A DNA stretch of 64,000 nucleotides from Planctomycetota bacterium. GTDB lineage: Bacteria; Planctomycetota; UBA1135; UBA2386. The stretch is from NCBI GenBank assembly GCA_046290465.1, contig JBKAGP010000001.1, forward strand, positions 3,392,001 to 3,456,000, given 5' to 3'. The position numbers and the translations under genes are program-made. The notes under the pieces were generated by a model. It was not told the origin of the DNA. It saw only the letters and a program-made list of their open reading frames with translations, and ran no database searches. This document shows positions 1 to 64,000 of the stretch, piece after piece (positions within the stretch are counted from its first letter, which is position 1; each line of letters starts with the position of its first letter).

Positions 1-1
1 G

Positions 2-1441
2 CTCGCCACCGGCACCGAACGCATCGAGGTCGCGCTGCTGCCGCCCTCCGTCGAGACCCGCCGACGGGTCCGCGAACGCTGCGGTGCGTCGCTGCAGCAA
101 CGCGGCGTGGTGTCGGCGACGAGCCGCAGCCTGGTGCTCGTCAGCGATCGCAAGCAGAGCCGCGACGACCAGCTGCACCGCGCGGTCGTGCACGTGGCGA
201 CGCTGCTGCGGTTCCGCGACGCGCTCGCCGACGAGGCCCGGCGATCGCTCGGCTACGGCTGGCTCTCGACCGGCCTCGCCCACCGCGCCGAAGTGCTGGC
301 GAACGGCAGCTTCGACACGTTCGTCGTGCGCGGCGTCGTGCAGCGGCCGGTCGAGACCTGGGGCGGCGACCCGTGGCGCGCCGCCGGCGAACTGCTGCGC
401 CGCGGCCAGCTGCCGCCGCTCCCCGACCTGCTGCGCACCGAGTCGGACGACTTCGACCTCGGCCAGCACGTGCTCGCGTTCGCGCTGGTCGACCACCTGA
501 TCACGAGCCAGGCGGCGACGACCCACGGCGACGCGGCGCGCCCGACGCTGCTGGCCGAACTGCTCGCGACCGCCTCGCGCGGCCTAGACAGCAGCCGCGC
601 GCTGAAGGGCGTGCTGGCGATCGACCTCGCCACGCTCGAACGGCGCGTGCACGACCACGTGCGCCAGCGCGCCGGCCGGCTCGGCCCCGACCGCGACGAC
701 GCGCTGCCGCAGCACGCCGTGCACCGGCACGCCGCCGTCTACGTCTACGCGAACGGTCCGGTTCGGCCGCGCCATCGCAAGGTGGTCGAGAAGGCCCTTT
801 TGCAGCGGCACGCGGCGCACACCAGCGGCTGGCAGAAGGTCGACGGCAAGCCGCGGATTGCGATCGGACCGGTCAACCGTTCGGCGGGCTTCTGGCACCA
901 GGACGAGATCGTCAAGAACATCCCGCGCACCTGGCCGATGGTCGCCGTGCTCGAATACGCGACCGACGGCAAGCCGGCGGCCCAGCTCGACTGCTTCCGG
1001 CGCGTTCGCGGCCGCCGCGGCGACGACGGCTGGATGCTCGACCCGACGGTCGGCTTCGTCGCCCACCACAACGCGCAGCTGGTCACCGATCGCGACGACG
1101 ACTTTTCGTACCTCGCCGTGCCCGACACGCCGACCGGCAGCCACGTCGGCGGCAGCGAGTTCGTGCACCGCGGCCGCGTGCGCTGGGCCGACGGCCAGCG
1201 CGCCAGCGTCGGCGTCTGGACGCTGCTCGAAGCGCCTCGCTCGCGGACCACGGCCAGGTGGCACGCGGTGCAGACCGCGCTGGTCGACTGGCGGATCGCC
1301 GAGCAGAGCCGTTCGCTCGGCGTGCGCGCCGTGCGCGCCGTCGCCGACCTCGATCGCGAACTGTCGCCGTGGGGAACCGAGCGCGTATTCCGCTTCCCGG
1401 AGATCCCGCCCGGCCTGTTCGTCGCGCGCGGCACCCGGTAG
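2..1441 (+). CDS. hypothetical protein, 5'-truncated by window edge
   Basis: Frame of ORF 107..1441 is open back to position 2; host-like codon usage; no recognised motif. Confidence 0.7.
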   Translation, partial: LATGTERIEVALLPPSVETRRRVRERCGASLQQRGVVSATSRSLVLVSDRKQSRDDQLHRAVVHVATLLRFRDALADEARRSLGYGWLSTGLAHRAEVLANGSFDTFVVRGVVQRPVETWGGDPWRAAGELLRRGQLPPLPDLLRTESDDFDLGQHVLAFALVDHLITSQAATTHGDAARPTLLAELLATASRGLDSSRALKGVLAIDLATLERRVHDHVRQRAGRLGPDRDDALPQHAVHRHAAVYVYANGPVRPRHRKVVEKALLQRHAAHTSGWQKVDGKPRIAIGPVNRSAGFWHQDEIVKNIPRTWPMVAVLEYATDGKPAAQLDCFRRVRGRRGDDGWMLDPTVGFVAHHNAQLVTDRDDDFSYLAVPDTPTGSHVGGSEFVHRGRVRWADGQRASVGVWTLLEAPRSRTTARWHAVQTALVDWRIAEQSRSLGVRAVRAVADLDRELSPWGTERVFRFPEIPPGLFVARGTR

Positions 1442-1491
1442 CACGGCCCGCGACTGGCACGGCCCGTCGGCCGTGCGTAACGTGCCCGACG

Positions 1492-2721
1492 ATGCCCATG
1501 ACCCGCTGGATGCTGCTGGTCGCGCTCGCCGCGCTGACGCCGTCGTGCGTGCTGTTCCGCTACGGCGACGACATCGCCCGACTCGAGGCGATCGGCTCGG
1601 TGTCCGGCGAGGTCCGCGGCGCCGACGGCCCGATCGTCGTCGCGCTCTACCGCACCCTGGACGGCGAGGACTTCCGCGCCGGCACCCTGTGGGTGCGCGA
1701 GGGCCCCGGTCCGTTTGCGTTCCCGGCCGCGCCGGGCAAGGCGTACCTGTTCGCGTTCGCCGATGCCAACCGCGACATGACCTACCAGCCGACCGAGCGG
1801 TTCGGCTGGTACGGCGACCCGACGCTGCTCGACCTCGGCGAGGGCGAGCGGGCCACCGACCTCGACATCGAACTGCTGGACGCGGTCGACGCCGAAGAAC
1901 GCTACCCGTGGATCCTCGAGAGCCCGACCACGTTCGAACCGATCGATCCGCAGGCCACCCACATCGGCGAGGTCGTCACGATGGACGATCCGCGCTTCGC
2001 GCCGGCCGTCGGGCACGACGGCATGTGGGAGCCGTACCGCTTCCTCGAGGACGGCCGCGAGGGACTGTTCTTCCTCGAGCCGTACGCGAAGCACAAGATC
2101 CCGGTGCTGCTGATCCACGGCATCCGCAGCGCCGGCGGCGACTGGCGCGAGGTCGTCGCGCGGCTCGATCGAACGCGCTACCAACCGTGGATCCTGCAGT
2201 ATCCGTCGGGGTTCGACCTTGCGACGGTCGGCCTCTACGTGCACCAGGCGCTGCTGCAGCTGCACGTACAGCACGGCTTCGAACGGCTGTGCATCGTCGC
2301 GCACAGCATGGGTGGCCTCGTCGGCCGCAACGTCGTGTCGCGCTGCATCGAGTCCGGCGACGTCCCGGTCGACACGTTCATCACGGTGTCGACGCCGTGG
2401 GGCGGCCACTGGGGCGCCAGCGTCGGCGTCGCGATCGCCCCGACTGTCGTGCCGGTCTGGCGCGACATGGTGCCGGACAGCCCGTTCTTGCAGAGCCTCT
2501 GGCAGCGACCGCTGCCCGACGACGTGCACTTCTCGATGCTGTTCAGCTTCCGCGGCAGCAGCGACGACGGCGTGATCTCGTTCGAGAGCCAGCTACCTCT
2601 GCACGTGCAGCAACGCGCGCGCAACGTCATCGGCCTGCACGAAGACCACCACAGCATCCTCAAAAGCGAGGACCTGGTCCGCCTCCTGCACGCCTGGCTC
2701 GCAAGGCCAACCACCCCCTGA
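1492..2721 (+). CDS. alpha/beta-hydrolase (lipase/esterase-like) lipoprotein
   Basis: Signal ending LTPSC; VLLIHG, nucleophile elbow AHSMGG, STPWGG, DGVI, C-terminal His (EDHHSIL). Confidence 0.85.
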   Translation: MPMTRWMLLVALAALTPSCVLFRYGDDIARLEAIGSVSGEVRGADGPIVVALYRTLDGEDFRAGTLWVREGPGPFAFPAAPGKAYLFAFADANRDMTYQPTERFGWYGDPTLLDLGEGERATDLDIELLDAVDAEERYPWILESPTTFEPIDPQATHIGEVVTMDDPRFAPAVGHDGMWEPYRFLEDGREGLFFLEPYAKHKIPVLLIHGIRSAGGDWREVVARLDRTRYQPWILQYPSGFDLATVGLYVHQALLQLHVQHGFERLCIVAHSMGGLVGRNVVSRCIESGDVPVDTFITVSTPWGGHWGASVGVAIAPTVVPVWRDMVPDSPFLQSLWQRPLPDDVHFSMLFSFRGSSDDGVISFESQLPLHVQQRARNVIGLHEDHHSILKSEDLVRLLHAWLARPTTP

Positions 2722-2729
2722 CCCCACCC

Positions 2730-2756
2730 CAAACACCGCATACCGAACCGGGTTCA
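2730..2756. repeat. half copy of intergenic palindromic repeat family
   Basis: caaacaccgcataccgaaccgggttca is identical to part of the left arm of the 54645-54734 palindrome. Confidence 0.8.
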
Positions 2757-2847
2757 GGTTGCAGTGCGGGATCGCACACGACGATCCACGACGGCTGCAC
2801 CGACCCAAGGCTCTCGCGACCGACGGCCGCAACGCCGACGGGCACAC

Positions 2848-4386
2848 CTACCCCCGACCGTCGCGCCGCTGCCGCTTGTGCTGCTGCAGCAGCTGCTTCG
2901 CCTCGTCCTGGTAGAGGCCGTCCGGATCGATCCCCAGCGCGCACAGTTCCTGCGCCAGCTTCGGCGTGCACAGCCCGACAGCTTTGCGCTCGCGCAGCAC
3001 GTCGCGCAGCGCCTCCGCCTGCCGACTCGAGAACTGCTCGGCGCGCTCCGGCGGCACCCCGGCCTTCTCCAGATACTTGCGTTGCGTGCCGCTGGCGCGC
3101 GCGCCGCCGCGCGAACGCCGCACGTAGAAGTCGAGGTCGATGCCGACCGCGCGGAACGGATCCCGCTGCCGCAGCTGGTAGCTGACCGACGCCTCGAACG
3201 CCTCCTGCTCCTGCTGCGCCAGCTCGAGCGCCCGTTCGAGCGCGATCGCCTGCCCCTCCTCGCTGGTCTCCTTGGCGATGCGCCGCGCGCGTTCCTGCAC
3301 GTCCGGGTCCGCAGACGCGAAGATGTCGACCGCCTGCGCCAGCGAGTGACGGCAGTTGCCCGGCACGAAGTCGAGCACCAGCAGATCCTGCTTGCCCTCG
3401 GACAGCCGCGTGCCGCGGCCGACCATCTGCGCATAGAACGAACGCGACAACACCGGTCGCGCGATCGCGACCAGCGCGATCTGCGGCACGTCGAAGCCCT
3501 CGGTGAACAGCGAGCAGTTGACCAGCACCTGGATCTCGCCGCGACGGAAGCGGTCGAGCACCGGCGCCCGCACGTCCCACGGGCTGCTGCCGTCGAGCGC
3601 CGCCGCGAAGTCGGGATCCCCCGCCTCCTCGTTGAACACGCGGCACAGCGAGTGCGCGTGCGCGACCGACGCCGCGAACACGATCGTCGGCCGGCCGTCG
3701 CGTTCGCGCAGGATCGGCTGCACGATCTCGGCGAGGTGCAGTTCGCGCGTCAGGATGTCCTCGACGTCGCGCGTCGCCAGCTCGCCGGCGATCTTGCGCA
3801 CGCCCGAGAAGTCCGCCTGCGTCTGCACCAGGAACGAGCGGATCGGGCACAGCCAACCGTCCTGGATCGCGCGCCGCACGTCGTACTCGAACGCGACCGT
3901 CGCGAACACCTCGCCCAGCGGCACGCGGTCGCTGCGGTCCGGCGTCGCGGTCACCCCGAGCAGCCACGCGTCGAAGTGGTCGAGCACCTTGCGGTAGGAG
4001 TCCGACGTCGCATGGTGCGCCTCGTCGACGACGACGATCTTGAACGCGTCGCGCGGGATGTGCCGCAACCGCCCGCTCAGCGTCTGGATGCTGGCGACGG
4101 CGATCTTCGGCCGCGTGCCGTCGGGCCTGGTGAAGCCGCGCTGCTCCGCCATCTCGACCGCGACCACGTCGTCGCACCAGTTGGCGATCTTCTCGCGCGC
4201 CTGCTCGACGAGTTCCTGCCGGTGCGCGAGCACCAGCACCGGCCCCTTGGCCAGCCGCGAGATCTCGGCGAACAGCACCGTCTTGCCGGTGCCGGTCGGC
4301 ATCACCACCAACGCGGACCGGTGGCCCTGCCGGTAGGCCTCTCGAACGGCACGCAGCGCCGCGTCCTGGTAGGGCCGCAGGCTCAT
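2848..4386 (-). CDS. SF2 DEAD/DEAH-box helicase (ResIII/Irc3-like)
   Basis: LRPYQ Q-motif, PTGTGKT, DEAHH, TATPDR, TEGFD, QMVGRGTR. Confidence 0.92.
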   Translation of the reverse strand: MSLRPYQDAALRAVREAYRQGHRSALVVMPTGTGKTVLFAEISRLAKGPVLVLAHRQELVEQAREKIANWCDDVVAVEMAEQRGFTRPDGTRPKIAVASIQTLSGRLRHIPRDAFKIVVVDEAHHATSDSYRKVLDHFDAWLLGVTATPDRSDRVPLGEVFATVAFEYDVRRAIQDGWLCPIRSFLVQTQADFSGVRKIAGELATRDVEDILTRELHLAEIVQPILRERDGRPTIVFAASVAHAHSLCRVFNEEAGDPDFAAALDGSSPWDVRAPVLDRFRRGEIQVLVNCSLFTEGFDVPQIALVAIARPVLSRSFYAQMVGRGTRLSEGKQDLLVLDFVPGNCRHSLAQAVDIFASADPDVQERARRIAKETSEEGQAIALERALELAQQEQEAFEASVSYQLRQRDPFRAVGIDLDFYVRRSRGGARASGTQRKYLEKAGVPPERAEQFSSRQAEALRDVLRERKAVGLCTPKLAQELCALGIDPDGLYQDEAKQLLQQHKRQRRDGRG

Positions 4387-4506
4387 CGACGTGGCGGATC
4401 ACTCGGCGGTTGGTGCATGCGACGGCCCATCTGGACTGGCCCAGTTGGACTGGCCCAGCTGGAGTTGTCATGTGTAGTGGGCACGGACCACCGCCGAAAG
4501 CGCCGC

Positions 4507-4902
4507 TCAGTTCCGCGAGAACACCACCTCGGCCGCGACCGCCGTCCAGACGACCTCGCCGGTGACGTGCCGCCAGACCGCCAGCTGCAGCGACGCGCCG
4601 GGCGTTCGGTGCATCAGCACGAGCCGATCGCCGGAGCCGTCGTCGCCGATCGCCACCGCGGCCTCGGGGAAGCCGCCGAGCAGGCGCGCTTGCTCCGTCT
4701 GCCGACAGACGTGGTCCCAGGTCGGGCCGATGCGCCGCGGGTCGCTGTCGTCGGCGACCGGATGCAGGTCCCACCAGCCGTCGTCGACCTCGACCTCACC
4801 GCCGTTGCTGTGGCGCAGCCACGCGCGGTAGCACGGCGGGAACGCCACGCCGAGCTGTCGTTCGGTGGCGGCGATGTAGGGCTCGGCAACGGGTTCGAAC
4901 AC
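4507..4902 (-). CDS. SMI1/KNR4 (SUKH) family protein
   Basis: E-x-x-LGVAFPxxYRxWLxxSNGG and AIGDDGSGD motifs; GTG start estimated. Confidence 0.8.
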   Translation of the reverse strand: MFEPVAEPYIAATERQLGVAFPPCYRAWLRHSNGGEVEVDDGWWDLHPVADDSDPRRIGPTWDHVCRQTEQARLLGGFPEAAVAIGDDGSGDRLVLMHRTPGASLQLAVWRHVTGEVVWTAVAAEVVFSRN

Positions 4903-4952
4903 GGCCGCGGTTCGCGTGCGCGCCCGGTCGGGATGCGCCGCGTGCCACCGGG

Positions 4953-5387
4953 TTACCGGATGTCGCCCTTGTCGAGCAAGCCGTACTTGACCCAACCGCG
5001 CCCTTCGTCGGACAGCTTCCAGCGGCGGTCCTGCACTTCGAACAGTCCCTTGTCGCGCTTCTGGTTGAGCGTGTCGGTGATGTTCTTGGGCAGCTCCTCG
5101 CCGGCCTCGGTCAGCGCGTCGACGATGTCGCCGCTGCGCCACTCGCTGCGGCCGCAATGCGTCTCCAGCCAGTAGGCGATCACGCCGGCCTTGTCGGCGT
5201 GGGTCTTGGCCGACGAACGCTGCAGCAGCTCCGAGGGCGTCGGCGCGGCCTCGGCCTCCCCCTGCGCCATCAGCTCCGGCAGCGAGCGACGCAGCGAACG
5301 CAGCACGCCCTCGAGCTGCTCGGTGTCGACCTCGCCGCGGCAGGTCAGCTCGACGGGGCCGATCTTGATCTCGATCTCGCTGGTCAT
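4953..5387 (-). CDS. hypothetical protein with probable C-terminal winged-helix
   Basis: Clean ORF; C-terminus PKNITDTLN...GLFEV..RWKLSDEG resembles a wHTH wing. Confidence 0.65.
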   Translation of the reverse strand: MTSEIEIKIGPVELTCRGEVDTEQLEGVLRSLRRSLPELMAQGEAEAAPTPSELLQRSSAKTHADKAGVIAYWLETHCGRSEWRSGDIVDALTEAGEELPKNITDTLNQKRDKGLFEVQDRRWKLSDEGRGWVKYGLLDKGDIR

Positions 5388-5433
5388 GGCACTGCCTGAT
5401 CGGCGTTCTCAGCTAGCTGCTTTAGCTCTGGTG

Positions 5434-5754
5434 CTAGAAATCCTCGGCACTGCGCTCGGCCGGTGGCGCCGACGCCGACCGGTCGCGCGGCCGGGCCACC
5501 GGCAGGGTGTCGGGCAGGCCGTCCGGCTGGGCCTCCGGCTCGTCCTCGAGCGCCAACCGCGCTCCCAGCACCTGCAGCGCCTCGACGGCCTGCCGCAGCC
5601 GCGGGTGCACTTCGGGGGCCTCGGTGGCGGTGCGACGCACCAGCGCCCCGAGCTCCCACGCCGCACGCCACGCCTGGGTCCGCAGCGACGCCCGCTTGCA
5701 CCGCTCCAACAGGCTCTCGCCTTTGATCCGATCTGACCGTAGTTCGTTGTCCAT
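5434..5754 (-). CDS. hypothetical protein
   Basis: ATG preceded by GAAGGGAGA; helical N-terminus. Confidence 0.5.
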   Translation of the reverse strand: MDNELRSDRIKGESLLERCKRASLRTQAWRAAWELGALVRRTATEAPEVHPRLRQAVEALQVLGARLALEDEPEAQPDGLPDTLPVARPRDRSASAPPAERSAEDF

Positions 5755-5872
5755 GGTTCGTCTCCCTTCCTGTGCCTGACAGCACCCGTTGCCTGACAGG
5801 GGCACCTTTCGGATCCGGCCGGACTCGAACTGAATAGAAGCTCCTAGAAAAACGAGATCGCGGGCCGGGGGC

Positions 5873-6433
5873 TCACTTCCGTTTGACGAGCATCCTGCTG
5901 GTGCGGGCGCCGATCCGCGCGCCACCGCGGTGCCGCTTGACGTCCGAGATCGTGTAGATCGCGTCGGGGTCCGCCCCCTCGATCAGCCGCAGCAGACGCG
6001 GCAGACGACGACGTTCTTCGACGACCAGCAGCACCTCGACGGGCTTGCCGTCGTCGTCGTGGCCGTTCAGCTCGGTGATCGAAAAGCCCTCGTCACGCAG
6101 CATCGCGGCGAGGTCGACGTCGTGGTTGGACGAGATCATGCGCACCAGCTCCATGCCCATCGCGAGCTTGGTCTCGAGCCAGATGCCGACGTAGTTGCCC
6201 GCGGCGAAACCGCCGGCGTATGCGACCGCGATGTACCACTGCGACAGATCCCGCAGCACCGCGCTGGCGGCCATCAACCAGATCAGGATCTCGACGAACC
6301 CGATCAATGCCGCGCGCACGCGGAACGCGCGGATCACCAGGATCGTGCGGACCGTGCCCAGCGACACGTCGACGACGCGGGCGGCGAACACGACGGCGCT
6401 GAGCAGCACGGGACTGTCGGAGAGGAAGTCCAT
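5873..6433 (-). CDS. DUF2179/UPF0316 family membrane protein
   Basis: FAARVVDVSLGTVR, GFVEILIW, AYAGGFAAGNYVG, C-terminal DPDAIYTISDV. Confidence 0.9.
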   Translation of the reverse strand: MDFLSDSPVLLSAVVFAARVVDVSLGTVRTILVIRAFRVRAALIGFVEILIWLMAASAVLRDLSQWYIAVAYAGGFAAGNYVGIWLETKLAMGMELVRMISSNHDVDLAAMLRDEGFSITELNGHDDDGKPVEVLLVVEERRRLPRLLRLIEGADPDAIYTISDVKRHRGGARIGARTSRMLVKRK

Positions 6434-6586
6434 GCGCGCAGGCTCGGCATGGCGGCACCGCAACGCAAGCGTTCGTCCCGTTCGTCGACGACGCACGATT
6501 CCCGGAACGCGCTCGCGACCGCCGCCCCGCCCGCGTCAACTGCACGCGCGCGGCCATCCGAGGCCACCCCACCTGACGATCCGGCC

Positions 6587-7750
6587 ATGCACCTGGACCC
6601 CCTGCTCCCCAAACTGGTCGCCGTGTTGCTCGCCATGCTGGCGATCGCGCTGGTCATGCGCGTGCTGCGGCAGCCACACGTCGTCGCCTACCTGATCGCC
6701 GGCGTGGTGCTTGGCCCCGGCGTGCTCGGGGTCATCGAGGACGCCGACACGATCCACCATCTCGGTTCCGTCGGCCTGGTGTTGCTGATGTTCTTCGTCG
6801 GCATGGAGGTCTCGCCCAAGCAGCTGGCGCAGGGCTGGCGCGTGGCCGTGATCGGCACCGGGGTCCAGATCGCGGCGAGCGTCGGCTGCGCGATGGGCCT
6901 CGGCGCGATGCTGGGCTGGCCGCTGCCGCGCAGCGTCGTGCTCGGCATGGTGATCAGCCTCAGCAGTACCGCCGTCGTGCTCAAGCTGCTCAAGGAATGG
7001 CGCGAACTCGACTCGGACGTCGGCCGCGACGCGCTCGGCATCCTGCTGGTCCAGGACCTCGCGGTGATCCCGATGCTTGCGATGATCGGATTCCTCGGCG
7101 ACGCGCACGAAGGCGAAGGCATGTGGCTGCAGCAGGCCATCGGCGGCGTCGTGCTGGTCGGCATCGCGGTGCTGTCGGTGCGCCGGCCGGCGAGGCTGCC
7201 GCTGGTGTCGTGGCTGCGCGACGACCACGAACTACAGGTGTTCGCCGCCGGCGCGGTCGCGACCGGCCTTGCTCTGCTGAGCGGCCTGGTCGGCCTGTCC
7301 ACCGCGCTCGGCGCGTTCGTCGCCGGCATGCTGGTCGCGTCGGCGCGCGAGACCGAATGGGTGCACCGCAGCCTCGAGCCGTTCCGCGTCGCGTTCGTCG
7401 CGATGTTCTTCCTGTCGGTCGGCATGCTGCTCGACCTGCAGTTCTTGATCGACCACTGGTGGCAGGCGCTGCTGCTGGTCGCCGCCGTGCTGCTGACCAA
7501 CAACCTGATCAACGGCATCACGCTGCGCATGCTCGGCGACCCGTGGCGCGAGTCGCTCTACACCGGCGCGCTGCTGTCGCAGATCGGCGAGTTCAGCTTC
7601 GTGCTGGCGTCGGTCGCCTACCAGGCGCGCATCATCGAGAGCTACGGCTACCTGATGACGATCGCGGTGATCGCGCTGAGCCTGGCGCTGAGCCCGGCCT
7701 GGATCGCCGTGATGCGCAAGCTGACCGGCCAGGGCCACGCGCAGGCGTAG
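6587..7750 (+). CDS. cation:proton antiporter (CPA2/Kef-type membrane domain)
   Basis: GVVLGP, SLSSTAVVLK, GILLVQDL, LGAFVAG, SQIGEFSFVL; many TM helices. Confidence 0.92.
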   Translation: MHLDPLLPKLVAVLLAMLAIALVMRVLRQPHVVAYLIAGVVLGPGVLGVIEDADTIHHLGSVGLVLLMFFVGMEVSPKQLAQGWRVAVIGTGVQIAASVGCAMGLGAMLGWPLPRSVVLGMVISLSSTAVVLKLLKEWRELDSDVGRDALGILLVQDLAVIPMLAMIGFLGDAHEGEGMWLQQAIGGVVLVGIAVLSVRRPARLPLVSWLRDDHELQVFAAGAVATGLALLSGLVGLSTALGAFVAGMLVASARETEWVHRSLEPFRVAFVAMFFLSVGMLLDLQFLIDHWWQALLLVAAVLLTNNLINGITLRMLGDPWRESLYTGALLSQIGEFSFVLASVAYQARIIESYGYLMTIAVIALSLALSPAWIAVMRKLTGQGHAQA

Positions 7751-7757
7751 CCGGCGA

Positions 7758-9011
7758 TCAGAACACGAACGGCGGCAGGTGCCCGTCGCCGCACATCAGG
7801 CTGTCGCGGCGCAGCTCGGGGCCCCGTTCGCGCAGTTCGTCGATCGTGCGCACGCCGACCAGCCGCATCGCGCGGTCGAAGTCCGAGTGCAGGATCTCGA
7901 ACGCGCGACGCAGGCCGACGGGGCCGCCGGCACCGATGCCGGCGGCGGTCACGCGGCCGATGCCGACCGCCTTCAGGCCGTAGGTCAGCGCGACCAGCAC
8001 GTCGGTGCCGTTGCGCACGCCGCCGTCCATCATGAAGTCGAGCTGGGTGTCGCCGACCTTGGGCATCTCCTGCGCCACCGTGTGCAGCACCGGCGGCACG
8101 CGATCCTGCTGGCGACCACCGTGGTTGGACCAGATCACGCCGGTCGCGCCGAGTTCCTCGGCCTTGCGCGCGTCGTGTGCGCAGTGCACGCCCTTGACGA
8201 TCAGCGGGCGATCTTCACCCCACGCCTCCTTGACCCAGCGCAGGTCGTCCCAGGTGACCGCCGAAGCGGCCAGCTGCGTGCCGATGTCCGCGTAGGGCAT
8301 CGGATCGCCGTTGTCGTCGAGCACGTTGACGAAGTGCATCAGGCCGCCGTCGCGGAAGTGGTCGAGCAGCCAGCCCAGGCGCGTGATCATCTGCGGGCCG
8401 AGCGCGAGCTTGCGGCCGGCGAGCTTGATGCGTTCGACCAGGCCGAGGCCGGCGAACGACGCCGCCGCCTGCATCGGCTTCATCCGAGCGTGCAGCGCGC
8501 GCAGGCCGGAGACGCCGGTGTCGATCGTCAGCAGCAGCGCCCGGAAGCCCGCCGCCCGCGCGCGCGCGATGCCGCGCAGCGCCGTCTCGCGGCCGCCGCA
8601 CAGATACAGCTGGAACCAGCAGCCGCCGGTCGACGCCGCGGTGACCTCCTCCATCGGCGTGCCCGACAGCGTCGACAGCGTCATCACGGTGCCGTTCTCG
8701 CCGGCCACCTGCGCGGCCACGGCATCGGCCTTGGGATACAGCGAACGCAGACTGCCGACCGGCGAGATGAACCACGGGACCGCCAGCTGCTGCCCCACCA
8801 CCGTGGTGCGCGTATCGAGTTCGTCGAAGCTCAGCGCGCCGTAGGCCGTCGTCAGCGACTGCTGGAAGGCGCGCACGTTGCCGCGCAGGGTCGTCTCGCA
8901 GTCGGCCCCCCCGCGAAAGTACTCCGACACTACCGGCGGCACCCGCCGCATCATCAACCGCCACAGATCATCCGTGGTGAGGGCATCGGCAATACGAGAG
9001 TCTCGGCTCAT
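7758..9011 (-). CDS. FMN-dependent alpha-hydroxy acid oxidase/dehydrogenase (LldD-like)
   Basis: WFQLY, LTID, SNHGGRQ, DGGVRNGTD motifs. Confidence 0.92.
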   Translation of the reverse strand: MSRDSRIADALTTDDLWRLMMRRVPPVVSEYFRGGADCETTLRGNVRAFQQSLTTAYGALSFDELDTRTTVVGQQLAVPWFISPVGSLRSLYPKADAVAAQVAGENGTVMTLSTLSGTPMEEVTAASTGGCWFQLYLCGGRETALRGIARARAAGFRALLLTIDTGVSGLRALHARMKPMQAAASFAGLGLVERIKLAGRKLALGPQMITRLGWLLDHFRDGGLMHFVNVLDDNGDPMPYADIGTQLAASAVTWDDLRWVKEAWGEDRPLIVKGVHCAHDARKAEELGATGVIWSNHGGRQQDRVPPVLHTVAQEMPKVGDTQLDFMMDGGVRNGTDVLVALTYGLKAVGIGRVTAAGIGAGGPVGLRRAFEILHSDFDRAMRLVGVRTIDELRERGPELRRDSLMCGDGHLPPFVF

Positions 9012-9015
9012 CCCA

Positions 9016-9113
9016 CGAAGGTAGCCGTACGGTACGCGGTTCATCCTCCAACTTTCGCCGCGCACAGCGCGGCGAAGTTGGAGGATGAACCGCGTACCGT
9101 ACGGCTACCTTCG
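9016..9113. repeat. 98-bp near-perfect palindrome
   Basis: 47-bp arms with one extra T in the left arm and a 3-nt loop (aca); contains GGTTCATCCT...AGGATGAACC. Confidence 0.95.
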
Positions 9114-9138
9114 CTGGGGGTGGCGGTAGAGTGGTGGG

Positions 9139-10830
9139 ATGCGATGTGCAGCGTTGTCGGCGGTCCTGATGGCGGCTGGGGCCGTGGCCCAGTCGGCGCC
9201 CAATGCGGCGAGCGTCACCGAGCCCGGGCGCACGCTGGCGCGGCCGCTCGACATCGTGCTCGGCGGGCGCACCCGACGCCCCGAAGAACGCACCATCGTG
9301 CTGCTGCTCGATCCCTCCCAGGGCCTGCAGCAGGCCGGCTTCGTCGCGGCGCTCGACAAGGCGATCGCGGACAACCGGGCGACCCTGGCCAAGACCCGCC
9401 TCGGCCTGTGCCTGACCGGCGAGCACGGCGGCACGGTGGTCGCGCCGACCTTGCAGTTCGACGAAGTGGTGCGCGCGGCCAAGGCGGCGCTGCGAACCCC
9501 GACCGGCGAGTTCCGCAACCTCTACGCCGGCGCGCGCGAGGCGGTGTCGGCGTTCAAGGGCAGCAAGGGCGAACGCACACTGCTGCTGGTCGCGCTCGAG
9601 AACGCGGACGTCGAGGACGACGTCGCGCAGACCGCCTCGCTGCTGAAGAAGGCCGACGTCACGCTGGTCGCCCTGACCAGCGAAGCGACGCTGGCCGACA
9701 GCTACTGGGCCGGCCGCCCCAACCAGCGGCGGCCGCGCAAGACCGAACTGACCGGCCCCGACGGCGCCGTCGTCGACCTGCCGTGGGGCTGGCTGTTCCA
9801 GTCCGTGCCGGCCAACGAGACCACGCCCGCCGGCTACGCGATGTGGGGCCTCAACCACCTCGCCGCGGCGACCGAGGGCCGCGTGTTCCTGCACGCATCG
9901 AGCCAGCAGACCCGCCACCAGTGCGGCGGCGTGCGCACGACGTGCCTGTTCTGCAGCGGCGATCACGAGCATCCCGACGACAGCTGGAACATGGCGCTGG
10001 TCGCACAGCTGTCGCCGTCGGTGTCGTCGCGCGACGACACGATGAAGGAGCTCGGTCGCGACCCGGTGTTCCGCGCGATGATCGACACGTGGCGCGCCGC
10101 CGCGCGCGCCGGCCTGGTGCGCAGCGAACCGCCGATCAAGATCAGCTCCACGTCGGCGTCACCCGACCGCGCCCGCAGCGGCCGCGACCTCGGCCTGCTG
10201 GCGCGCGCCGGCTTCAAGCGCAACGCCAAGAAGGCGCGGCAGGCCGCCAAGAAGGCCCAGCAGCTGCGCGACGCGCTGGCCGACCGGCTGGCGACGCTCG
10301 GCAAGGACGCCGGTTCGATGCGCTCGCGCGCCGCCGCGAGCTACACCGTCGTGATGCTGCAGGTCACGCGCGTCAACCTGCTGACCTACGCGGCCTGGTG
10401 CGAACAGGACGCGCCCGCGCTGTTCGACGGCGACCTCGAACCACAACCGCCGGAGGTGCCGCGCGTCGACCCCGACCGCCGCCCGGTCGGCATCGGCTTC
10501 TCCAACTTCGCGCTGTGCCACGGCGTCGAGCCGTTCTACGGCGTCGAACTGCCGGGCGCACGGGAGCTGCGCCCCGAACTCGAACGGCTCGACGCGATGT
10601 TCCGCGGCTACCAGCTGCGCTACGGCAAGAGCCAGTTCGGCTACGCGCTGCGTCGCAACGGCATCGCGCAGTTCTGGCCGACGTTCCCGGGCATCGCCGG
10701 CAACGTGAAGCGGCGGCGGCCCAAGAGCAACAACGACCAGAAGGGCCCGATCACCGAGCGCCGCCCGACGCGCAGCGGCGGCGGCAGCGCCGGCGGCGCG
10801 GGCGGCCCGACCACCGGCGGAGGTCGCTAG
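9139..10830 (+). CDS. secreted hypothetical protein, possible degenerate vWA domain
   Basis: Signal peptide; IVLLLDPSQGL resembles a MIDAS strand; Cys/His cluster HQC..CLFC..DH. Confidence 0.7.
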   Translation: MRCAALSAVLMAAGAVAQSAPNAASVTEPGRTLARPLDIVLGGRTRRPEERTIVLLLDPSQGLQQAGFVAALDKAIADNRATLAKTRLGLCLTGEHGGTVVAPTLQFDEVVRAAKAALRTPTGEFRNLYAGAREAVSAFKGSKGERTLLLVALENADVEDDVAQTASLLKKADVTLVALTSEATLADSYWAGRPNQRRPRKTELTGPDGAVVDLPWGWLFQSVPANETTPAGYAMWGLNHLAAATEGRVFLHASSQQTRHQCGGVRTTCLFCSGDHEHPDDSWNMALVAQLSPSVSSRDDTMKELGRDPVFRAMIDTWRAAARAGLVRSEPPIKISSTSASPDRARSGRDLGLLARAGFKRNAKKARQAAKKAQQLRDALADRLATLGKDAGSMRSRAAASYTVVMLQVTRVNLLTYAAWCEQDAPALFDGDLEPQPPEVPRVDPDRRPVGIGFSNFALCHGVEPFYGVELPGARELRPELERLDAMFRGYQLRYGKSQFGYALRRNGIAQFWPTFPGIAGNVKRRRPKSNNDQKGPITERRPTRSGGGSAGGAGGPTTGGGR

Positions 10831-10916
10831 TGGGCAAAGCCCCCGTCCGCACGCGTACACGCCGCTTCCGCGATCACGGTCGGCAGCGCGTCCACTACAT
10901 GGACGCGCTCCTAGGC

Positions 10917-12218
10917 ATGCGCGTTCGCCTTCCTGCCCTGCTCGCGGCGTTCGCTTCGATCGCTGCGGCCCAGGACCTGCCGCGCCTGGTCGACGACCTC
11001 GGCGCCGACGACGGCCGCGTCCGCCAGCGCGCCTACCAGGAGCTGCAGCGCCGCAAGGACCCGGCGATCGCCACGCTGCTCGCAGGCAGGATCGAGACGT
11101 TCCCGCGCGGCGGCCAGCAGTTCGCGATCTACCTGCTGCGACAGCTGCCGATCGACGCGACCCGCAAGCTCTACCGCGACCTCGCGGCCGAGGGGCCGTG
11201 GTTCCTGCGGGTCGCGGCCGCCGCCGAACTGGCCCGCAAGCAGCAGAAGGGTGCCGCGCAGCGCCTGGTCACCGTGCTGGCCGAGGTCCCCGAGCGCGAC
11301 CGCGTCAGCTGCACCAACCATCTCTACGGGCTGCACGACGCCGACGTGCACGAAGCCCTGTTTGGCTGGCTGCACGCGCGCGCCGAGGCCGCGGTCATCC
11401 GCGCGACGCTGCTGCACCTCGAACGGCAGGGCCGCACCGACGCGCAGCGAATGCAGGCCGCTGTCGAACCGCTGGCCGCACACGCCGACGTCGGCGCCAA
11501 GGTCGCGGCGCTCGCGTGGCTCGCGCGCGTCGATCGCGCGCGCGCCGACGAACTCGCCGGCCTGCTGCAGGAAGACCCGAAGCGATTCTGGCCGGTGCGC
11601 GATCTGCTCGACACCGATCGGCCGCTCGGCGACGCGCTGGTCGAAGCGATCGGCACCGCGCTGCGCGAGCCGCGCAGCAGGTTCGACGTGACTCGCACCG
11701 CGCAGCTGCTGCAGCGGCAGTCCGCCGGCAAGGCCGCGGAGCCGCTGCGGGCCCTGCGCGAGCACGACAAGGAGGACATCCGCGCGGCCGCGCTCGAGGC
11801 GCTGGCAGCGATCCCCGGCGCGCTGCGCGAGCAGGACCTGCAGGCGATGCTGCGCGGCGACGACCTCGCGTCGGTGCTGGTCGCCGCCGACCAGCTGCGC
11901 CGCCGCGACGACGTGTCGGGGCTCGCCGTCGTGCTCGACAAGGTCGGAGCGGCCGGCAAGCACCGCGCCGAGGCCGCCAGGGTGCTCGGCAACTTCCGCG
12001 ACCGTCGCGTCGCCGAGCCGCTGCTCGACATGCTCGACGACGCCAACGTGCAGGTGCGCCGCAACGCCTGGAACGGCCTGCAGCAGGTGATGCGCGGGCT
12101 GTTCCCGTACCGGCGGTTCGACTTCGTCAACGGCAGCTATCGACCCGACGGCGGCAACCGCGCCGGCGGCATCGCGGAGCTGCGCCGCTGGTGGGACGCG
12201 GCCAGCAAGGGCCAGTAA
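10917..12218 (+). CDS. secreted HEAT-repeat protein
   Basis: Signal peptide; repeats such as DDGRVRQRA, DIRAAALEAL, LDDANVQVRRNA. Confidence 0.85.
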   Translation: MRVRLPALLAAFASIAAAQDLPRLVDDLGADDGRVRQRAYQELQRRKDPAIATLLAGRIETFPRGGQQFAIYLLRQLPIDATRKLYRDLAAEGPWFLRVAAAAELARKQQKGAAQRLVTVLAEVPERDRVSCTNHLYGLHDADVHEALFGWLHARAEAAVIRATLLHLERQGRTDAQRMQAAVEPLAAHADVGAKVAALAWLARVDRARADELAGLLQEDPKRFWPVRDLLDTDRPLGDALVEAIGTALREPRSRFDVTRTAQLLQRQSAGKAAEPLRALREHDKEDIRAAALEALAAIPGALREQDLQAMLRGDDLASVLVAADQLRRRDDVSGLAVVLDKVGAAGKHRAEAARVLGNFRDRRVAEPLLDMLDDANVQVRRNAWNGLQQVMRGLFPYRRFDFVNGSYRPDGGNRAGGIAELRRWWDAASKGQ

Positions 12219-12268
12219 GGCAAGGGCCAACCCAGCAGGGGCCAGCAAGGGATCGTAGGCCGGCCGCG

Positions 12269-13330
12269 CTAGTAGAGCTCCACCGACCCCACCGACCCGA
12301 GCGCCTGCTTCCACTTGACCTCGCCCTTGGGGCCGAGGCGGATCAGCCCGCCAGAGCCACCGACCAGCAGGTCCCCATCGGGCAGCATGCGCGCCACGTA
12401 GGCGCCGAACGGCAGCTTGTGCTCGCGCACGACCCTCTCCTCCGGCGTGACGATCAGGACCTGGTCGCCCCACGTCGCGATCAGCGTATTGCCGTCGGGC
12501 AGTCGCACGGCGCTCATCGCCGACGGGCACTCGTACTTCCACACCTCCTTGCCGGCGCGGTCGACCTCGACGACATAGCCCCTCAGATCGGCGACCAGCG
12601 TGTTGCCGCCGGGCAGACGGTTGGCGTTGTAGGAGTCGGGCGACTTGTGCTCCCAGACGGTCTTGCCGGCGCGGTCGATCTCGCGCACCACGCCCTTGCC
12701 CATGTCGGCGATCAGCAGGTTGCCGTCCGCCAGCACGTCGACGTCCATCGGCGAACCGAGCCCTTCGTGCTTCCAAACGACCTTGCCGTCGGCATCCAGC
12801 TCGCGAACGTCGTGCTCACCCCAGTTGGTCGTCAACAGGTTGCCGCCGGGCAGGCGCTCGCAGTCGAACACCTTCTTGCGCAGCTCGATCGGCTTGCCGC
12901 GCAGCTCGCCAGTCTCGATGTCGACCGCCTGCGCGTGGCCGCGGTCGGCACACGCGACCAGCGCGATGCCTTCCCGTTCGCCCACGGCGCGCAGCGCCCA
13001 CCTGGCCGCAAACGCACATCGCTCGTCGTCACTGCCCGCGACCCGCTCGAGCGCCGGACGCGCCGCGGCGGCCGCCGGCCCGAGCTCGTGCAGGATCTCG
13101 GCGACGGTGCGCACGATCTCCGGCCGCGGATCCCGCATCGCCCGGGCGAGGTCGGGCACACCGGCCTCGCCGAGACGCAGCAATTCGCGGATCGCGTGCT
13201 GCCGCTTGTCCGGCAGCTCCAGGTACTTGACCAGGCGCCCCGCGCGCACGGGTTCTGCGGTCTCGGCCTGCGCCGCGACCGCCGCACCGAGCGACAGCAT
13301 CGCCACCAGCCACGTCTTGATGTCGTTCAT
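12269..13330 (-). CDS. secreted HEAT + beta-propeller (PQQ-like) protein
   Basis: Signal peptide; repeated RLPxGNxLI..VxExDxxGKxVW blades. Confidence 0.85.
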   Translation of the reverse strand: MNDIKTWLVAMLSLGAAVAAQAETAEPVRAGRLVKYLELPDKRQHAIRELLRLGEAGVPDLARAMRDPRPEIVRTVAEILHELGPAAAAARPALERVAGSDDERCAFAARWALRAVGEREGIALVACADRGHAQAVDIETGELRGKPIELRKKVFDCERLPGGNLLTTNWGEHDVRELDADGKVVWKHEGLGSPMDVDVLADGNLLIADMGKGVVREIDRAGKTVWEHKSPDSYNANRLPGGNTLVADLRGYVVEVDRAGKEVWKYECPSAMSAVRLPDGNTLIATWGDQVLIVTPEERVVREHKLPFGAYVARMLPDGDLLVGGSGGLIRLGPKGEVKWKQALGSVGSVELY

Positions 13331-13384
13331 GAAAGCCTCTGAGTCATGGGATCTCTGAGCCCGTAGCCCCACATGCACGCGGGG

Positions 13385-15202
13385 TCACTGCACGACCGTC
13401 GCCGTCGCCGCCGCCACCTGCCAACGCCGCAACGTCGGATCGGCCGCGATCGCGACGCCCTGCACGCCCAGGCCGAGCGGCAGGTCGGGCACCACCACCT
13501 CACGCTCGCCAGCGGCGTCGAGCGTGCCGAAGAACAGCGGGTGGCCGGTCGCGAGCTGCGCCTGCAGCTGCGCCAGCGGCACGTCTAGGCCGAAGAACCA
13601 CCCGTCGGGGAACGCGCCCGGCGCAAGCGTGAACGCCGATACGAACCAGTCGCCCGGCACACCGCGCCGACGGCGCACGCGCAGGGTGCCCGGCGCGAGG
13701 CCTGGATCGAGCCGCAGCGCGAACGCGCCGGGAACGTCCGCGTGCACCGCGTCGGCGCGCGCGCCGCGCATGTAGGCATTGCTCGCGAACGACTCGTGGT
13801 AGCCGATCCCGAACGCACCGTCCGGGTGCGTCGTGTCGTGGACCTGCAGCAGCCGTTCGCCGTTCAGGTAGAACGTCAACTCGCTGCCGCGCGCCTCGAC
13901 GCGGAACCGCCGCCACGCCGATCCCGGCAACAGCCGCGGCTGCGGCAACAGGTCGGTCAGCACCCCGCCGGCCGCGCGCAGGCAGCGCAGGCGGCCGTCG
14001 TGCGAGTCCCAGGTCAGCGCGTAGCACTGCCCGTGCTGGCTCAGCGTGCCGTCGAACGCGCCGGCCGCGCGGTCGCGCACGAACAACCCGATCCGTTCGA
14101 AGCCGTTGCCCGCCAGCTGCGGGCGATGCTCGCAATAGAGATCCGCCTGCACCGCGACGTCGCGCACCGCACCGGGCTCGAGCCGCACCGAGTCGGTGCC
14201 GCCCGCCGGATCCATCACGCGCAGCACGGTCAGGTCGCCGCTCGGCGTCGGCGCCGGCGCCACCACCACGTCCGGGGTCGTGAACTTCGGCAGCCAGGTG
14301 ACCTCGGGCCCCGACGCCGGGAACGCGTCGATCACCGGGAACGACTCGAAGCCGGCCGTCGGGTAGCGCCAGCTCGCGAACGCGCCCTCGTCGCTGAGCA
14401 GCGGATGCAGCACCGGATCGGCGAGCACCGCGTCGATCGTCGTCGCCACCCCGTCGACCAGGCAACGCCGCGCGACCAGCCGCGCCCCGTGGCTGTAGTC
14501 GACGTAGCTCGCGCCGTGCACCTTGGACAGCGGCTGGATCGCCTGCCCGCTCGGGTAGTGCCAACCGTAGATGCAGACGCGCTGCGGCCAGCTCGCGATC
14601 AGCGACGACGCGACCACGTCCTTCTTGATGCCGGCGACCAGCCAGTCCTGCGGCGCGCCCTGCCGCTGGCTCTCGATCTGCTGGTGATGCTGGTGGAACA
14701 GCGAGACCGACTGGATGTTGTACTGCGTCGGGCTGAACGGGAACGGCTGCAGCTGCAGCTGTGCCTGCTGCCAGATCGCGTCCGACATGCGGCGCGTCGG
14801 CAGCGTGCATTCGAGCCGGTCGGCGAGCTGCTGCGCCAGCCCGGGCGTCATCGGCATGCGGAACCAGTCCTGGTCGTCGCCGACGCCGAAGTGGTCGTTG
14901 GTGCACCAGAACGTCGCGGTGCGCAGCTGGCCCGCGATCACCGCTTGCGTCGTGATCGGCACCAGTTCGCGCAAGAACGACGGCACGTTGCCCGCCGCGA
15001 GTTCGTGCCAGACGCGCTGTTCGCGTTCGGCGGTCGACAGGTTGACCAGCGTCGGCAACAGCTGGCTGCCGGTGCGCGCACTGGCGGCGCGCGGCGGCAG
15101 CGACAGCGTCGGTTCTGCCTGCCCGGGACTGACGGCACAGCCGGCGAGCAGCACCGAGGCGGCGGCGACGAAGCGCAGGGCGCGGAGATCCGGAGCGGGC
15201 AT
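13385..15202 (-). CDS. secreted lipoprotein, conserved hypothetical N-domain plus ConA/DUF1080-like domain
   Basis: Lipobox LLAGC; IYGWH..IQPL..H..YVDYSHG motif; WRRFRVEARG..FYLNG..G.FGI. Confidence 0.75.
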   Translation of the reverse strand: MPAPDLRALRFVAAASVLLAGCAVSPGQAEPTLSLPPRAASARTGSQLLPTLVNLSTAEREQRVWHELAAGNVPSFLRELVPITTQAVIAGQLRTATFWCTNDHFGVGDDQDWFRMPMTPGLAQQLADRLECTLPTRRMSDAIWQQAQLQLQPFPFSPTQYNIQSVSLFHQHHQQIESQRQGAPQDWLVAGIKKDVVASSLIASWPQRVCIYGWHYPSGQAIQPLSKVHGASYVDYSHGARLVARRCLVDGVATTIDAVLADPVLHPLLSDEGAFASWRYPTAGFESFPVIDAFPASGPEVTWLPKFTTPDVVVAPAPTPSGDLTVLRVMDPAGGTDSVRLEPGAVRDVAVQADLYCEHRPQLAGNGFERIGLFVRDRAAGAFDGTLSQHGQCYALTWDSHDGRLRCLRAAGGVLTDLLPQPRLLPGSAWRRFRVEARGSELTFYLNGERLLQVHDTTHPDGAFGIGYHESFASNAYMRGARADAVHADVPGAFALRLDPGLAPGTLRVRRRRGVPGDWFVSAFTLAPGAFPDGWFFGLDVPLAQLQAQLATGHPLFFGTLDAAGEREVVVPDLPLGLGVQGVAIAADPTLRRWQVAAATATVVQ

Positions 15203-15290
15203 GGTCCGAGAGGATATCCAACGCCCCACAGAACGGCTCGCCGGCGACCGGCCATGCCCAGGCGGGCCACCCCCTTGACGCAAATGGGAC

Positions 15291-15859
15291 GTGGCGGAGC
15301 ATGCATCGCCCCGCCAGCATCGACACCCGGCCCGCCACAGCAACGTCGGCGACGACGGCACGATCGAGTTCTCCGGGACGTTTGCCGGCGCCGGCAGCGT
15401 GCCGCTGACGCTCGGCACCACCTCGGTCCCGATCCGCGTGCGCCTCACCGGCCAGCACGCAGCGACGCAGGGCAACCACGTCGCTTCGGACAGCATCCGG
15501 CTGTCGGTGACGCCACAGAACTTCCTCGCGATCCAGCCGGCGGCCTACGGTTGCGAGACGGCCAGCGCGTCGCCCTGCCGGCGTTCCCGCAGAGCGGCGT
15601 GCTGTTCGGCGTCGGCGTGGCGTCGGGCCCCGCGGTCGCGGTCTACGGCCTCGGTGTGCAGCCGACGCTGCTGCCCAACAGCGGTGCGCTGCAGCCGTGC
15701 CTGCTGGTGCCGAGCCCCGACCTGGTGGTGCTGATCCCGCCGAACGGCCACCTGCTCGGTCTGCCGGCCGCGGTGCGCCCGATCACGGTCTACGTGCAGG
15801 GTGTGGTGCTGCTGCCGACCGGGCTGGGCACCAGCAACGGCTTCGTCGTGCAGGGATAG
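15291..15859 (+). pseudogene. frameshifted, N-terminally incomplete secreted-protein fragment
   Basis: Beta-rich coding-like frame up to ...PAAYGC (~15555), continuing in another frame to CLLVPSPDLVVL...TSNGFVVQG-stop at 15859. Confidence 0.55.
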
Positions 15860-15883
15860 GACGGCCGTCGACGGCCGCCCGCG

Positions 15884-16777
15884 CTACGGCGTCGCCGCAG
15901 CCAGCAGCCAGACCGAGATCGAACGGCGGTCGTCGTGTGGATGCACGCCGACCAGACCGACGAAGCCGCCGCAGGTGCGGTAGGGCGGCGTCGACGGCAC
16001 GACGACCATCGCGCAGCGCAGGCTGAGCTGGTCGTTGATCAGCAGGTCGACCGGGAACGAGTAGGCGTCGAGGCCCGCGGGCCCGGTCGCCGGCCGGCAC
16101 TGGTCCAACACCGCCCGCTTCTTGAGGTGCACCCCGCCGACGAGTTCCCAGACCGGCGGCACCGCTGCGACGCTCTGCACCAGCGCGAGCAGTTCGTCCG
16201 ACTCCTGCACGACGCCGAGGATGCTCGCCATCGCGAAGCGCGCCTTGGCGCTCGGGGACGACGAGTAGCCGACGAACGAGGCGAGCATGCCGCGCTTCTC
16301 GGGCTCGGCCGGCGGCTCGGCCCCCTCGTGCTCGAGCCGGCAGCCCTCGAACGCACCGTGCAGCAGCGACGGCGACGCGCGCACCGACTCCGAGCCGATG
16401 CGCCGGCCATCGGCGGCGAAGGTCACCAGCTCGAGCGACACGGACGCAGCGCGTTCCGTCGACTCGTCCACGACCGCGCGCACCAGCAGGAACCGGTCCT
16501 CGACCTCGTCGCCGCGCCGGGTCCGGACCCCGAACAACGCACGGTCGCCGGCCCGCATGTGTTCGCGGTCGCCGGCGGCGGGGAAGCCCTGCAGGATCCC
16601 GTCGGCGACCGGCCACTCGGCAGCCAGGGCCGCCAGGTCGACCACCTCGGGCGTCGCGGCCGCCGGCGCCGTGCCGGCGCACCCCGCCAGGATCGCGAGG
16701 CCCAGGACCGCGACGCAGCGCTTCGCGCGCGTCCATACGTAGGAATCCCGCGCGCCGTTCCCTTCTACACACTGCAT
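15884..16777 (-). CDS. hypothetical lipoprotein
   Basis: Hydrophobic stretch ending ILAGC; start uncertain. Confidence 0.7.
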   Translation of the reverse strand: MQCVEGNGARDSYVWTRAKRCVAVLGLAILAGCAGTAPAAATPEVVDLAALAAEWPVADGILQGFPAAGDREHMRAGDRALFGVRTRRGDEVEDRFLLVRAVVDESTERAASVSLELVTFAADGRRIGSESVRASPSLLHGAFEGCRLEHEGAEPPAEPEKRGMLASFVGYSSSPSAKARFAMASILGVVQESDELLALVQSVAAVPPVWELVGGVHLKKRAVLDQCRPATGPAGLDAYSFPVDLLINDQLSLRCAMVVVPSTPPYRTCGGFVGLVGVHPHDDRRSISVWLLAAATP

Positions 16778-16829
16778 ACCGACACCCTACATCGGACCTG
16801 ATACATGCACCAGCGCGGCCGCGACACGG

Positions 16830-18257
16830 CTACTTGCCGACGCGATCGTTGCCGACACGATCCTTGCCGACAAGGTCTTTGCCGGCCGCGACGCTCGCCG
16901 CGATGCGTGCCAGGATGTCCGCGACCGGCGGCCAGACGCCGACCTCCGGATGCGCGATCACCAGCGACGCGCACAGCGACGCCGCCTTCGTGACGTGCAG
17001 GCCGTCGATGCGCGCCAGCCGCTGCAGCATGCCGCCGACGCCGCCCTCGACGAAGCTGTAGGTCAGCACGTGCGTGCCGACCACGACGCCATCGCGATCG
17101 ACGACGACGACCAGTTCGAGCGAACCGCTCGTGCGCCACGCCGCCGCCGCGAGGTAGGCATCGAACGTGCGCCCCTGCCCGTCGATCAGCGCGAGCGCTG
17201 GCATGCCCGGCTGCGCGGCCCCGCCGGTCGTCGCGATCGAGACCTCGCCGCCGAGGACCTTGCGCGCCGCGCCGAGCACCAGGGTCTGCATCGGCACGAT
17301 CCCGTCGAGCGACCGCGACAAGCGCTGGAAGGCGACGCTGCCGGTCTGCACGGCGATGCGTCGGTCGTCGCCGACCTCGAGATAGTGCGGCAGGCGCAGG
17401 ACCCCAAGCCGCCTGGCGTCCCCGGGCTCGCACAGGCCATAGCACGGCAAACGCTCGAGGCCGCGCGCATCGAGGGCCTCGCGGCACCGCGCCAGCGTCT
17501 CGCGACTGGTCAGCACCACGAGCGCGCCGCCGTCGCGGTGGCGAGCGTCGTCGATGCGCCCCCAGTCGACCATCGAACGCACGCAGTGCTCGCAGTCCGG
17601 CGACATGACGATCGCGGCGCTGCCCGCGCTTAACACGTCGGCCAGCGCACGGCGTCGCCCGTCGACGGCCTCGACCTCGATGGCCGGGATCGGCTGCCCG
17701 GGTCGCAACTCGGAGGAGCGCGCAACCACCATCTGTTCGCCGTCCGGCTCGCCGTGGGCGAGCTTCTCGGCGACCAGCAGGGCTGCCAGCGTGGCGATGC
17801 AGACACCACACAGGTAGCGCCAGCGGAACGCGCCGATGCCGGCCCAGACGACCGCGACGGCAAGGCCGGCGAGCCGCAGCAGCATGGTCCAGAGGTCGTG
17901 CGTGTCGACCATCATCGACACCGGATCGCCGCAACCGCAGTCGTCGAGGAACGCACCGTCGCGCGCGCTGAGGCTGACGGTCCCGGCGAACGCGAGCAGC
18001 AGACCGAGCAGACCGTGAGCGGCGACCGCCCGCGTCCAGCGCAGGCACAGCAGGATGGCGAGCGCGATCTCGAGCGCGCCGAGCCCGAGCATCACCCGGC
18101 CGTACGTCTCGAGGCCCAGCAGCGGTTCGAACAACTGCGGCATCGTCACCTGGTCGTCGAAGAACTTGCTGACGCCCGAGACCACGAAGCTGCCCGCGGC
18201 CACCACGGCGGCGACCAGCCGCGACCAACGGATCCGGCGCGTGCCCGGCTCGTTCAT
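16830..18257 (-). CDS. MauE/DoxX membrane domain - thioredoxin-like (CEHC) fusion, copy 2
   Basis: SGVSKF, LEIALA, DCGCG in TM region; PGQPIP..AVDG, SPDCEHC, LGVLRLP; ATGA overlap with upstream gene. Confidence 0.8.
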   Translation of the reverse strand: MNEPGTRRIRWSRLVAAVVAAGSFVVSGVSKFFDDQVTMPQLFEPLLGLETYGRVMLGLGALEIALAILLCLRWTRAVAAHGLLGLLLAFAGTVSLSARDGAFLDDCGCGDPVSMMVDTHDLWTMLLRLAGLAVAVVWAGIGAFRWRYLCGVCIATLAALLVAEKLAHGEPDGEQMVVARSSELRPGQPIPAIEVEAVDGRRRALADVLSAGSAAIVMSPDCEHCVRSMVDWGRIDDARHRDGGALVVLTSRETLARCREALDARGLERLPCYGLCEPGDARRLGVLRLPHYLEVGDDRRIAVQTGSVAFQRLSRSLDGIVPMQTLVLGAARKVLGGEVSIATTGGAAQPGMPALALIDGQGRTFDAYLAAAAWRTSGSLELVVVVDRDGVVVGTHVLTYSFVEGGVGGMLQRLARIDGLHVTKAASLCASLVIAHPEVGVWPPVADILARIAASVAAGKDLVGKDRVGNDRVGK

Positions 18258-18790
18258 GCCGGGGCTCCCGCCGGCTGCGCCGGCTCCGCCGCGCACCGCC
18301 CGTCGACGCGCCGCGCCCACAAGAACGCCGCGGTGAACGTGAACGCCTGCACGAACGGCCAGATCCAGTCGTGCAGCAGCACGAAGGTGTTGATCGAGCC
18401 GTGGCCGTAGGCGACGACCGTTCCGATGCGGGCCATGTTGGCGACCGTCCACGCGGCCGCCAGCACCAGCAGCAGCACCGACCGGAACGTCCACGAGCCG
18501 CGGATCGAGACCGACAGCGCGACCAGGTACGGGATCGCCAGCAGGCCGGCGCACATCGGCTCGACCAGAAAGCGCATGCGCGAGCCCTGCACGGCGATGG
18601 TCACGTCGTGAACGTCGGCCGCCGCGCCGAACAGCCGCGCGAACCACGTGCTGGCCTGCGCGAAGGCGCGGCAGATCGCGTCGACGACGCCGACCTCGGC
18701 CAGCAGCAGCATCGTGACGAAGGCTGCGGCCAGCGACACGACCACGCGGACGGCGAAGGCGCGGCGCTGCTTCGGACTGCGAACGGGCAT
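18254..18790 (-). CDS. exosortase/archaeosortase family protein (short, XrtH-like)
   Basis: Catalytic-triad contexts EPMCAG (Cys), ANMARI (Arg), FVLLHDWIW (His) in a 178-aa multi-TM protein. Confidence 0.82.
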   Translation of the reverse strand: MPVRSPKQRRAFAVRVVVSLAAAFVTMLLLAEVGVVDAICRAFAQASTWFARLFGAAADVHDVTIAVQGSRMRFLVEPMCAGLLAIPYLVALSVSIRGSWTFRSVLLLVLAAAWTVANMARIGTVVAYGHGSINTFVLLHDWIWPFVQAFTFTAAFLWARRVDGRCAAEPAQPAGAPA

Positions 18791-18794
18791 GGCG

Positions 18795-18858
18795 GGCGTC
18801 GTTGTGGAGGGGCGTCGTTGTGGAGGAGCGTCGTCTAGAAGGGGCGTCGTCGTGAGCA
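18795..18858. repeat. 4 x 16-bp tandem repeat
   Basis: ggcgtcgttgtggagg x2, then agcgtcgtctagaagg and ggcgtcgtcgtgagca. Confidence 0.8.
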
Positions 18859-18900
18859 GGCTTCGCAGCCAGGAGGCTGGGGACTACCGGAGGTCCACCG

Positions 18901-21111
18901 CTACAGCGAGGTCCGCGTGCGCGCCGGTCCAGCGACGCGAACCTCACCGGTCCGCCCCGCCTCGCCGCCGCGCAGGATCGTGATGCGGTAGCTCCCCGGC
19001 GACAGGCCGTCGACCGCCACCGCCTGCGTCGCGAGCGTGCGCAGGTCGTCGACCTGCACCTCGGCGACCTTGACCGCCCGCGGCAGGCCCACGCCCTCGA
19101 CCTCGAGCGCTTCGACACGGACCGTCCCGGCGCCGTCGAAGCGCGCGTCGACCGGCTCGGCGAGGCCGACCTCGACGCCGGCCAGCGGCCACGCGATCAG
19201 GTTGCCGCGCAGCGGCGACAGCTGGCTGCGCACCACCGCGACCGCCCCGTCCGCCGCCTCGAGCCGCACCACGCCGTCGCCCGCGGCCGGCACCGCGAGC
19301 GCGACGCGCCCGTGGTCGTCGGTGGTCGCGTGCGACACGCGTTCGCTGCGCACGTCGAGGTAGGAGACCCGGCAGCCGCGCAGCGGCGTGCCCTGCCGTT
19401 CGACCGTGACCTGCGCCCGGTCGTGCGGCATGGCCAACGACATCGACAGGCTCGCACCGGGCGCCAGTTCGCGGTGCACGGGCTCGGACTTGGGGTTGGT
19501 GAGGACCACGTAGTGTCCCGCGACCAGCCCGCCGAAGCGGAGCGGCCCGCGCACCGGCAGCTCGGCGACGACGACGCTGACGAGCTTCTTCTCTCCGAAC
19601 ACGCGCTTGAGCAGCACGATCGGCAGCCGCGTCGCCGGCTGATCGCGCAGCAGCCGTTCGCGCGTCGAAGACGGATAGCTCAGCACGATCTCGCCGAGCG
19701 GCGGCAGCTGCAGTTCGACGAACGCGGCGGCGCCGTCGTCGGCAAGCGTGTACCGTGCCAGGTTGGTGACGGACGCGGTGCCGTCGTGCTTCGGCCGCGG
19801 CGTCGGGCGCACGTCGAACGCGTAGTCCCCCAGCGGCAGCTGCTCGAACGAGAACCGCCCGTTCGCGTCGGTCTGCGCCTCGGCCAGCGGCGGGTTGCGC
19901 CCCATGCGCGGATGCGGCTCCGGCGGCGGCCGGCGCTGGTCGAGCGGCCACGCCTCGACGGCCACCCCGACCGCAGGCGTGCGGTCGGCGCGCAGCACGC
20001 GTCCCTGCAGCGCCCGGCACGGCACGCGCTGCAGCACGATCTCGACGTCGCGCTGGCCGCGCTGCACGCCGTCGACGGTCGCCTCGACGAATCCGGTCTT
20101 GCGCGCCGTGATCCGGAACGCGCTGCCGCGGGCGGCGATCGACCAGGTCCCGTCCGGGCCGCTCGTGCACGACGAACGGCCGGTCCCGAGGAACCCGGAC
20201 GCCCCCTGCACCGCGGCACCCGGAACGGCCACGCCGGCCTCGGTCACGACGCGGCCGCGGATGCTGCCGGCATCGCGCATCGGCACCTCCAGCTCGACGT
20301 CCCCGTCGGCTGCCGGCACCACCTGCAGCTGCGGCTCGTAGCCGGCACACTCGCACAGCAGCACCAACGGCACACCGGCCGCGACCGGCGCCGCGAGCTG
20401 GCCGCGCTCCGCCTCGCGTTCGAGCACGTAGAGCGCATCGCCGTCGCCGGTCTCGGCCCCGGCCGCCGCCAGCAACCGCATGGCCGCCGGCACCGGCGCG
20501 CCGCTGGCGGCGTCGATCGCGCGCGCAGCCAGCCGCCGCGGCGCACGCAGCGGGATCACCAGGTCGCGCTGCAGTCCTGCACGTTGGCCGACGCACTGCC
20601 AGCGACTCTGCACCTGCTGCTGCTCGGGATCGAACACCGCCACGGCCAGCCCACCGGCGCCCGGCGGCAGCGCGCACCAGCCGGAGTCGTCGGTCACGCC
20701 GAGCAGTTCGAAGTCGCCTTGCTTGTGGCTCGTGCTCCAGCTCGCCGGCAGCGTGTTGACCCGCACCAGCTTGCCCTCGCGAACCGCGAACAGGCGGCAC
20801 GACCAGGACTCGGGCATCCAGACGACCCTGGCCCCGGCCACGTCCTGGCCGTCGCGCTGCACGCGCACGCCGATCGCCTCGCCGCCGTCGGCACCGCGCG
20901 CCAGCTGCCGCTCGCTCGCGTCCGGCACCGGCGACGCCGCCGCGTTGGCGACGTCGGCCGACGGCTTGGCGACGAGATCGGGGTCGGCCACCGGCTCCGG
21001 ACCGTCGACGCCACGCCACCAGTCGCCGGTCGCGAGCACCGCGATCAGGGCAGCGACCAGCGCAACGGGCGCGACGACGACGAACCAACCACGAGACGGC
21101 GATCTGCTCAT
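18901..21111 (-). CDS. membrane-anchored carboxypeptidase regulatory-like (beta-sandwich) repeat protein
   Basis: N-terminal TM; repeats GRVV..G..V.GA.V, TDANGRFSF..LP.G.Y; ATGA overlap with upstream gene. Confidence 0.82.
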   Translation of the reverse strand: MSRSPSRGWFVVVAPVALVAALIAVLATGDWWRGVDGPEPVADPDLVAKPSADVANAAASPVPDASERQLARGADGGEAIGVRVQRDGQDVAGARVVWMPESWSCRLFAVREGKLVRVNTLPASWSTSHKQGDFELLGVTDDSGWCALPPGAGGLAVAVFDPEQQQVQSRWQCVGQRAGLQRDLVIPLRAPRRLAARAIDAASGAPVPAAMRLLAAAGAETGDGDALYVLEREAERGQLAAPVAAGVPLVLLCECAGYEPQLQVVPAADGDVELEVPMRDAGSIRGRVVTEAGVAVPGAAVQGASGFLGTGRSSCTSGPDGTWSIAARGSAFRITARKTGFVEATVDGVQRGQRDVEIVLQRVPCRALQGRVLRADRTPAVGVAVEAWPLDQRRPPPEPHPRMGRNPPLAEAQTDANGRFSFEQLPLGDYAFDVRPTPRPKHDGTASVTNLARYTLADDGAAAFVELQLPPLGEIVLSYPSSTRERLLRDQPATRLPIVLLKRVFGEKKLVSVVVAELPVRGPLRFGGLVAGHYVVLTNPKSEPVHRELAPGASLSMSLAMPHDRAQVTVERQGTPLRGCRVSYLDVRSERVSHATTDDHGRVALAVPAAGDGVVRLEAADGAVAVVRSQLSPLRGNLIAWPLAGVEVGLAEPVDARFDGAGTVRVEALEVEGVGLPRAVKVAEVQVDDLRTLATQAVAVDGLSPGSYRITILRGGEAGRTGEVRVAGPARTRTSL

Positions 21112-22559
21112 TGGACGGATCGGGCGAGCGCCCGTTCGAGTGCACTGCTGACGGGGATCCAGACGTAGCCGAGCCGGGCGTCCCGATGCAGGTGGGCGCC
21201 GTAGGCGGCGGCCTCTTCGAGCGTCATGCCCGGCAGCGCCTCGAGGTGCGGCGCCGGATCGTCCGCGCCGGTGAAGCCGAGCTGCCAGTCGATGGCGCGC
21301 GCAGCGCGGATGCGGCCGTCGCGACCGAGCAGCAGCGCCAGTTCGACGAACTCGGGGCGATACGGATTGCCACCGACCACCAGCAGCGTCTGCGGCTCGG
21401 CGCCCGCGACCTCGACCGACAGGCACCCATCCGAACGGCGCAGCTCGCCGAGCTGCATCGACGCGTCGGCGCCGTCGAGCTGTCGCAGCACCAGCTCGGC
21501 AGCGGCGCGTTCGCCGACCAGGCGACGCATCGCGGCGAACGACGACGTGTGCCGGAACGTCGAGGTCTTGGCATCGACGCGCATGCCGCGGCCGACGCGG
21601 ATCATGCACGGGACCATCGTGACCCCCAGCGCCTCCAGGTCACGCCGTTCGACCAGCCGGCAGACGACGGCGTCCGGCACCGCACTCTGCATCGTGGCCG
21701 GAACGGCAACCGGCTCGGCCGAGCTGGCGTCGACGTCGACCATGACCAGCCGGCCGCCGCGCTGCGCCGCGTCCTGCTGCAGGTGCTGCCAGTAAGCAAC
21801 CGCCTCGTGACAGTGCGGGCAGTCCCGCGAGTAGAAGATCAGACAGTCCTCGACCCGGAGCAGCCGGTAGGCGCTGGTGACGTCGCCGCCGACGGCACGC
21901 AGCCGCACGTCGGGAATGCGCCATCCGACCCGGTCGAGGCGCGCATCGCGCAGCACGCCGTTGAGCGCGGCCTTGGTGCTGCGGCGATCGATCGACTCCG
22001 ACAGCGCCAGCACGAACCCAGCCGGCGCGATCGCCGCCAGCATCCAGACCAGCCGCCGACCGCGACGCGCACAGCTCGCGAGCATCGCGACCAGCACCGT
22101 GTTGCGCAGCACCATCAGGGGCGCGCCGTAGCCGAACGTCTCGGCCGGCAGCGTGACCCCGCAGCCGCAGTTGGCGAGGAACGAGTGGTCGCCCGCGCTG
22201 GCAGCGGCCAGCAGCGAGAACGACGTCAGCAGCACGCCGCCGACGAGCGCGGCGATGCGGCGACCCCGGGTGAACACCAGGGCCACCGCCACCAGGCACT
22301 CGAGCACCGCAACGGCCAGAACCATGCGCTGGAAGGCCGTCGCCGAAAGTGCTCCGAGCACCACCGGCTGCGCCGGCGCGCCAAAGACGAGCTTCTGCAC
22401 GCCGGCGACGCCGAGCACGATCCCCGGTATGGCCCAACCGGCCACGCCGAGGATGCGTCTCTTGAGCCCCGGCCCTGCAGCTGCAGGACCGGCCTCGGAC
22501 CGCGAGCCACCGGCGTTCGCCGTCAGGCAATCGGGCGAAGCGGCAACGACGTCGGTCAT
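21108..22559 (-). CDS. MauE/DoxX membrane domain - thioredoxin-like (CPHC) fusion, copy 1
   Basis: AGVQKL, LECLVA, NCGCG, LRNTVL; YSRDCPHC, LGVTMVP. Confidence 0.82.
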   Translation of the reverse strand: MTDVVAASPDCLTANAGGSRSEAGPAAAGPGLKRRILGVAGWAIPGIVLGVAGVQKLVFGAPAQPVVLGALSATAFQRMVLAVAVLECLVAVALVFTRGRRIAALVGGVLLTSFSLLAAASAGDHSFLANCGCGVTLPAETFGYGAPLMVLRNTVLVAMLASCARRGRRLVWMLAAIAPAGFVLALSESIDRRSTKAALNGVLRDARLDRVGWRIPDVRLRAVGGDVTSAYRLLRVEDCLIFYSRDCPHCHEAVAYWQHLQQDAAQRGGRLVMVDVDASSAEPVAVPATMQSAVPDAVVCRLVERRDLEALGVTMVPCMIRVGRGMRVDAKTSTFRHTSSFAAMRRLVGERAAAELVLRQLDGADASMQLGELRRSDGCLSVEVAGAEPQTLLVVGGNPYRPEFVELALLLGRDGRIRAARAIDWQLGFTGADDPAPHLEALPGMTLEEAAAYGAHLHRDARLGYVWIPVSSALERALARSVQ

Positions 22560-22574
22560 CGGGTGTTGCCGGGA

Positions 22575-23000
22575 TCAGGCGAGGCGGAACCGGCGGCCGA
22601 ACGCGGCCAGGCCGGCGAGGATGCCGAGCGCCCACGGCAGCGGGCTGCGCGACGGATCGTCCGGCACCTTGCAGTAGCAGAGCGCGTCGGAGCCGACCTC
22701 TTCGCCTTCGTCGTTGGTGACGACGATCTTGCCCTCGTAGCAGCCTTCGCCTTCTTCGAGTTCGTCGACCTCACCGGCGCGGCACTTGTCGAGCGTCGGG
22801 CAGGCGGGTTGGTACTCGAAGCAGTCGTCGCCGTACTTGGTGTCGCAGGGGCCGGACCAGACCTCGTCGCCGTTGGCGTCGTAGATCGTGCAGGTGTAGT
22901 CGGCAGGATCGGCGTTGGGCGGCAGCGGGCTCGGGCCCTGGGCGGAGAGGGCGCTCGCGAACAGCGTCGAGAGCAGCAGCGTAGAGAGAACACGGATCAT
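22575..23000 (-). CDS. small Cys-rich acidic secreted protein with C-terminal sorting signal (putative exosortase target)
   Basis: Signal peptide (ALSA/Q), 8 Cys, tail VPDDPSRSPLPW-ALGILAGLAAFG-RRFRLA; GGAG RBS. Confidence 0.85.
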   Translation of the reverse strand: MIRVLSTLLLSTLFASALSAQGPSPLPPNADPADYTCTIYDANGDEVWSGPCDTKYGDDCFEYQPACPTLDKCRAGEVDELEEGEGCYEGKIVVTNDEGEEVGSDALCYCKVPDDPSRSPLPWALGILAGLAAFGRRFRLA

Positions 23001-23388
23001 GTTGGACTCCGATTCAAAGCAGAAGAAAGCTCTGATCCCGCGGCGCGAGATCTTCCCGCTGGCACCCTAGACCCGTTGGGTCAGCCGTCAACAATACGTG
23101 TTGGTCGCCGCGCCCGCCAGGGTATCGATACCCGTGCAGGGATGACGCAAGGCGTTTGGCTGCGACCGGTTCGCAAGGATCCGACGCGCCGTGCGAGGGG
23201 CAGCGCGCCTCGAATGGTCGACCATGTCGACCATTTTCTCGCACCGCCCCAGGGACCTTGTGCCGGGGAGCCTCGCTCCTACGCTGACGCTCCGTCGACG
23301 AAGGTTCGGCCAACGCGCCGTGCGCGACCCGCGGTCACCACGACCCGCGAGACGCCGCAGGAAGAAGCCCACCCCAGGATCCCACCCG

Positions 23389-24003
23389 ATGAACGAACCC
23401 CGCCTCGGAGGCCTCTGCCTGACCCTCGGCTCGACCGTGACGTTCGCCGCGATCGCCAGCCTCGAGTGCATCGGCCGACTCGCCCCCACGGCATCCCACG
23501 AGACCCTGGCCGAGTCCGCCGGCGACTTCTGGCACCTGATGCAGCACATCTGGGGCTGGGAAGCCATCGGCCACGCCGTGATCGCCGCTGGCAGCCTGCT
23601 GCTGGCCAAGGCCACGCGCGGCCTGGTGAGCGTCGCGTGGATGGCGATGACGATCTACCTGGTGATGACCGTGATCGCGCTGACCATGACCCTCGGGATC
23701 GAGCTCGCGCCGACGCCGGAGGCGTGGACGATCCCCTCGTTCGAAGGCGCGAGCCGGGCGTTGCAGGTCGGCCAGTGGGTCGGCCTCGGCCTGATGGTTG
23801 CGCTGTTCTCGTCGGCGGCATTCGGGCGATCGGGGGTGGTCGGCCGGAGTGCCGGGATGGTGGCGCTCGGGTCCCTGGCGGCGGCCGGGCTCGGGGCGGC
23901 GGTGGGCGTGTTGCCGACGAGGGTGGTGAGCATGGTGCTGCTGGTGCAGCCGATCGTGCTGGGGTTGGGGCACTGGCGGATGCTGGATCGGGACGCGATC
24001 TGA
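23389..24003 (+). CDS. hypothetical membrane protein
   Basis: Multiple hydrophobic helices. Confidence 0.65.
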   Translation: MNEPRLGGLCLTLGSTVTFAAIASLECIGRLAPTASHETLAESAGDFWHLMQHIWGWEAIGHAVIAAGSLLLAKATRGLVSVAWMAMTIYLVMTVIALTMTLGIELAPTPEAWTIPSFEGASRALQVGQWVGLGLMVALFSSAAFGRSGVVGRSAGMVALGSLAAAGLGAAVGVLPTRVVSMVLLVQPIVLGLGHWRMLDRDAI

Positions 24004-24215
24004 GCGCTGCTTCGCCGACCTGCGGGTCGCGGCGGATCCGGTCTGCGAGACCGCACACCTGCTGCTGCCCCCATAGATATTGTCCGACCTGACGAGCACC
24101 GGGGCCTCCTCCTGTCCGGGTAGAACACCACAGGAGTTCTCTTCTACGTATCCTCCCCGCTACGACGGGATCAGCTACGATCCGTCGCGCCCCACCTGCC
24201 GAACGGAGAGCCCCG

Positions 24216-25427
24216 ATGACTCGACCGAAGTGCCTCGCACCGCTGCTGCTGCTCTTGCTGCTCGCCTGCACCGCATCGACGCAGGAGAAGGTCACGGTAC
24301 GCGCAGCGCTGTTCCCCTATCTGCCGCCGGACCGCCACAACGAAGCACTCCATGAACGCATCACGTCGGAGTTCCACAAGGCGAACCCGGACCTGAAGCT
24401 CGAGCTACGCCGCTTCGACAGCTGGGAGAACTTCTACGACCCGCACTTCCTGACGAAACTGCTCCGCGGCGCGGATCGCTACGACATCATCGAGGTGGAC
24501 ACGGTCCTGCTCGGCACGCTGCTCGACCTCGAGCTGGTGGCCCCGTGGCCCGCACCTCTCAGTGACGCGCAGCCCATCGCCCGTGACGCCGCACGCGTCG
24601 ATGGCATCACCTATGGAATGCCGCACTGGTTGTGCGGGCACTTCGTGATGAGCACGCACCAGAAGGTCGCAGCGGCCGAGAGCGCAAGCCAACTCGTGGC
24701 GGCGCTCGAAGCCGCAGCACCTGGCACCCGCAACCTCGCCGCCAACCTCCGCGGAAGCTGGAACGGCCCCGCTCTCTACCTGGATGCGTGGGCAGACTCG
24801 CGCAGCTCCAACGACCTGCTCGGCGCAATCCGGCTCCCGCTCGACACCGACGTCGCCGGGCTACTCGCCCAGGTCGCCGCCCAAGGCGCCTTCCAGGGCG
24901 TGAACCCCTGCATCAACGGCGACTACGAGGACAACGACCAGGCCGCGATCGACTTCGGCACCGGCAAGGCCGACGCACTGCTCGGCTACTCCGAACGGAT
25001 GCACCACGCGGTTGCCGCGGGCATCGACCCCACGAAGGTCTTCGTGGGATCCGCTCCGCTCGGCGCCGGCTCCGATCCAATCTGGTTCGTGGACATGTTC
25101 GTCCTGCCGGGCGACTACCCGGATGGCGTGACGCCGGAGGAGATCAAGGCCCGCCGCGAGGGGGCGCGGAGGTTCGGCGAGTTCATGAACCGGGCCGACG
25201 TGTTCGCCTGGATCCACCAGAGCGCGGATCTCGGAGCGAAGGCGGCGCCGAGGTACCTGCTTCCGGCCACCCGATCCGCCTACGAGCATCCGGCGTTGGC
25301 GCGCGACCCGATCATCGGACAGGTGCGACCGCTGGTGGGCCGCGGCACGTTCTTTCCGCGGTTCCGGCTTCCAGGAGCCAGAAAGCGGATGGAAGCTGCA
25401 GTCAACAGGGCGATCGGGGCCAAGTAG
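24216..25427 (+). CDS. thiaminase I (thiamine pyridinylase)-like lipoprotein
   Basis: Lipobox LLAC; LFPYLP, YGMPHWLCG (nucleophile Cys position), GYSERM (base Glu position), WFVD, PRYLLPA. Confidence 0.75.
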   Translation: MTRPKCLAPLLLLLLLACTASTQEKVTVRAALFPYLPPDRHNEALHERITSEFHKANPDLKLELRRFDSWENFYDPHFLTKLLRGADRYDIIEVDTVLLGTLLDLELVAPWPAPLSDAQPIARDAARVDGITYGMPHWLCGHFVMSTHQKVAAAESASQLVAALEAAAPGTRNLAANLRGSWNGPALYLDAWADSRSSNDLLGAIRLPLDTDVAGLLAQVAAQGAFQGVNPCINGDYEDNDQAAIDFGTGKADALLGYSERMHHAVAAGIDPTKVFVGSAPLGAGSDPIWFVDMFVLPGDYPDGVTPEEIKARREGARRFGEFMNRADVFAWIHQSADLGAKAAPRYLLPATRSAYEHPALARDPIIGQVRPLVGRGTFFPRFRLPGARKRMEAAVNRAIGAK

Positions 25428-25586
25428 CGACGGCGGGCATCGCCCCGCACCACGAACCCGACCGCCCGCATGGGCCGGTGGATACCGATCAGGCCGCCCG
25501 TGAACCGGCGCTGCCAACCGGACGGCTCCAAGCAACCAACATCGCAAGCAACCTGAAGCTGCTCTGGCCAGGGCCCTGACGGTTGC

Positions 25587-25847
25587 TCAGCCCTGCGGGA
25601 ACCGCGGCCCTGGCTCGTGCGCATACTCGATGTCGTCCGCAAGGCTCAGCGAGTCGAGCAGCTCGGACACCGGGCCGGTGGCGTCGAGTTCGACCTCGTA
25701 GAGGGTCGCAAGCTCCTCCTCGGACTCGCCGGGAAACAGCTGCCTTGCACGGCAAGGCTGTCCGCCGAGAAGGGACTCGATCCGGGCCGTCTTCACCTGC
25801 ACGGGCGAGCTCGCGCTGCGGAACTTGACGATGAGCTTGTGTCGCAC
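25587..25847 (-). CDS. small protein resembling a stand-alone subtilase propeptide domain
   Basis: LIVKFR...RQLFP...LYEVEL...L...DIEYAHEP pattern; GTG start estimated. Confidence 0.5.
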   Translation of the reverse strand: MRHKLIVKFRSASSPVQVKTARIESLLGGQPCRARQLFPGESEEELATLYEVELDATGPVSELLDSLSLADDIEYAHEPGPRFPQG

Positions 25848-26258
25848 GGTCGTGGTTTGCGAGTGCGCGCACCAGTCTACCGCATTCGCTGAGGACGGCG
25901 CAGAGCACGGCGCTGCGTGCGTCATGACCCGCCCCACGACCAGGCGACGGAAGGAGCGCTGCCAAGAGCTCGGCAGAACGTTCGTCGCCACCACCGAGCC
26001 GCTCGATCCACACCGTGACGGTGGTTTCGACGGAGGGATCGGGTCGGTGGGGATGGCTTGCGAGCGTGGCGTTTGGCTGGGCGCGGTCGGGGGCACTCGT
26101 CGTGCGGACACCGGGTAGGATCGCGCGGCGGTTCAAGCCTTTGTTCGGACTTGAGTTACGGCTGTCACCGCAGGACGCATCGCCCGCAGCTCCCATCCCA
26201 TGGCGCCGTCTGAATCTATCCGAGGCCTCCGCGTAGGCTCGACGTCTGGGACACGCTC

Positions 26259-26861
26259 ATGCACGACCTCATCGGCGACCTCTACTTCGCTGGCGCTCTC
26301 GCCGCCCTCTACGGGTTCTTCACCCTCATCGGGGGGACAACTCCTAAGGCGCAACTGACCACGCTGCTTCTCCTCGGGTTCGCCTTCCTCGCTGATGCCT
26401 ACTCGTGGCTGGTCGTTCCTGTTCGCGAGACAAGCTCTTCGCTGCTCTGGAAGCTCGACTCTCTCGGCGTCATCGCCTCCTTCATCGCCGCTGCACTCGC
26501 TGCCAACACAACTTGGTCCAAGGCCTTTGGCGCTCTGGTCCTCTCGCTTGAGACCTACCTCATCACCGCGTTCGTCTACTGGTTCTACCTGCCGACTCAA
26601 GACCCGAAGCTCTTCGCATCCGTCATGGAGACCTGGGGCGCGACCTCGCAGGATGACATGGACCTGTACCGACTCCTCGCACTTCTGCTCTTCTCCGTTT
26701 CACCGGTGGTCCTCGCCCTTGGCTACTTCGCAACCAAGGGGTGGCTGCCGTGGGTTCGCACTCGCTGGCCACACCTCTGGACCAAGCGCTGGCACGTGCT
26801 CGCTGTTCTGATTGGCGCTTACTACGTCGCCTACAACGTCACACCGTGGCTCCTTCTCTGA
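26259..26861 (+). CDS. hypothetical polytopic membrane protein
   Basis: About 6 hydrophobic segments; island-type codon usage. Confidence 0.75.
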   Translation: MHDLIGDLYFAGALAALYGFFTLIGGTTPKAQLTTLLLLGFAFLADAYSWLVVPVRETSSSLLWKLDSLGVIASFIAAALAANTTWSKAFGALVLSLETYLITAFVYWFYLPTQDPKLFASVMETWGATSQDDMDLYRLLALLLFSVSPVVLALGYFATKGWLPWVRTRWPHLWTKRWHVLAVLIGAYYVAYNVTPWLLL

Positions 26862-27002
26862 CCCGATGGGGGACCACGGCTTCGGGTCCTCGGTGACGGA
26901 GCCATGCCGCGTCTTCTTGCGTTCCTCCTCGAGTTCGGGCGTCGGTTGCTCACCAGCTCGGGGTGAGTGAGCAACACGAACCCTCAACCGGAGGCAACGA
27001 AG

Positions 27003-27254
27003 ATGACAACAGCACGTCCCATCCACCAAGTTCGCATCGGCCGCATCGTGGCCGCCATCTGGGCGAACGAGACTCCCCTCGGCACGCGCCACAACGTGAC
27101 GCTCAGCAGGCTCTACAAGAGCGGGCCCACCGACGACTGGAAGCGCACCGAGAGCTTCGGCCGCGACGACCTTCCCACCGTCGAAAAGGTCTGCGACCTG
27201 GCTTTCCGCTGGATTCACGACCAGCGCAAGGCGGACGGTGACGGGGCCGCCTGA
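27003..27254 (+). CDS. small conserved planctomycete mobile-element protein, possible ssDNA-binding
   Basis: PIHQVRIGRIVAAIWANET..HNVTLSRLYK..WK.TESFGRDDLP; GGAGG RBS. Confidence 0.75.
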   Translation: MTTARPIHQVRIGRIVAAIWANETPLGTRHNVTLSRLYKSGPTDDWKRTESFGRDDLPTVEKVCDLAFRWIHDQRKADGDGAA

Positions 27255-27316
27255 GCGGCCGTCTTGCCTGCTACCTCACCTCTTCGTGCAGGTAGCTCCT
27301 GAGAGCTAACGAGTGG

Positions 27317-27874
27317 TCACGAAGGAAACGTGAAGCGGTCCGCTCCAAGACCTGCCGCGTTCTTCTGACAGTAGGCAACCCCCTTGTTCGACAAGAACAC
27401 CTGGCCGTTGCCCGGGTCGTGCTCCACGAGACCAGCTTCGAAAAGCTTGGCAACGGCTCGCGTGTAGTCCCTCCAAACCGACGAACGCGGGTCGAGTCCG
27501 AACGTCCACCGACCTTCGGTTGGCTTCTTGAAGTGCTGCTGCTGGTAGTGCCACAGCGTGTTCAGCACGCGGCGTCCCATGTCTCCGAGTTCAACATTCT
27601 CGGGCACGAGCTCTGCGTCGGGCGCAGCTTCCGGCGCACTAGTCGTTCCCTCCCCGAACTCGTACTTGCCCCAGGGTGAGTCCCAGCTTCGAAGACGGCC
27701 AAGAAGAGCGACTACGTGCTTTCGGAACCACCACACGATGACCAACACGACCAAGGGCCATGCCAGAGCTTCGACCAGACGGAGAAAGAACTCCGCACCA
27801 TCGACGGCATCCGTTGCGGTGGCTACCGCTTCGGTCTTCGACGCAACAACGTCCGGCTGGGCCTTCTCCTGCAT
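27317..27874 (-). CDS. hypothetical protein with one TM helix
   Basis: LAWPLVVLVIVWWFR helix then a soluble domain with possible wHTH. Confidence 0.7.
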   Translation of the reverse strand: MQEKAQPDVVASKTEAVATATDAVDGAEFFLRLVEALAWPLVVLVIVWWFRKHVVALLGRLRSWDSPWGKYEFGEGTTSAPEAAPDAELVPENVELGDMGRRVLNTLWHYQQQHFKKPTEGRWTFGLDPRSSVWRDYTRAVAKLFEAGLVEHDPGNGQVFLSNKGVAYCQKNAAGLGADRFTFPS

Positions 27875-28018
27875 GAAGGCACACTCTCTCGTGGCAAGGG
27901 GAGGTGAGGCAACGGCGACGCGGAGAAACAGAGAGAAGCAGCCGCGTGGTAGGCGCAGACAAAGCCCGCGCTCGTTGAGTAACCCGGTCCCCCCCACTCG
28001 CCGTTCCCGGGCTTGACC

Positions 28019-28046
28019 ACGCTTGATAAAATGGGTTATCGTCAGT
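28019..28046. other. dif-like 11-6-11 recombination site
   Basis: ACGCTTGATAA-AATGGG-TTATCGTCAGT with GATAA/TTATC dyad just upstream of a tyrosine recombinase. Confidence 0.55.
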
Positions 28047-28121
28047 AGTCATGAGCCAGATTCGGGTGGGGGACTCGGCCAACTCCTGTCTCCTGAACAG
28101 CTTGGAGCGGCACTCCTGACT

Positions 28122-29324
28122 ATGAACCGAAGCGTCGATGCGACTCGTGACCCCGGGCTCCCGGACCCCTCCTCGGGTCCGGCGCCGGTCGGCGAGCTCG
28201 TCTCGGCTGGCGATGGGATGCCCGCGGTGCTCCTCGGGCATGCGACGCCTCAGGTCGCGGCCAAGGTTGAGAGCTTCTGCAGGTCCGTCGCCTCGATGCT
28301 CGAGGCTTGGATTCAGCGCAGCCAGAACCCGAACACCCAGCGCACGTACCGCCGTGCCGTGATGGACTTCATCGAGTTCTTGGGCATCGACTGGCCTGAG
28401 AACTCGCACGAGCTGCTCTCCGCATCGGTCCCGGACGTCCGGGCCTGGCGGGACACGCTCGCGGCTGCAGGCAAGGCTCCCGCGACCCTGAACGCCAGGC
28501 TCTCGGCACTCTCCGGGTTCTACCGCTTCATGCGGGAGGTCTCGGTCACCGAGATGAAGCTACCCATCCAGGTCCCGAACCCGGCGCACGCCCAGTTCAT
28601 CGGCCGCGAGAGCCCCGAGCCGGTCTCCCCAACGTCCGCCCTCACCCTCTCGAAGGCGAAGCGACTCCTGGCGCTTCCTTCACGCGACCACATCCTGCGA
28701 GCCGACGAGTTCCTCGCCAAGCGCTTCAAGAACAACCCCGCAGCGCTCGAGCACGAACTCGACGTCTTGGTTGCTCGCGACCGGGCTGTCTTGGCGGTCT
28801 TTCTCTACACCGGGTCGCGCATCGGCTCGGTCTGCGCGCTCCACGTCGCGGACTTCCACGACGACGAGGACGACCCCACCATCAGCTTCCGCGAGAAGGG
28901 ACGGTCGCGTTCGAAGCGCCGCATCGGCGTCAACTTCGTGTGTGCCGAGGCGCTTCGCGACTACCTCGAGCGTTCAGGTCTCACGAAAGGGCCTCTCTTC
29001 CGGGCGCGAACGAACCCCCGCAGTGCGAAGCTGAGCTCGCGCCAGGTGAGCCAAGCCACGATGTACGGCTTGCTTCTCTCCTACCTCGAGCGCGTGCCGG
29101 GGGCGATGGCTGAGGAAGAGCTCGAAGATGGGTCGAGCCGGAAGCGGTGTCGCTACTCCCCCCACTCGCTACGCGCGACCACGGCGACGCTACTCGACGA
29201 GGCCGGGGTGCCCATCAAGCGCATCCAGGAGTTGCTCGGGCACAAGGACATCCGCGTCACCCAGGCCTACATTAAGCTACTGCGCGACACCAAGAAGAGT
29301 GCGTCGCACGACGTGCCACTCTGA
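28122..29324 (+). CDS. tyrosine recombinase (XerC/D-like, with SAM-like core-binding domain)
   Basis: NTQRTY, APATLNARLSALSGFY, TGSR, EKG, HSLR, LGH, TQAY. Confidence 0.92.
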   Translation: MNRSVDATRDPGLPDPSSGPAPVGELVSAGDGMPAVLLGHATPQVAAKVESFCRSVASMLEAWIQRSQNPNTQRTYRRAVMDFIEFLGIDWPENSHELLSASVPDVRAWRDTLAAAGKAPATLNARLSALSGFYRFMREVSVTEMKLPIQVPNPAHAQFIGRESPEPVSPTSALTLSKAKRLLALPSRDHILRADEFLAKRFKNNPAALEHELDVLVARDRAVLAVFLYTGSRIGSVCALHVADFHDDEDDPTISFREKGRSRSKRRIGVNFVCAEALRDYLERSGLTKGPLFRARTNPRSAKLSSRQVSQATMYGLLLSYLERVPGAMAEEELEDGSSRKRCRYSPHSLRATTATLLDEAGVPIKRIQELLGHKDIRVTQAYIKLLRDTKKSASHDVPL

Positions 29325-29484
29325 ACGCACGCCCATGACGTAGAATCTCCGAAGAAGTTGAGCCGGGCATGGCGACGACGCGCTGCGCGTCTCTGCGGCG
29401 AGTCTCGTGGACCGCGACCACTCCGGCTACGACGTCACGCTCGAGAACGTCGCGCTCGTCCTATTCTGACACACATCCGCATCC

Positions 29485-30234
29485 GTGCCCCTGCCACTAT
29501 CTGTCCCACTCTGCTACGGAAGCTCCTACCCTGACCTCAGCGACATCAAGTTCGGTGGGTCGTGCTTCGAGTTCGTCGGCCACAGCGACGGACGCGGATG
29601 GTTTGCAACTTGCCGACACGTTGTCGACGATTGCCCCGAAGGTCACTCGCCATTCATCTGCGACGCACTGGAGACGACTAACAGAGACCCGAAGTTCTAC
29701 CCCATCCTCGAGGTCCGGCCTCACCCCAAAGTCGACTTCGCCGCGCTGCACATCGACTTCTCGGACTCGGACCACCGTTGGAATCCAGAGTGGCGCTGGT
29801 TCGGCCCCGCTCCAGACGACGGACTCCTCGACGACGTCTCAGCGGCGGGATGGGTCATCGAGACTTGCGGTAGCGGAACACACTTGCTGAGCCGCAGGTT
29901 GAAGGGCTACGTCACGAGGACCATCGCAACCCCCGACTATATCCCTGGAGCGGGCGACGCTTGCTTGGAGGTCTCTTTTCCTTCGGTCGTTGGGTTCAGT
30001 GGAGCCGCCCTTGTGGCACCAGACCACAACTCCTCGACACCACCGCCAGAGAGAGTCGTCGGCATGATGTTTCAGAACCATCGGTCCAGAGTCGACGAAT
30101 CACTCGAACACGAGTTCACCGACGGGAGAGGCATGACCGAGCGAGAGCGCATCGCGAGCATTGTCAACTTCGGACTCGCCCATCCGGTGTCCGTAATCCT
30201 CTCCTGCCTCAATGACCTTGGGCTCGGCCGATGA
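29485..30234 (+). CDS. trypsin-like serine protease, no signal peptide
   Basis: ATCRHVV (His), VDFAAL (Asp), GFSGAAL (Ser). Confidence 0.72.
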   Translation: MPLPLSVPLCYGSSYPDLSDIKFGGSCFEFVGHSDGRGWFATCRHVVDDCPEGHSPFICDALETTNRDPKFYPILEVRPHPKVDFAALHIDFSDSDHRWNPEWRWFGPAPDDGLLDDVSAAGWVIETCGSGTHLLSRRLKGYVTRTIATPDYIPGAGDACLEVSFPSVVGFSGAALVAPDHNSSTPPPERVVGMMFQNHRSRVDESLEHEFTDGRGMTERERIASIVNFGLAHPVSVILSCLNDLGLGR

Positions 30235-30346
30235 CCGTGTCGGCACAGGAGCATGACCTCGTCTCACGAATAAGAGGAGCGAGCGTCGGTGGTCGAAGAG
30301 TGTCGACGGTGGCACGAGTGCCATCCCCCACCTAAGGCAGGCCACT

Positions 30347-30973
30347 ATGAATATGGACTTTGAACCCGACACTTACACTGACCCGATGTTTTGCCGGCAC
30401 TGTCAGGCCGAGACCCCTATGTATCGGGCCGCCAGTTTCGTGCAGACGGTCGAGGACGTCAGTCCCATCACCGTTACCGAACGCTGGGTCGCGTTGAGCT
30501 GTCCGAAGTGCTCGGGCATTTCTCTTCAAAGGAGGGTCACCGACAACGTTCCTTGTGAGGACATGGATGTACCGGTTTGCACGGTTGTATACCCAGCAGA
30601 GGTTCGACCCCCGGTAGGCCTACCCTCAAGTATCCAAGATGCTTTCGTGGAAGCCGCAAGAGCGGCTAGCTTTAGCACCTCTCTCTCCGGCGTTGGCTTT
30701 CGCCGAGTCCTCGAGATGGTGTGCCGCGACAAGAAGGTCCAGACCCCGAAGCTCGCAACGGGCATCAACCAGCTTGTAGAGTCCGAGGACCTCAAGTCGC
30801 GATTAGCTCAGCTTGCTCATGAAGTGAGAGCGCTAGGCAACCGCGGTGCGCACGAGTGGGAGAGGCTGTCGAAGGCAGAGGTCCGCAGCGCTGAGGCCCT
30901 GTGCCGCGCCGTTCTCGAGGTCGTCTACAGCGCTCCGCATCTCATCACGCAGGTAACAAGGCACGATACGTGA
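30347..30973 (+). CDS. DUF4145 (HEPN-like) protein with N-terminal Zn ribbon
   Basis: CRHC/CPKC; LP..IQDAF.EA; RRVLE; RALGNRGAH. Confidence 0.85.
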   Translation: MNMDFEPDTYTDPMFCRHCQAETPMYRAASFVQTVEDVSPITVTERWVALSCPKCSGISLQRRVTDNVPCEDMDVPVCTVVYPAEVRPPVGLPSSIQDAFVEAARAASFSTSLSGVGFRRVLEMVCRDKKVQTPKLATGINQLVESEDLKSRLAQLAHEVRALGNRGAHEWERLSKAEVRSAEALCRAVLEVVYSAPHLITQVTRHDT

Positions 30974-30978
30974 GCGCG

Positions 30979-32697
30979 TCAGTGCTCCCTGCGGAGTTCC
31001 TGTAGCTTCTTCCAGTCCGCCTCCAAGCCCGCGAGCGTTGGTCGGACATTCAGCGTCTCGAGAGGCTGCTTGTGCGAGTCCAGATACCGACAGCAGTCGT
31101 CGAAGATATCGCATACCCCATCACGCGTCTCTGCCAAGGATTGGATATTGATGTCGCGAAGGTTCCCGACCATCACGTTCGGGCGGTAGCTCTGGACGAC
31201 CGACTTCAACACCTTCTGCTCAACGACGATTTCGCAAGCGCCGCGAAGCGCCTCGTATCCCTTCTCCACGAACATCGTCTGCATCTCGGCATCGGACTCG
31301 ACCTTCGCGCGCTCGATGAGACGGTTCACGCGCTTCCTTCTGTCGTCCCAGGTGTCTAGCTTTGGGCTGCCCCCTAGCTGTACCTTACCACGCTTCTCGC
31401 CAGCCTCGGTGATATCGAAGTATGAGCACGCACTCTTATTCTTGTCGAAGTGCTCAAGGAGCAGCATCGTGAACCACACGTTGTGCGTGAACACGATGAC
31501 CTGACGGCCCTTGCTCAAATCGACGAGCCGCTCGGCGACATATCTCATGCGTCGGTAGTCGAGGCTCGTGACCGGGTCGTCGAAGACCATGGGCGAGGCG
31601 CTCCTCCGAAGCGTCGCCTCGGCAAGGAAGTCTGCAAGCGCAATCACCTTCTGCTCGCCCTCCGAGAGAATGGCTCGGAGCCCGACCTGCGGTGCCAGAC
31701 TCTTAGTTCTCGCTGGAGCCCCTCCTTCCCCCGCGAAGTTCAGGTTCACAGATGGTGCCTTGAGAGCTTTGCACTCGTCACCAAACGTCGCCTCGAAGTC
31801 CTGATAGATGAGCCGCTTGCTCGCTGCCTTTGCCTCTTCGGTCAGCGACTTCAGTATTCCCGTCATCGTGCGTCCCAGAGTCGTTGCTCGAGACGCCCAC
31901 TTCGAGTTCTCGACGTGCTCCCGCACTCCCGGAAGCAGCTCTGCGAGGACCATCCGGTCGCTCAACTCGCGCAGCTCCTTTTCGGCGTCCGCCAGAAGCT
32001 CCTTCCTCTTCGTGACCGCCTCTCCGAGGTCCTTCTCCGTTGACTCGAGCCCGCTACTTCGCTCCGTCACGGCCACCTTCAGTTCAGCGACACGTTGTCT
32101 CGGTACTTCCTCGGGGTCGCTCCGCTTCTTCACTGCACCCACCACCTTCTCGAGGTGTGGGAGCAACGCGAGACCGTCTCGAATCGTCCGGTGGGCGTCT
32201 TCTGCGTTCTCGACCTTCACCCTCATCTCGTTCGAGATGCTCTCCAGGTCCAACTCCTCGAGACCGCTCGCAGAAGCGCTGACAGCTCTTGTGGCTGTCG
32301 ACAGCGCAGCTTGATGCGAGCCAAGCAGAAACTCCCGGTACTTCCGCAGCAACTCCACTGCCGCTTCCTCGAGCGGCTGGAGGCAGTACGCGCATGGTTC
32401 TCCTTCCTGCGGGTAGTCGCCTGGCATCTCTGCTGCGACGTAGGCTTGCGCGGCTTCCACGAACGCCTTCCATGTCTCACTCTGGAAGCCGGGAATCGGG
32501 AACGATGCGAGGCCCTCCTTGGTTGCCGTCGTGAGTGCTTCGCGCGCCTTGTCCATGTCTACAAGCTGCTCGCGAAACTTGGCTTCGTCGAAGGCGGCGA
32601 ATGCGTCGAGGACGGCGCTGAGTCGACCAAGCAGAGCCATCTCACTCCGTACGACTTGCAGCCGGGCATCCGAACGCCCCGCACGAAGCGCACCCAC
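30979..32697 (-). pseudogene. C-terminal part of SMC/Rad50-like ABC ATPase (AAA_13/RloC-like); N-terminal Walker A missing
   Basis: Zn-hook CAYC, LSEGEQK signature, FDDPVTSLD Walker B/D-loop, IVFTHN; in-frame stops just upstream. Confidence 0.75.
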
Positions 32698-33181
32698 CCG
32701 GTCTTCAAGTGCGGTCTTCTTCTCTCACGGCCTGAAGGACTCTCACCTCCAGGTCTGTCTCGGTCGTCCCGCATCCACGGGACCCGTGAGGTTATGGGAT
32801 AGAATGAACGGATTGGACGTTGGTGTGTTGGTAATGCTCGGGTGGAGGACGACGTGTCCCCCGGAACCATCCCCGAGAGCGCGTAGACCTCCTTGTTCTG
32901 TAGAACCAACCGAAACAACACGACCAAACGGTTTACTCGTTCAAGCCTCCCTCGCTCTGAGCAAGCGCCTCTCGACGCACTCAGCGCTACGAGCAAGCAG
33001 CAATGGCAGGTGGTGAGCCTGCCCCCTTAGCCTGGAAGCGTTCCAGGTTTACCGGGCGCTACTTCGCCAATTCGAGGCGACGCCAGACCGTGTTTCAGGC
33101 TCTGACGACCAAGTCTCTGCTATCCACAGAGACTCAGGCCGAGATTAGCACGCTGTTTCATCTTGAGCAAAACGGCGGCTG

Positions 33182-33919
33182 TTAGCCGAGCATACTGAGT
33201 AGCTTCGAGACAAGCCCACCGAGCACCGCGGAAAGCACAAGGTGCCACCACTGAAGGCGTGTCCCCGCCTCGCTCTGGCGCGTGCTCTGGCGTCTTCCTC
33301 GGAACGCGTCTCTGGCTGCGGAGTCGCGAACCTCGCGCACTTCCTTGCGAAGTTCAACGACCTGGCCGGTCTGCTCGACAACGACATCAGTGAGCTTCTC
33401 GAAGCGCTCATCTTGGTCTTCGTCTCGCGTTCGAACCGGAGGCATGACGAGCGCTGACGGCAGCGGTCTGAAGTAGGAAGGCTCTGCTCGCAGCGCATCG
33501 GTCGCCTTCCGAAGTCGGTCAAGGCCCGAAAGCTCGGGAAACACTGCTCGCGCGGAAGCAAGAGCCTCCATCCTCGCCTTCGCCTCCTGCGCCTGCTCGA
33601 GAATGCCCGCGCACATCGCAGTTGGTCCATCCGAAAGAGCATTCGCGACGCTGAGGGCAGGGCTGCTCGCGAGCGCACTTGCGGCTCGAGAGACCTCCGC
33701 CAACCGAAGGGGCTCGAGAGCACGCTGAGCGGCTGCGACCGAATCCAAGGTGCTCGACAACGCCCTCGACGGCCTGAGCAACCGCTCCATGGTCTGCCGC
33801 TCCCTCTCGATTCGCCGCAGAGTTTCAGACTGAACTCGCCTTCTTTCCTCCCGCTGCTCTTCTGTCAGCGAGCGCTCGTACTCTTCGCACCGCTTCGCGA
33901 TGTGGCTGAAGTCGACCAT
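33182..33919 (-). CDS. hypothetical coiled-coil protein with C-terminal TM helix
   Basis: Charged helical body; tail WWHLVLSAVLGGLVSKLL; 6-bp gap after the yjzC-like gene. Confidence 0.7.
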   Translation of the reverse strand: MVDFSHIAKRCEEYERSLTEEQREERRRVQSETLRRIERERQTMERLLRPSRALSSTLDSVAAAQRALEPLRLAEVSRAASALASSPALSVANALSDGPTAMCAGILEQAQEAKARMEALASARAVFPELSGLDRLRKATDALRAEPSYFRPLPSALVMPPVRTRDEDQDERFEKLTDVVVEQTGQVVELRKEVREVRDSAARDAFRGRRQSTRQSEAGTRLQWWHLVLSAVLGGLVSKLLSMLG

Positions 33920-33925
33920 CGCGCT

Positions 33926-34108
33926 TCAGCCTTGGCCCGACTTGTTCTTGGTTCGGTCCACGAGCGTGTAGGTGGCCTTGGGAGTGGTCGTTGGGGGAAG
34001 TGGCTCCCCCTTCACGACCGTCACTTCACGGCGCTTCCCGCCGCGTGGTCCGACTTCTTGGTACTGCCCTGAGTTTGGGGCCTTTTGACCTGGCTTCATC
34101 TTCGACAT
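33926..34108 (-). CDS. YjzC family small protein
   Basis: KPGQKAPNSGQY.EVGPRGG..EVT..KGEPLPPT; AGGAAGGA RBS. Confidence 0.85.
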   Translation of the reverse strand: MSKMKPGQKAPNSGQYQEVGPRGGKRREVTVVKGEPLPPTTTPKATYTLVDRTKNKSGQG

Positions 34109-34121
34109 CTCGAATTCCTTC

Positions 34122-36356
34122 CTAGGAGCGGGTTCTGACCGGGATTTTCACGACCGGCTGAAGCGGTCGAATCTGGGTTGGAAACGCGCGGACCACCTGG
34201 TCGTACAGGTCCTTCGCGTTCTTGCACGTGACGGAAATGATGAGCGCGTAGCGCACCTTGTCCGCCCTGTTCGTCGCCGCACTCTGTTCGCGGGCGTTGT
34301 AGTGAATGTCGAAGGTGGGCTCGAACAGCGAGCTACCTCGCTTGTTCTTGGACCTGTGAAGCGTCGTCTCCCACTTGTGGGCGTCGTGACGCAGCTCCTT
34401 CTCCGTTGAGAACTCCTTGAGCTGGAAGAAGGAGTCAGTGACAGGGTTGGTCGGGTCTTCGGACTTCGCTGAGAACTTCTCGGAGTGGGGTCGGAAGACG
34501 ATGCCAACGCCTGCCCTCGTGTAGCTCCCTGGGTGGTTTGAGTCGACTTTGGTTGCGTAGCAGAGGGTCGCAGTGATGCTGACCATCCCTGGAAGCTGCT
34601 CCGATGGAAGCGGCACTCTTGCGCGGAGGAACTGCCCCGCTGTTAGCTCGCCCTGATAGACGATTCGGGCTGTGCCATCGGGACAGACCACGAAGTCTTC
34701 CAGGTCGTTCGGGACACGTCCCCAGCCAGCCTCGTGCCGCTCCCCACCACCTTGCGAGCAGTGAACCAAGAGCGCCTTGATGGCGAGTGGGCCGAGCAAA
34801 GAACCGAAATGGGCTCGCAAGCCAGTGGCGAGACGGAGCGTTGCCGGAGACGCGAAGCTGGTTCCGGCTTCTGGTCGGACCTGCGGCTCTGGCTCTTCGT
34901 CGTCCAGGACCCAAAATGGCTCCCGCTCCGAGCCACCGAACGCAAGCAGGTCGGGCTTGACGACGCCTGGGCTTCGCCCCGGACCAACGGAGCTGTACAC
35001 GGCACGCCTCCACCCGTCCCCGCTGACGTCAGCTGAGCCGACCGACAGAGCGTTCACCGAGTCGGCTGGGACTTGGATGCGGTTGTAGTCAAGCGCTCGG
35101 TCACCACCGTTGCCGACGGCAACGGCGGCAAGAGTGTCGCCTTCACTAAGGAGCTCGTCGATGACAGCGGTCCAACCGTGGACGTCGTCATCCTCGATGG
35201 GCTCATCAGGCCCGATGCTGAAGTTCGCGAACGCGTACTGCTTGCCACTCAGCACCGTCTCGATTCGCCGGAGGACGTCGTACATGTCTACGTCCGGAAG
35301 CCCGTCTTGCTTCCCTGACTCCGCATCGAGGACGCGGTAGTGGTCAACTCGGGCGTACGGCCGCTCAGGGGGACGCCCGCTTGTGAGTGGCCCGAAGAGC
35401 AAGGCGGACGTGACGGCTGCTCCGTGGCGCAGGTAGACATCAACTGGCTCCCCAACGCTCGCGCCCTCGAGGCTCGTCACCCAGGTTTCGAGGTTTGAGC
35501 CCGAGCCGACTCCCCCATCGAAGACTGCTACGCGAAGACCTGGGTCAACCGCACCCTCGGTTGGGAGCTCAACTCGAAACGCCTTTGGCGCAGCCCAAGA
35601 CCGGACCACCGGCTGCAGCACCCTGATTCGAGGCATGGAGCGCGCCACACGCAGAAACGAAAAGCGCGCAAGCTCCTCGAGGCGTGAGGCGTCTGCTCGC
35701 ACCGGCAGGAAGCAAAGCCCGCTGGCTCGAAACACGCGCCGAAGGTCGGCTTCTGCGCCGAGCGAGTCCGCGTAGCGAGCGAAGCTGCGAAGGACATCAC
35801 CCGTCGATGCGTGAAGAGCCACCTCGAGGAGCGGCCGCTGCTCATATCCTGTGATTCCCTTCAACTTGGCATGCGCTGGAAACGAGGCCACCGACTCCAA
35901 CTTGGTCAGGTCTGCGGCACCCTTTCGGTCGTCGGCCCACCCACTGAGCTCCGTCGACCAGGCTCGGAACGCGTCGCGCGGACCAGCGACGAACAGCTCG
36001 GTTGAGGGTTCGGCGCCTTCGCGCACCTTCTTGCGAGTGGTCTTTTCCGGCTTGACCGAAACGGGACGACTCCCAACCGCCGTCAGCTCGAGTTCCTGCA
36101 AGAGCACACCAGGGAAGTAGCTCTTCGCCAGAAACTCAGGGTGGAGCGTTAGGACAGCTACCGCTTCGTCGTTTGGGCAAGCCTCATCGGGAATGGAGTC
36201 CAACTCTTCAACCGCCTTGGCCACCATCGGGACAAGTCGGGAGCGCGCCGCCGAGACGGTATACGGGTCCGTCTTGTTCATCTCGCGCTTCGGCGGCGGT
36301 ACAGGCTCCGTGAGCCGCTCACCGAAACCGAGAAGGAACTTCGGGTCATCCGCCAT
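34122..36356 (-). CDS. ietS: S8 subtilase, IetS-like
   Basis: VAVFDGG (Asp), RHGAAV (His), VGN, GPGRSPGVVKPDL, GTSFASP (Ser); no signal peptide; 3-bp gap after the ATPase gene. Confidence 0.82.
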   Translation of the reverse strand: MADDPKFLLGFGERLTEPVPPPKREMNKTDPYTVSAARSRLVPMVAKAVEELDSIPDEACPNDEAVAVLTLHPEFLAKSYFPGVLLQELELTAVGSRPVSVKPEKTTRKKVREGAEPSTELFVAGPRDAFRAWSTELSGWADDRKGAADLTKLESVASFPAHAKLKGITGYEQRPLLEVALHASTGDVLRSFARYADSLGAEADLRRVFRASGLCFLPVRADASRLEELARFSFLRVARSMPRIRVLQPVVRSWAAPKAFRVELPTEGAVDPGLRVAVFDGGVGSGSNLETWVTSLEGASVGEPVDVYLRHGAAVTSALLFGPLTSGRPPERPYARVDHYRVLDAESGKQDGLPDVDMYDVLRRIETVLSGKQYAFANFSIGPDEPIEDDDVHGWTAVIDELLSEGDTLAAVAVGNGGDRALDYNRIQVPADSVNALSVGSADVSGDGWRRAVYSSVGPGRSPGVVKPDLLAFGGSEREPFWVLDDEEPEPQVRPEAGTSFASPATLRLATGLRAHFGSLLGPLAIKALLVHCSQGGGERHEAGWGRVPNDLEDFVVCPDGTARIVYQGELTAGQFLRARVPLPSEQLPGMVSITATLCYATKVDSNHPGSYTRAGVGIVFRPHSEKFSAKSEDPTNPVTDSFFQLKEFSTEKELRHDAHKWETTLHRSKNKRGSSLFEPTFDIHYNAREQSAATNRADKVRYALIISVTCKNAKDLYDQVVRAFPTQIRPLQPVVKIPVRTRS

Positions 36357-36359
36357 GGG

Positions 36360-37478
36360 TTACTCCGCCTCCTCCTGAGCCATCTTTCGGATGGTGTCTC
36401 GGCTGATTCCCGTCAGCTCGTACGCGCGACGTTGGGACAGCGCACCGCTTGAGACGAGGTCTTTAGCGACCGCCGCTCGGTCGTCCCACTCCATCTCGCC
36501 AAGCCGTGAACGAAGCAGCCGCTCGAACGGCTCCTCTGGAGAGCCGCCCAACACGGCCGACCTGCGGGCCCGAAGAACGTCACGGTGGATGTCGCTGAAC
36601 GACATGCCTCGAAGCGCGACCGCGAGCACGCCAGCCCAGTGAGCCGAGCCCCCACTCGACGCCTCGTCCAGGAACCGCCTTACGGCAGCATCCACTGCCT
36701 GCTCGTCTGGCAACGGAAACTCCACCACCATCTCGAACCGCCGCCAGATGGCTGGGTCGAGGAGGTTCGGATGGTTGGTCGCCGCGACGAGAAGCCCGTT
36801 CGGCGGCCAGTCGTCCACCTCCTGAAGAAGGACTGTGACGAGGCGTTTCAACTCTCCGACCTCCGAGTCGTCGTCCCTACGCTTGGCGATGGCGTCCAGC
36901 TCGTCCAGGAGGAGCACACACTCCATGCCCTTGGCGTAGTCGAGAACGAACCGAAGGTTGTTTCCGGTCCTTCCAAGGAAACTGCTCATGACCGCCGAGA
37001 GGTCCAGCGTTAGCAGAGGAAGTCCAAGCTCCCGGGCGAGCCAACGGGCCCCAAGGGTCTTGCCGACCCCCGGAGGGCCTGTGAACAGCGCACTCTTGCT
37101 CGGACTGAGCCCTTCCCGCTCCAGGGCCTCACGCGCTTCACGCTCCGCAACGAGTTGCCTGAGCGAAGCCTCGACGCTCGGCGGATAGACCGGCTCGACA
37201 TCGAGCGCTACGGACGCCTCCACGCGAACCAGCTGCTGTCGGGAGTCTAGGTCGACCGGGACTTCGCTAACTGCGGCCTTTCGAAGCGGCGAAGAGCGCG
37301 TTGGCACTTCTCGAAGAAGCTGGAGAAGCTGCTCGGAAAGACCGGGCATCTCCTCCTTGAGCTTCTTGGCCATGCGACGAACGTGCAGCTGCACGTCCTG
37401 TGGACGAGCAGTGAGCGCCAGCTGCGCGAGATGGCCTACCAGAGCTTCGAGTTTCTTGGCGTCGTCCACGTCGGTCAC
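36360..37478 (-). CDS. ietA: AAA+ ATPase, IetA-like
   Basis: GPPGVGKT, SSFLGRTGNN, LLLDELDAIAKRRDD..EVGELKR, ATNHPNLLDPAIWRRF. Confidence 0.85.
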   Translation of the reverse strand: MTDVDDAKKLEALVGHLAQLALTARPQDVQLHVRRMAKKLKEEMPGLSEQLLQLLREVPTRSSPLRKAAVSEVPVDLDSRQQLVRVEASVALDVEPVYPPSVEASLRQLVAEREAREALEREGLSPSKSALFTGPPGVGKTLGARWLARELGLPLLTLDLSAVMSSFLGRTGNNLRFVLDYAKGMECVLLLDELDAIAKRRDDDSEVGELKRLVTVLLQEVDDWPPNGLLVAATNHPNLLDPAIWRRFEMVVEFPLPDEQAVDAAVRRFLDEASSGGSAHWAGVLAVALRGMSFSDIHRDVLRARRSAVLGGSPEEPFERLLRSRLGEMEWDDRAAVAKDLVSSGALSQRRAYELTGISRDTIRKMAQEEAE

Positions 37479-37731
37479 AAGGGTCCTCCAGAGCTCCTCC
37501 CAGACTACATCGGCGTGGACGACCTGTCAAGCCGCCACAAGCCGTCTCGTCCACCTGGCCCCAGAGCACCCCTGAACGACATCCAAGGCCCTGCCGCGGC
37601 AGACGAACGTGAGGGCACCCAGCACTACTGCGCCCACCGCCTCGCCCGAGCGTCGCCACCCCGACTCCGGGGCGGGTCATCCAAGGAGTGAAACGACATC
37701 CCTACCCCCATAGGGCCGAGCAGATGGGTAA

Positions 37732-37979
37732 TTATCCACAGCCCAAGGCCCCGTTTAGATGTGTTTACACAGCTTAGATAAGTTTAGGCGCTGCAAGCCC
37801 TTGGCATCACAAGCGAATCGGGGGATTCGGTGGCGTGATAGACGCGTCCGGGTGGCGTGATAGACGCGGAGCGGTGGTGCGATAGACGCGCCCGGGTGGT
37901 GCGATAGACGCGCACGCGACCGAAGTTATCCACAGGCACGTGCCGCCACAGGGCCTTGAGCGGTGGCGCGATAGACGCG
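37732..37979. other. iteron-type replication origin
   Basis: DnaA boxes TTATCCACA at 37732 and 37926; AT-richer tract ~37754-37787; five 18-bp iterons. Confidence 0.88.
37829..37979 (+). repeat. iterons GGTGGYGYGATAGACGCG x5
   Basis: Copies start at 37829, 37851, 37873, 37895 (22-bp period) and 37962. Confidence 0.95.
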
Positions 37980-39069
<1,090 letters not shown>

Positions 39070-39119
39070 GCGCTTTCCCCTATTGACGCTTTCAAATCGG
39101 CCGTGAGAGATTGCACTCA

Positions 39120-39851
39120 ATGAATGCATCATACTCACCTCTCACAATATCGGTTATTGCTCGTAAAGGCGGTGTTGGCAAGAGTATGTGCACCACGCTG
39201 TTCGCCCGCGCGTACGCCAACTCGGGTCTCCGAGTTCTTGTTGTCGACCTTGCCCCTCAGGCAACGACTACGAAGGCACTTCTCACCCGAGAGCAGGTCA
39301 GAGAGCTGGACATCGAGGAATCCTCAAGCGCCTTCGCGGCGGGTGAGAGTCTGCTCCCCTACCTCACCAAGTCGCCCCAGCGCGGACTGCGTGTTGCACC
39401 GTCTGGTGAGCCGCTTGAGCTCGCGAGCGATAGGCTTCGACTCGACGCTCTCGCACTTTCGAACGTGCAGGAGTCGCTCTCGACTCTCGCTGACGCGCAG
39501 GCGGACCTGGTCATCATCGACACTCCGCCGGACTACGGCACCTTGACGCTTGGCGCTCTTTCGTTCGCTCGCTGGGCTGTGGTTGTGAGCGAGTGTAAGC
39601 GCGAGAGCGTGCAGGAGGTGCCTCAAGCACTCAAGACGATTGCCAGGCTGAAATCGCTCAACCCGTCGCTTTCGCTTCTTGGCATTGTGGCGAACAAGCT
39701 TGACCGCCGACGAAGCGAAGTCAACAAGGCCATGAAGCCTGTGCCGAGCGTTGACTTCAGAGCTCATGGTCTCCCCGCAGTGGTCGAGGTCGCCGAAGAG
39801 CTCCTTCGGCGCCACTCAGCAGCTACTCGGAAAATGGCGCACGCTGGATAG
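39120..39851 (+). CDS. parA: ParA family partition ATPase
   Basis: KGGVGKS deviant Walker A, VVDLAPQA, VIIDTPP, GIVANK. Confidence 0.9.
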   Translation: MNASYSPLTISVIARKGGVGKSMCTTLFARAYANSGLRVLVVDLAPQATTTKALLTREQVRELDIEESSSAFAAGESLLPYLTKSPQRGLRVAPSGEPLELASDRLRLDALALSNVQESLSTLADAQADLVIIDTPPDYGTLTLGALSFARWAVVVSECKRESVQEVPQALKTIARLKSLNPSLSLLGIVANKLDRRRSEVNKAMKPVPSVDFRAHGLPAVVEVAEELLRRHSAATRKMAHAG

Positions 39852-39987
39852 AGCCAAGGCTTGTGACTCACCCAGCTGGGGAGCCTCATGCGTTGACTTC
39901 ATTCTAGTCATTGCAGTCATTGCCCTCTCGCTATTCAACCTAGGCAGGGAGGTCATCGACTGCATTGCATTCAGAGGAGGAAAATCT

Positions 39988-40401
39988 ATGGCTGAGCCAA
40001 AGCGAAGAATCAGGACACAAGTCGACGAGTCTACACTGAGCGACCTGCGAGCGAGCTTGGCGGGTGTTGGTGCTCCGAGCAGGCCGGAAGAGGGCGAGCC
40101 ACGAGACGCCGCTGAGACTGCCGTTCTTGAGCCCCCCTCCCGAGAGTACTCGTTCAGTTCGAATCGTCGCCCTACGCGGCGCACAGCGCCCCAGAGCGCC
40201 AAGCGCACGTCAGTCTCAGTCTCGGTTGGAACACACGAGCTTGCCAAACGGCTCACTCGCGCCCGGATGCTCGCTCTCGCGGAGGAGCAGACCGTTGGAA
40301 GCACATACCTCGAGGGCCTGAGGCTGCTCGAAGAGCGACTCCTCGAGGAGGGCATCGAGATTCCGGAGAGCAGCACGCGACTCAAGCCCGGCCCGCGCTG
40401 A
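39988..40401 (+). CDS. putative centromere-binding partner of ParA
   Basis: Strong AGGAGG RBS; disordered N-terminus, then KRTSVSVS + helices (RHH-like); follows parA. Confidence 0.6.
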   Translation: MAEPKRRIRTQVDESTLSDLRASLAGVGAPSRPEEGEPRDAAETAVLEPPSREYSFSSNRRPTRRTAPQSAKRTSVSVSVGTHELAKRLTRARMLALAEEQTVGSTYLEGLRLLEERLLEEGIEIPESSTRLKPGPR

Positions 40402-40477
40402 AACGCCTACATTGACTGCAATGCCTTGGTTGCATGCAGCCTAGGCAACCCAGTCAACCCAGGCATCGACTGGCGCA

Positions 40478-41653
40478 TCACCCCGTCTCTCGCGCAACGC
40501 GCGCAGCCAGCTCTCGGTCACGCTCCGCGTAGACCTGAGTCACGTCGGCACTGGCATGACCCAGCGCGACCTGTGCAGCTTCCAGTCCAAAACGCCGCCT
40601 GACCTCCGTAGCTCTGGAATGCCGGAGTTGGTTGGGAGACCAGCGCTCGACTCCAGCCCGGTCGCATGCGCGGTGGATGGCGCGGCGGTAAGAGTGAGTC
40701 GAGTAGCAGGGCTCAACGGCGCTGGTTGCACGTGGCCAGGGAGGGGCGCTCGCGTCAGCGCCTTCGCGACGCTCTCTCAGAGCGTCCCCTGGTGAGAACA
40801 GGAGCGCGTCCGGGTGCCTTGCGAGCCGAGGCTGCAAGATGGCCTGAGCTCTTGGGCCGAGCAACCGTTCACAGGAGAGACCGTGGTGCTCGGTCTTGTG
40901 GCGCTCGGGTCGGTAGACCCAGATGTCTTCGGTTCGGTCGATGTCTCGAGCGGTGATGGAGCACACTTCGCCGGGTCGCATGCCGGTCAGCCACTGAAGC
41001 TCGACCATCGCAGCCACGACGTTGCTCAGAAAGGGGAGGGTGGCTCGCATGACACTCTCTGGGACTGGCTGGACCTTGGCGTTTTCGGCGACCTGCGAGG
41101 ACTCTCCTCTTCTGAGGCCGGGCACGGAAGCGAGTGCCTGCCAGACGGAGCCCGAAACGAGCTCCATCGATGCACCCCAGCGAAACACGCGAACGACACG
41201 ACGCACCCGACCGTTGACGGTGGTTCGCGAGAGGGACCTGCCGTTTACACGCGAGCGCTCGACCATGAGCGTTCGAAAGGCCTGCAGGCGCCTAGGTCCG
41301 AACTCCTCGGCGCGAAGCGAACCGAAGCCCTCGCTCAGTGGACGAAGCGAATCGCGAATCCACCCGCGCTCAGAGGTCTCCTGGCCGCGCTTCATGTAGC
41401 GCCCCTCGGTCTCGAGGTAGGTCCAGTAGGCGGCGACGAGTTCGTCCACCGTTGGGCCCCGAGCCCCGTCGTCCATCTGGCCGCGCTCGGCCCCGATGGT
41501 GAGGTGGTCGGCGATGAGCGCCGAGTAGCGCTCCCGACTCTCCTCGGTGCCGTGCTTTCCGAGGTAGATGTCCTTGCCGTTCAGACGAACGACGGCGTTG
41601 CCGGATGGCTTGTGAAGACGGTAGCTCGGGACGAGCGAACGCTTGCGAGGCAT
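40478..41653 (-). CDS. site-specific tyrosine integrase
   Basis: PSYRLHKPSG..VRLNGKDIYLG arm-binding-like N-terminus; TGMRPGE, HKT, PNQLRH, LGH, TQVY; beside tRNA 3' end. Confidence 0.93.
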   Translation of the reverse strand: MPRKRSLVPSYRLHKPSGNAVVRLNGKDIYLGKHGTEESRERYSALIADHLTIGAERGQMDDGARGPTVDELVAAYWTYLETEGRYMKRGQETSERGWIRDSLRPLSEGFGSLRAEEFGPRRLQAFRTLMVERSRVNGRSLSRTTVNGRVRRVVRVFRWGASMELVSGSVWQALASVPGLRRGESSQVAENAKVQPVPESVMRATLPFLSNVVAAMVELQWLTGMRPGEVCSITARDIDRTEDIWVYRPERHKTEHHGLSCERLLGPRAQAILQPRLARHPDALLFSPGDALRERREGADASAPPWPRATSAVEPCYSTHSYRRAIHRACDRAGVERWSPNQLRHSRATEVRRRFGLEAAQVALGHASADVTQVYAERDRELAARVARETG

Positions 41654-41761
41654 GAGCAGCTCACGGGTTAAGTGGTAAATTACCACCGTTCCCGGCTGCT
41701 CTGCCGCGGGGGCAGGTGCACGCAGGTCTACGCAACCTGCATCTTCAGCCGTAGTTATGAA

Positions 41762-41838
41762 TGGTCGGAGCGAGAGGATTTGAACCTCCGACCCCCTGCA
41801 CCCCATGCAGGTGCGCTACCAGGCTGCGCCACGCTCCG
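41762..41838 (-). tRNA. tRNA-Pro(GGG)
   Basis: CGGAGCG acceptor stem, anticodon arm CCTGC-ATGGGGT-GCAGG, T-loop GGTTCAAATCC, encoded CCA; 77 nt. Confidence 0.97.
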
Positions 41839-41915
41839 ATTCGGTCGTCGATCTCGAGGCCACCAGGGCCCCAGGGAACGGAGCATGCTAGCGGCAGCAC
41901 CGGAATCGGCAAGCG

Positions 41916-42170
41916 CTAACCCGCCCCAGCGCCACTCCCGCCATCCCCACCTCCACGACGACCACCACCACCCCCACGCCCCGAAGCCCCCATCCCCCGA
42001 CACCGGTTCCACACCACCCCCATCCCCAGCTGCATCCCACCGAGAAACGTCATCGTCGACAGCCCCTTCACCCCGCAGTCCGCCCCGACCATCCCGACCA
42101 CCCCCATCGCGATCCCGGCCCACACCTGCACCCCGCGAAACAGCCCCCACGTCGTCACTCGTTCGTCCAT
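41916..42170 (-). CDS. possible small membrane protein with Gly-rich tail
   Basis: GGGAGG RBS and two hydrophobic stretches, but low complexity and atypical codons. Confidence 0.3.
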   Translation of the reverse strand: MDERVTTWGLFRGVQVWAGIAMGVVGMVGADCGVKGLSTMTFLGGMQLGMGVVWNRCRGMGASGRGGGGGRRGGGDGGSGAGAG

Positions 42171-42185
42171 GGCATCCCTCCCCGG

Positions 42186-44681
42186 CTACCCACCAATCCG
42201 CCAATCGCCCACCGTCGCCTCACCCGCGACCACCTCGACACGCCGGCTCGCCACCACCTCCACACCCCGCCGCAGCTCCACGCGACAAACACCGTCCGGC
42301 ACGTTCTCGACGAAGAAGAACCCATCCGGCGCCAGCTCTGCGCCCATGCACTCGGCCAGCTTCGGCGACGACAGCAGCTGCTCGGTCGCCGCACTGCCCG
42401 CCTCCAACACCGGCAGCGCCACCACGCGCAGGCCCTCGCGCCGCTCGACCCCGACGACGCGACCGTGGATCCGTCCGGTCGGGAGCGCCAGGTCCAGCGC
42501 CTGACGCACCACACCATCGATCTCGACCACGCCACACAAACCAAACGGTCCGTCCACGTGCCGGTCGTCGGCCGGCGCGAGCATCACCAGATACCGTCCG
42601 CGCTGCACGTCGCCGGCTTCGTAGCCGGACACACCCAGCCGCCGCGCGGCGATCCAGCCGCGGCCTTCTTCGAGTGGGACCAGCGTCGGCACCAGCGCGA
42701 TGCCGCCGGGGGCCGGTGGGATGTTGCCGAACACCGCCACGCGGTCGGGGCGGCGCAGCTCCAGCACCACCTCGTCGGCTCCCCCCGCCTCCAGACGAAC
42801 GGCGCGGCTCAGGATCGCCTGCTCGTCGGCGGCACGCAGGCGCGGCAGCACGTAGAGCACGACGCGCTGGGTGTTGACCAGGCCGAAGTCGATGCGGCCG
42901 TCGGCGTCGCTGGTGGCGCGGGCGCGGTGGCTGTGGTCGCCGTGGATCATCATCACCGGCACGTCGCCGAGCGGGCGGCCGGCGTGCTGCACGCGCACCA
43001 CCAGGGACGGGCGGCGGCGCAGTTTGCAGTCGCGCAGCGCCTCGCCGTCGAAGCCGACACGCAGGTCCAAGTAGTCGTCGTGTTCGACGAGCAGCTCCGA
43101 GTCGACGTATTCGGGCGCGTAGCCGAGCCGATACCGACCGTCGCTGCGCGTCTGCGTCGGCTGGCGGTTGGAGTAGCTCCACCGGCCCTCGCTCCACTCG
43201 CGCAGCAGCGCGACGCGCGCCATCGGGATCGGCTCGCCGGACACCGCGTCCGTCACCCGCCCCTGCAGCACGCGCTTGTCGGGGTCGGCGGCGGCGGCGT
43301 CGATGCGCACCCGTTCGCGGATCCGGTAGACGTGGCCGTGCGCCGTCGGCGGCTCGAGCGTGCGTTCGTGGTCGCGGCTGCCGGGGATCGACAGGCGCAC
43401 CGTGTTGCTGGCGCCGGCGACCACGCGCATCGCAAACCGCAGGCGGCCCGGAGCGCCGCCGTCGGGACTCGACGAGACGCTGCGTCGGGTCGGATCCCCG
43501 ACGCGCAGGACGCCGGGCGTCGAGTCGTGCCCCCACGACGCAAACGCCGTCGCCGCAAACCAGACCGGCTCGCCGGTGTCCTGCTGCACGACCTCGACGT
43601 CGACCACCGTGTCGAACGCGCGGCGCATGCGCAGCACCGGCGCGTCGTCGCGCGTCCACAGGCTGTGGCCGAGTTCGGCCTCGTAGTCGGGATGCTCGAC
43701 CTCGCCGATCTTCAGCTTGCCGGCGACCAGCGGCAGCGTATCCGCGTCGAAGCCAAACCTGCCGTCCGCCCCGGTGCGCCGCGTCCACTGCTCGCGGTCG
43801 CCGATGTCGACGATGCGGTTGCCGACCATGCGGTCCTGCAGCGACAGCGTCGCGCCTTCGATCGCTCGGCCGTCGAGGTCGACGACGCGGCCGACGAACG
43901 GCTGCGCCGTCCCCGGCGCCGCGGCGCGTAGCGACACCGCGTCCGACGGCGGCGCCGCCGCGAAGCGATCCAACGCGCGGTCGGCCGACGTGGTCTGCTC
44001 GAGGTCGACGATGCGGCGCGCGGTCCACGCCTGCAGGCCGAGGTAGCCGCCGACCGCCACCGTCGCGATCGCGGCGCCGAGCAGCAGCGTGGTCGAGCGA
44101 CGCGTCGCCTCGCCGACCCCGACCGCCTGCAGGCCGCGCGGATCGAGCAGCGGCACCAGCGACAGGCACCAGCTGCGCCGGTCGCCGTGCTGGTCGTCGA
44201 GCCGTTCGCGCAGGCGCTGCAGCGCGCGCGCCGTTCGCGAACGCACCGTGTTGACCGGGATGCCGAGTCGGGTCGCGACGTCGCGCGGCGGCAGGTCCTG
44301 GTAGAAGCGCAGCAGCACGACCTCGCGCTCGCCCGCCGGCAGCGCGTCGACGTGCTCGAGCAGCATCCGGCGAACGTCCTGCTCACCGGCGAGCTCGGCG
44401 GCCGACGGCACCTCGACGCGTGGCTGCCGTTCTTGCTCGCGCCGGCTGCGCCGCGCCTCGCCGCGGCCGCGCATCTTGAGCACGTTGCGCAGCGCGCCGG
44501 CCAGCCACGCGCGCGGGGCGCGCACGTCGGTGCGACCGGCCGCCAGCGTCGCGCGCCAGACCTCCTGCACGACGTCGTCGGCGTCGTGCGGACCGGCGAC
44601 CAGCCGCGCCGCGAGCCGGCGCAGCCAGGCGGCGTGTTCGAGCAGGGGTTCGAGAGGAGGCGTCACCTGGAGGTCGCGCAT
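42186..44681 (-). CDS. ECF sigma-70 factor fused via TM helix to carboxypeptidase regulatory-like repeats
   Basis: DADDVVQEVW, PRAWL, REVVLLRF..VATRLG.PVNTVRSR..RAL; TM; GRVVDLDG/GRVTDAVSGEPI repeats. Confidence 0.88.
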   Translation of the reverse strand: MRDLQVTPPLEPLLEHAAWLRRLAARLVAGPHDADDVVQEVWRATLAAGRTDVRAPRAWLAGALRNVLKMRGRGEARRSRREQERQPRVEVPSAAELAGEQDVRRMLLEHVDALPAGEREVVLLRFYQDLPPRDVATRLGIPVNTVRSRTARALQRLRERLDDQHGDRRSWCLSLVPLLDPRGLQAVGVGEATRRSTTLLLGAAIATVAVGGYLGLQAWTARRIVDLEQTTSADRALDRFAAAPPSDAVSLRAAAPGTAQPFVGRVVDLDGRAIEGATLSLQDRMVGNRIVDIGDREQWTRRTGADGRFGFDADTLPLVAGKLKIGEVEHPDYEAELGHSLWTRDDAPVLRMRRAFDTVVDVEVVQQDTGEPVWFAATAFASWGHDSTPGVLRVGDPTRRSVSSSPDGGAPGRLRFAMRVVAGASNTVRLSIPGSRDHERTLEPPTAHGHVYRIRERVRIDAAAADPDKRVLQGRVTDAVSGEPIPMARVALLREWSEGRWSYSNRQPTQTRSDGRYRLGYAPEYVDSELLVEHDDYLDLRVGFDGEALRDCKLRRRPSLVVRVQHAGRPLGDVPVMMIHGDHSHRARATSDADGRIDFGLVNTQRVVLYVLPRLRAADEQAILSRAVRLEAGGADEVVLELRRPDRVAVFGNIPPAPGGIALVPTLVPLEEGRGWIAARRLGVSGYEAGDVQRGRYLVMLAPADDRHVDGPFGLCGVVEIDGVVRQALDLALPTGRIHGRVVGVERREGLRVVALPVLEAGSAATEQLLSSPKLAECMGAELAPDGFFFVENVPDGVCRVELRRGVEVVASRRVEVVAGEATVGDWRIGG

Positions 44682-44993
44682 GCCGGTGGGTTGCCGCCGA
44701 TCGCGGAATCGACCGCGGCGACCCCGAGATTCTTCGGGCCGCAGGCACCCGGCGGGGCCGACCGGGATGGCGTCCGACCACCAGTGGATCGCGACACGCC
44801 GGCCGCGCCAAGGTCCGCATCTGGCGGTAGCGGACCCGGCTCGCCGGTCGGCGCCCCGCCGCACCCCCTACAAAAAGCAAACGCGCGCAGCCCGAAGGCT
44901 GCGCGCGCGTGCGGTCTCAACGTAACGCCGCTTCCCAGGTGGCGCGTCTCGGAGAAGACAGCGGTAGCGGGCGGCCGACATCTCACCGGTTCT

Positions 44994-46154
44994 TCACTTC
45001 TTCTGCGGACGCAGCACCGGGCACGCCGCGGCCACCGCCTTGCGGAACGCCGAACGCGCTGGGCCGAGCCGCTTGCTGCGCTGCGTCTGCGTCAGGACCA
45101 TGCCGACGAGGTCGCGCGCCGGGTCGCACCAGACCATGGTCCCGTCGGATCCGGTGTGCGAGAAGCTGCCGTCGGCGGCGATGCCCCAGCCGTAGCCGTA
45201 GCTGCGGCCCTTCAGGTGCGGGATCCGGTTGCCGGTCATCCGCGCGACCGAGTCCTCGGACAGGATGCGGCGCTCGCCGGCGACGCCGCCGGTCACGAAC
45301 AGCCGCGCGAACTTCGCGTAGTCGACGGCGGTCGTGATCAGGCCGCCGGACCCGCGCACGAACGGCAGGGTCGGCGCGTCGCCGGGCTGCCAGCGGGCCC
45401 GCCAGCTGCCGTCGGCGGCGCGCACCATCACCGCCGACATGCGCGAAAGGTCGGCGCGCGTCTCGAGGTTGCAGGTGTCGGCCATGCCGAGCGGGCGGTA
45501 GAACGCCTCGCGGCAGTAGGCCTCGAACTCCCGTTCGCCGGCCAGCGTCACGATGCCGGCGAGCGTGTTGTAGCCGGGGTTGCTGTAGGAGTAGCTGCTG
45601 CCAGGCGCGGCGGTCGGCCCGATCTCGCCGAAGCGCGCGCACTCGAGCACCAGGTTGGGTGCGTCCGGGTGCCGCTCGGACGGCTGCATCAGCGGCTGCA
45701 CGAACAGCGTGCCGATGGTCAGGCCGCTGGTGTGGGTCAGCAGGTGGTGCACCGTGATCGCGGCCGCCTTGCCGCTGCCGAACGTGCCGAACCAGCGGCT
45801 GGCGGGGTCGTCGAGGCCGACCTTGCCGCGTTCGACCAGGTGCAGAATCGCCGCGGCGGTGACCGCCTTGGTGTTGGACGCCATCCGAAACAGCGTGTCC
45901 TTCTGCATCGGCTGCTCGCCGGCGACGTCGCGACAGCCGTAGGCCTCGTGCAGCACGATCGACGTGCCGCGCGTGACCAGCACGACGGCGCCGCGCAGGT
46001 CGTTCTCGGTGACGAGCTGCTCGATGCCGGCCGCGGCCTGGCGCAGCGCGGCGGCATCGCAGCCGGACGCCGCGGGGTCGGCGACAACCAGCCGTTCTTG
46101 CGCCGGCAGCGGCAGCGACGGGATCAGCAACGACAGCAGGAGGTGTGCGCGCAT
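44994..46154 (-). CDS. serine hydrolase, beta-lactamase/PBP family
   Basis: FRMASNTK (SxxK), LLTHTSG, YSNPGY, SHTG; signal peptide. Confidence 0.92.
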   Translation of the reverse strand: MRAHLLLSLLIPSLPLPAQERLVVADPAASGCDAAALRQAAAGIEQLVTENDLRGAVVLVTRGTSIVLHEAYGCRDVAGEQPMQKDTLFRMASNTKAVTAAAILHLVERGKVGLDDPASRWFGTFGSGKAAAITVHHLLTHTSGLTIGTLFVQPLMQPSERHPDAPNLVLECARFGEIGPTAAPGSSYSYSNPGYNTLAGIVTLAGEREFEAYCREAFYRPLGMADTCNLETRADLSRMSAVMVRAADGSWRARWQPGDAPTLPFVRGSGGLITTAVDYAKFARLFVTGGVAGERRILSEDSVARMTGNRIPHLKGRSYGYGWGIAADGSFSHTGSDGTMVWCDPARDLVGMVLTQTQRSKRLGPARSAFRKAVAAACPVLRPQKK

Positions 46155-46176
46155 GCCGGCATCGTAGACTGCGGCG

Positions 46177-47463
46177 ATGCTCGACCACGTGCGCCTCGTC
46201 CTGCTCGGGACGATCCTGTTGCCATCGCTGCTGCCGGCCCAGAACGACGCGCCGGCCGCAGAACTGACGATCCCGGCCTACAGCGGCTACGCGCATCCGG
46301 ATCCGCGCGCGGTGCGCCGCGACCGCAAGACCGGCGCGGTCGAGCGCTGCGACGGCCAGCTGGTGTTCTACGTCGAGGCTGCGGCGACCGGCGCGATCGA
46401 GGTGCACGTGCGTCGGCTGGCCGGGGCGCCCGCGCAGCGGCTGCAGCTTCGCTTCGGGCGGGTCGGCGGCAAGTCGGGCACGAGCCAGTTCGTGGACGCG
46501 CCGGCGGCGACCGAGGCGGACACGGTCCTGTTCCGCGGGCTGGTCAGCGATGCGGTCGGTCCGCTGCGCATCTCGCTGCAGGTCGACGGCGAGCAGCCGC
46601 TGCGTCGGATCGCGTCGCTGTCGCTTTGGGGCGAAGGCGCCGCCGGCGCGCGCGCGTCGACCGTCGAACGGCGCAACGCGTCGTCCGTGCACCTGTGGTA
46701 CGACGTGCCGACCCAGCACGTCGACGACATCGAGTACTTCTACTGCGAGCTGACGCCGACCGCGGATCCGCTCTGGACCTACTACATGGCGACCGGCTGG
46801 CACCGCGGCTACTTCGGCATGCAGGTCAACAGCGCGACCGAGCGGCGCGTGATCTTCAGCGTCTGGGACTCGGGCAACGAGGCCGTCGACCGCGGCAAGG
46901 TCGGCGAACAGGATCTGGTGCAGCTGCTGCGCAAGGGCGCGAACGTGCACGCCGGCGGCTTCGGCAACGAGGGCACGGGCGGCCACAGCCACCTCGTGCA
47001 CGACTGGCAGCTCGGCGACACGATCGGCTTCCTGGTGCGCGCCCAACCGGACGGCAAGCAGACGACCTACACCGGCTGGTTCGCGCACCACCGCGCGGGC
47101 GCGGCCGGGCCCGAGCCGTGGCGGCTGGTCGCGAGCTTCCGCGCGCCGAAGGACGGCCGCTTCCTGCACGGGCTCTACTCGTTCAGCGAGAACTTCAGCG
47201 GCGCCAACGGCGACGCGCGGCGCGAGTGCCGCTACGGCAACGTCTGGCTGCGCACCAAGGGCGGCGACTGGCTGCCGTCGCGCTCGGCGAAGTTCACGCA
47301 CGACGGCCACGGCAACCGCCACCGGCTCGATCGGCGCGGCGGCGTCGCGAACGGCCGGTTCTTGCTCCGGCACGGCGACTTCGCGACGCGGCCGATGCAG
47401 CGCGGCACGCGCCTCGACCTGCCCGGCGAGCCCGGCCGACCGCCGGCCAGGCTGCCGGAGTAG
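46177..47463 (+). CDS. DUF3472/DUF5077 family secreted protein
   Basis: SVHLWY, GYFGMQVNS.TERRVIFSVW, FGNEGTGGHS, SFSENF. Confidence 0.82.
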   Translation: MLDHVRLVLLGTILLPSLLPAQNDAPAAELTIPAYSGYAHPDPRAVRRDRKTGAVERCDGQLVFYVEAAATGAIEVHVRRLAGAPAQRLQLRFGRVGGKSGTSQFVDAPAATEADTVLFRGLVSDAVGPLRISLQVDGEQPLRRIASLSLWGEGAAGARASTVERRNASSVHLWYDVPTQHVDDIEYFYCELTPTADPLWTYYMATGWHRGYFGMQVNSATERRVIFSVWDSGNEAVDRGKVGEQDLVQLLRKGANVHAGGFGNEGTGGHSHLVHDWQLGDTIGFLVRAQPDGKQTTYTGWFAHHRAGAAGPEPWRLVASFRAPKDGRFLHGLYSFSENFSGANGDARRECRYGNVWLRTKGGDWLPSRSAKFTHDGHGNRHRLDRRGGVANGRFLLRHGDFATRPMQRGTRLDLPGEPGRPPARLPE

Positions 47464-47562
47464 CGAGAATCTGCGCACCGGCGGTCGATTCGCGCCCGCG
47501 CCGATCGTCGCGACGACGTAACCTGACCCGACTCGCCACACCCTCATCTCAAGGAGAACGAC

Positions 47563-48351
47563 ATGACCGCTCAGCCCTCTCAAGGCCCCTGGCCCGGCCG
47601 CTTCGTCTGGCACGACCTGATGACCACCGACGCCGCGAAGTCGAAGGTCTTCTACGTATCGCTGTTCGGCTGGAACGTCGAAGACCGCCCGATGCAGGGC
47701 TTCACGTACCACATGATCAACGCGGGTCCCGGGCCGGTCGGCGGCATCATCGAGGAGAAGGCGATCCCGATGTCGCACTGGATGCCGTACGTGGCGGTCG
47801 AAGACGTCGACGCCGCGGCGGAGAAGTGCAAGGAGCTCGGTGGTTCGGTGTGCGTGCCGCCGACCGACATCCCGCAGACCGGCCGCTTCGCGGTCGTCGG
47901 CGACCCGCAGGGTGCGTTCTTCTCGATCTACAAGGGCAATGAGGAGTCGCACGGCTTCGATCCCGACTTGCCGGTGCCCGGCCGCATCTGCTGGAACGAG
48001 GTGCTGACGAGCGACGACGCCGCGGCGCAGACGTTCTACACCGACATGTTCGGCTGGCAGGACGACCCGAAGGACATGGGTCCGATGGGCACCTACCACT
48101 GCCAGATGATCGGCGGCAAGCAGACCGGCGGCATCATGAAGAACCCGCAGCCCGGCGCCCCGAGCGCGTGGCTGGTCTACTTCCTGGTCGAGGACCTGAC
48201 CGCGTCGACCGCCAAGGCCAAGGAACTCGGCGCCAACGTGATGATGGAGAACCAGCCGATCCCCGAAGTCGGCGCATTCTCGCTGCTCGCCGACCCGGTC
48301 GGCGCCGTGTTCGCCCTGTTCGCCGGCTCGCCGGACGCGAAGGACTGCTGA
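47563..48351 (+). CDS. VOC/glyoxalase family protein (two domains)
   Basis: Duplicated W.DL.T.D..FY..LFGW / W..Y..VED / DP.GA.F; AAGGAG RBS. Confidence 0.93.
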   Translation: MTAQPSQGPWPGRFVWHDLMTTDAAKSKVFYVSLFGWNVEDRPMQGFTYHMINAGPGPVGGIIEEKAIPMSHWMPYVAVEDVDAAAEKCKELGGSVCVPPTDIPQTGRFAVVGDPQGAFFSIYKGNEESHGFDPDLPVPGRICWNEVLTSDDAAAQTFYTDMFGWQDDPKDMGPMGTYHCQMIGGKQTGGIMKNPQPGAPSAWLVYFLVEDLTASTAKAKELGANVMMENQPIPEVGAFSLLADPVGAVFALFAGSPDAKDC

Positions 48352-48416
48352 GTCCGACGAACGGCGCGGGCTGGGTTTCGCATGCCGGCTACCAGAAGGC
48401 CGGCGCGCACACGCAA

Positions 48417-48483
48417 CGAACCGGGTTCATCCTGCGCCGCTTCGCGGCGCAGGATGAACCCGGTTCGGTATGCGGTGTTTGCG
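48417..48483. repeat. intergenic palindromic repeat
   Basis: cgaaccgggttcatcctgcgccgc-ttc-gcggcgcaggatgaacccggttcg plus gtatgcggtgtttgcg; between convergent genes. Confidence 0.9.
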
Positions 48484-48499
48484 ATTCGGGGCCCGGTTG

Positions 48500-50617
48500 C
48501 TACTCGCGGATTCCTACCTGCGAGAGCATCCAGGCGACCTCGAACGCGCGGTCGCGCCAGCGGTCGTAGCGGCCCGAGGCGCCGCCGTGGCCGGCGGCCT
48601 CGAGCTTGGTCTTGAGCAGCAGGTCGTGGTCGTCGGTCTTCAGGGTTCGCAGCCTGGCGACGTACTTGGCGGGTTCCCAGTACATGACCTGGGAGTCGTT
48701 GAAGCTGGTCGTCACCAGCGTCGCCGGGTAGGCCTTGGCCTCGAGGTTGTCGTAGGGGCTGTAGGACATCATGTAGTCGAACGCCCGCTTCTCGTTGGGG
48801 TCGCCCCACTCGAGGTATTCGCCGACCGTCAGCGGCAGCGACGCGTCCATCATCGTGCTCATCACGTCGACGAACGGCACCGCGCTGTGGATCGCACGGA
48901 ACAGGTCCGGGCGCAGGTTGGCGACCGCCCCCATCAGCAGGCCGCCGGCGCTGCCGCCCTCGGCCAGCAGCCGGTCCTTGCCGGTCCAGCCACCCGCGAT
49001 CAGCCCCTCGGCGGCATCGATGAAGTCGTGGAAGGTGTTCTTCTTCTTCATCAGCATGCCGTCCTTGCGCCACGGCTCACCGAGCGTGCGGCTGCCGCGG
49101 ATGTGCGCGATCGCAAACACCACGCCGCGATCGAGCATGCTGATCCGGTCGCTGTTGAAGCCCGCCGGGATCGACACCCCGTACGAACCGTAGCCATACA
49201 GCCACAGCGGCGCCGAGCCGTCCTGCGGCGTGCCCTTGCGGTAGACCAGCGACACCGGGATCGGCTTGCCGTCGCGCGCCGCCGGGTAGACCCGCGTGGT
49301 CTCGTACTGCGACGGGTCGTAGCCCTTGACCTCGCGCTGCTTCTTCAGCTCGCGCTCGAACGTGCGCAGGTCGTAGTCGTAGACGCACGGCGGCGTGACC
49401 ATCGACTGGTACTCGATGCGGTAGTCGGTCGACGTCCACTCCGGCGTGCCACCGGCGCTCGCGGCATACACCGTCTCGGGGAAGTCGATCTCGCGCCACG
49501 TGTCGCTGGCGAAGTCGAGGATGCGGAAGCGGGTCAGGCCGCTCTGCTTCTCCTGCACGACCGCGTGCTCGGCGAACACCTCGAAGCGCTCGACCAGCAC
49601 GTCCTCGCGGTGCGGCACGACCTCGACCCAGTTGGCCGGGCTCGGATCGTCGACCGGCGCCCGCACGACGCGGAAGTTGAGCGCGTCCTTGTCGGTGCGC
49701 AGGTACCAGAAGCCGTCGCGATGGACCGGCGCGTAGCGGTGCTGCTTCTCGCGCGGCAGCAGCACCGAGAACGCCCCTTCCGGCCGGCGCGCGTCGAGCA
49801 CGCGATATTCGTAGGTGTCGGTGCTGTAGCACTCGATCAGCAGGTAGCGACGGTCCTTGGTGCGGCCGACCCCGATGTAGTAGAGCTCGTCCGGCTCTTC
49901 GAACATCAGCTCCGGCTCGCCGCCGAGCCGCATCCGCCAGACCTTGTTGGAACGCTTGGTGACCGGGTCCTCGGTGACGAAGAACAGCGTCTGGCCGTCG
50001 GCGGCCCACTCGACCGACGTCACGCGCTCGGCGAGATTGCGTCGCTCGTCCCCGGTGCGCAGATCCTTGACGTGCAGGTTGTATTGACGGAACCCGGTGA
50101 CGTCGGTCGTGTAGGCGTAGAGCTGCTCGTCGTCGCTGACGACGACGTCGCCGATGCCGAGGTAGTCGAGCCCCTTGGCCATCTCGTTCTGGTCGAGCAG
50201 CACCTGCTCGTCGGCCGCCTCGTTCCAGCTGCCGTCGGCGCCGGCCGCCTTGCGACAACGGATCGGGTACTGCAGCCCCTCGACCGTGCGCGCGTAGTAG
50301 TAGAAGCCCCCCATGCGCACCGGCACGCTGAGGTCGGTCTGCTGCACGCGCGCGACCATCTCCTCGTAGAGCCGCTCCTGCAGCGGCTGCAGGTGCGCGG
50401 TGCGAGCCGCGGTGTAGGCGTTCTCGGCCTCGAGGTAGGCGCGCACCTCGGGCGCCTCCTTGTCGCGCAGCCAGTAGTAGTCGTCGACGAAGACCTCGCC
50501 GTGCCAGTGGTTCTCGTGGCGGACGCGCTTGGCGACGGGAGGGACGTTGGGATCGTTGGCCATCGGAAGGGAGCAGGACGCTGCCAGCAGGAGGCCAAGG
50601 CTCTGCAGTCTCGGCAT
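48500..50617 (-). CDS. ptrB: oligopeptidase B (S9A)
   Basis: DDYYWLRD, YGYGSYG, GGSAGG, VPFVDV, YSPYDN, DSQV.YWEPAK, GHGGASGR. Confidence 0.93.
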   Translation of the reverse strand: MPRLQSLGLLLAASCSLPMANDPNVPPVAKRVRHENHWHGEVFVDDYYWLRDKEAPEVRAYLEAENAYTAARTAHLQPLQERLYEEMVARVQQTDLSVPVRMGGFYYYARTVEGLQYPIRCRKAAGADGSWNEAADEQVLLDQNEMAKGLDYLGIGDVVVSDDEQLYAYTTDVTGFRQYNLHVKDLRTGDERRNLAERVTSVEWAADGQTLFFVTEDPVTKRSNKVWRMRLGGEPELMFEEPDELYYIGVGRTKDRRYLLIECYSTDTYEYRVLDARRPEGAFSVLLPREKQHRYAPVHRDGFWYLRTDKDALNFRVVRAPVDDPSPANWVEVVPHREDVLVERFEVFAEHAVVQEKQSGLTRFRILDFASDTWREIDFPETVYAASAGGTPEWTSTDYRIEYQSMVTPPCVYDYDLRTFERELKKQREVKGYDPSQYETTRVYPAARDGKPIPVSLVYRKGTPQDGSAPLWLYGYGSYGVSIPAGFNSDRISMLDRGVVFAIAHIRGSRTLGEPWRKDGMLMKKKNTFHDFIDAAEGLIAGGWTGKDRLLAEGGSAGGLLMGAVANLRPDLFRAIHSAVPFVDVMSTMMDASLPLTVGEYLEWGDPNEKRAFDYMMSYSPYDNLEAKAYPATLVTTSFNDSQVMYWEPAKYVARLRTLKTDDHDLLLKTKLEAAGHGGASGRYDRWRDRAFEVAWMLSQVGIRE

Positions 50618-50648
50618 GCACGCAATGTGGAGCGCGACGCCGCCGCGA

Positions 50649-51260
50649 TCAATCCGGCAGTTCGGTGACCGGGTGATCGACCGGGCTCGGTAGCGCGCGC
50701 GCGCGACCACCGGCGGCCTCGCCGTCGAGCAACGCAGCCACGCCGTCGTACGGATCGACGACCGGCGCCTCGTGCCTGGGCAGGCCGCCGGTGTCCGCAG
50801 TCGGGCCGTAGGTGCTGTGCAGGTCGCGACCGAGCATGCGCAGCAGCGTCGTCTGCTGGCCGCGGTGGTGCGCGGTATGCGCGATGCGTCGGGTCATGAT
50901 CCAGTTGCGCGGTCGGCGCAATTCGAAGAACGGCGCGTCCGCCTCCCACCACGCATCGTCGCGCTGGCCGAGCTCGGCGTGCCGACGGCCGGCGACGTCG
51001 GCGTAGTGTCGCAAGAACGCGAGCCGCGTCCGCTCGGCCGGCAACACCTCGCCCGGCACCTCGATGCCGAACATGTTGACGAACCAGCCGCTCTCGCTCT
51101 GGCACTGGTGCACCATGTGCTCGCGCAGCGTGCGCCCGCGCCGGTCGCCGTCGCGCGGGCGCACGTCGAGGTCCTCGTCGGAGACCATCGACCACACCGA
51201 GACCACCTTGAGGATCTCGGTCTCGTAGGTGTCGACCAGAAACGCATAGCGGCTCGTCAT
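50649..51260 (-). CDS. DinB family protein
   Basis: EHMVHQCQSE and HTAHHRGQ His motifs. Confidence 0.88.
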   Translation of the reverse strand: MTSRYAFLVDTYETEILKVVSVWSMVSDEDLDVRPRDGDRRGRTLREHMVHQCQSESGWFVNMFGIEVPGEVLPAERTRLAFLRHYADVAGRRHAELGQRDDAWWEADAPFFELRRPRNWIMTRRIAHTAHHRGQQTTLLRMLGRDLHSTYGPTADTGGLPRHEAPVVDPYDGVAALLDGEAAGGRARALPSPVDHPVTELPD

Positions 51261-51283
51261 GCCGCCATGCTACGACGATCGCG

Positions 51284-52321
51284 CTACGGGATCCGGTCGT
51301 AGATCACGTCGTCGACCGCCAGCTGCAGCAGGCCGTACTCCGGCGACAACCAGAACGTCAGCCGCCGTTCGCCGGAGCCGAGGTCGGTGCGGTTGTAGGC
51401 GACGTTGATCGTCAGCCGGCCGATGTCGGTCAGCAGTTCGCCCTGGTAGACCTGCGGCAGCGAGTACTGGAAGTAGCCGAGCGGCATGATCGACCCGCCG
51501 GTGAACTGCTGGTTGATCGGCGCCGAGACCTGCGCCGGCTGCACCGTCATGTTGGCGAGCGCGACCGACGGATCGCCAAACGGGTCGTATGGCTCCGACC
51601 AGCTCTCGAGCCAGACCATCGGCTCGCTGCGACGGCCGACGATCGTGTTGCCCGCGACGATCAGACGTTCGTCGATGCCGGGGCCGGTGATGGTCCACTG
51701 TTCGGCGCCGAGGCTGACGTACGGCGACGGCGTGATCTCGGGCTCGATCCGGAACTCGAAGCCGCCGGTCAGCTGCGTGACCGAGCCGAACGCCGGCAGG
51801 TAGTCGCGACGGTTCTCGGGGCTCGGCGCGGCGACGACCTGGAAGCGGCCGAGCGTCTTGACCGAGATCTCGACCCATCCGGCGAGCGCGTCAACCGCCT
51901 CGGGATCGTACTCGCGCGTCGTCCACGGGTTGATCTGGCGCACGTCGACGTTGCCGGCACCGGACAGCAACCCGGTGCCCGGCTGGTAGGGCATGCGCAG
52001 CCGCATCGACTCGGTCGTGATCAGGTCGATCGGCTCGATCCGGAACGGCTGCCCGGCCGCCGGGCCGGGAGCGACGAGCTGCATGCCGTCGGGCAGCGGC
52101 AACAGCTCCTCGAAGACGCGGAAGTCGGTCGGCTGGTCGACTGTGTTCGGTGGGATCTCCAGCACCAGCCCCTGCTGGCTGCCGTTCTCGACCACGACGA
52201 TCCCACCCTCGGGACCGATGCGGGAGAAGGCCAATGCTCCCGTTCCTGACGAACTCGAATCGCTGCAGGCTGCGGCGAGGGCGCACGCAACCAGCGCGAA
52301 CTTGGCAGGGCAGACTCTCAT
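51284..52321 (-). CDS. hypothetical lipoprotein, possible ZU5-like N-domain
   Basis: Lipobox LAAAC; IGPEGG..LEIPP. Confidence 0.75.
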   Translation of the reverse strand: MRVCPAKFALVACALAAACSDSSSSGTGALAFSRIGPEGGIVVVENGSQQGLVLEIPPNTVDQPTDFRVFEELLPLPDGMQLVAPGPAAGQPFRIEPIDLITTESMRLRMPYQPGTGLLSGAGNVDVRQINPWTTREYDPEAVDALAGWVEISVKTLGRFQVVAAPSPENRRDYLPAFGSVTQLTGGFEFRIEPEITPSPYVSLGAEQWTITGPGIDERLIVAGNTIVGRRSEPMVWLESWSEPYDPFGDPSVALANMTVQPAQVSAPINQQFTGGSIMPLGYFQYSLPQVYQGELLTDIGRLTINVAYNRTDLGSGERRLTFWLSPEYGLLQLAVDDVIYDRIP

Positions 52322-52452
52322 ACGGGACAGATAGCATGGACGGCCCGGCCCGTAACGCCAGGGCGTGCACGGGCGGAATTCGATCGAGCCGGACGCGTTG
52401 TGCCCCTTGAACGCTTCTCGGACGGCATCCCCCGTCCTAACCTGCTTCCCCC

Positions 52453-53649
52453 ATGTCTGCTGGCACCCCCGACCCGACCCAGATCCGCGACCTCGGCAGC
52501 AAGGCCGTCGACGGCGGCGCGCTGACGCCCGACGAGGCGCTGACCCTCTACCGCGGCCTCAACCAGCCGTCGCTCGGCCTGCTGGCCAACGACGTGCGCC
52601 TGCGGCTCAACCCGCCCGGCGACGACGGCCAGGTCCGCGTCACCTACATCGTCGACCGCAACCTCAACCCGACCAACGTCTGCGTCACCGACTGCGGCTT
52701 CTGCGCGTTCTACCGGTCCCCGGACGACCCCGAGGCCTACGTGCTGCCGCGCGAGGTCATCTACCAGAAGGTCGACGAGCTGGTCGCGATGGGCGGCCGC
52801 CAGCTGCTGCTGCAGGGCGGCCACCACCCCAAGCTCAAGACCGATTGGTATGCCGAGCTGTTCGGGGACCTCAAGAAGCGCTACCCGCAGGTCTGGATCC
52901 ACGGCATGAGCCCGCCGGAGATCACCCACGTCGCCAAGATGGAGAAGCGTCCGGTGCAGGACGTGCTGAAGGACCTCAAGGCCGCCGGCCTCGACTCGAT
53001 CCCCGGCGGCGGCGCCGAGATCCTGGTCGAGCGCGTGCGCAAGGTCATCGCGCCGAAGAAGGCGACCAGCGAGGAGTGGCTCGAGGTGATGCGGCAGTGG
53101 GGCCGGATGGGCGGCAAGGGGTCGGCGACGATGATGTTCGGCCACTGCGAGACCGACGCCGAGCGCATCGAGCACATGACGCGCATCCGCGAGCTGCAGG
53201 ACGAGACGCAGGTGTTCACGGCGTTCATTCCGTGGACGTTCCAGCCGGAGAACACGCCGATCGGCGACCAGCTGCTCGAGGCCCGCGGCGGCCAGAAGGC
53301 GACGGTCGCCGAATACCTGCGCACGCTGAGCCTGTCGCGCCTCTACCTGCAGAACGTGCCGCACGTGCAGAGTTCGTTCGTCACGCAGGGCATGAAGACC
53401 TGCCAGATCGGGCTGTCGATGGGCGCCGACGACTTCGGCTCGGCGATGCTCGAGGAGAACGTCGTCAGCTCGGCCGGCTGCACCCACCCGACGTCGGTGC
53501 CCGAGATCGAGCGCCACATCAAGGACGCCGGCTACGTGCCGCAGCGTCGCAACATGATGTACGAGCACGTCGAGACGCCGGAGACCGACAAGTTCGGCGT
53601 CGAAAAGGGCAGCAAGAAGAAGAAGGTCGTGTCGCAGGTCGAGGCGTAG
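52453..53649 (+). CDS. mqnC: cyclic dehypoxanthine futalosine synthase (radical SAM)
   Basis: YIVDRNLNPTNVCVTDCGFCAF, LLQGG.HP, PGGGAEIL, FIPWTFQP.NT, MLEENVVS.AG. Confidence 0.88.
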   Translation: MSAGTPDPTQIRDLGSKAVDGGALTPDEALTLYRGLNQPSLGLLANDVRLRLNPPGDDGQVRVTYIVDRNLNPTNVCVTDCGFCAFYRSPDDPEAYVLPREVIYQKVDELVAMGGRQLLLQGGHHPKLKTDWYAELFGDLKKRYPQVWIHGMSPPEITHVAKMEKRPVQDVLKDLKAAGLDSIPGGGAEILVERVRKVIAPKKATSEEWLEVMRQWGRMGGKGSATMMFGHCETDAERIEHMTRIRELQDETQVFTAFIPWTFQPENTPIGDQLLEARGGQKATVAEYLRTLSLSRLYLQNVPHVQSSFVTQGMKTCQIGLSMGADDFGSAMLEENVVSSAGCTHPTSVPEIERHIKDAGYVPQRRNMMYEHVETPETDKFGVEKGSKKKKVVSQVEA

Positions 53650-53680
53650 GCCGCGACCGCCGCGGCCTTAGTCTGCGGGC

Positions 53681-54631
53681 ATGACCGACAAGCTGACCGT
53701 CGCCCTGGCGCAGATCGCGCCCGTGTGGCTCGACCGCGATCGCACGCTCGCCAAGATGCTCGACTGGGCCGGGCGGGCGGCCGACCAGGGCGCGCAGCTG
53801 GTCGCGTTCGGCGAAGCGCTGGTGCCCGGCTACCCGTGGTGGGTCGAGCGGACCGACGGCGCGCGCTTCGACGATCCGCGGCAGAAGCAGTGGTTCGCGC
53901 ACTACGCCGACCAGAGCTGCGAGCCCGACCACCACTTCAAGGAGCTCGCGCGGCTCGCCGAAGACCGCAACCTGTCGATCCTGTTCGGCTGCATGGAGCG
54001 CGCGCTCGACCGCGGCGGCCACTCGCTCTACTGCTCGCTGGTGACGATCCTCGGCAACGGCCTGATCCAGCCGACGCACCGCAAGCTGATGCCGACCTAC
54101 GAAGAGCGGTTGGTCTGGGCCCAGGGCGACGGCCACGGCCTGCGCGTGCACAAGGTGCAGCCGTTCACCGTCGGCGCGCTCAACTGCTGGGAGAACTGGA
54201 TGCCGCTGCCGCGCGCGGCGCTGCACGCGCAGGGCGAGGACCTGCACGTGATGACGTGGCCGGGCAACCGCCACAACACCGAGGAGATCACGCGGTTCGC
54301 CGCGCGCGAGGGCCGCAGCTACGTGCTGTCGGTCGCGAGCCTGATGCGACGCGAGGACGTCGCCGACGGCGCGCCGATGGCCGACGAGCTGCGCGCGGCG
54401 CTGCCCGAAGTGTCCGGCAACGGCGGCTCGTGCATCGCCGCGCCCGACGCCAGCTGGGTCGTCGAGCCGGTCGTCGACCGCGAAGCCCTGATCGTCGCCG
54501 AGCTCGACCACGCGTTCGTGCGCCGCGAACGCCAGAACTTCGACATCTCCGGCCACTACGCCCGCCCCGAGATCCTGCACATCGAACTCGACCACCGGCG
54601 GCACCGCGGGCTGTGGCCGAAGTCCGACTGA
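53681..54631 (+). CDS. nitrilase / carbon-nitrogen hydrolase
   Basis: FGEALVPGYP (Glu), HRKLMPT (Lys), LNCWEN (Cys), GHYARP. Confidence 0.93.
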   Translation: MTDKLTVALAQIAPVWLDRDRTLAKMLDWAGRAADQGAQLVAFGEALVPGYPWWVERTDGARFDDPRQKQWFAHYADQSCEPDHHFKELARLAEDRNLSILFGCMERALDRGGHSLYCSLVTILGNGLIQPTHRKLMPTYEERLVWAQGDGHGLRVHKVQPFTVGALNCWENWMPLPRAALHAQGEDLHVMTWPGNRHNTEEITRFAAREGRSYVLSVASLMRREDVADGAPMADELRAALPEVSGNGGSCIAAPDASWVVEPVVDREALIVAELDHAFVRRERQNFDISGHYARPEILHIELDHRRHRGLWPKSD

Positions 54632-54644
54632 CCGGAGCGCGGCA

Positions 54645-54734
54645 GACGCGCAAACACCGCATACCGAACCGGGTTCATCCTGCGCCACTTGTCGCGCAGG
54701 ACGAACCCGGTTCGGTATGCGGTGTTTGCGCGTC
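54645..54734. repeat. 90-bp intergenic palindromic repeat (fullest copy)
   Basis: gacgcgcaaacaccgcataccgaaccgggttcatcctgcgc ... gcgcaggacgaacccggttcggtatgcggtgtttgcgcgtc. Confidence 0.93.
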
Positions 54735-54786
54735 CGGGCGTTCGCACCGGTGTGGAGTCCTCCGGGGCAGCGGTAGGATGCCGGGC

Positions 54787-56259
54787 ATGCAGCACATCCT
54801 CGCGATCGACCAGGGCACGACCGGCTCGACGGTGCTGGTGCTCGACCGGGAGCTCGCGGTCCGCGGGCGCGGCTACCGGGAGTTCGCGCAGCACTATCCG
54901 CGGCCCGGGTGGGTCGAGCACGAACCGGACGCGATCCTGGCGTCGGTGCGTGCGGCGATCTCGGAGGCGGTCGCGCAGAGCGGCGTCGCGGCGGCGGATC
55001 TGGCGGCGGTCGGCATCACCAACCAGCGTGAGACGGTCGTCGTCTGGGACCGCGCCACCGGCCGACCGGTGCACCGCGCGATCGTCTGGCAGGACCGCCG
55101 CACCAGCGACGTCTGCCAGCACCTGATCGCCGAAGGCCACCAGGACGAGGTACGCGCGGCGACCGGCCTGCCGATCGATCCGTACTTCTCGGCGACCAAG
55201 CTGCAATGGCTGCTCGACCAGGGAGACCTGCGCGCCCGCGCCGAACGTGGCGAACTCGCGTTCGGCACGATTGACTCGTTTTTGGTGCACGCGCTGACCG
55301 GCGGCGCCCGCCACGTCACCGACGTCAGCAACGCGTCCCGCACCCTGCTGTTCGACATCGCCGAGATGGACTGGAGCGACGACCTGCTGACGCGCTTCCG
55401 GGTGCCGCGCAGCGTGCTGCCCGAGGTCGCACCGTGCGCCGGCGAGTTCGGTCGCGTGCGCGGCGTCGACGGCCTGCCGGACGGGCTGCCGATCACCGGC
55501 ATCGCCGGCGACCAGCAGGCCGCGCTGTTCGGGCAGGCGTGCTTCCGACCCGGCGACGCCAAGTGCACCTACGGCACCGGCGCATTCTTGCTGATGAACA
55601 CCGGCGACGTGCCGGTGCCGTCCACGCACGGCCTGGTCACGACGGTCGCGTGGCAGATCCCGGGCGAACGGACCTACGCGCTCGAGGGCTCGGCGTTCGT
55701 CGCCGGCGCCGCGGTCCAGTGGCTGCGCGACGGACTGGGGTTCTTCTCGTCGTCGCGCGAGGTCGAGCAGCTCGCCGCCACAGTCGACGGCTCGGACGGC
55801 GTCGTCGTGGTGCCGGCCTTCACCGGCCTCGGCGCACCGCACTGGCGACCGGACGCGCGCGGCGCGATCACCGGCCTGACCCGCGGCACGACCCGCGCGC
55901 ACATCGCGCGCGCCACCCTGGAGGGCATCGCCCTGCAGAACGTCGACATCCTGCGCGCGATGGAGAAGGACGCCGGCCAGCCGCTCGGCACGCTCAAGGT
56001 CGACGGCGGCGCCGCGGCCAACGACCTGATGATGCAGTTCCAGTGCGACGTGCTCGGCGTGCCGATCCGCCGCCCGCAGCTGCTCGAGACCACCGCGCTC
56101 GGCGCCGCGTTCCTGGCCGGGCTCGGCTGCGGGCTGTGGCCGTCCAAGGACGCGATCACCGCCACCTGGCGGCAGGACCGGGCGTTCGCGCCGTCGATGG
56201 CCAACGAGGACGTCGAGGCCCACCTGGTGCGCTGGGCCGCGGCGGTGCGCGGCTGCTGA
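54787..56259 (+). CDS. glpK: glycerol kinase
   Basis: AIDQGTT, GITNQRET, VWQDRRT, PYFSATK, TDVSNASRT, GDQQAALFGQ, KCTYGTG, VDGG. Confidence 0.96.
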   Translation: MQHILAIDQGTTGSTVLVLDRELAVRGRGYREFAQHYPRPGWVEHEPDAILASVRAAISEAVAQSGVAAADLAAVGITNQRETVVVWDRATGRPVHRAIVWQDRRTSDVCQHLIAEGHQDEVRAATGLPIDPYFSATKLQWLLDQGDLRARAERGELAFGTIDSFLVHALTGGARHVTDVSNASRTLLFDIAEMDWSDDLLTRFRVPRSVLPEVAPCAGEFGRVRGVDGLPDGLPITGIAGDQQAALFGQACFRPGDAKCTYGTGAFLLMNTGDVPVPSTHGLVTTVAWQIPGERTYALEGSAFVAGAAVQWLRDGLGFFSSSREVEQLAATVDGSDGVVVVPAFTGLGAPHWRPDARGAITGLTRGTTRAHIARATLEGIALQNVDILRAMEKDAGQPLGTLKVDGGAAANDLMMQFQCDVLGVPIRRPQLLETTALGAAFLAGLGCGLWPSKDAITATWRQDRAFAPSMANEDVEAHLVRWAAAVRGC

Positions 56260-56293
56260 GCTGCGCGGCGCGCGCCGCTATGCTGTGGCCGAC

Positions 56294-56992
56294 ATGACCC
56301 GCCCCTCGCTGCCCAGCTCCCTGCTGCCCTGCCCCCTGCTGCTCTGCTCCCTGCTCGCGCTGCTTGCCGTCCCTGCCTGTGGACCCGAGAAGAAGTTCCA
56401 GCCGGTCGGCCCCGGCACCATCGAGGACCGGGTCTGGCGCAACGGGGACCTCGGCCTGCAGCTGACGTTTCCCGACGGCTGGTCGATCCAGGACGACGCC
56501 CAGAAGAAGCGGCTGATGGACGCCGGCGCCGAGGTCGTGTCCGGCGACGACGAGCAGCTGTCGGCCGAGATCGCGGCCGGCACCAAGCGCACGATCAACC
56601 TGTTCTCGGTGTTCGAACGGCCGGTCGGCAGCACCCTGACGTTCAACCCGAGCATCATCGGCATCGCCGAGAACCTGCGGCTCGCCCCCGAGGTCCAGAC
56701 GCCGGAGGACTACTTCCGCGAAGCGAAGAAGCTGCTGGCGCGATCGCCGGTCGAGGTCGAGTACCCGCGCGCGCCCGACACGCAGCCGCTCGGCGGCCAA
56801 GAGTTCTCGGTGCTCTACGCGTCGCTGAAGCCCGGGGCCGAAACCGCACAGCAGCGCTACTTCGCGCGCCGCTTCGACGACCACATGGTGCTGGTCATCG
56901 CCTCGCACGCGACCGACGAGCAGAAGGCCGCGATCGACGCGGCGCTGGCGACGCTGACGTTCGTGGCGCCCGAGGGCGAGCAGCCGAAGTAG
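56294..56992 (+). CDS. hypothetical lipoprotein
   Basis: Hydrophobic leader ending VPAC. Confidence 0.75.
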   Translation: MTRPSLPSSLLPCPLLLCSLLALLAVPACGPEKKFQPVGPGTIEDRVWRNGDLGLQLTFPDGWSIQDDAQKKRLMDAGAEVVSGDDEQLSAEIAAGTKRTINLFSVFERPVGSTLTFNPSIIGIAENLRLAPEVQTPEDYFREAKKLLARSPVEVEYPRAPDTQPLGGQEFSVLYASLKPGAETAQQRYFARRFDDHMVLVIASHATDEQKAAIDAALATLTFVAPEGEQPK

Positions 56993-56995
56993 CCG

Positions 56996-57586
56996 CTACA
57001 TCACGCCGAACACGTAGCACATCGTCGCGACCATGCCGCCGACGAAGCCGAGCACGAGGCCGGACCTGCGCCGCTTCTTGAGGTAGAGCAGCAGCCAGAT
57101 CCCGGTGATCGACAGCAGCGTCAACAGCACGGCCGAGACGTCGATCACCAGCGACCACACCGGGCCGCAGTCCCGCCCCTTGTGCAGGTCGTCGAGGATC
57201 GCCATCACCGAACGGCGCGCCTCTTCGACGCGGTAGCTGCCGGCCTGGCGGTCGACGACCACATCCGCCGAGTAGCCGGGGCCCTTGTAGAGCACGAACA
57301 GTTTCTGCTCGTCGACCTCGAACTCGGTCACCATGCCCTTCAGCCGGTGCTCGTGGCGCAGGTGTTCGGCGACCGCGAGCTTGTCGAGCTCCCCGCGCAG
57401 CAGCGGCTGCGGCAGTTCGCCCGCGAGCGAACGCACGGTCGGCTCGCCGCTCTCGAACCAGTCGGCGTGGTTGAGCGTCAGGCCGGTCACCGCGAACAGC
57501 ATCGTGACGCCGAACGCGATCATCGACAGGTAGATGTGCAGCCACCGCACCCACTGCGGCAGCCGGCGACGCGGAGCCTGACTCAT
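56996..57586 (-). CDS. PepSY-associated TM helix domain protein
   Basis: RWLHIYLSM, FAVTGLTLNH, DLHKGRD, ITGIWL. Confidence 0.87.
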   Translation of the reverse strand: MSQAPRRRLPQWVRWLHIYLSMIAFGVTMLFAVTGLTLNHADWFESGEPTVRSLAGELPQPLLRGELDKLAVAEHLRHEHRLKGMVTEFEVDEQKLFVLYKGPGYSADVVVDRQAGSYRVEEARRSVMAILDDLHKGRDCGPVWSLVIDVSAVLLTLLSITGIWLLLYLKKRRRSGLVLGFVGGMVATMCYVFGVM

Positions 57587-57712
57587 GGGCCCGATCGTCC
57601 GCCGACCGGGCCGAAGCGCAACGACGCGGTCTCGACTTCGTCGTTGCCGGGCAGTCAGCACGCGCACCGCCTCGTCGGACAGCACTACGCTGCCGCCGAC
57701 CGTTCCGTCACC

Positions 57713-58318
57713 TCACGGCTGCGGATGGCGGCGCAGCCACCACTCCGCGAACAGCGCGTTGGGCACCCACGCCGACCACGCCACGATCCGGTAGGCAGGC
57801 TCGAAGCCCTGCAGCAGCATCGCCAGCGGCCCGAGCTGGATGCGCAGCGTGATCGCGGCGCAGGTCAGCGCGTAGCTGCGGACCATCCAGCGACGGTGCG
57901 CCGCGACGTCCCTGCCCCCCTGGTTTCGGCTCCCGTGGATCGCGCGCCAGCCAGCGGCCGTCGTGCCGAGCCAGCCGAGCGCCAGCAGCCCGAACCCGAC
58001 GCGCGGCACCGCGCCGCCCATCGCAAAGCACGCCATCGCGGCTCCGCTCAGGCCGCCGAGCAGCACGCTGCCGACGTAGACCTTGCCAAGCGCCCGGTGC
58101 AGGCCGCGGCGCCGCACCAGCACGTCGCGGCGGAAGCCCCAGATCCCGACGATCAGCGCCAGTCCACCGGTGACGAAGTGCAGTTCGTCGAGCCACGGCA
58201 TGCCCGGCACCGCATCCGTGTGCTCGCGCGCGTCGATCATCAGCAGGCCGTAGCTGCCGACCGCGGTCGCCAGCACGGCGAGGATCCACCAGGCGATGCC
58301 AGCGGGACGTGGGCTCAT
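57713..58318 (-). CDS. DUF2306 family membrane protein
   Basis: HRALGKVY, HRRWMVRSYA, LRI, WVPN. Confidence 0.87.
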   Translation of the reverse strand: MSPRPAGIAWWILAVLATAVGSYGLLMIDAREHTDAVPGMPWLDELHFVTGGLALIVGIWGFRRDVLVRRRGLHRALGKVYVGSVLLGGLSGAAMACFAMGGAVPRVGFGLLALGWLGTTAAGWRAIHGSRNQGGRDVAAHRRWMVRSYALTCAAITLRIQLGPLAMLLQGFEPAYRIVAWSAWVPNALFAEWWLRRHPQP

Positions 58319-58459
58319 CGGCGCCGACGCTACCCGGAGGCCGGCCCGGGTCCACCCAGGCGGCAATTCGCCGCGGCCGAACGTCGTTGTGGCTCCACGG
58401 CCGGTTTCGCTTCTCCCCCGCCGGGGCAGGGCGTACCCTCATCCGCCCGAAAATCGACG

Positions 58460-59596
58460 ATGCAGACCTTCGACTACGCCCACCTCGACGACTCCCTCGC
58501 CCAGAAGCTGATCGACCGCGCCGGCCTCGGCGAGATCGACCGCAAGGTCCGCGACGGCGAGCGCCTGACGTTCGAGGACGGGGTCACGCTCTACAAGACG
58601 CCGCACCTGGCGGCCGTCGGCCTGATGGCCCACCGCGTGCGCACGCGCATGCACGGCAAGAAGACCTACTTCAACATCAACCAGCACGTCAACTACACCA
58701 ACATCTGCCAGTACTCGTGCAAGTTCTGCGCGTTCGCGGCGAAGGAAGGTGAGGAGCGCGGCTACCTGATGACGCCGGAGATCGTCGAGCAGAAGGTCAA
58801 AGAGCAGCTGCACCGCCCGGTGACCGAGGTCCACATGGTCGCCGGCATCCACCCCAAGATGGGGTACGACTACTACATCGACGTGGTCAAGGCGGCCAAG
58901 CGCGCGCGCCCCGACATCCACGTCAAGGCGTTCACGATGGTCGAGATCGACCACATGCTGAAGATCTCGGGCAAGTCCGAGGACGAGGTCTTCCAGGACC
59001 TGCGCGACGCCGGCCTCGGCTCGTGCCCCGGCGGCGGCGCCGAGGTGCTGGTCGACCGCGTGCACAAGGCCGTGTTCCGCGAGAAGCAGAGCCCCGACGG
59101 CTGGATCGACACCGCGCGCAAGGTGCAGAAGGCCGGCTTCAAGATGAACGCCACGATGCTCTACGGCCACATCGAGCGGGTCGAAGAACGTGTGACCCAC
59201 CTGATGAGGCTCCGAGAGCTGCAGGACGAGTGCGGCAACTTCATGGCCTACATCCCGCTCGCGTTCTGGCCCTACCACACCGACCTCGAGAACTTCGGCC
59301 ACGAGACCACCGGCTACCTCGACCAGCGCTCGATCGCGGTCGGCCGCCTGATGCTCGACAACTTCCCGCACGTGAAGGCCTACTGGATCATGCTGACGCG
59401 CGAGTCGGCGCAGACGGCCCTGAGCTTCGGCGCCAACGACATCGACGGCACCGTCACCGAGGAGAAGATCACGCACGACGCCGGCACCACCGAGCCGGAG
59501 GTGCTGACCGTCGACCAGATCGGCCACCTGATCCGCGAGGCGGGCTACGAGCCGGTGCAGCGCACGACGGTCTACGAAGAGGTCGTCGCCAGCTAG
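58460..59596 (+). CDS. mqnE: aminofutalosine synthase (radical SAM)
   Basis: FNINQHVNYTNICQYSCKFCAF, EVHMVAG.HP, HVKAFT, NATMLYGHIE, LDNFPHVKAYW, DIDGTV.EEKI. Confidence 0.92.
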   Translation: MQTFDYAHLDDSLAQKLIDRAGLGEIDRKVRDGERLTFEDGVTLYKTPHLAAVGLMAHRVRTRMHGKKTYFNINQHVNYTNICQYSCKFCAFAAKEGEERGYLMTPEIVEQKVKEQLHRPVTEVHMVAGIHPKMGYDYYIDVVKAAKRARPDIHVKAFTMVEIDHMLKISGKSEDEVFQDLRDAGLGSCPGGGAEVLVDRVHKAVFREKQSPDGWIDTARKVQKAGFKMNATMLYGHIERVEERVTHLMRLRELQDECGNFMAYIPLAFWPYHTDLENFGHETTGYLDQRSIAVGRLMLDNFPHVKAYWIMLTRESAQTALSFGANDIDGTVTEEKITHDAGTTEPEVLTVDQIGHLIREAGYEPVQRTTVYEEVVAS

Positions 59597-59675
59597 GAGC
59601 GCGTCCATGTGGTGGACGCGCTGCCGACCGTGATCGCGGAAGCGGCGTGTCCGCGTGCGGACGGGGCTTTGCGCG

Positions 59676-61052
59676 CTAGGAGCGCCGCGCGGCGCGCGCG
59701 AACACCGCCAGCAGCGCCACGCCCGACGTCACGACCAGCACCAGGTAGGCCGAGTGCACGGTCGCCAGCAGGGCGGCCCGGTCTTCCTGGACCGAGCGTT
59801 CGCCGAAGCGCAGCGCGATCAGCGCCGACGTGATCGCCATGCCGCTGAACATGCCGATGCCGCGCGACTGCGCCGCGATCGCCGACGCGAAGCCGCCGCG
59901 CTCGCGCGGCAGGCTGCCGAGGATCAGCGACAGGTTGGGCGACGAGAACAGACCGAAGCCGAGACCCTGCGTGCCGAGCACCGCGCCGACCCACCACGCG
60001 GGCGCATCGCCGTCGAGGCACAGGCCGAGCGCCGAGCTGATCGCGACGAACACGACGCCGATGCCGGAGACCACCTGCGGCCGCATGCGGTCGGACAGCC
60101 GACCGGCGTAGGGCGCGACGATCGCCATCACGATCGACCCGGTCATCAGCCAGAGGCCCGCGAAGCGCGCGTCGAGCCCCTTGCCGACCTGCAGGTACAG
60201 GCTCAGCAGGAAGATCGAGCAGTAGGCGTTGAGGTAGAGCAGGGCCTGCACCAGCAGGGCTGCGCGCAGCACGCCGTTGCGGACCAGTTCGCGCAGGTCG
60301 AGCAGCGGGTCCTGCAGCCGCGGCTGCCACCAGAAGAACGCGCCGAGCAGGACCGCCGCCGCCGCCGCCCACGGCCACGGCGAGGCGCCGCGTTCGAGCG
60401 CGGAGACCAGCACCACGATCGGCGCGGTGCCGACGCAGATCAGCACCGTGCTCGGCAGGTGCAGCCCTGCGGTCGGCTTCTGCCAGCGGTCGCGTAGCTG
60501 CAGCAGCACCGGCAGGCCGCCGATCAGGATCTGCGCGGCGCCGACGAAGAACACGCTGCGCCAGCCGAGGTTCTCGACGATCCACCCCGCGGCCAGCGGC
60601 CCGAACGCGAGGCCCGCGTAGGCCATGCCCATCATCGCGCCGAAGATGCGCCCGCGCCGTTCGGCCGGCACCAGGTCGGTCAGCAGGGCCGGCCCCGACG
60701 CCGTGCAGAGCGCCGCCGAGATCCCCTGCAGCACACGCAGCACCAGGACCAGCGAGCCGTCGGACACGCAGCCGATCAGCAGCGACAGCAGGCCGAACGC
60801 GGCCAGCATCCAGCGGTAGACCAGGCCGCGCGGGGCGATGTCGGCGATGCGACCGGCGGGCAGCAGGAACGCCGTGCTCGACGCGATGAAGACGGTCTCG
60901 ACCAGGCCGAGCGACGCCGCCGACATCTGCAGTTCGCGCCCCATCTCCGGCAGCGCGATCGCGACGCCGGAGAACATGAAGGCGGGCCCGAACTGCGCGA
61001 TCACGATCGATCGCACCAGCCAGCGGTTGTCGGTCGCTTGCAGGGTCGGCAC
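59676..61052 (-). CDS. MFS transporter (DHA2-like)
   Basis: GRIAD, LRVLQG, ERRG..FG, WRSVFF, GLFSSPN; about 14 TM; GTG start estimated. Confidence 0.9.
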   Translation of the reverse strand: MPTLQATDNRWLVRSIVIAQFGPAFMFSGVAIALPEMGRELQMSAASLGLVETVFIASSTAFLLPAGRIADIAPRGLVYRWMLAAFGLLSLLIGCVSDGSLVLVLRVLQGISAALCTASGPALLTDLVPAERRGRIFGAMMGMAYAGLAFGPLAAGWIVENLGWRSVFFVGAAQILIGGLPVLLQLRDRWQKPTAGLHLPSTVLICVGTAPIVVLVSALERGASPWPWAAAAAVLLGAFFWWQPRLQDPLLDLRELVRNGVLRAALLVQALLYLNAYCSIFLLSLYLQVGKGLDARFAGLWLMTGSIVMAIVAPYAGRLSDRMRPQVVSGIGVVFVAISSALGLCLDGDAPAWWVGAVLGTQGLGFGLFSSPNLSLILGSLPRERGGFASAIAAQSRGIGMFSGMAITSALIALRFGERSVQEDRAALLATVHSAYLVLVVTSGVALLAVFARAARRS

Positions 61053-61057
61053 CGAGG

Positions 61058-62497
61058 TCAGGCCAGGATGCCGCGCACGACCTTCGCCGGCTCGACGCCA
61101 GTGAGCTTCTGGTCGAGGCCCTGGAACGGGAACGTCAGCCGCTCGTGGTCGACGCCACACAGGTGCAGCATGGTCGCGTGCAGGTCGTGCACCGAGACCG
61201 GGTCGCGCGCGACGTTGTAGCTGAAGTCGTCGGTCTCGCCGTAGTGCAGGCCGCCGCGGATGCCGCCGCCGGCCAGCCAGCCGCTGAAGCAGCGCGGGTG
61301 GTGGTCGCGGCCGTAGTCGTGCCGTTCGAGCCGGCCCTGGCCGTAGACCGTGCGACCGAACTCGCCGGCGAACACCACCAGCGTGTCGTCGAGCAGCCCG
61401 CGCCGCTTGAGGTCGATCAGCAGCGCCGCCGACGGCTGGTCGACGTCGAAGCATTGGCCCGGGAGCTGCTTGGGCAGGATCGTGTGGTGGTCCCAACCGC
61501 GGTGGAAGATCTGCACGAAGCGCACGTCGCGTTCGATCATGCGGCGCGCGAGCAGGCAGTTGCGCGCGAACGAGCCGGGCTTGTCGACCTCGGGGCCGTA
61601 GAGCGCGCGCACGCTCTCCGGTTCGCTCGCGACATCGGTCAGCTCGGGCACCGACGCCTGCATGCGGAACGCCATCTCCTGCTGCGCGATCGTCGTCGCG
61701 ATCGCCGGATCGCCGAGCTCCTGATGGTGCTTGTCGTTGAGCGCCGCGACCGCGTCCAGCATGCGCCGCCGCACGCCGCGGTCGACGCCCGCCGGGTTGG
61801 ACAAGAACAGCACCGGGTCGCCGTTGGTCTGGAACGCGGTGCCCTGGTGCTTGCCCGGCAGGAAGCCGCTCGACCACAGCCGGCTGTAGAGGCCCTGCAC
61901 GTTGCGCGTGCCGCCGGTCCAGTACGCCGAGGTCAGCACGACGAAGTCCGGCAGGTCGCGGTTGAGCGAGCCGAGCCCGTAGCTCAGCCACGCGCCCATG
62001 CTGGCCTTGCCCGGGATCTCCGAGCCGGTGCAGAAGAACGTCTTGCCCGGGTCGTGGTTGATCGCGTTGGTGGTCAGCGACCGCACCACGCAGATGTCGT
62101 CGGCCACGCCGCCGAGGTGCGGCAGCAGCTCGCTCCACCAGCCGCCGCTCTGGCCACGGCGCGAGAACCCGAACATCGACGGCGCGCACAGCTGCGTGCG
62201 GCCGCGCGTCATCGCGGTCACGCGCTGGCCGTTGCTCACGCTCGGCGGCAGCGGCTCCTTGAAGCGCTTGGCCAGGTCCGGCTTGTAGTCGAACAGGTCG
62301 AGCTGGCTCGGCGCCCCCGCCATGAACAGGAAGATCACGCGCTTGGCGCGCGGCGCGTGGTGCATGCCGCGCCGGCCGTCGTCGTTCCCGCCGTGCAGCA
62401 GCGAGTTGCCGACGACCGCGCCGAGCCCCATCGCCGACGTCTTCAAGAAGGTCCGGCGCTGCTGCAGCGCCAACAGGTCTCGCAGCGGTCGGCTCAT
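61058..62497 (-). CDS. DUF1501 family protein (Tat-exported)
   Basis: RRTFLK; AKRVIFLFMAGAPSQLDLFDYKP, GWDHH, GEFGRT, GRDHH, HDLHAT. Confidence 0.95.
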   Translation of the reverse strand: MSRPLRDLLALQQRRTFLKTSAMGLGAVVGNSLLHGGNDDGRRGMHHAPRAKRVIFLFMAGAPSQLDLFDYKPDLAKRFKEPLPPSVSNGQRVTAMTRGRTQLCAPSMFGFSRRGQSGGWWSELLPHLGGVADDICVVRSLTTNAINHDPGKTFFCTGSEIPGKASMGAWLSYGLGSLNRDLPDFVVLTSAYWTGGTRNVQGLYSRLWSSGFLPGKHQGTAFQTNGDPVLFLSNPAGVDRGVRRRMLDAVAALNDKHHQELGDPAIATTIAQQEMAFRMQASVPELTDVASEPESVRALYGPEVDKPGSFARNCLLARRMIERDVRFVQIFHRGWDHHTILPKQLPGQCFDVDQPSAALLIDLKRRGLLDDTLVVFAGEFGRTVYGQGRLERHDYGRDHHPRCFSGWLAGGGIRGGLHYGETDDFSYNVARDPVSVHDLHATMLHLCGVDHERLTFPFQGLDQKLTGVEPAKVVRGILA

Positions 62498-64000
62498 TGG
62501 TGGGTCTTGGTGACGTCGAGGTTGTAGACGGCGCTGACCACCATGGTCCACGCGGCCAGTTCGGGCGCAGCGACCCCGTCGGGCAGCGCGACGCCGCGGC
62601 AGGCCGCGTCGGCCAGGCCCGGCCGCTGGCCGTAGTCGCGGCGCAGTTCGTCGAGCGACGAGCGCAGCAACTCGCGCTCGCGCGCGTCGGGCAGGTGCGA
62701 CGTGATCGTCTCGAACACGAACGCCAACCGCTGCGCGTCGTCGCCGCGCAGATCCCGCAGCGTGGTCAGCGCCAGGTGGCGCGCGGCGCGGTGGTATTCG
62801 GGTTCGTTGAGCAGCAGCAGCGCCTGCAGCGGCGTGTTGGTGCGTTCGCGTCGCACCACGCACGCCTCGCGCGTCGGAGCGTTGAGGATCGTCATCTGCG
62901 GCGGCGGCAGCCCGCGCTTCCAGAACGTGTAGATGCTGCGCCGCACGATCTGGTCGCCGGAGTCCTGCCGGTAGCTGCGCGGGAACGACGACGGCAGCGC
63001 GACCGCCTTCCAGATGCCGGCCGGCTGCGGCGGCTTGACGCTCTTGCCGAACATCTCCGGGTTCAACAGCCCGCTGCTGGCGAGCACCTGGTCGCGCAGC
63101 ATCTCGGCGTCCATGCGGAAGCGCGCGCCGCGCGCCAGCAGGCGGTTGTCGGGATCGCGCCGGAACGCCGCCGGGCTCGCCGCCGACGACTGCCGGTAGG
63201 TCTGCGACGTGACGATCGCGCGCACCAGCACCTTGACGTTCCATCCCGAGCGCACGAACCGCGTCGCCAGGTGGTCGAGCAGCTGCGGGTGGCTCGGCAC
63301 CTCGCCCTGCATGCCGAAGTCCTCCGCCGTGCGCACCAGCCCGACGCCGAAGAACTGCTGCCAGAACCGGTTGACGGCGACGCGCGCGGTCAGCGGATGC
63401 TGCGGGTCGAGCAGCCAGTCGGCGAGGTCCATGCGCGACGGCCGCGGACCGCGGCTGCGCAGCGGCGGCAGGAATGCCGGCGTGCCGCGTGCCACCTGCT
63501 CGCCCGGCTGGTCGTACTGGCCGCGCACGAACACGTGCGTCGGCCGCACGTCGGCGCGCTCCTTCATCACCATCGCCGCCGGGATCTGCAGCGTCAGTTC
63601 GTCGCGCTGCTTCTGCACCTTGCCGACCTCGGCCTTGGCGCGCTCGACCGCCTGGCCGGCGAGCCCGGCGAACGGCTCGAGGCACAGGCGCGCCAGCCAC
63701 TCGGCTCCGGTGCGCGCACCGTCGGCGGCACGCTGCCGTCGAGCCAGCCGGCGCCGCGCCGCCTGCTGCGACGGGTCCGGCAGATCGACGAACGGCGGCT
63801 GCAGGCCGCGACGGAAGTCGGTGCCGTTGCGGCGACCGGTCTCGGGGTCGGCGTCGAGGTTGTTGAAGAACGCCGCGAACCGGTAGAAGTCGCGCTGCTC
63901 GATCGGGTCGTACTTGTGGTCGTGGCACTGCGCGCAGCCGACGGTCATGCCGAGGAACACGGTGCCGAACGCGTTGACGCGGTCGATGACGTTGCGCGCC
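62494..64000 (-). CDS. PSD1/DUF1549-DUF1553 planctomycete cytochrome c-type domain protein, 5'-truncated by window edge
   Basis: FLGMTVGCAQCHDHKYDP, HPLTARVAVNRFW, PSHPQLLD.LA, RRSIY, TNTPLQAL.LLN. Confidence 0.95.
   Translation of the reverse strand, partial: ARNVIDRVNAFGTVFLGMTVGCAQCHDHKYDPIEQRDFYRFAAFFNNLDADPETGRRNGTDFRRGLQPPFVDLPDPSQQAARRRLARRQRAADGARTGAEWLARLCLEPFAGLAGQAVERAKAEVGKVQKQRDELTLQIPAAMVMKERADVRPTHVFVRGQYDQPGEQVARGTPAFLPPLRSRGPRPSRMDLADWLLDPQHPLTARVAVNRFWQQFFGVGLVRTAEDFGMQGEVPSHPQLLDHLATRFVRSGWNVKVLVRAIVTSQTYRQSSAASPAAFRRDPDNRLLARGARFRMDAEMLRDQVLASSGLLNPEMFGKSVKPPQPAGIWKAVALPSSFPRSYRQDSGDQIVRRSIYTFWKRGLPPPQMTILNAPTREACVVRRERTNTPLQALLLLNEPEYHRAARHLALTTLRDLRGDDAQRLAFVFETITSHLPDARERELLRSSLDELRRDYGQRPGLADAACRGVALPDGVAAPELAAWTMVVSAVYNLDVTKTHQ

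Follow-up and report, generated by a model that had tools for sequence, protein, structure and literature searches.

Exosortases and archaeosortases are cysteine proteases that remove tails consisting of a motif, a transmembrane segment and a basic stretch. One of them, XrtH, is a short enzyme (about 160-180 aa) with Cys/Arg/His residues; it is encoded beside a tailed secreted protein and accompanied by an associated membrane protein of about 200 aa. Defined bacterial exosortase enzyme-substrate pairs are still few, and MauE has only recently been shown to make disulfides. According to the sections of the 2026 MauE preprint considered here (10.64898/2026.03.05.709764), MauE replaces DsbB, two homologues complement dsbB, and disulfides are passed via a CxC loop as in DsbB, with a quinone as the predicted acceptor. 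The same sections name CxC, Lys and Glu as the residues for MauE function, call the Phe after CxC highly conserved (with no mutation test of it there), describe MauE as a generalist, put MauE-thioredoxin fusions at 8.2% of MauE entries, point to an earlier report that MauE may act as a reductase, and mention neither a sorting-tailed client nor an exosortase. In a passage on another sorting signal, JDVT-CTERM, DUF4266, DUF3570 and TlpA are given as neighbours (Haft 2023, 10.1101/2023.06.07.544157).

Here, we describe a 6 kb operon in which a small client, a probable protease and probable oxidases are encoded together. Our literature search, which was thin in coverage (exosortase with IPTL-CTERM was absent too), returned no report joining exosortase and MauE and nothing on a MauE and thioredoxin gene cluster with a cysteine-rich secreted protein; exosortase was also absent among the matches listed for VKOR, DsbA or disulfide gene neighbourhoods.

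Gene content of the locus

Five genes lie co-oriented on the minus strand of the window (the whole 64,000-nt stretch of DNA that was analysed): A (P0001, 22575-23000, 141 aa), B (P0002, 21108-22559, 483 aa), C (P0003, 18901-21111, 736 aa), D (P0004, 18254-18790, 178 aa) and E (P0005, 16830-18257, 475 aa). This layout, including the ATGA overlaps of B/C (21108-21111) and D/E (18254-18257), confirms the original prediction to the nucleotide limits, and a codon-trained gene finder calls all five ORFs. Judging from the overlaps, B/C and D/E are translationally coupled. A and B are separated by 15 nt, and C and D by a 110-nt spacer (18791..18900) with short imperfect repeats, the size of which differs between strains, with indels at 18801-18823 in sequencing runs X3, X4, X7 and X12. 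A promoter and terminator scan, uninformative for a GC-rich genome, returned 0 and 0 sites. An independent study yielded one contig, of 11,276 nt, that carries all five genes co-linearly. Contigs from runs X3 and X4 (both of one study) reach about 15781-23034, with uncovered flanks, uneven depths and, in run X3, a loose end of 29 nt at 23034; this is at most a lead towards a mobile block. Candidate joints in the run tables, with sides shorter than 30 nt, were set aside as noise.

A sixth minus-strand gene, F (P0006, 15884-16777), lies 52 nt downstream of E in the same orientation. It encodes a lipoprotein-like product of no family, has two paralogues in the host genome, both in unrelated contexts, and is a candidate member of unsure status. 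Gene C encodes an N-terminal membrane anchor (residues 10-28) followed by CarboxypepD_reg beta-sandwich repeats (60.7 against a cut-off of 32.3, 3 stretches). Nothing was obtained in support of the proposal that C is the partner of A; such repeat genes are abundant, a local profile counting 68 of them in the host genome. Among the 10 locus and flanking proteins scanned, there was no Pfam match to MauA, MauB or MauG.

The identification of D as a short exosortase was borne out by the profile check: it scored 26.5 against the TIGR04178 exosortase/archaeosortase signature (cut-off 23), its homologue P0023 scored 34.1, and residues Cys80, Asn118, Arg121 and His140 occupy conserved columns (C, N and R in 40/40, H in 38/40). 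D is polytopic by its hydrophobic segments. It has no Pfam exosortase match of its own, and its homologue P0008 carries PF09721. The scores against XrtH (TIGR04177, 19.5 versus 86), XrtX (NF046081, 24.5 versus 170) and XrtY (NF046083, 14.8 versus 160) were all below the cut-offs. In the tree, the branch of D is very long (4.11) and lies outside the XrtH groups, its placement being unsure; kinship with the exosortases of L135, L138 and L139 (support 91/84, unstarred) was not accepted on that branch. On sequence grounds, D is an exosortase/archaeosortase outside every named subfamily and a predicted protease.

The product of A begins with a hydrophobic stretch, contains 8 Cys (positions 37, 52, 60, 67, 73, 87, 108 and 110) and combines an acidic body (22 D/E and 5 K/R between residues 21 and 112) with a C-terminal tail that is first hydrophobic, then basic. 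It has no Pfam match, falls into only 2 clusters among 5.8 billion proteins, and retrieved nothing above TM 0.40 in an Atlas structure search. The tail (residues 107-141; 22578..22682, minus strand) consists of Cys-Tyr-Cys, a Pro-rich spacer, a hydrophobic segment and an Arg cluster, and is identical to that of the homologue P0078 at 35/35 positions; residues 21-106 are identical at 62/86 (72%). No sorting-signal model matched it above cut-off, IPTL-CTERM (TIGR04174/PF18203) gave no match at E up to 1, and the tail was absent from the results of a local profile built on 12 IPTL-type tails. A is likely a secreted protein with a sorting-type tail and an exosortase substrate, with the tail a candidate new sorting signal. 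The host genome encodes two other exosortases, one of them XrtH-like. These have substrates of their own: three tails are of the PEP-CTERM type, and a 261-aa protein with a tail is encoded two genes away from the XrtH-like one. By elimination, A remains for D.

B and E each comprise MauE, thioredoxin and a C-terminal RnfG/FMN-bind-like domain of about 150 aa (about residues 317-463 in E). The original prediction assigned the gene families correctly but mentioned neither this third domain nor gene F. Against Pfam MauE (PF07291, cut-off 27), E scored 44.1, and B scored 26 as a whole protein and 32.1 in the genome search. The CxC loop and the conserved Lys and Glu are present in both proteins (CGC at 131-133 in B; K31, E63 and CGC at 107-109 in E), and CGC, Lys and Glu each occur in 33/36 rows of the three-domain family. 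Phe-Gly after CxC was found in neither, with Gly-Val in B and Gly-Asp in E; 17/36 family rows have the Phe. The thioredoxin active site is CPHC in B (247-250) and CEHC in E (222-225, with Pro290). CxxC and cis-Pro are invariant in this domain (CxxC in 36/36 rows), and CPHC is the commonest active site (19/36). Its fold (Foldseek E 3e-5, VIA Z 14.2) is nearest to ResA/TlpA/CcmG, with PDB 3c71, DsbA-like by its title, also among the fold matches; its profile matches ResA, TlpA and PDI.

The predicted structure of the third domain aligns to RnfG (7zc6_G; Z 10.8, rmsd 4.5, 140 residues) and to FMN_bind clusters at TM 0.70, below the naming bar. There was no Pfam FMN_bind match in the 36 rows, and hhalign gave 0.05% against the FMN_bind protein of the host genome. 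The flavinylation motif, [ST]GA[ST], occurs in the C-terminal part of 0/36 rows, at least 5 of which are incomplete there. The locus brings to light some 30 MauE proteins of this three-domain type, whose RnfG-like domain is unexplained.

Distribution and analogous loci

Homologues of the five genes, whose co-occurrence the original prediction called for, are confined to near-identical strains and one lineage at 69-81% identity; they were found together in no other sampled genome. A was found in 0/338 other genomes of the class and D in 0/60 relatives; the three-domain family occurs in 2 of the 338 and was not found in 14/14 genomes of the same genus. In the second lineage, P0023 (exosortase) and P0010 (E homologue) alone are listed on a contig of the same length, 117,770 nt; P0078 (A homologue) is on contigs of up to 66,682 nt, which makes its linkage to P0023 and P0010 putative. 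With P0004 as the sole query, metagenome contigs yielded 213 pattern matches, none confirmed. More generally, exosortase was found at 0/40 MauE loci and MauE at 0/40 exosortase loci, and 15 further loci had no such pairing within four genes. A locus search with the closer alignment A5 returned 40 metagenome and 26 genome loci, with 5 and 1 full family members, respectively; the rest were dropped as thioredoxin-only or weak, or (L157) had no gene calls. The six other three-domain loci, three with long flanks, gave no exosortase match (0/6), and at 3 of them the gene lies directly behind one for a small secreted Cys-containing protein.

Related arrangements with other redox enzymes were nevertheless found. 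At L118, the order is a 9-Cys tailed target, a VKOR-DsbA fusion (Pfam VKOR, 74.1 bits) and an XrtH-like gene; L135, L138 and L139 have a Cys-rich target, a short exosortase and a membrane protein whose two CxxC are invariant and which has no Pfam match and an hhalign value of 5.7% against VKOR. At L042, a MauE-thioredoxin gene adjoins one for a 14-Cys protein (IPTL-CTERM 20.1, cut-off 20.5). A redox membrane neighbour was found at only 4/46 short-exosortase loci, from two lineages, and at 0/12 loci with Cys-poor IPTL-type targets; L126 and L129 encode Cys-rich tailed targets without one. L128 and L131 were dropped as CxxC membrane neighbours, the proteins being the exosortases themselves. Two contigs of genome G063, C302 (MauE-thioredoxin and an IPTL-like target) and C690 (exosortase), could not be joined, as they do not overlap, and the C690 enzyme, which is of the XrtA type, 273 aa long and encoded in a sugar locus, was rejected as the partner of C302.

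A proposed fold-then-sort unit and its alternatives

The reading we favour, at somewhat better than even confidence, is that the cluster is a unit of the fold-then-sort kind: the fusions would oxidise the cysteines of A, after which the exosortase would cut the tail and probably anchor the protein. The analogous loci with other redox enzymes support such coupling. The original view of export, folding and sorting holds in part; the survey of five-gene co-occurrence speaks mostly against it. Its premise that MauE serves in oxidative folding has gained firmer ground through the preprint sections cited above (10.64898/2026.03.05.709764). A would leave the cytoplasm through Sec, its tail keeping it in the inner membrane; the CPHC thioredoxin of B would oxidise it, with the CEHC thioredoxin of E acting as a second oxidase or an isomerase, and each MauE domain would re-oxidise its own thioredoxin. 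D would then recognise the invariant tail and cleave near the membrane. As the weakest step, the flavin-less FMN-bind-like domain and the anchored repeat protein C might serve as a periplasmic scaffold or substrate holder. Mature, acidic A may be a surface or matrix binding module, the likeliest role for it, and the unit would be an accessory module of portable parts rather than a widely conserved system.

Alternatively, a common planctomycete-type cassette of a small, secreted, Cys-rich protein, MauE and a CarboxypepD repeat protein may have gained an exosortase together with another MauE fusion; the fusions would then be general envelope oxidases neither dedicated to A nor timed with cleavage. 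We regard this as unlikely, though to be taken seriously. An exosortase-free cassette is indeed present in the host genome (L009: a 160-aa Cys-rich protein, MauE, a 332-aa protein and a CarboxypepD protein) and at L070, L076 and L079; B and E share no more than 25-27% identity (27% over 289 columns), so no recent local duplication links them; and no match to DsbB or VKOR was found in the 94%-complete one-contig host genome, so that the fusions could carry the general load, as would befit the generalist of the MauE preprint's sections (10.64898/2026.03.05.709764). The absence of MauE/exosortase co-occurrence among the 40 loci of either kind points the same way. However, the coupling of D to E, the VKOR-DsbA fusion in the matching slot at L118 and the lack of the three-domain protein in the 14 genomes of the genus, which argues against a housekeeping role, speak against this reading.

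That the tail of A is not a substrate of D appears improbable. It could be a MYXO-CTERM-like Cys-lipidated signal for an Rce1-like protease, of which the host genome has 7 genes, or belong to the XrtH-like enzyme, or be a plain anchor, with the very diverged D decaying or acting on another target. MYXO-CTERM (TIGR03901, cut-off 20) is in fact the best model match (15.7 for the whole protein, 18.4 for the tail alone), and MYXO-CTERM proteins are the top Atlas feature matches at 0.81, a lead only. Yet the alignment is confined to model positions 10-31 and misses the Cys motif; similar scores are reached by a PEP-CTERM-type tail (17.8) and by that of the XrtH neighbour (16.8); the best match to the myxosortase core NF040914 in the host genome was 37.2 against 100; and Haft, in the part of the paper considered here, deems MYXO-CTERM matches outside Myxococcota false positives. 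In D itself, none of the four key residues is lost, and its counterpart in the second lineage is 80% identical. We consider it more improbable still that the fusions run in reverse, keeping the cysteines of A reduced for metal binding or relaying electrons between quinone and a periplasmic acceptor via a non-covalent flavin. The RnfG and FMN_bind resemblance, the ResA/TlpA/CcmG-type fold (several of these being reductants), the reductase report noted above and the acidic, Cys-rich nature of A would suit such a role, but the missing flavinylation motif, the prevalence of CPHC, the DsbA-like title of 3c71, the dsbB complementation and the even Cys count of A argue against it.

The fold-then-sort unit would pair two machineries that are each known already, disulfide formation and exosortase sorting, and such coupling is likely. 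Doubtful is the bolder version, in which a new exosortase subfamily, its own signal and a hitherto undescribed three-domain oxidase would form one assembly line, an ex-flavin fold holding client or protease and completed disulfides gating cleavage, as one case of a general design with interchangeable generators (MauE-thioredoxin, VKOR-DsbA or the two-CxxC protein). The exact gene set is rare, which limits its reach; one heterologous construct could probe exosortase cleavage chemistry, what the MauE-thioredoxin fusions do and whether folding precedes cleavage.

Comparison with known systems

JDVT-CTERM proteins likewise lie near a thioredoxin-type gene, whose product is read as a partner of the mature protein, but the sorting enzyme there is a glutamic myxosortase and MauE is absent from the passage (10.1101/2023.06.07.544157). 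With the XrtH/IPTL-CTERM (TIGR04177, TIGR04174, PF18203), XrtX and XrtY systems, the locus shares a short exosortase adjoining a tailed secreted protein, and some XrtH targets are Cys-rich as A is (L118, L129, L042). It differs in that D falls below all three model cut-offs, the tail of A is not IPTL-like, no XrtH-associated membrane protein of about 200 aa adjoins D, and the operon includes MauE fusions and a CarboxypepD protein. The MauE pathway, as described in the sections considered (10.64898/2026.03.05.709764), and mauE/mauD of methylamine dehydrogenase have in common with B and E the four-helix MauE with CGC loop, Lys and Glu, a thioredoxin partner and a small disulfide-rich client, whereas here there are a third, RnfG/FMN-bind-like domain, Gly for Phe, two paralogues per operon, an exosortase in the operon and a sorting-tailed client lacking a Pfam match to MauA. 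VKOR-DsbA fusions belong to another membrane family, with CxxC in VKOR and CxC in MauE, but they too join a membrane disulfide generator to a thioredoxin and, at L118, occupy the equivalent operon slot.

Gene cluster and genomic setting

The genome that holds the window consists of one contig (6.59 Mb, 94% complete). The five co-oriented minus-strand genes of the original prediction were confirmed at their coordinates, with ATGA overlaps at two junctions (B/C and D/E): the candidate target gene A (22575-23000), the MauE protein gene B (21108-22559), the CarboxypepD protein gene C (18901-21111), the exosortase gene D (18254-18790) and a second MauE protein gene, E (16830-18257). The gene order is not an assembly artefact, because an independent study yielded a contig of 11,276 nt that covers 16547-26135 with 179 differences from the window. 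A sixth co-oriented gene, F (15884-16777, minus strand), lies 52 nt past E and encodes a lipoprotein-like protein; its membership in the cluster is unsure because its two paralogues in the genome sit in unrelated contexts. The presence of C, in turn, says little, since a local profile found 68 CarboxypepD-like genes in the genome.

At its 3' end (16830-16890), E encodes a five-residue peptide unit repeated as three near-copies; the homologue P0010 lacks this short repeat. At position 15343, another strain (run X2) carries ~440 extra bases, upstream of a 102-aa ORF (15551-15859) that may be a truncated gene in the window's genome. The GC content falls from ~0.72 to 0.59-0.64 across 26000-42000, the match of runs X2 and X5 to the window ends at 26135, and the ORF at 28296-29324 is, judging from its motif, presumably integrase-like; the 26000-42000 region, lying 3 kb upstream of A, probably represents a genomic island.

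A diverged exosortase, its candidate target and a three-domain MauE family

As had been predicted, an HMM search with D (18254-18790) returned an exosortase model, TIGR04178 (26.5 bits, cut-off 23). D scored far under every exosortase subfamily cut-off (XrtX 24.5/170, XrtH 19.5/86, XrtY 14.8/160) and a Pfam scan of it yielded no exosortase match; among its homologues, P0008 (81%) carries PF09721 and P0023 reaches 34.1 on TIGR04178. The proposed Cys/Arg/His contexts also hold, with Cys80, Arg121 and His140, along with Asn118, falling in conserved columns of a 40-exosortase alignment (C 40/40, N 40/40, R 40/40, H 38/40). Cys/Arg/His is the suspected exosortase triad in Haft's 2023 preprint (10.1101/2023.06.07.544157) and in the table of a review (PMC9263693). 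D and P0023 lie on a branch of length 4.11 in the exosortase tree, and their join with the exosortases of loci L135, L138 and L139 (91/84) is too unreliable to be accepted as kinship. A search of 5.8 billion proteins gave D just 2 clusters, and D was not found in relatives (0/60).

The genome encodes two other exosortases, one XrtA-like, with three PEP-CTERM-type tails encoded elsewhere in the genome, and one XrtH-like (74.4/86), with its own tailed 261-aa protein two genes away. A whole-genome TIGR04178 search did not recover D itself, and thus surveys of this type can miss diverged members. The XrtH-like gene, a SEC-C-bearing membrane protein and the 261-aa protein, the tail of which does not match the IPTL-CTERM model, occupy L008:9094-11201 (G000:C1 about 5,741,100-5,743,200); this exosortase clade recurs with a SEC-C partner in L132, L137, L228 and L230.

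A displays the expected traits of an 8-Cys secreted protein with a sorting tail: it has 8 Cys and an acidic body, its N-terminus is of the signal type and its tail is hydrophobic/basic. It was found in none of the class's other genomes (0/338), and its sole homologue from a non-identical species, P0078, is identical over residues 107-141 (35/35) and matches at 62/86 positions over residues 21-106. At the sequence level, tail identity amid a drifting body would be as expected for a recognised signal, a single pair being also compatible with recent recombination.

For B and E, the predicted MauE and thioredoxin domains were recovered, whereas the two-domain picture proved incomplete. A search of 1.84 billion representatives with E gave 52 matches, mostly of 430-495 aa, and a 36-sequence alignment revealed three domains. 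The CGC, Lys and Glu of the MauE domain are each present in 33/36 rows; the thioredoxin CxxC is invariant, as CPHC in 19/36 rows (CPHC in B, CEHC in E). In the structure model of E (pLDDT 86.6), residues 6-144 match NACHO/TMEM35A (Z 11.5), the thioredoxin part matches ResA/TlpA/SdbA-type thioredoxins (Z 14.2), and residues 317-463 match RnfG (Z 10.8, rmsd 4.5, 140 aligned). At E 1e-15, 2 of the class's 338 other genomes contain the three-domain family, in one case as a two-domain form. Small untailed secreted Cys proteins lie directly upstream in 3 of 6 three-domain loci (L154:515-895, L155:201-575 and L194:3915-4106, with 4, 4 and 8 Cys, respectively) and are likely further clients of the family.

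Proposed mechanism and competing explanations

Beyond the anatomy, families, residues and predicted folds of the cluster proteins established here, we somewhat favour a scheme in which A is oxidised by B and E before its tail is cut by D; the substrate pairing, the order of steps and the role of C are what we infer, and the MauE and exosortase chemistries are carried over from homologues. A would be exported and retained by its own tail. B and E, each a putative DsbB-plus-DsbA equivalent in a single chain, would generate A's four possible disulfides by oxidation, and perhaps isomerise them, with electrons passing to quinone. D would then cleave the invariant tail and probably transfer A onto lipid, while C and the third domains might act as a scaffold. 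In a preprint (10.64898/2026.03.05.709764), two MauE proteins rescued E. coli dsbB, both CxC cysteines being required, ubiquinone binding via Lys and Glu was predicted, and thioredoxin fusions made up 8.2% of MauE entries; in contrast to the proteins described there, B and E have Gly, not Phe, after CxC.

A reductive or flavin relay appears very improbable. The third domain of the family protein P0035 independently aligned to FMN_bind clusters (Atlas, TM 0.70, below the Atlas naming bar); sequence methods did not confirm RnfG/FMN_bind kinship, and what we take to be the flavinylation motif was absent from 36/36 rows. Processing of the A tail otherwise than by D is also improbable, if less so. 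The tail is not IPTL-CTERM by the models or a local IPTL-tail profile. Its best model, MYXO-CTERM, scores under the cut-off (18.4/20); the match is confined to the membrane part, on which unrelated tails score equally, and no myxosortase core in the genome exceeded the cut-off. Haft regards MYXO-CTERM matches outside Myxococcota as false.

A mosaic, in which the MauE fusions act as generalist oxidases, is unlikely yet deserves more weight. Neither DsbB nor VKOR was found in the window's genome, which has 4 MauE matches. The expected co-occurrence of exosortase and MauE did not materialise: local profiles found no exosortase at 40 MauE loci (from 120 places in 100 relatives) and no MauE at 40 exosortase loci (from 59 XrtH-model places in 300 relatives), the exosortase profile finding its own gene in 36/40 of the latter. 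No MauE lay within four genes at 15 further loci, taken from 400 genomes in the phylum, and no exosortase was found at the six other three-domain loci (L054, L154, L155, L156, L158 and L194; long flanks in three). A cassette that lacks an exosortase and combines a Cys-rich secreted protein with MauE and a CarboxypepD protein is present in L009, L070, L076 and L079. The first, in the window's own genome (L009:4137-8241; G000:C1 about 5,994,100-5,998,200), comprises a 160-aa secreted Cys-rich protein, MauE, a 332-aa protein with a hydrophobic/basic C-terminal end and a CarboxypepD protein, and its codon scores are low. MauE plus CarboxypepD is a recurring cassette in the class. MauE adjoins CarboxypepD proteins in L070, L076, L079 and L072; L070 and L076 also encode DUF1573 proteins, and L076 and L079 encode small 8-13-Cys proteins.

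Analogous loci and known systems

The clearest analogue of the proposed oxidation-then-sorting design is L118:7430-10252 (G149:C32), where a 9-Cys protein of 127 aa that ends in an IPTL-type tail is encoded in the same direction as a fusion of VKOR with thioredoxin (VKOR 74.1/27.5, Thioredoxin_4 40.1/23.2), an XrtH-like exosortase (84.9/86) and an associated membrane protein of 200 aa. A conserved four-gene set (L135:2036-5596, L138:270-5102, L139:4657-8813) encodes a secreted Cys-rich protein (L135 and L139 have the tail, L138 has none in frame), a large helical protein (520-640 aa), a short exosortase and a membrane protein of 130-150 aa with two invariant CxxC; the latter, without a Pfam match, is a candidate VKOR relative and possibly an unrecognised disulfide generator. 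In L042, MauE-Trx adjoins a 14-Cys protein (IPTL-CTERM 20.1/20.5), where the contig stops; an XrtA-type gene is the only exosortase found in that genome (73% complete). Overall, redox-type membrane neighbours were present at 4/46 short-exosortase loci, from two lineages, two further flags being dropped as false, at 0/12 loci with Cys-poor IPTL-type targets, and at neither L126 nor L129, despite Cys-rich tailed targets. These small numbers, from loci whose kin are not independent, show that the design recurs but do not make it a rule.

Dedicated exosortase-target pairs are already known, and every part of the cluster falls in a known family. Our literature search, with thin coverage of XrtH, returned no paper linking an exosortase with MauE. 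Novel here are the exosortase and the target tail, both unassigned, a MauE family of three-domain proteins and the connection of sorting to disulfide generators.

Follow-up and report, generated by a model that had tools for sequence, protein, structure and literature searches.

Can the island of about 12–16 kb beside a tRNA-Pro(GGG) gene in this planctomycetotal chromosome still leave its site and replicate as a circle, or is it a captured plasmid in decay? Both readings had been put forward in the original prediction for the window, the whole stretch of 64,000 nucleotides analysed here, which belongs to a metagenome-derived genome of one 6.59-Mb contig. We find that the island is probably an integrative element of plasmid origin that has become fixed in the chromosome and is replicated passively with it. 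Every part that had been predicted is present and lies about where it was placed (integrase, parA with a partner, repA, iterons with DnaA boxes, a second recombinase and defence-like cargo). As had also been predicted, no relaxase, T4SS or phage structural family is named among the submitted ORFs (Pfam, PHROGs, NCBIfam, PADLOC). The replicon, the integrase and the tRNA gene are laid out as follows.

37732..37979, oriV, with iterons, DnaA boxes and A/T-rich repeats
37732-37740, second DnaA box of oriV, perfect match
about 37745-37810, A/T-rich TAAAC-type repeats of oriV
37829-37912, four tandem 22-bp iterons of oriV
37926-37934, DnaA box of oriV, perfect match
37962-37979, single iteron of oriV
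37980..38276, minus strand, C-terminal part of repA, about 98 codons plus stop (homologue residues ~256-348 align, 39-55% identity)
38227..39138, minus strand, repA ORF (PF10134, 8e-66, 222 bits, profile positions 1-228 of 228)
38277..38312, (GA)18 microsatellite between the repA parts, shifting the C-terminal part to another frame
38313..39138, minus strand, N-terminal part of repA with the RPA domain (PF10134; 8 of 8 homologues align over residues 1-254)
39111..39851, plus strand, ParA, a Walker-type partition ATPase divergent from repA (AAA_31 3e-22; CbiA; NCBIfam ParA_partition)
39900..40465, candidate centromere/operator repeats that flank the partner gene, CATTGCAGTCA and its complement
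39988..40401, plus strand, small ParB-like ParA partner of 137 aa, at a conserved position after parA
40478..41653, minus strand, tyrosine integrase, 391 aa from a likely ATG at 41653 (PF00589 1.3e-14; phrog_1 integrase 1.8e-26)
41762..41838, minus strand, intact tRNA-Pro(GGG) (ARAGORN; Rfam tRNA 58.8 bits)

The GC profile of the window, one of the checks proposed beforehand, separates positions 26001–42000 (0.58–0.66) from the flanks (0.67–0.76), and the island is single-copy within the genome. The 3′ end of the tRNA-Pro gene faces the island, which makes the tRNA the right boundary; homology to relatives ends within about 9 nt of this 3′ end, and the right flank is syntenic beside tRNA-Pro in 10 of the 12 loci fetched from relatives. 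Neither the rep, par and IetAS genes nor any other island gene occurs at these 12 loci. PF10134 is absent from the other 14 genomes of the genus and present in 14 of 401 sampled genomes of the phylum, this genome (G000) included, and the comparison as a whole supports a replicon foreign to the genus. The predicted element ends are borne out on the right but not on the left, where GC declines gradually from ~25,300 to 26,200 and no direct repeat marking a boundary was found. The empty site does not fix the left boundary either, because window positions ~9,000–25,400 also have no counterpart at the tRNA-Pro of relatives. One unbroken Logan contig runs from the left flank into the island (24000–31521), and no single Logan contig bridges the tRNA-side junction with at least 31 letters on both sides.

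The R, LRH, LGHAS and Y motifs of the integrase align to XerA 5hxy, and its open frame extends to 41806, into the tRNA gene (ORF 40478..41806, minus strand). Judged by comparison within the genus, the tRNA-Pro locus is an insertion hot spot: four congeners (G003, G017, G009 and G002) have partial tRNA copies of 46–52 nt at 1.5–10 kb from the full gene, and several congeners have different integrases (31–35% identity) at the same tRNA-Pro. For the island itself, searches with 9–11 nt seeds, which would not tell the short cores that integrases can use from chance, found the 3′ half of the tRNA nowhere repeated in direct orientation within 63.7 kb to the left.

The 18-bp iteron core occurs in 5 copies against 0.05 expected, and the DnaA box TTATCCACA in 2 copies against 0.02 expected; none of 100 shuffles reached either count. 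Relatives share the order of the origin (DnaA box, four 22/23-bp iterons, TAAAC repeats and a DnaA box ~200 bp away), with iteron arrays in 12 of 17 related loci (TRF) and a perfect DnaA box in 11 of 17. A KGGVGKS motif can be read in ParA. The partner gene also lies directly downstream of parA in L021, L022, L033 and L023 (27–34% identity); the protein matches no Pfam family and its AF2 monomer model has a pLDDT of 59. With at most one mismatch, CATTGCAGTCA has 3 matches against 0.57 expected, all inside ~520 bp; these repeats, among which the inverted repeats I1 and I3 are seen, may act as a centromere or operator.

The closest RepA proteins (70% identity) are labelled Planctomycetes replication initiators, and the clade extends to Cyanobacteria at 54–61% identity. 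A PLSDB tblastn search with RepA matched 1090 plasmid records, all below 60% identity; the 30 matches listed have 41–45% identity and come from 29 Proteobacteria and one uncultured bacterium. The RepA–oriV–ParA backbone recurs in chromosomes of other Planctomycetota and Cyanobacteria, and eight related RepA loci lie on contigs of more than 100 kb. Of the RepA loci scanned, 5 of 14 plus 1 of 8 include a tRNA-Val or tRNA-Gly gene. An integrase homologue is found between oriV and tRNA-Val in L021, L022 and L052 (33–37% identity and adjoining the tRNA in L021/L022) and near repA in L023; these amount to three distinct loci, the fourth being a near-duplicate record.

As foreseen, repA needs repair, given that it is frameshifted at (GA)18. 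All eight close homologues are single frames, yet they align across two different frames flanking the repeat. The first residue of these homologues falls on the ATG at 39069, the C-terminal stop lies at 37980–37982, and the frame is open over 346–369 codons in 16 of 17 relatives. The repeat falls in the variable linker that joins the RPA domain to the C-terminal domain (YEL-RLQENRGE in homologues, YEL-(SL)n-ETRNGE in the window). It is the sole dinucleotide repeat of more than 8 units in the 6.59-Mb genome, where 12 repeats reach at least 7 units. Since none of 38 related loci scanned has a comparable microsatellite, (GA)18 is a derived feature of this repA copy. The count of 18 units is the value in the assembly; Logan contigs break at the tract (38268–38323), with ends at 38267 and 38324, and cannot size it. 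Adding one GA unit or removing two would join the repA parts, so that one length in three is in frame. With repA out of frame, the island is likely an integrated plasmid riding passively.

The rest of the island, which includes the defence-like cargo, contains the following.

25489..28048, left segment of small ORFs
28023..29324, plus strand, second tyrosine recombinase, XerC/D-like (PF00589 and PF02899)
29485..30234, plus strand, weak trypsin-like peptidase ORF (Trypsin_2 1e-4, below cut-off; GC3 0.72)
30347..30973, plus strand, DUF4145 protein (PF13643 1.8e-15; PD-T7-4 1e-7 in PADLOC; phrog_1305)
30979..32724, minus strand, PDC-S06-like/AAA_13 ATPase, 5′-truncated (PADLOC profile positions 318-848 of 851 only)
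32726..33100, minus strand, conserved structured non-coding element with a group II intron domain V-VI-like fold (nhmmer; covariation)
33182..33919, minus strand, ORF of 245 aa from its translation, glutamate/arginine-rich with a hydrophobic C-terminus
34122..36356, minus strand, IetS-like S8 peptidase (PADLOC IetS 4e-40, positions 37-731 of 749; Peptidase_S8)
36360..37478, minus strand, IetA-like AAA ATPase (PADLOC IetA 2e-82, positions 9-371 of 374)

The adjacent AAA ATPase and S8 peptidase resemble the IetAS anti-phage system and cover the full profile lengths in PADLOC, but they stay under the NCBIfam equivalog cut-offs (241 bits for IteA against 510, 102 bits for IteS against 900), and we regard them as distant relatives with a putative role in defence. 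The PDC-S06-like gene is, from its alignments, a remnant: the N-terminal ~208 residues, including Walker A, are missing, the homologue in G019 aligns only from residue 209, and no missing part lies upstream of the gene. The 245-aa ORF has no family in Pfam, PADLOC, NCBIfam or PHROGs, and in the same databases the small ORFs of the left segment have none beyond a weak DUF3040 match. The second recombinase has host-like codon GC (GC3 0.83) and is multi-copy in the congener G001 (86% aa identity in G001:C250, with more pieces at G001 contig ends). The left ~4 kb, comprising the second recombinase and the small ORFs, probably inserted separately at the tRNA-Pro hot spot, and the segment 25489..28048 may lie outside the plasmid-derived element.

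We therefore favour a captured plasmid in decay over an element that replicates as a circle, on the basis of the repA frameshift, the lack of a distal att, the truncated cargo gene and the lack of a circular junction among the Logan contigs on the region, although such contigs cannot exclude one. The predicted integrated replicon holds insofar as it is of plasmid type, has partition genes, an integrase and a tRNA, and is foreign to the genus; its replication as a circle is disfavoured by the frameshift and the missing att. The ancestor would have been an iteron-controlled theta plasmid, with RepA acting on the 22-bp iterons, host DnaA on the two boxes and melting at the A/T-rich repeats, and it would have been segregated by ParA and the small partner, the latter working at the CATTGCAGTCA repeats. 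Its own integrase may have inserted it at the tRNA 3′ end together with the IetAS-like genes, and it would then have been locked in place when RepA went out of frame and the far att site was lost. Against a fixed element, the integrase catalytic motifs, ParA, its partner, the full-length IetA/IetS and all origin parts look intact, which is not usual after decay over a long time and agrees with an element that is recent or still functions. In addition, the frameshift rests on the 18-unit tract, short integrase att cores could escape the seed searches, and the tRNA-side junction is unbridged.

An unlikely alternative is that the integrase, replicon, defence genes and second recombinase reached the hot spot separately, with the rep/par genes as a piece of a larger element, either mobilisable or conjugative. 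The partial tRNA copies and differing integrases of congeners show a genuine hot spot, and GC3 is unequal among the parts (0.83 for the second recombinase, 0.65–0.66 for rep/par and 0.73–0.74 for IetAS). Relative to the integrase, the rep–par block has the opposite orientation to that in L021/L022, the backbone in cyanobacterial L029 stands beside RadC, DUF6876 and a TrwC relaxase, and in G000 itself a TrwC relaxase and a TraG-like protein are encoded near another copy of the structured element. However, integrase homologues accompany the RepA clade beside tRNAs at three other distinct loci, which speaks for integrase and replicon belonging together, and the defence genes lie between two backbone parts, the structured element (32.7 kb) and the integrase (41.6 kb), so that at least 32,726–41,760 behaves as one unit.

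More doubtful still, and the boldest reading, is a working integrative plasmid in which (GA)18 is a contingency (reversible on/off) switch for repA. A minority of cells would make RepA and fire oriV, either within the chromosome or once the element is excised, with ParA and its partner segregating the circle, while most would keep the element silent in the chromosome. Repeat-based phase variation is described for AG repeats in a Mycoplasma Type III mod gene (PMC3498834), where a long dinucleotide run within the coding region likewise sets the frame. Known contingency loci belong to host-adapted bacteria and concern restriction-modification genes and surface proteins, whereas the candidate here is a plasmid initiator, and a full-text literature search found no precedent for a repeat-switched one. 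A switch would agree with the position of the repeat exactly in the linker, its unique length in the genome, its derived state and the intact look of oriV, parA, the partner gene and the integrase. An 18-unit repeat is expected to slip often, so that in-frame repA may occur in part of the population, a point that counts against a fixed element. Nevertheless, a repeat expanding in a gene already released from selection would look identical, the Logan contigs show no circular junction and no joints, and with no distal att found there is no obvious substrate for excision. Least likely is an ordinary complete integrated replicon whose frameshift is an error in repeat length: some long-read consensus sequences are prone to errors in dinucleotide runs, the genome is a single metagenome contig, short-read-type Logan contigs cannot size the tract, a one-unit error would restore repA and the rest of the replicon is intact, but the contig stops at 38267 and 38324 fit a real repeat longer than the assembler's word, whatever its length, and just one length in three is in frame.

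A fixed, plasmid-derived element is a member of an already described kind, the RPA/iteron plasmids and chromosomal RPA copies of Planctomycetota. In the available passages of bioRxiv 10.1101/2024.01.22.576637, RPA initiators, iterons and type I partition are reported for 13 of 21 planctomycetal plasmids, and five chromosomal RPA homologues are interpreted as integrated plasmids. The island shares with these plasmids an initiator by tandem iterons, a nearby type I ATPase and the tyrosine recombinase that is often present there. The RPA clade is described in those passages as Planctomycetes-only, whereas the clade of the island's RepA includes Cyanobacteria and is not close to the plasmid-borne RepAs of PLSDB; the ParA partner is also small and without a ParB_N domain. 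The tRNA/integrase context, the full origin layout and the microsatellite frameshift documented here go beyond the same passages, which make the view that replicons of this phylum are poorly characterised partly outdated. The suggested use as a genetic tool stands, given the statement in PMC11958385 that model strains are without a replicative plasmid, and the intact origin of the island could help vector building.

Insertion at a tRNA 3′ end by an integrase, combined with replication and partition functions of the element's own, occurs in pKLC102/PAPI-1 of Pseudomonas and pSAM2 of actinomycetes, which have conjugation genes and an att repeat on either side. The island lacks both features, is far smaller and relies on an RPA/iteron replicon.

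The structured non-coding element is, by its distribution, a companion of the RepA clade, with nhmmer matches at 11 of 21 RepA loci on genome contigs and 4 of 17 on metagenome contigs. Its likeness to group II intron domains V–VI (RF00029) lies in the scores of four cyanobacterial copies (43.6–48.8 bits, gathering score 40) and in covarying stems: 20 of 25 predicted pairs covary across 15 sequences, in both stems. In the window copy, domain VI carries an insertion, and Rfam gives no match. In contrast to group II introns, the L033 and L029 copies have too little upstream room for domains I–IV, and ~90 nt past the intron-like 3′ end are also conserved; no reverse transcriptase was found in all of G000 or among the scanned ORFs of L029 and L048. 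The second copy in G000 lies ~25 kb from the TrwC relaxase and TraG-like protein at 2.94 Mb.

The low-GC region to the left of tRNA-Pro(GGG), hereafter the island, is best read as an integrative element that derives from a plasmid and belongs to a recurrent, little-described clade; it has predicted defence genes and occupies a tRNA hot spot. As it now stands, the island is most likely unable to initiate its own replication, or to excise by recombination between att sites, the direct repeats of the tRNA 3' part expected at both ends of a tRNA-integrated element. Apart from repA and one cargo gene everything looks intact, which suggests either that the event is recent or that selection still acts on the other genes. 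The GC profile asked for in the original prediction sets the island apart: in 1-kb windows GC is 0.58–0.66 over 26,001–42,000 and 0.67–0.76 in the rest of the window, placing the island approximately 0.08–0.1 below its surroundings in a source genome (G000, a single contig of 6.59 Mb) of 70.2% GC. The left edge is gradual, with GC sliding from ~0.70 to ~0.62 across 25,300–26,200. The features are as follows:

28023..29324, second tyrosine recombinase
30979..32724, PDC-S06-like/AAA_13 ATPase, truncated (profile positions 318–848 of 851 only)
32726–33100, minus strand, structured element of 375 nt (second copy at G000:C1:2,967,060–2,967,404)
33182..33919, ORF without assigned function
34122..36356, IetS-like S8 peptidase, adjacent to the IetA-like gene (PADLOC 4e-40, full profile)
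36360..37478, IetA-like AAA ATPase (PADLOC 2e-82, full profile)
38227..39138, minus strand, repA ORF (PF10134, 8e-66, profile positions 1–228 of 228)
38277–38312, (GA)18 microsatellite, separating the N- and C-terminal parts of repA
39111..39851, plus strand, ParA (AAA_31, CbiA and ParA_partition matches)
39988..40401, plus strand, small ParA partner ORF of 137 aa without family match
40478..41653, minus strand, tyrosine integrase, open frame continuing to 41806, inside the tRNA
41762..41838, minus strand, tRNA-Pro(GGG), intact, the only tRNA in the window, 3' end towards the island
Rest of the island, a DUF4145 gene, an ORF with a weak trypsin-like match and several small ORFs lacking any family assignment

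The initiator gene is readily recognized, scoring 222 bits against PF10134 (223 bits in the genome search) at a cut-off of 27, and it does not run in a single frame: its N- and C-terminal parts, including a C-terminal domain of ~95 aa, are out of frame across (GA)18. Close RepA homologues are 346–360 aa long and cover just 83–84% of the 303-aa window ORF. When eight of them were aligned by tblastn, all eight placed residues 1–254 in one frame from 39069 to 38314 and residues ~256–348 in another from 38276 to 37995 (39–55% identity, E values down to 1e-22), and this second frame ends in a stop at 37980–37982, directly beside the single iteron. On the coding strand the tract reads ...LLDYE-L(SL)n followed by ETRNGEVHLKAKR, where the homologues have YELRLQENRGE. 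Traced from the start of the match, the repA frame is open for 346–369 codons in 16 of 17 related loci; in the remaining one (L024) it broke 5 codons after the start of tracing. Runs of GA/CT of six or more units are absent from the 17 metagenome RepA loci, and (GA)18 is unique in the source genome, which has 12 dinucleotide runs of at least 7 units, the next longest being 8.

By arithmetic, the tract is in frame at 16 or 19 units (1 modulo 3). A slipped-strand on/off switch for the RepA of an integrative plasmid can be imagined, in which the chromosomal element would stay silent in most cells, a gain of one unit or a loss of two would give full-length RepA, and the otherwise intact iteron origin would fire, hedging between chromosomal and plasmid life. 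We regard this as improbable, and a full-text literature search returned no relevant report of a repeat-switched plasmid initiator. If the microsatellite were such a switch, it would represent a new mode of replication self-control for a mobile element; if it is not, the island is an ordinary plasmid capture at a tRNA hot spot.

The predicted origin adjoins the initiator gene. Five copies of the iteron core GGTGGYGYGATAGACGCG, at 37829, 37851, 37873, 37895 and 37962, form a tandem array of four 22-bp units plus a lone copy (5 versus 0.05 expected; none of 100 shuffles reached 5), and a perfect DnaA box, TTATCCACA, is found at 37732 and 37926, 194 bp apart (2 versus 0.02 expected; none of 100 shuffles reached 2), with A/T-rich TAAAC-type repeats between the two boxes. 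In an alignment of the window origin with five relatives the parts come in the same order and the iteron core closely resembles those of L021 and L022, two loci with RepA relatives. More widely, in 12 of 17 related loci TRF places three to four repeats of 22/23 bp downstream of repA, and perfect DnaA boxes are found in 11 of the 17, often two of them ~200 bp apart with TAAAC-type repeats of 10–11 bp in between. The predicted origin layout is thus conserved in the RepA clade.

The predicted partition module comprises a ParA with a deviant Walker A motif (KGGVGKS in the sequence) and the candidate partner ORF. An ORF directly downstream of parA is kept in L021, L022, L033 and L023 at 27–34% identity, and an AF2 model of the window partner from a five-row alignment gives one long helix at a pLDDT of 59. 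A candidate centromere, the 11-mer CATTGCAGTCA, has three copies around the partner gene versus 0.57 expected. Taken at their longest, the repA and parA frames share 24–28 nt in a head-to-head overlap on opposite strands (39111–39138 in the window; L048:6559–6582), and in L048–L050 the N-terminal extensions of both RepA (residues 1–23) and ParA are conserved. Given this overlap and conservation, the divergent repA and parA promoters may lie inside each other's coding regions.

A search of PLSDB with the window RepA matched 1,090 plasmid records, all below 60% identity, and among the 30 matches listed identity was 41–45%, with 29 from Proteobacteria and one from an uncultured bacterium; the nearest proteins, at 70% identity, are unnamed or labelled as Planctomycetes replication initiator. 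A RepA alignment used as the query recovered 21 loci from species-representative genomes and 17 from metagenomes. Eight loci are on contigs longer than 100 kb: L021 (2.4 Mb), L023, L029 (6.1 Mb), L030, L032, L033 (2.3 Mb), L037 (a 5.2-Mb chromosome) and L047 (411 kb). A tRNA gene (Val-CAC or Gly-TCC) lies within the locus in 5 of 14 plus 1 of 8 loci scanned. L021, L022 and L052 (the last apparently a second assembly of the L022 record) have a leftward parA, a rightward repA, the oriV, a leftward integrase 33–37% identical to that of the window and a leftward tRNA-Val, in that order. Relative to L021, the rep-par block of the window is inverted with respect to the integrase and tRNA. L023 has parA, repA and a related integrase. 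Overall, the RepA clade spans Planctomycetota and Cyanobacteria with one origin layout, and is often chromosomal and sometimes beside tRNA genes. The survey suggests that small integrative plasmids with defence genes form a family.

A preprint on planctomycetal plasmids reports RPA initiators in 13 of 21 of them, describes iterons and type I partition genes near planctomycetal RPA, and reads five chromosomal RPA homologues as derivatives of integrated plasmids (bioRxiv 10.1101/2024.01.22.576637). In our sample, PF10134 was found in 14 of 401 genomes of the phylum, counting the source genome, and in none of the 14 other genomes of the genus (71–94% complete). One complete single-contig planctomycete (G184:C1) has three full-length chromosomal RPA genes with frames of 353–398 aa, so several integrated replicons of this family can coexist in one chromosome. 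Planctomycete model strains are described as being without a replicative plasmid (PMC11958385). The island, together with its intact relatives L021, L022, L047 and L048, outlines a compact, well-delimited replicon and a possible vector backbone to try, for which the candidate parts would be repA, an origin of ~250 bp with defined iterons and DnaA boxes, and the two-gene partition module.

At the right end, the integrase adjoins the 3' end of the intact tRNA-Pro, with 108 nt between them, and aligned to XerA (5hxy) it keeps the MRPGE arginine, LRH, LGHAS and the tyrosine of QVYAE. A distal att was searched for with a 32-nt exact probe of the tRNA 3' part (up to 3 mismatches), with 11-mer seeds and with blastn-short over 3,370,000–3,433,700 (63.7 kb), and none of these gave anything above chance in the window or in the 22 kb upstream of it. 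A local-alignment scan against 30 shuffles gave a best score of 28 versus a null maximum of 27, at 6588–6611; this candidate was rejected, as both of its sides are syntenic in the related genome G007.

The same tRNA gene is used elsewhere in the genus. Four relatives (G003:C54, G017:C8, G009:C9 and G002:C242) have a full tRNA-Pro(GGG) and, 1.5–10 kb away, a 46–52-nt copy of its 3' half, and in three congeners the integrases at tRNA-Pro share 31–35% identity with that of the window. tRNA-Pro(GGG) is a working integration hot spot in the genus, with integrases that differ between genomes. The right flank (45,000–64,000) is syntenic beside tRNA-Pro in 10 of 12 relatives' loci, and rep, par, IetAS and the other island genes are in none of these 12, which speaks against the possibility, raised with the original prediction, that they are syntenic core genes in relatives.

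The left-flank gene at 24216..25427 was not found in 20 relatives, and none of 14 congeners matches 15,100–25,450 at the DNA level. In G013, ORF-level blastp places the genes beyond tRNA-Pro at 3.375–3.387 Mb of the source genome, to the left of the window, and in G007 the counterpart of ~7,850–9,000 sits 8.3 kb from the tRNA. These comparisons show that the stretch from ~9 kb to the tRNA is variable in the genus, with only its right 12–16 kb compositionally foreign. The left flank is not conserved, and no clean empty site was found in the relatives.

The chimeric-assembly explanation was assessed with Logan contigs from two runs of one study, one of them possibly the source sample. One contig continues without a break from a point 3.4 kb to the left of 24,000 as far as 31,521, which means that the left junction was not created by the assembly. 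Others cover 31,492–38,267 and 38,324–41,790, ending at the microsatellite and inside the tRNA, and no joints were reported among the Logan contigs; hence, the tRNA-side junction is without an independent bridge and the repeat length comes from the assembly alone. Word depth per contig was 147–153 for island-only contigs, 138 for the contig from the left flank to 31521 and 116 for the right flank, values that are uninformative on copy number.

The cargo includes the IetA-like and IetS-like genes, both of which score under the NCBIfam equivalog cut-offs; their defence role is predicted. The damaged cargo gene is the PDC-S06-like ATPase: a homologue in the related genome G019, at least 795 aa long, aligns to it only from its own residue 209 onwards, and no N-terminal part was found upstream in any frame. 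The gene is cut exactly at the end of the structured element (32724/32726), a coincidence that suggests a rearrangement junction and not point decay.

Further left, the second recombinase has a host-like GC3 of 0.83 versus 0.65–0.66 for rep/par. A relative of 86% identity is found in the congener G001 on C250, with further pieces at G001 contig ends (C162, C103 and C245), and only the recombinase gene itself is shared. The further pieces suggest a multi-copy recombinase-borne element, and the host-like GC3 and the multi-copy relative make 25.4–29.4 kb probably a separate insertion. For the neighbouring ORF at 27317..27997, an Atlas search gave only clusters without a name and leads of winged-helix type whose TM was below 0.5.

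No relaxase, coupling protein or T4SS families were found among the ORFs scanned across 5.8–44.9 kb, and no capsid, tail, terminase or lysis genes were found; PHROGs returned integrase families and one DNA-binding family only on 16 ORFs. The original prediction that such genes are lacking is borne out for the submitted ORFs. The genes of the high-GC region at 5.8–25.4 kb have ordinary functions (among them a Na/H exchanger, an FMN dehydrogenase, MauE-like and CarboxypepD_reg proteins), and the ORFs scanned there were equally negative for relaxases, coupling proteins, T4SS and phage structural families. Within this region, an ~88-bp sequence at ~10826–10915 recurs at more than 20 further places in the source genome at 94–99% identity, sometimes in tandem, and looks like a MITE or REP-like repeat. 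The assignment to Planctomycetota holds, given that the closest named homologues of the flanking oligopeptidase B (85, 78, 74, 73 and 69% identity) carry Planctomycetes or Planctomycetota labels. PF07596 is a planctomycete hallmark; it has no match in the source genome, and the controls were equally silent, making this result uninformative.

The structured element is judged to be non-coding, since reading frames shift between its aligned pieces. An nhmmer profile finds it in 11 of the 21 genome RepA loci and 4 of the 17 metagenome ones; L029:15650–15835 and L033:8251–8605 are among the copies, and the conserved element is ~190–375 nt long. It travels with the RepA clade in Planctomycetota and Cyanobacteria. 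Four cyanobacterial copies exceed the Rfam gathering score for group II intron domains V–VI, 20 of 25 predicted pairs hold through two-sided changes across 15 aligned copies, and ~90 nt past the intron-like 3' end are also conserved. The source genome and the scanned ORFs of L029 and L048 yielded no reverse transcriptase. In L029 the element has RadC, DUF6876 and a TrwC relaxase as neighbours, and the second copy in the source genome is ~25 kb from that genome's only TrwC and TraG-like genes. Its possible identities include an orphan fragment of an intron, an RNA that has been domesticated, and a DNA element from a conjugative leading region.

The only TrwC and TraG-D_C matches of the source genome are at 2.94 Mb, outside the island. 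There, at G000:C1:2,938,283–2,942,756, the TrwC relaxase (an 897-aa open frame) and the TraG-D_C coupling-protein match lie side by side, and no VirB4 (PF03135) match was found. The pair is possibly an ICE or IME, and could in principle mobilise other elements.
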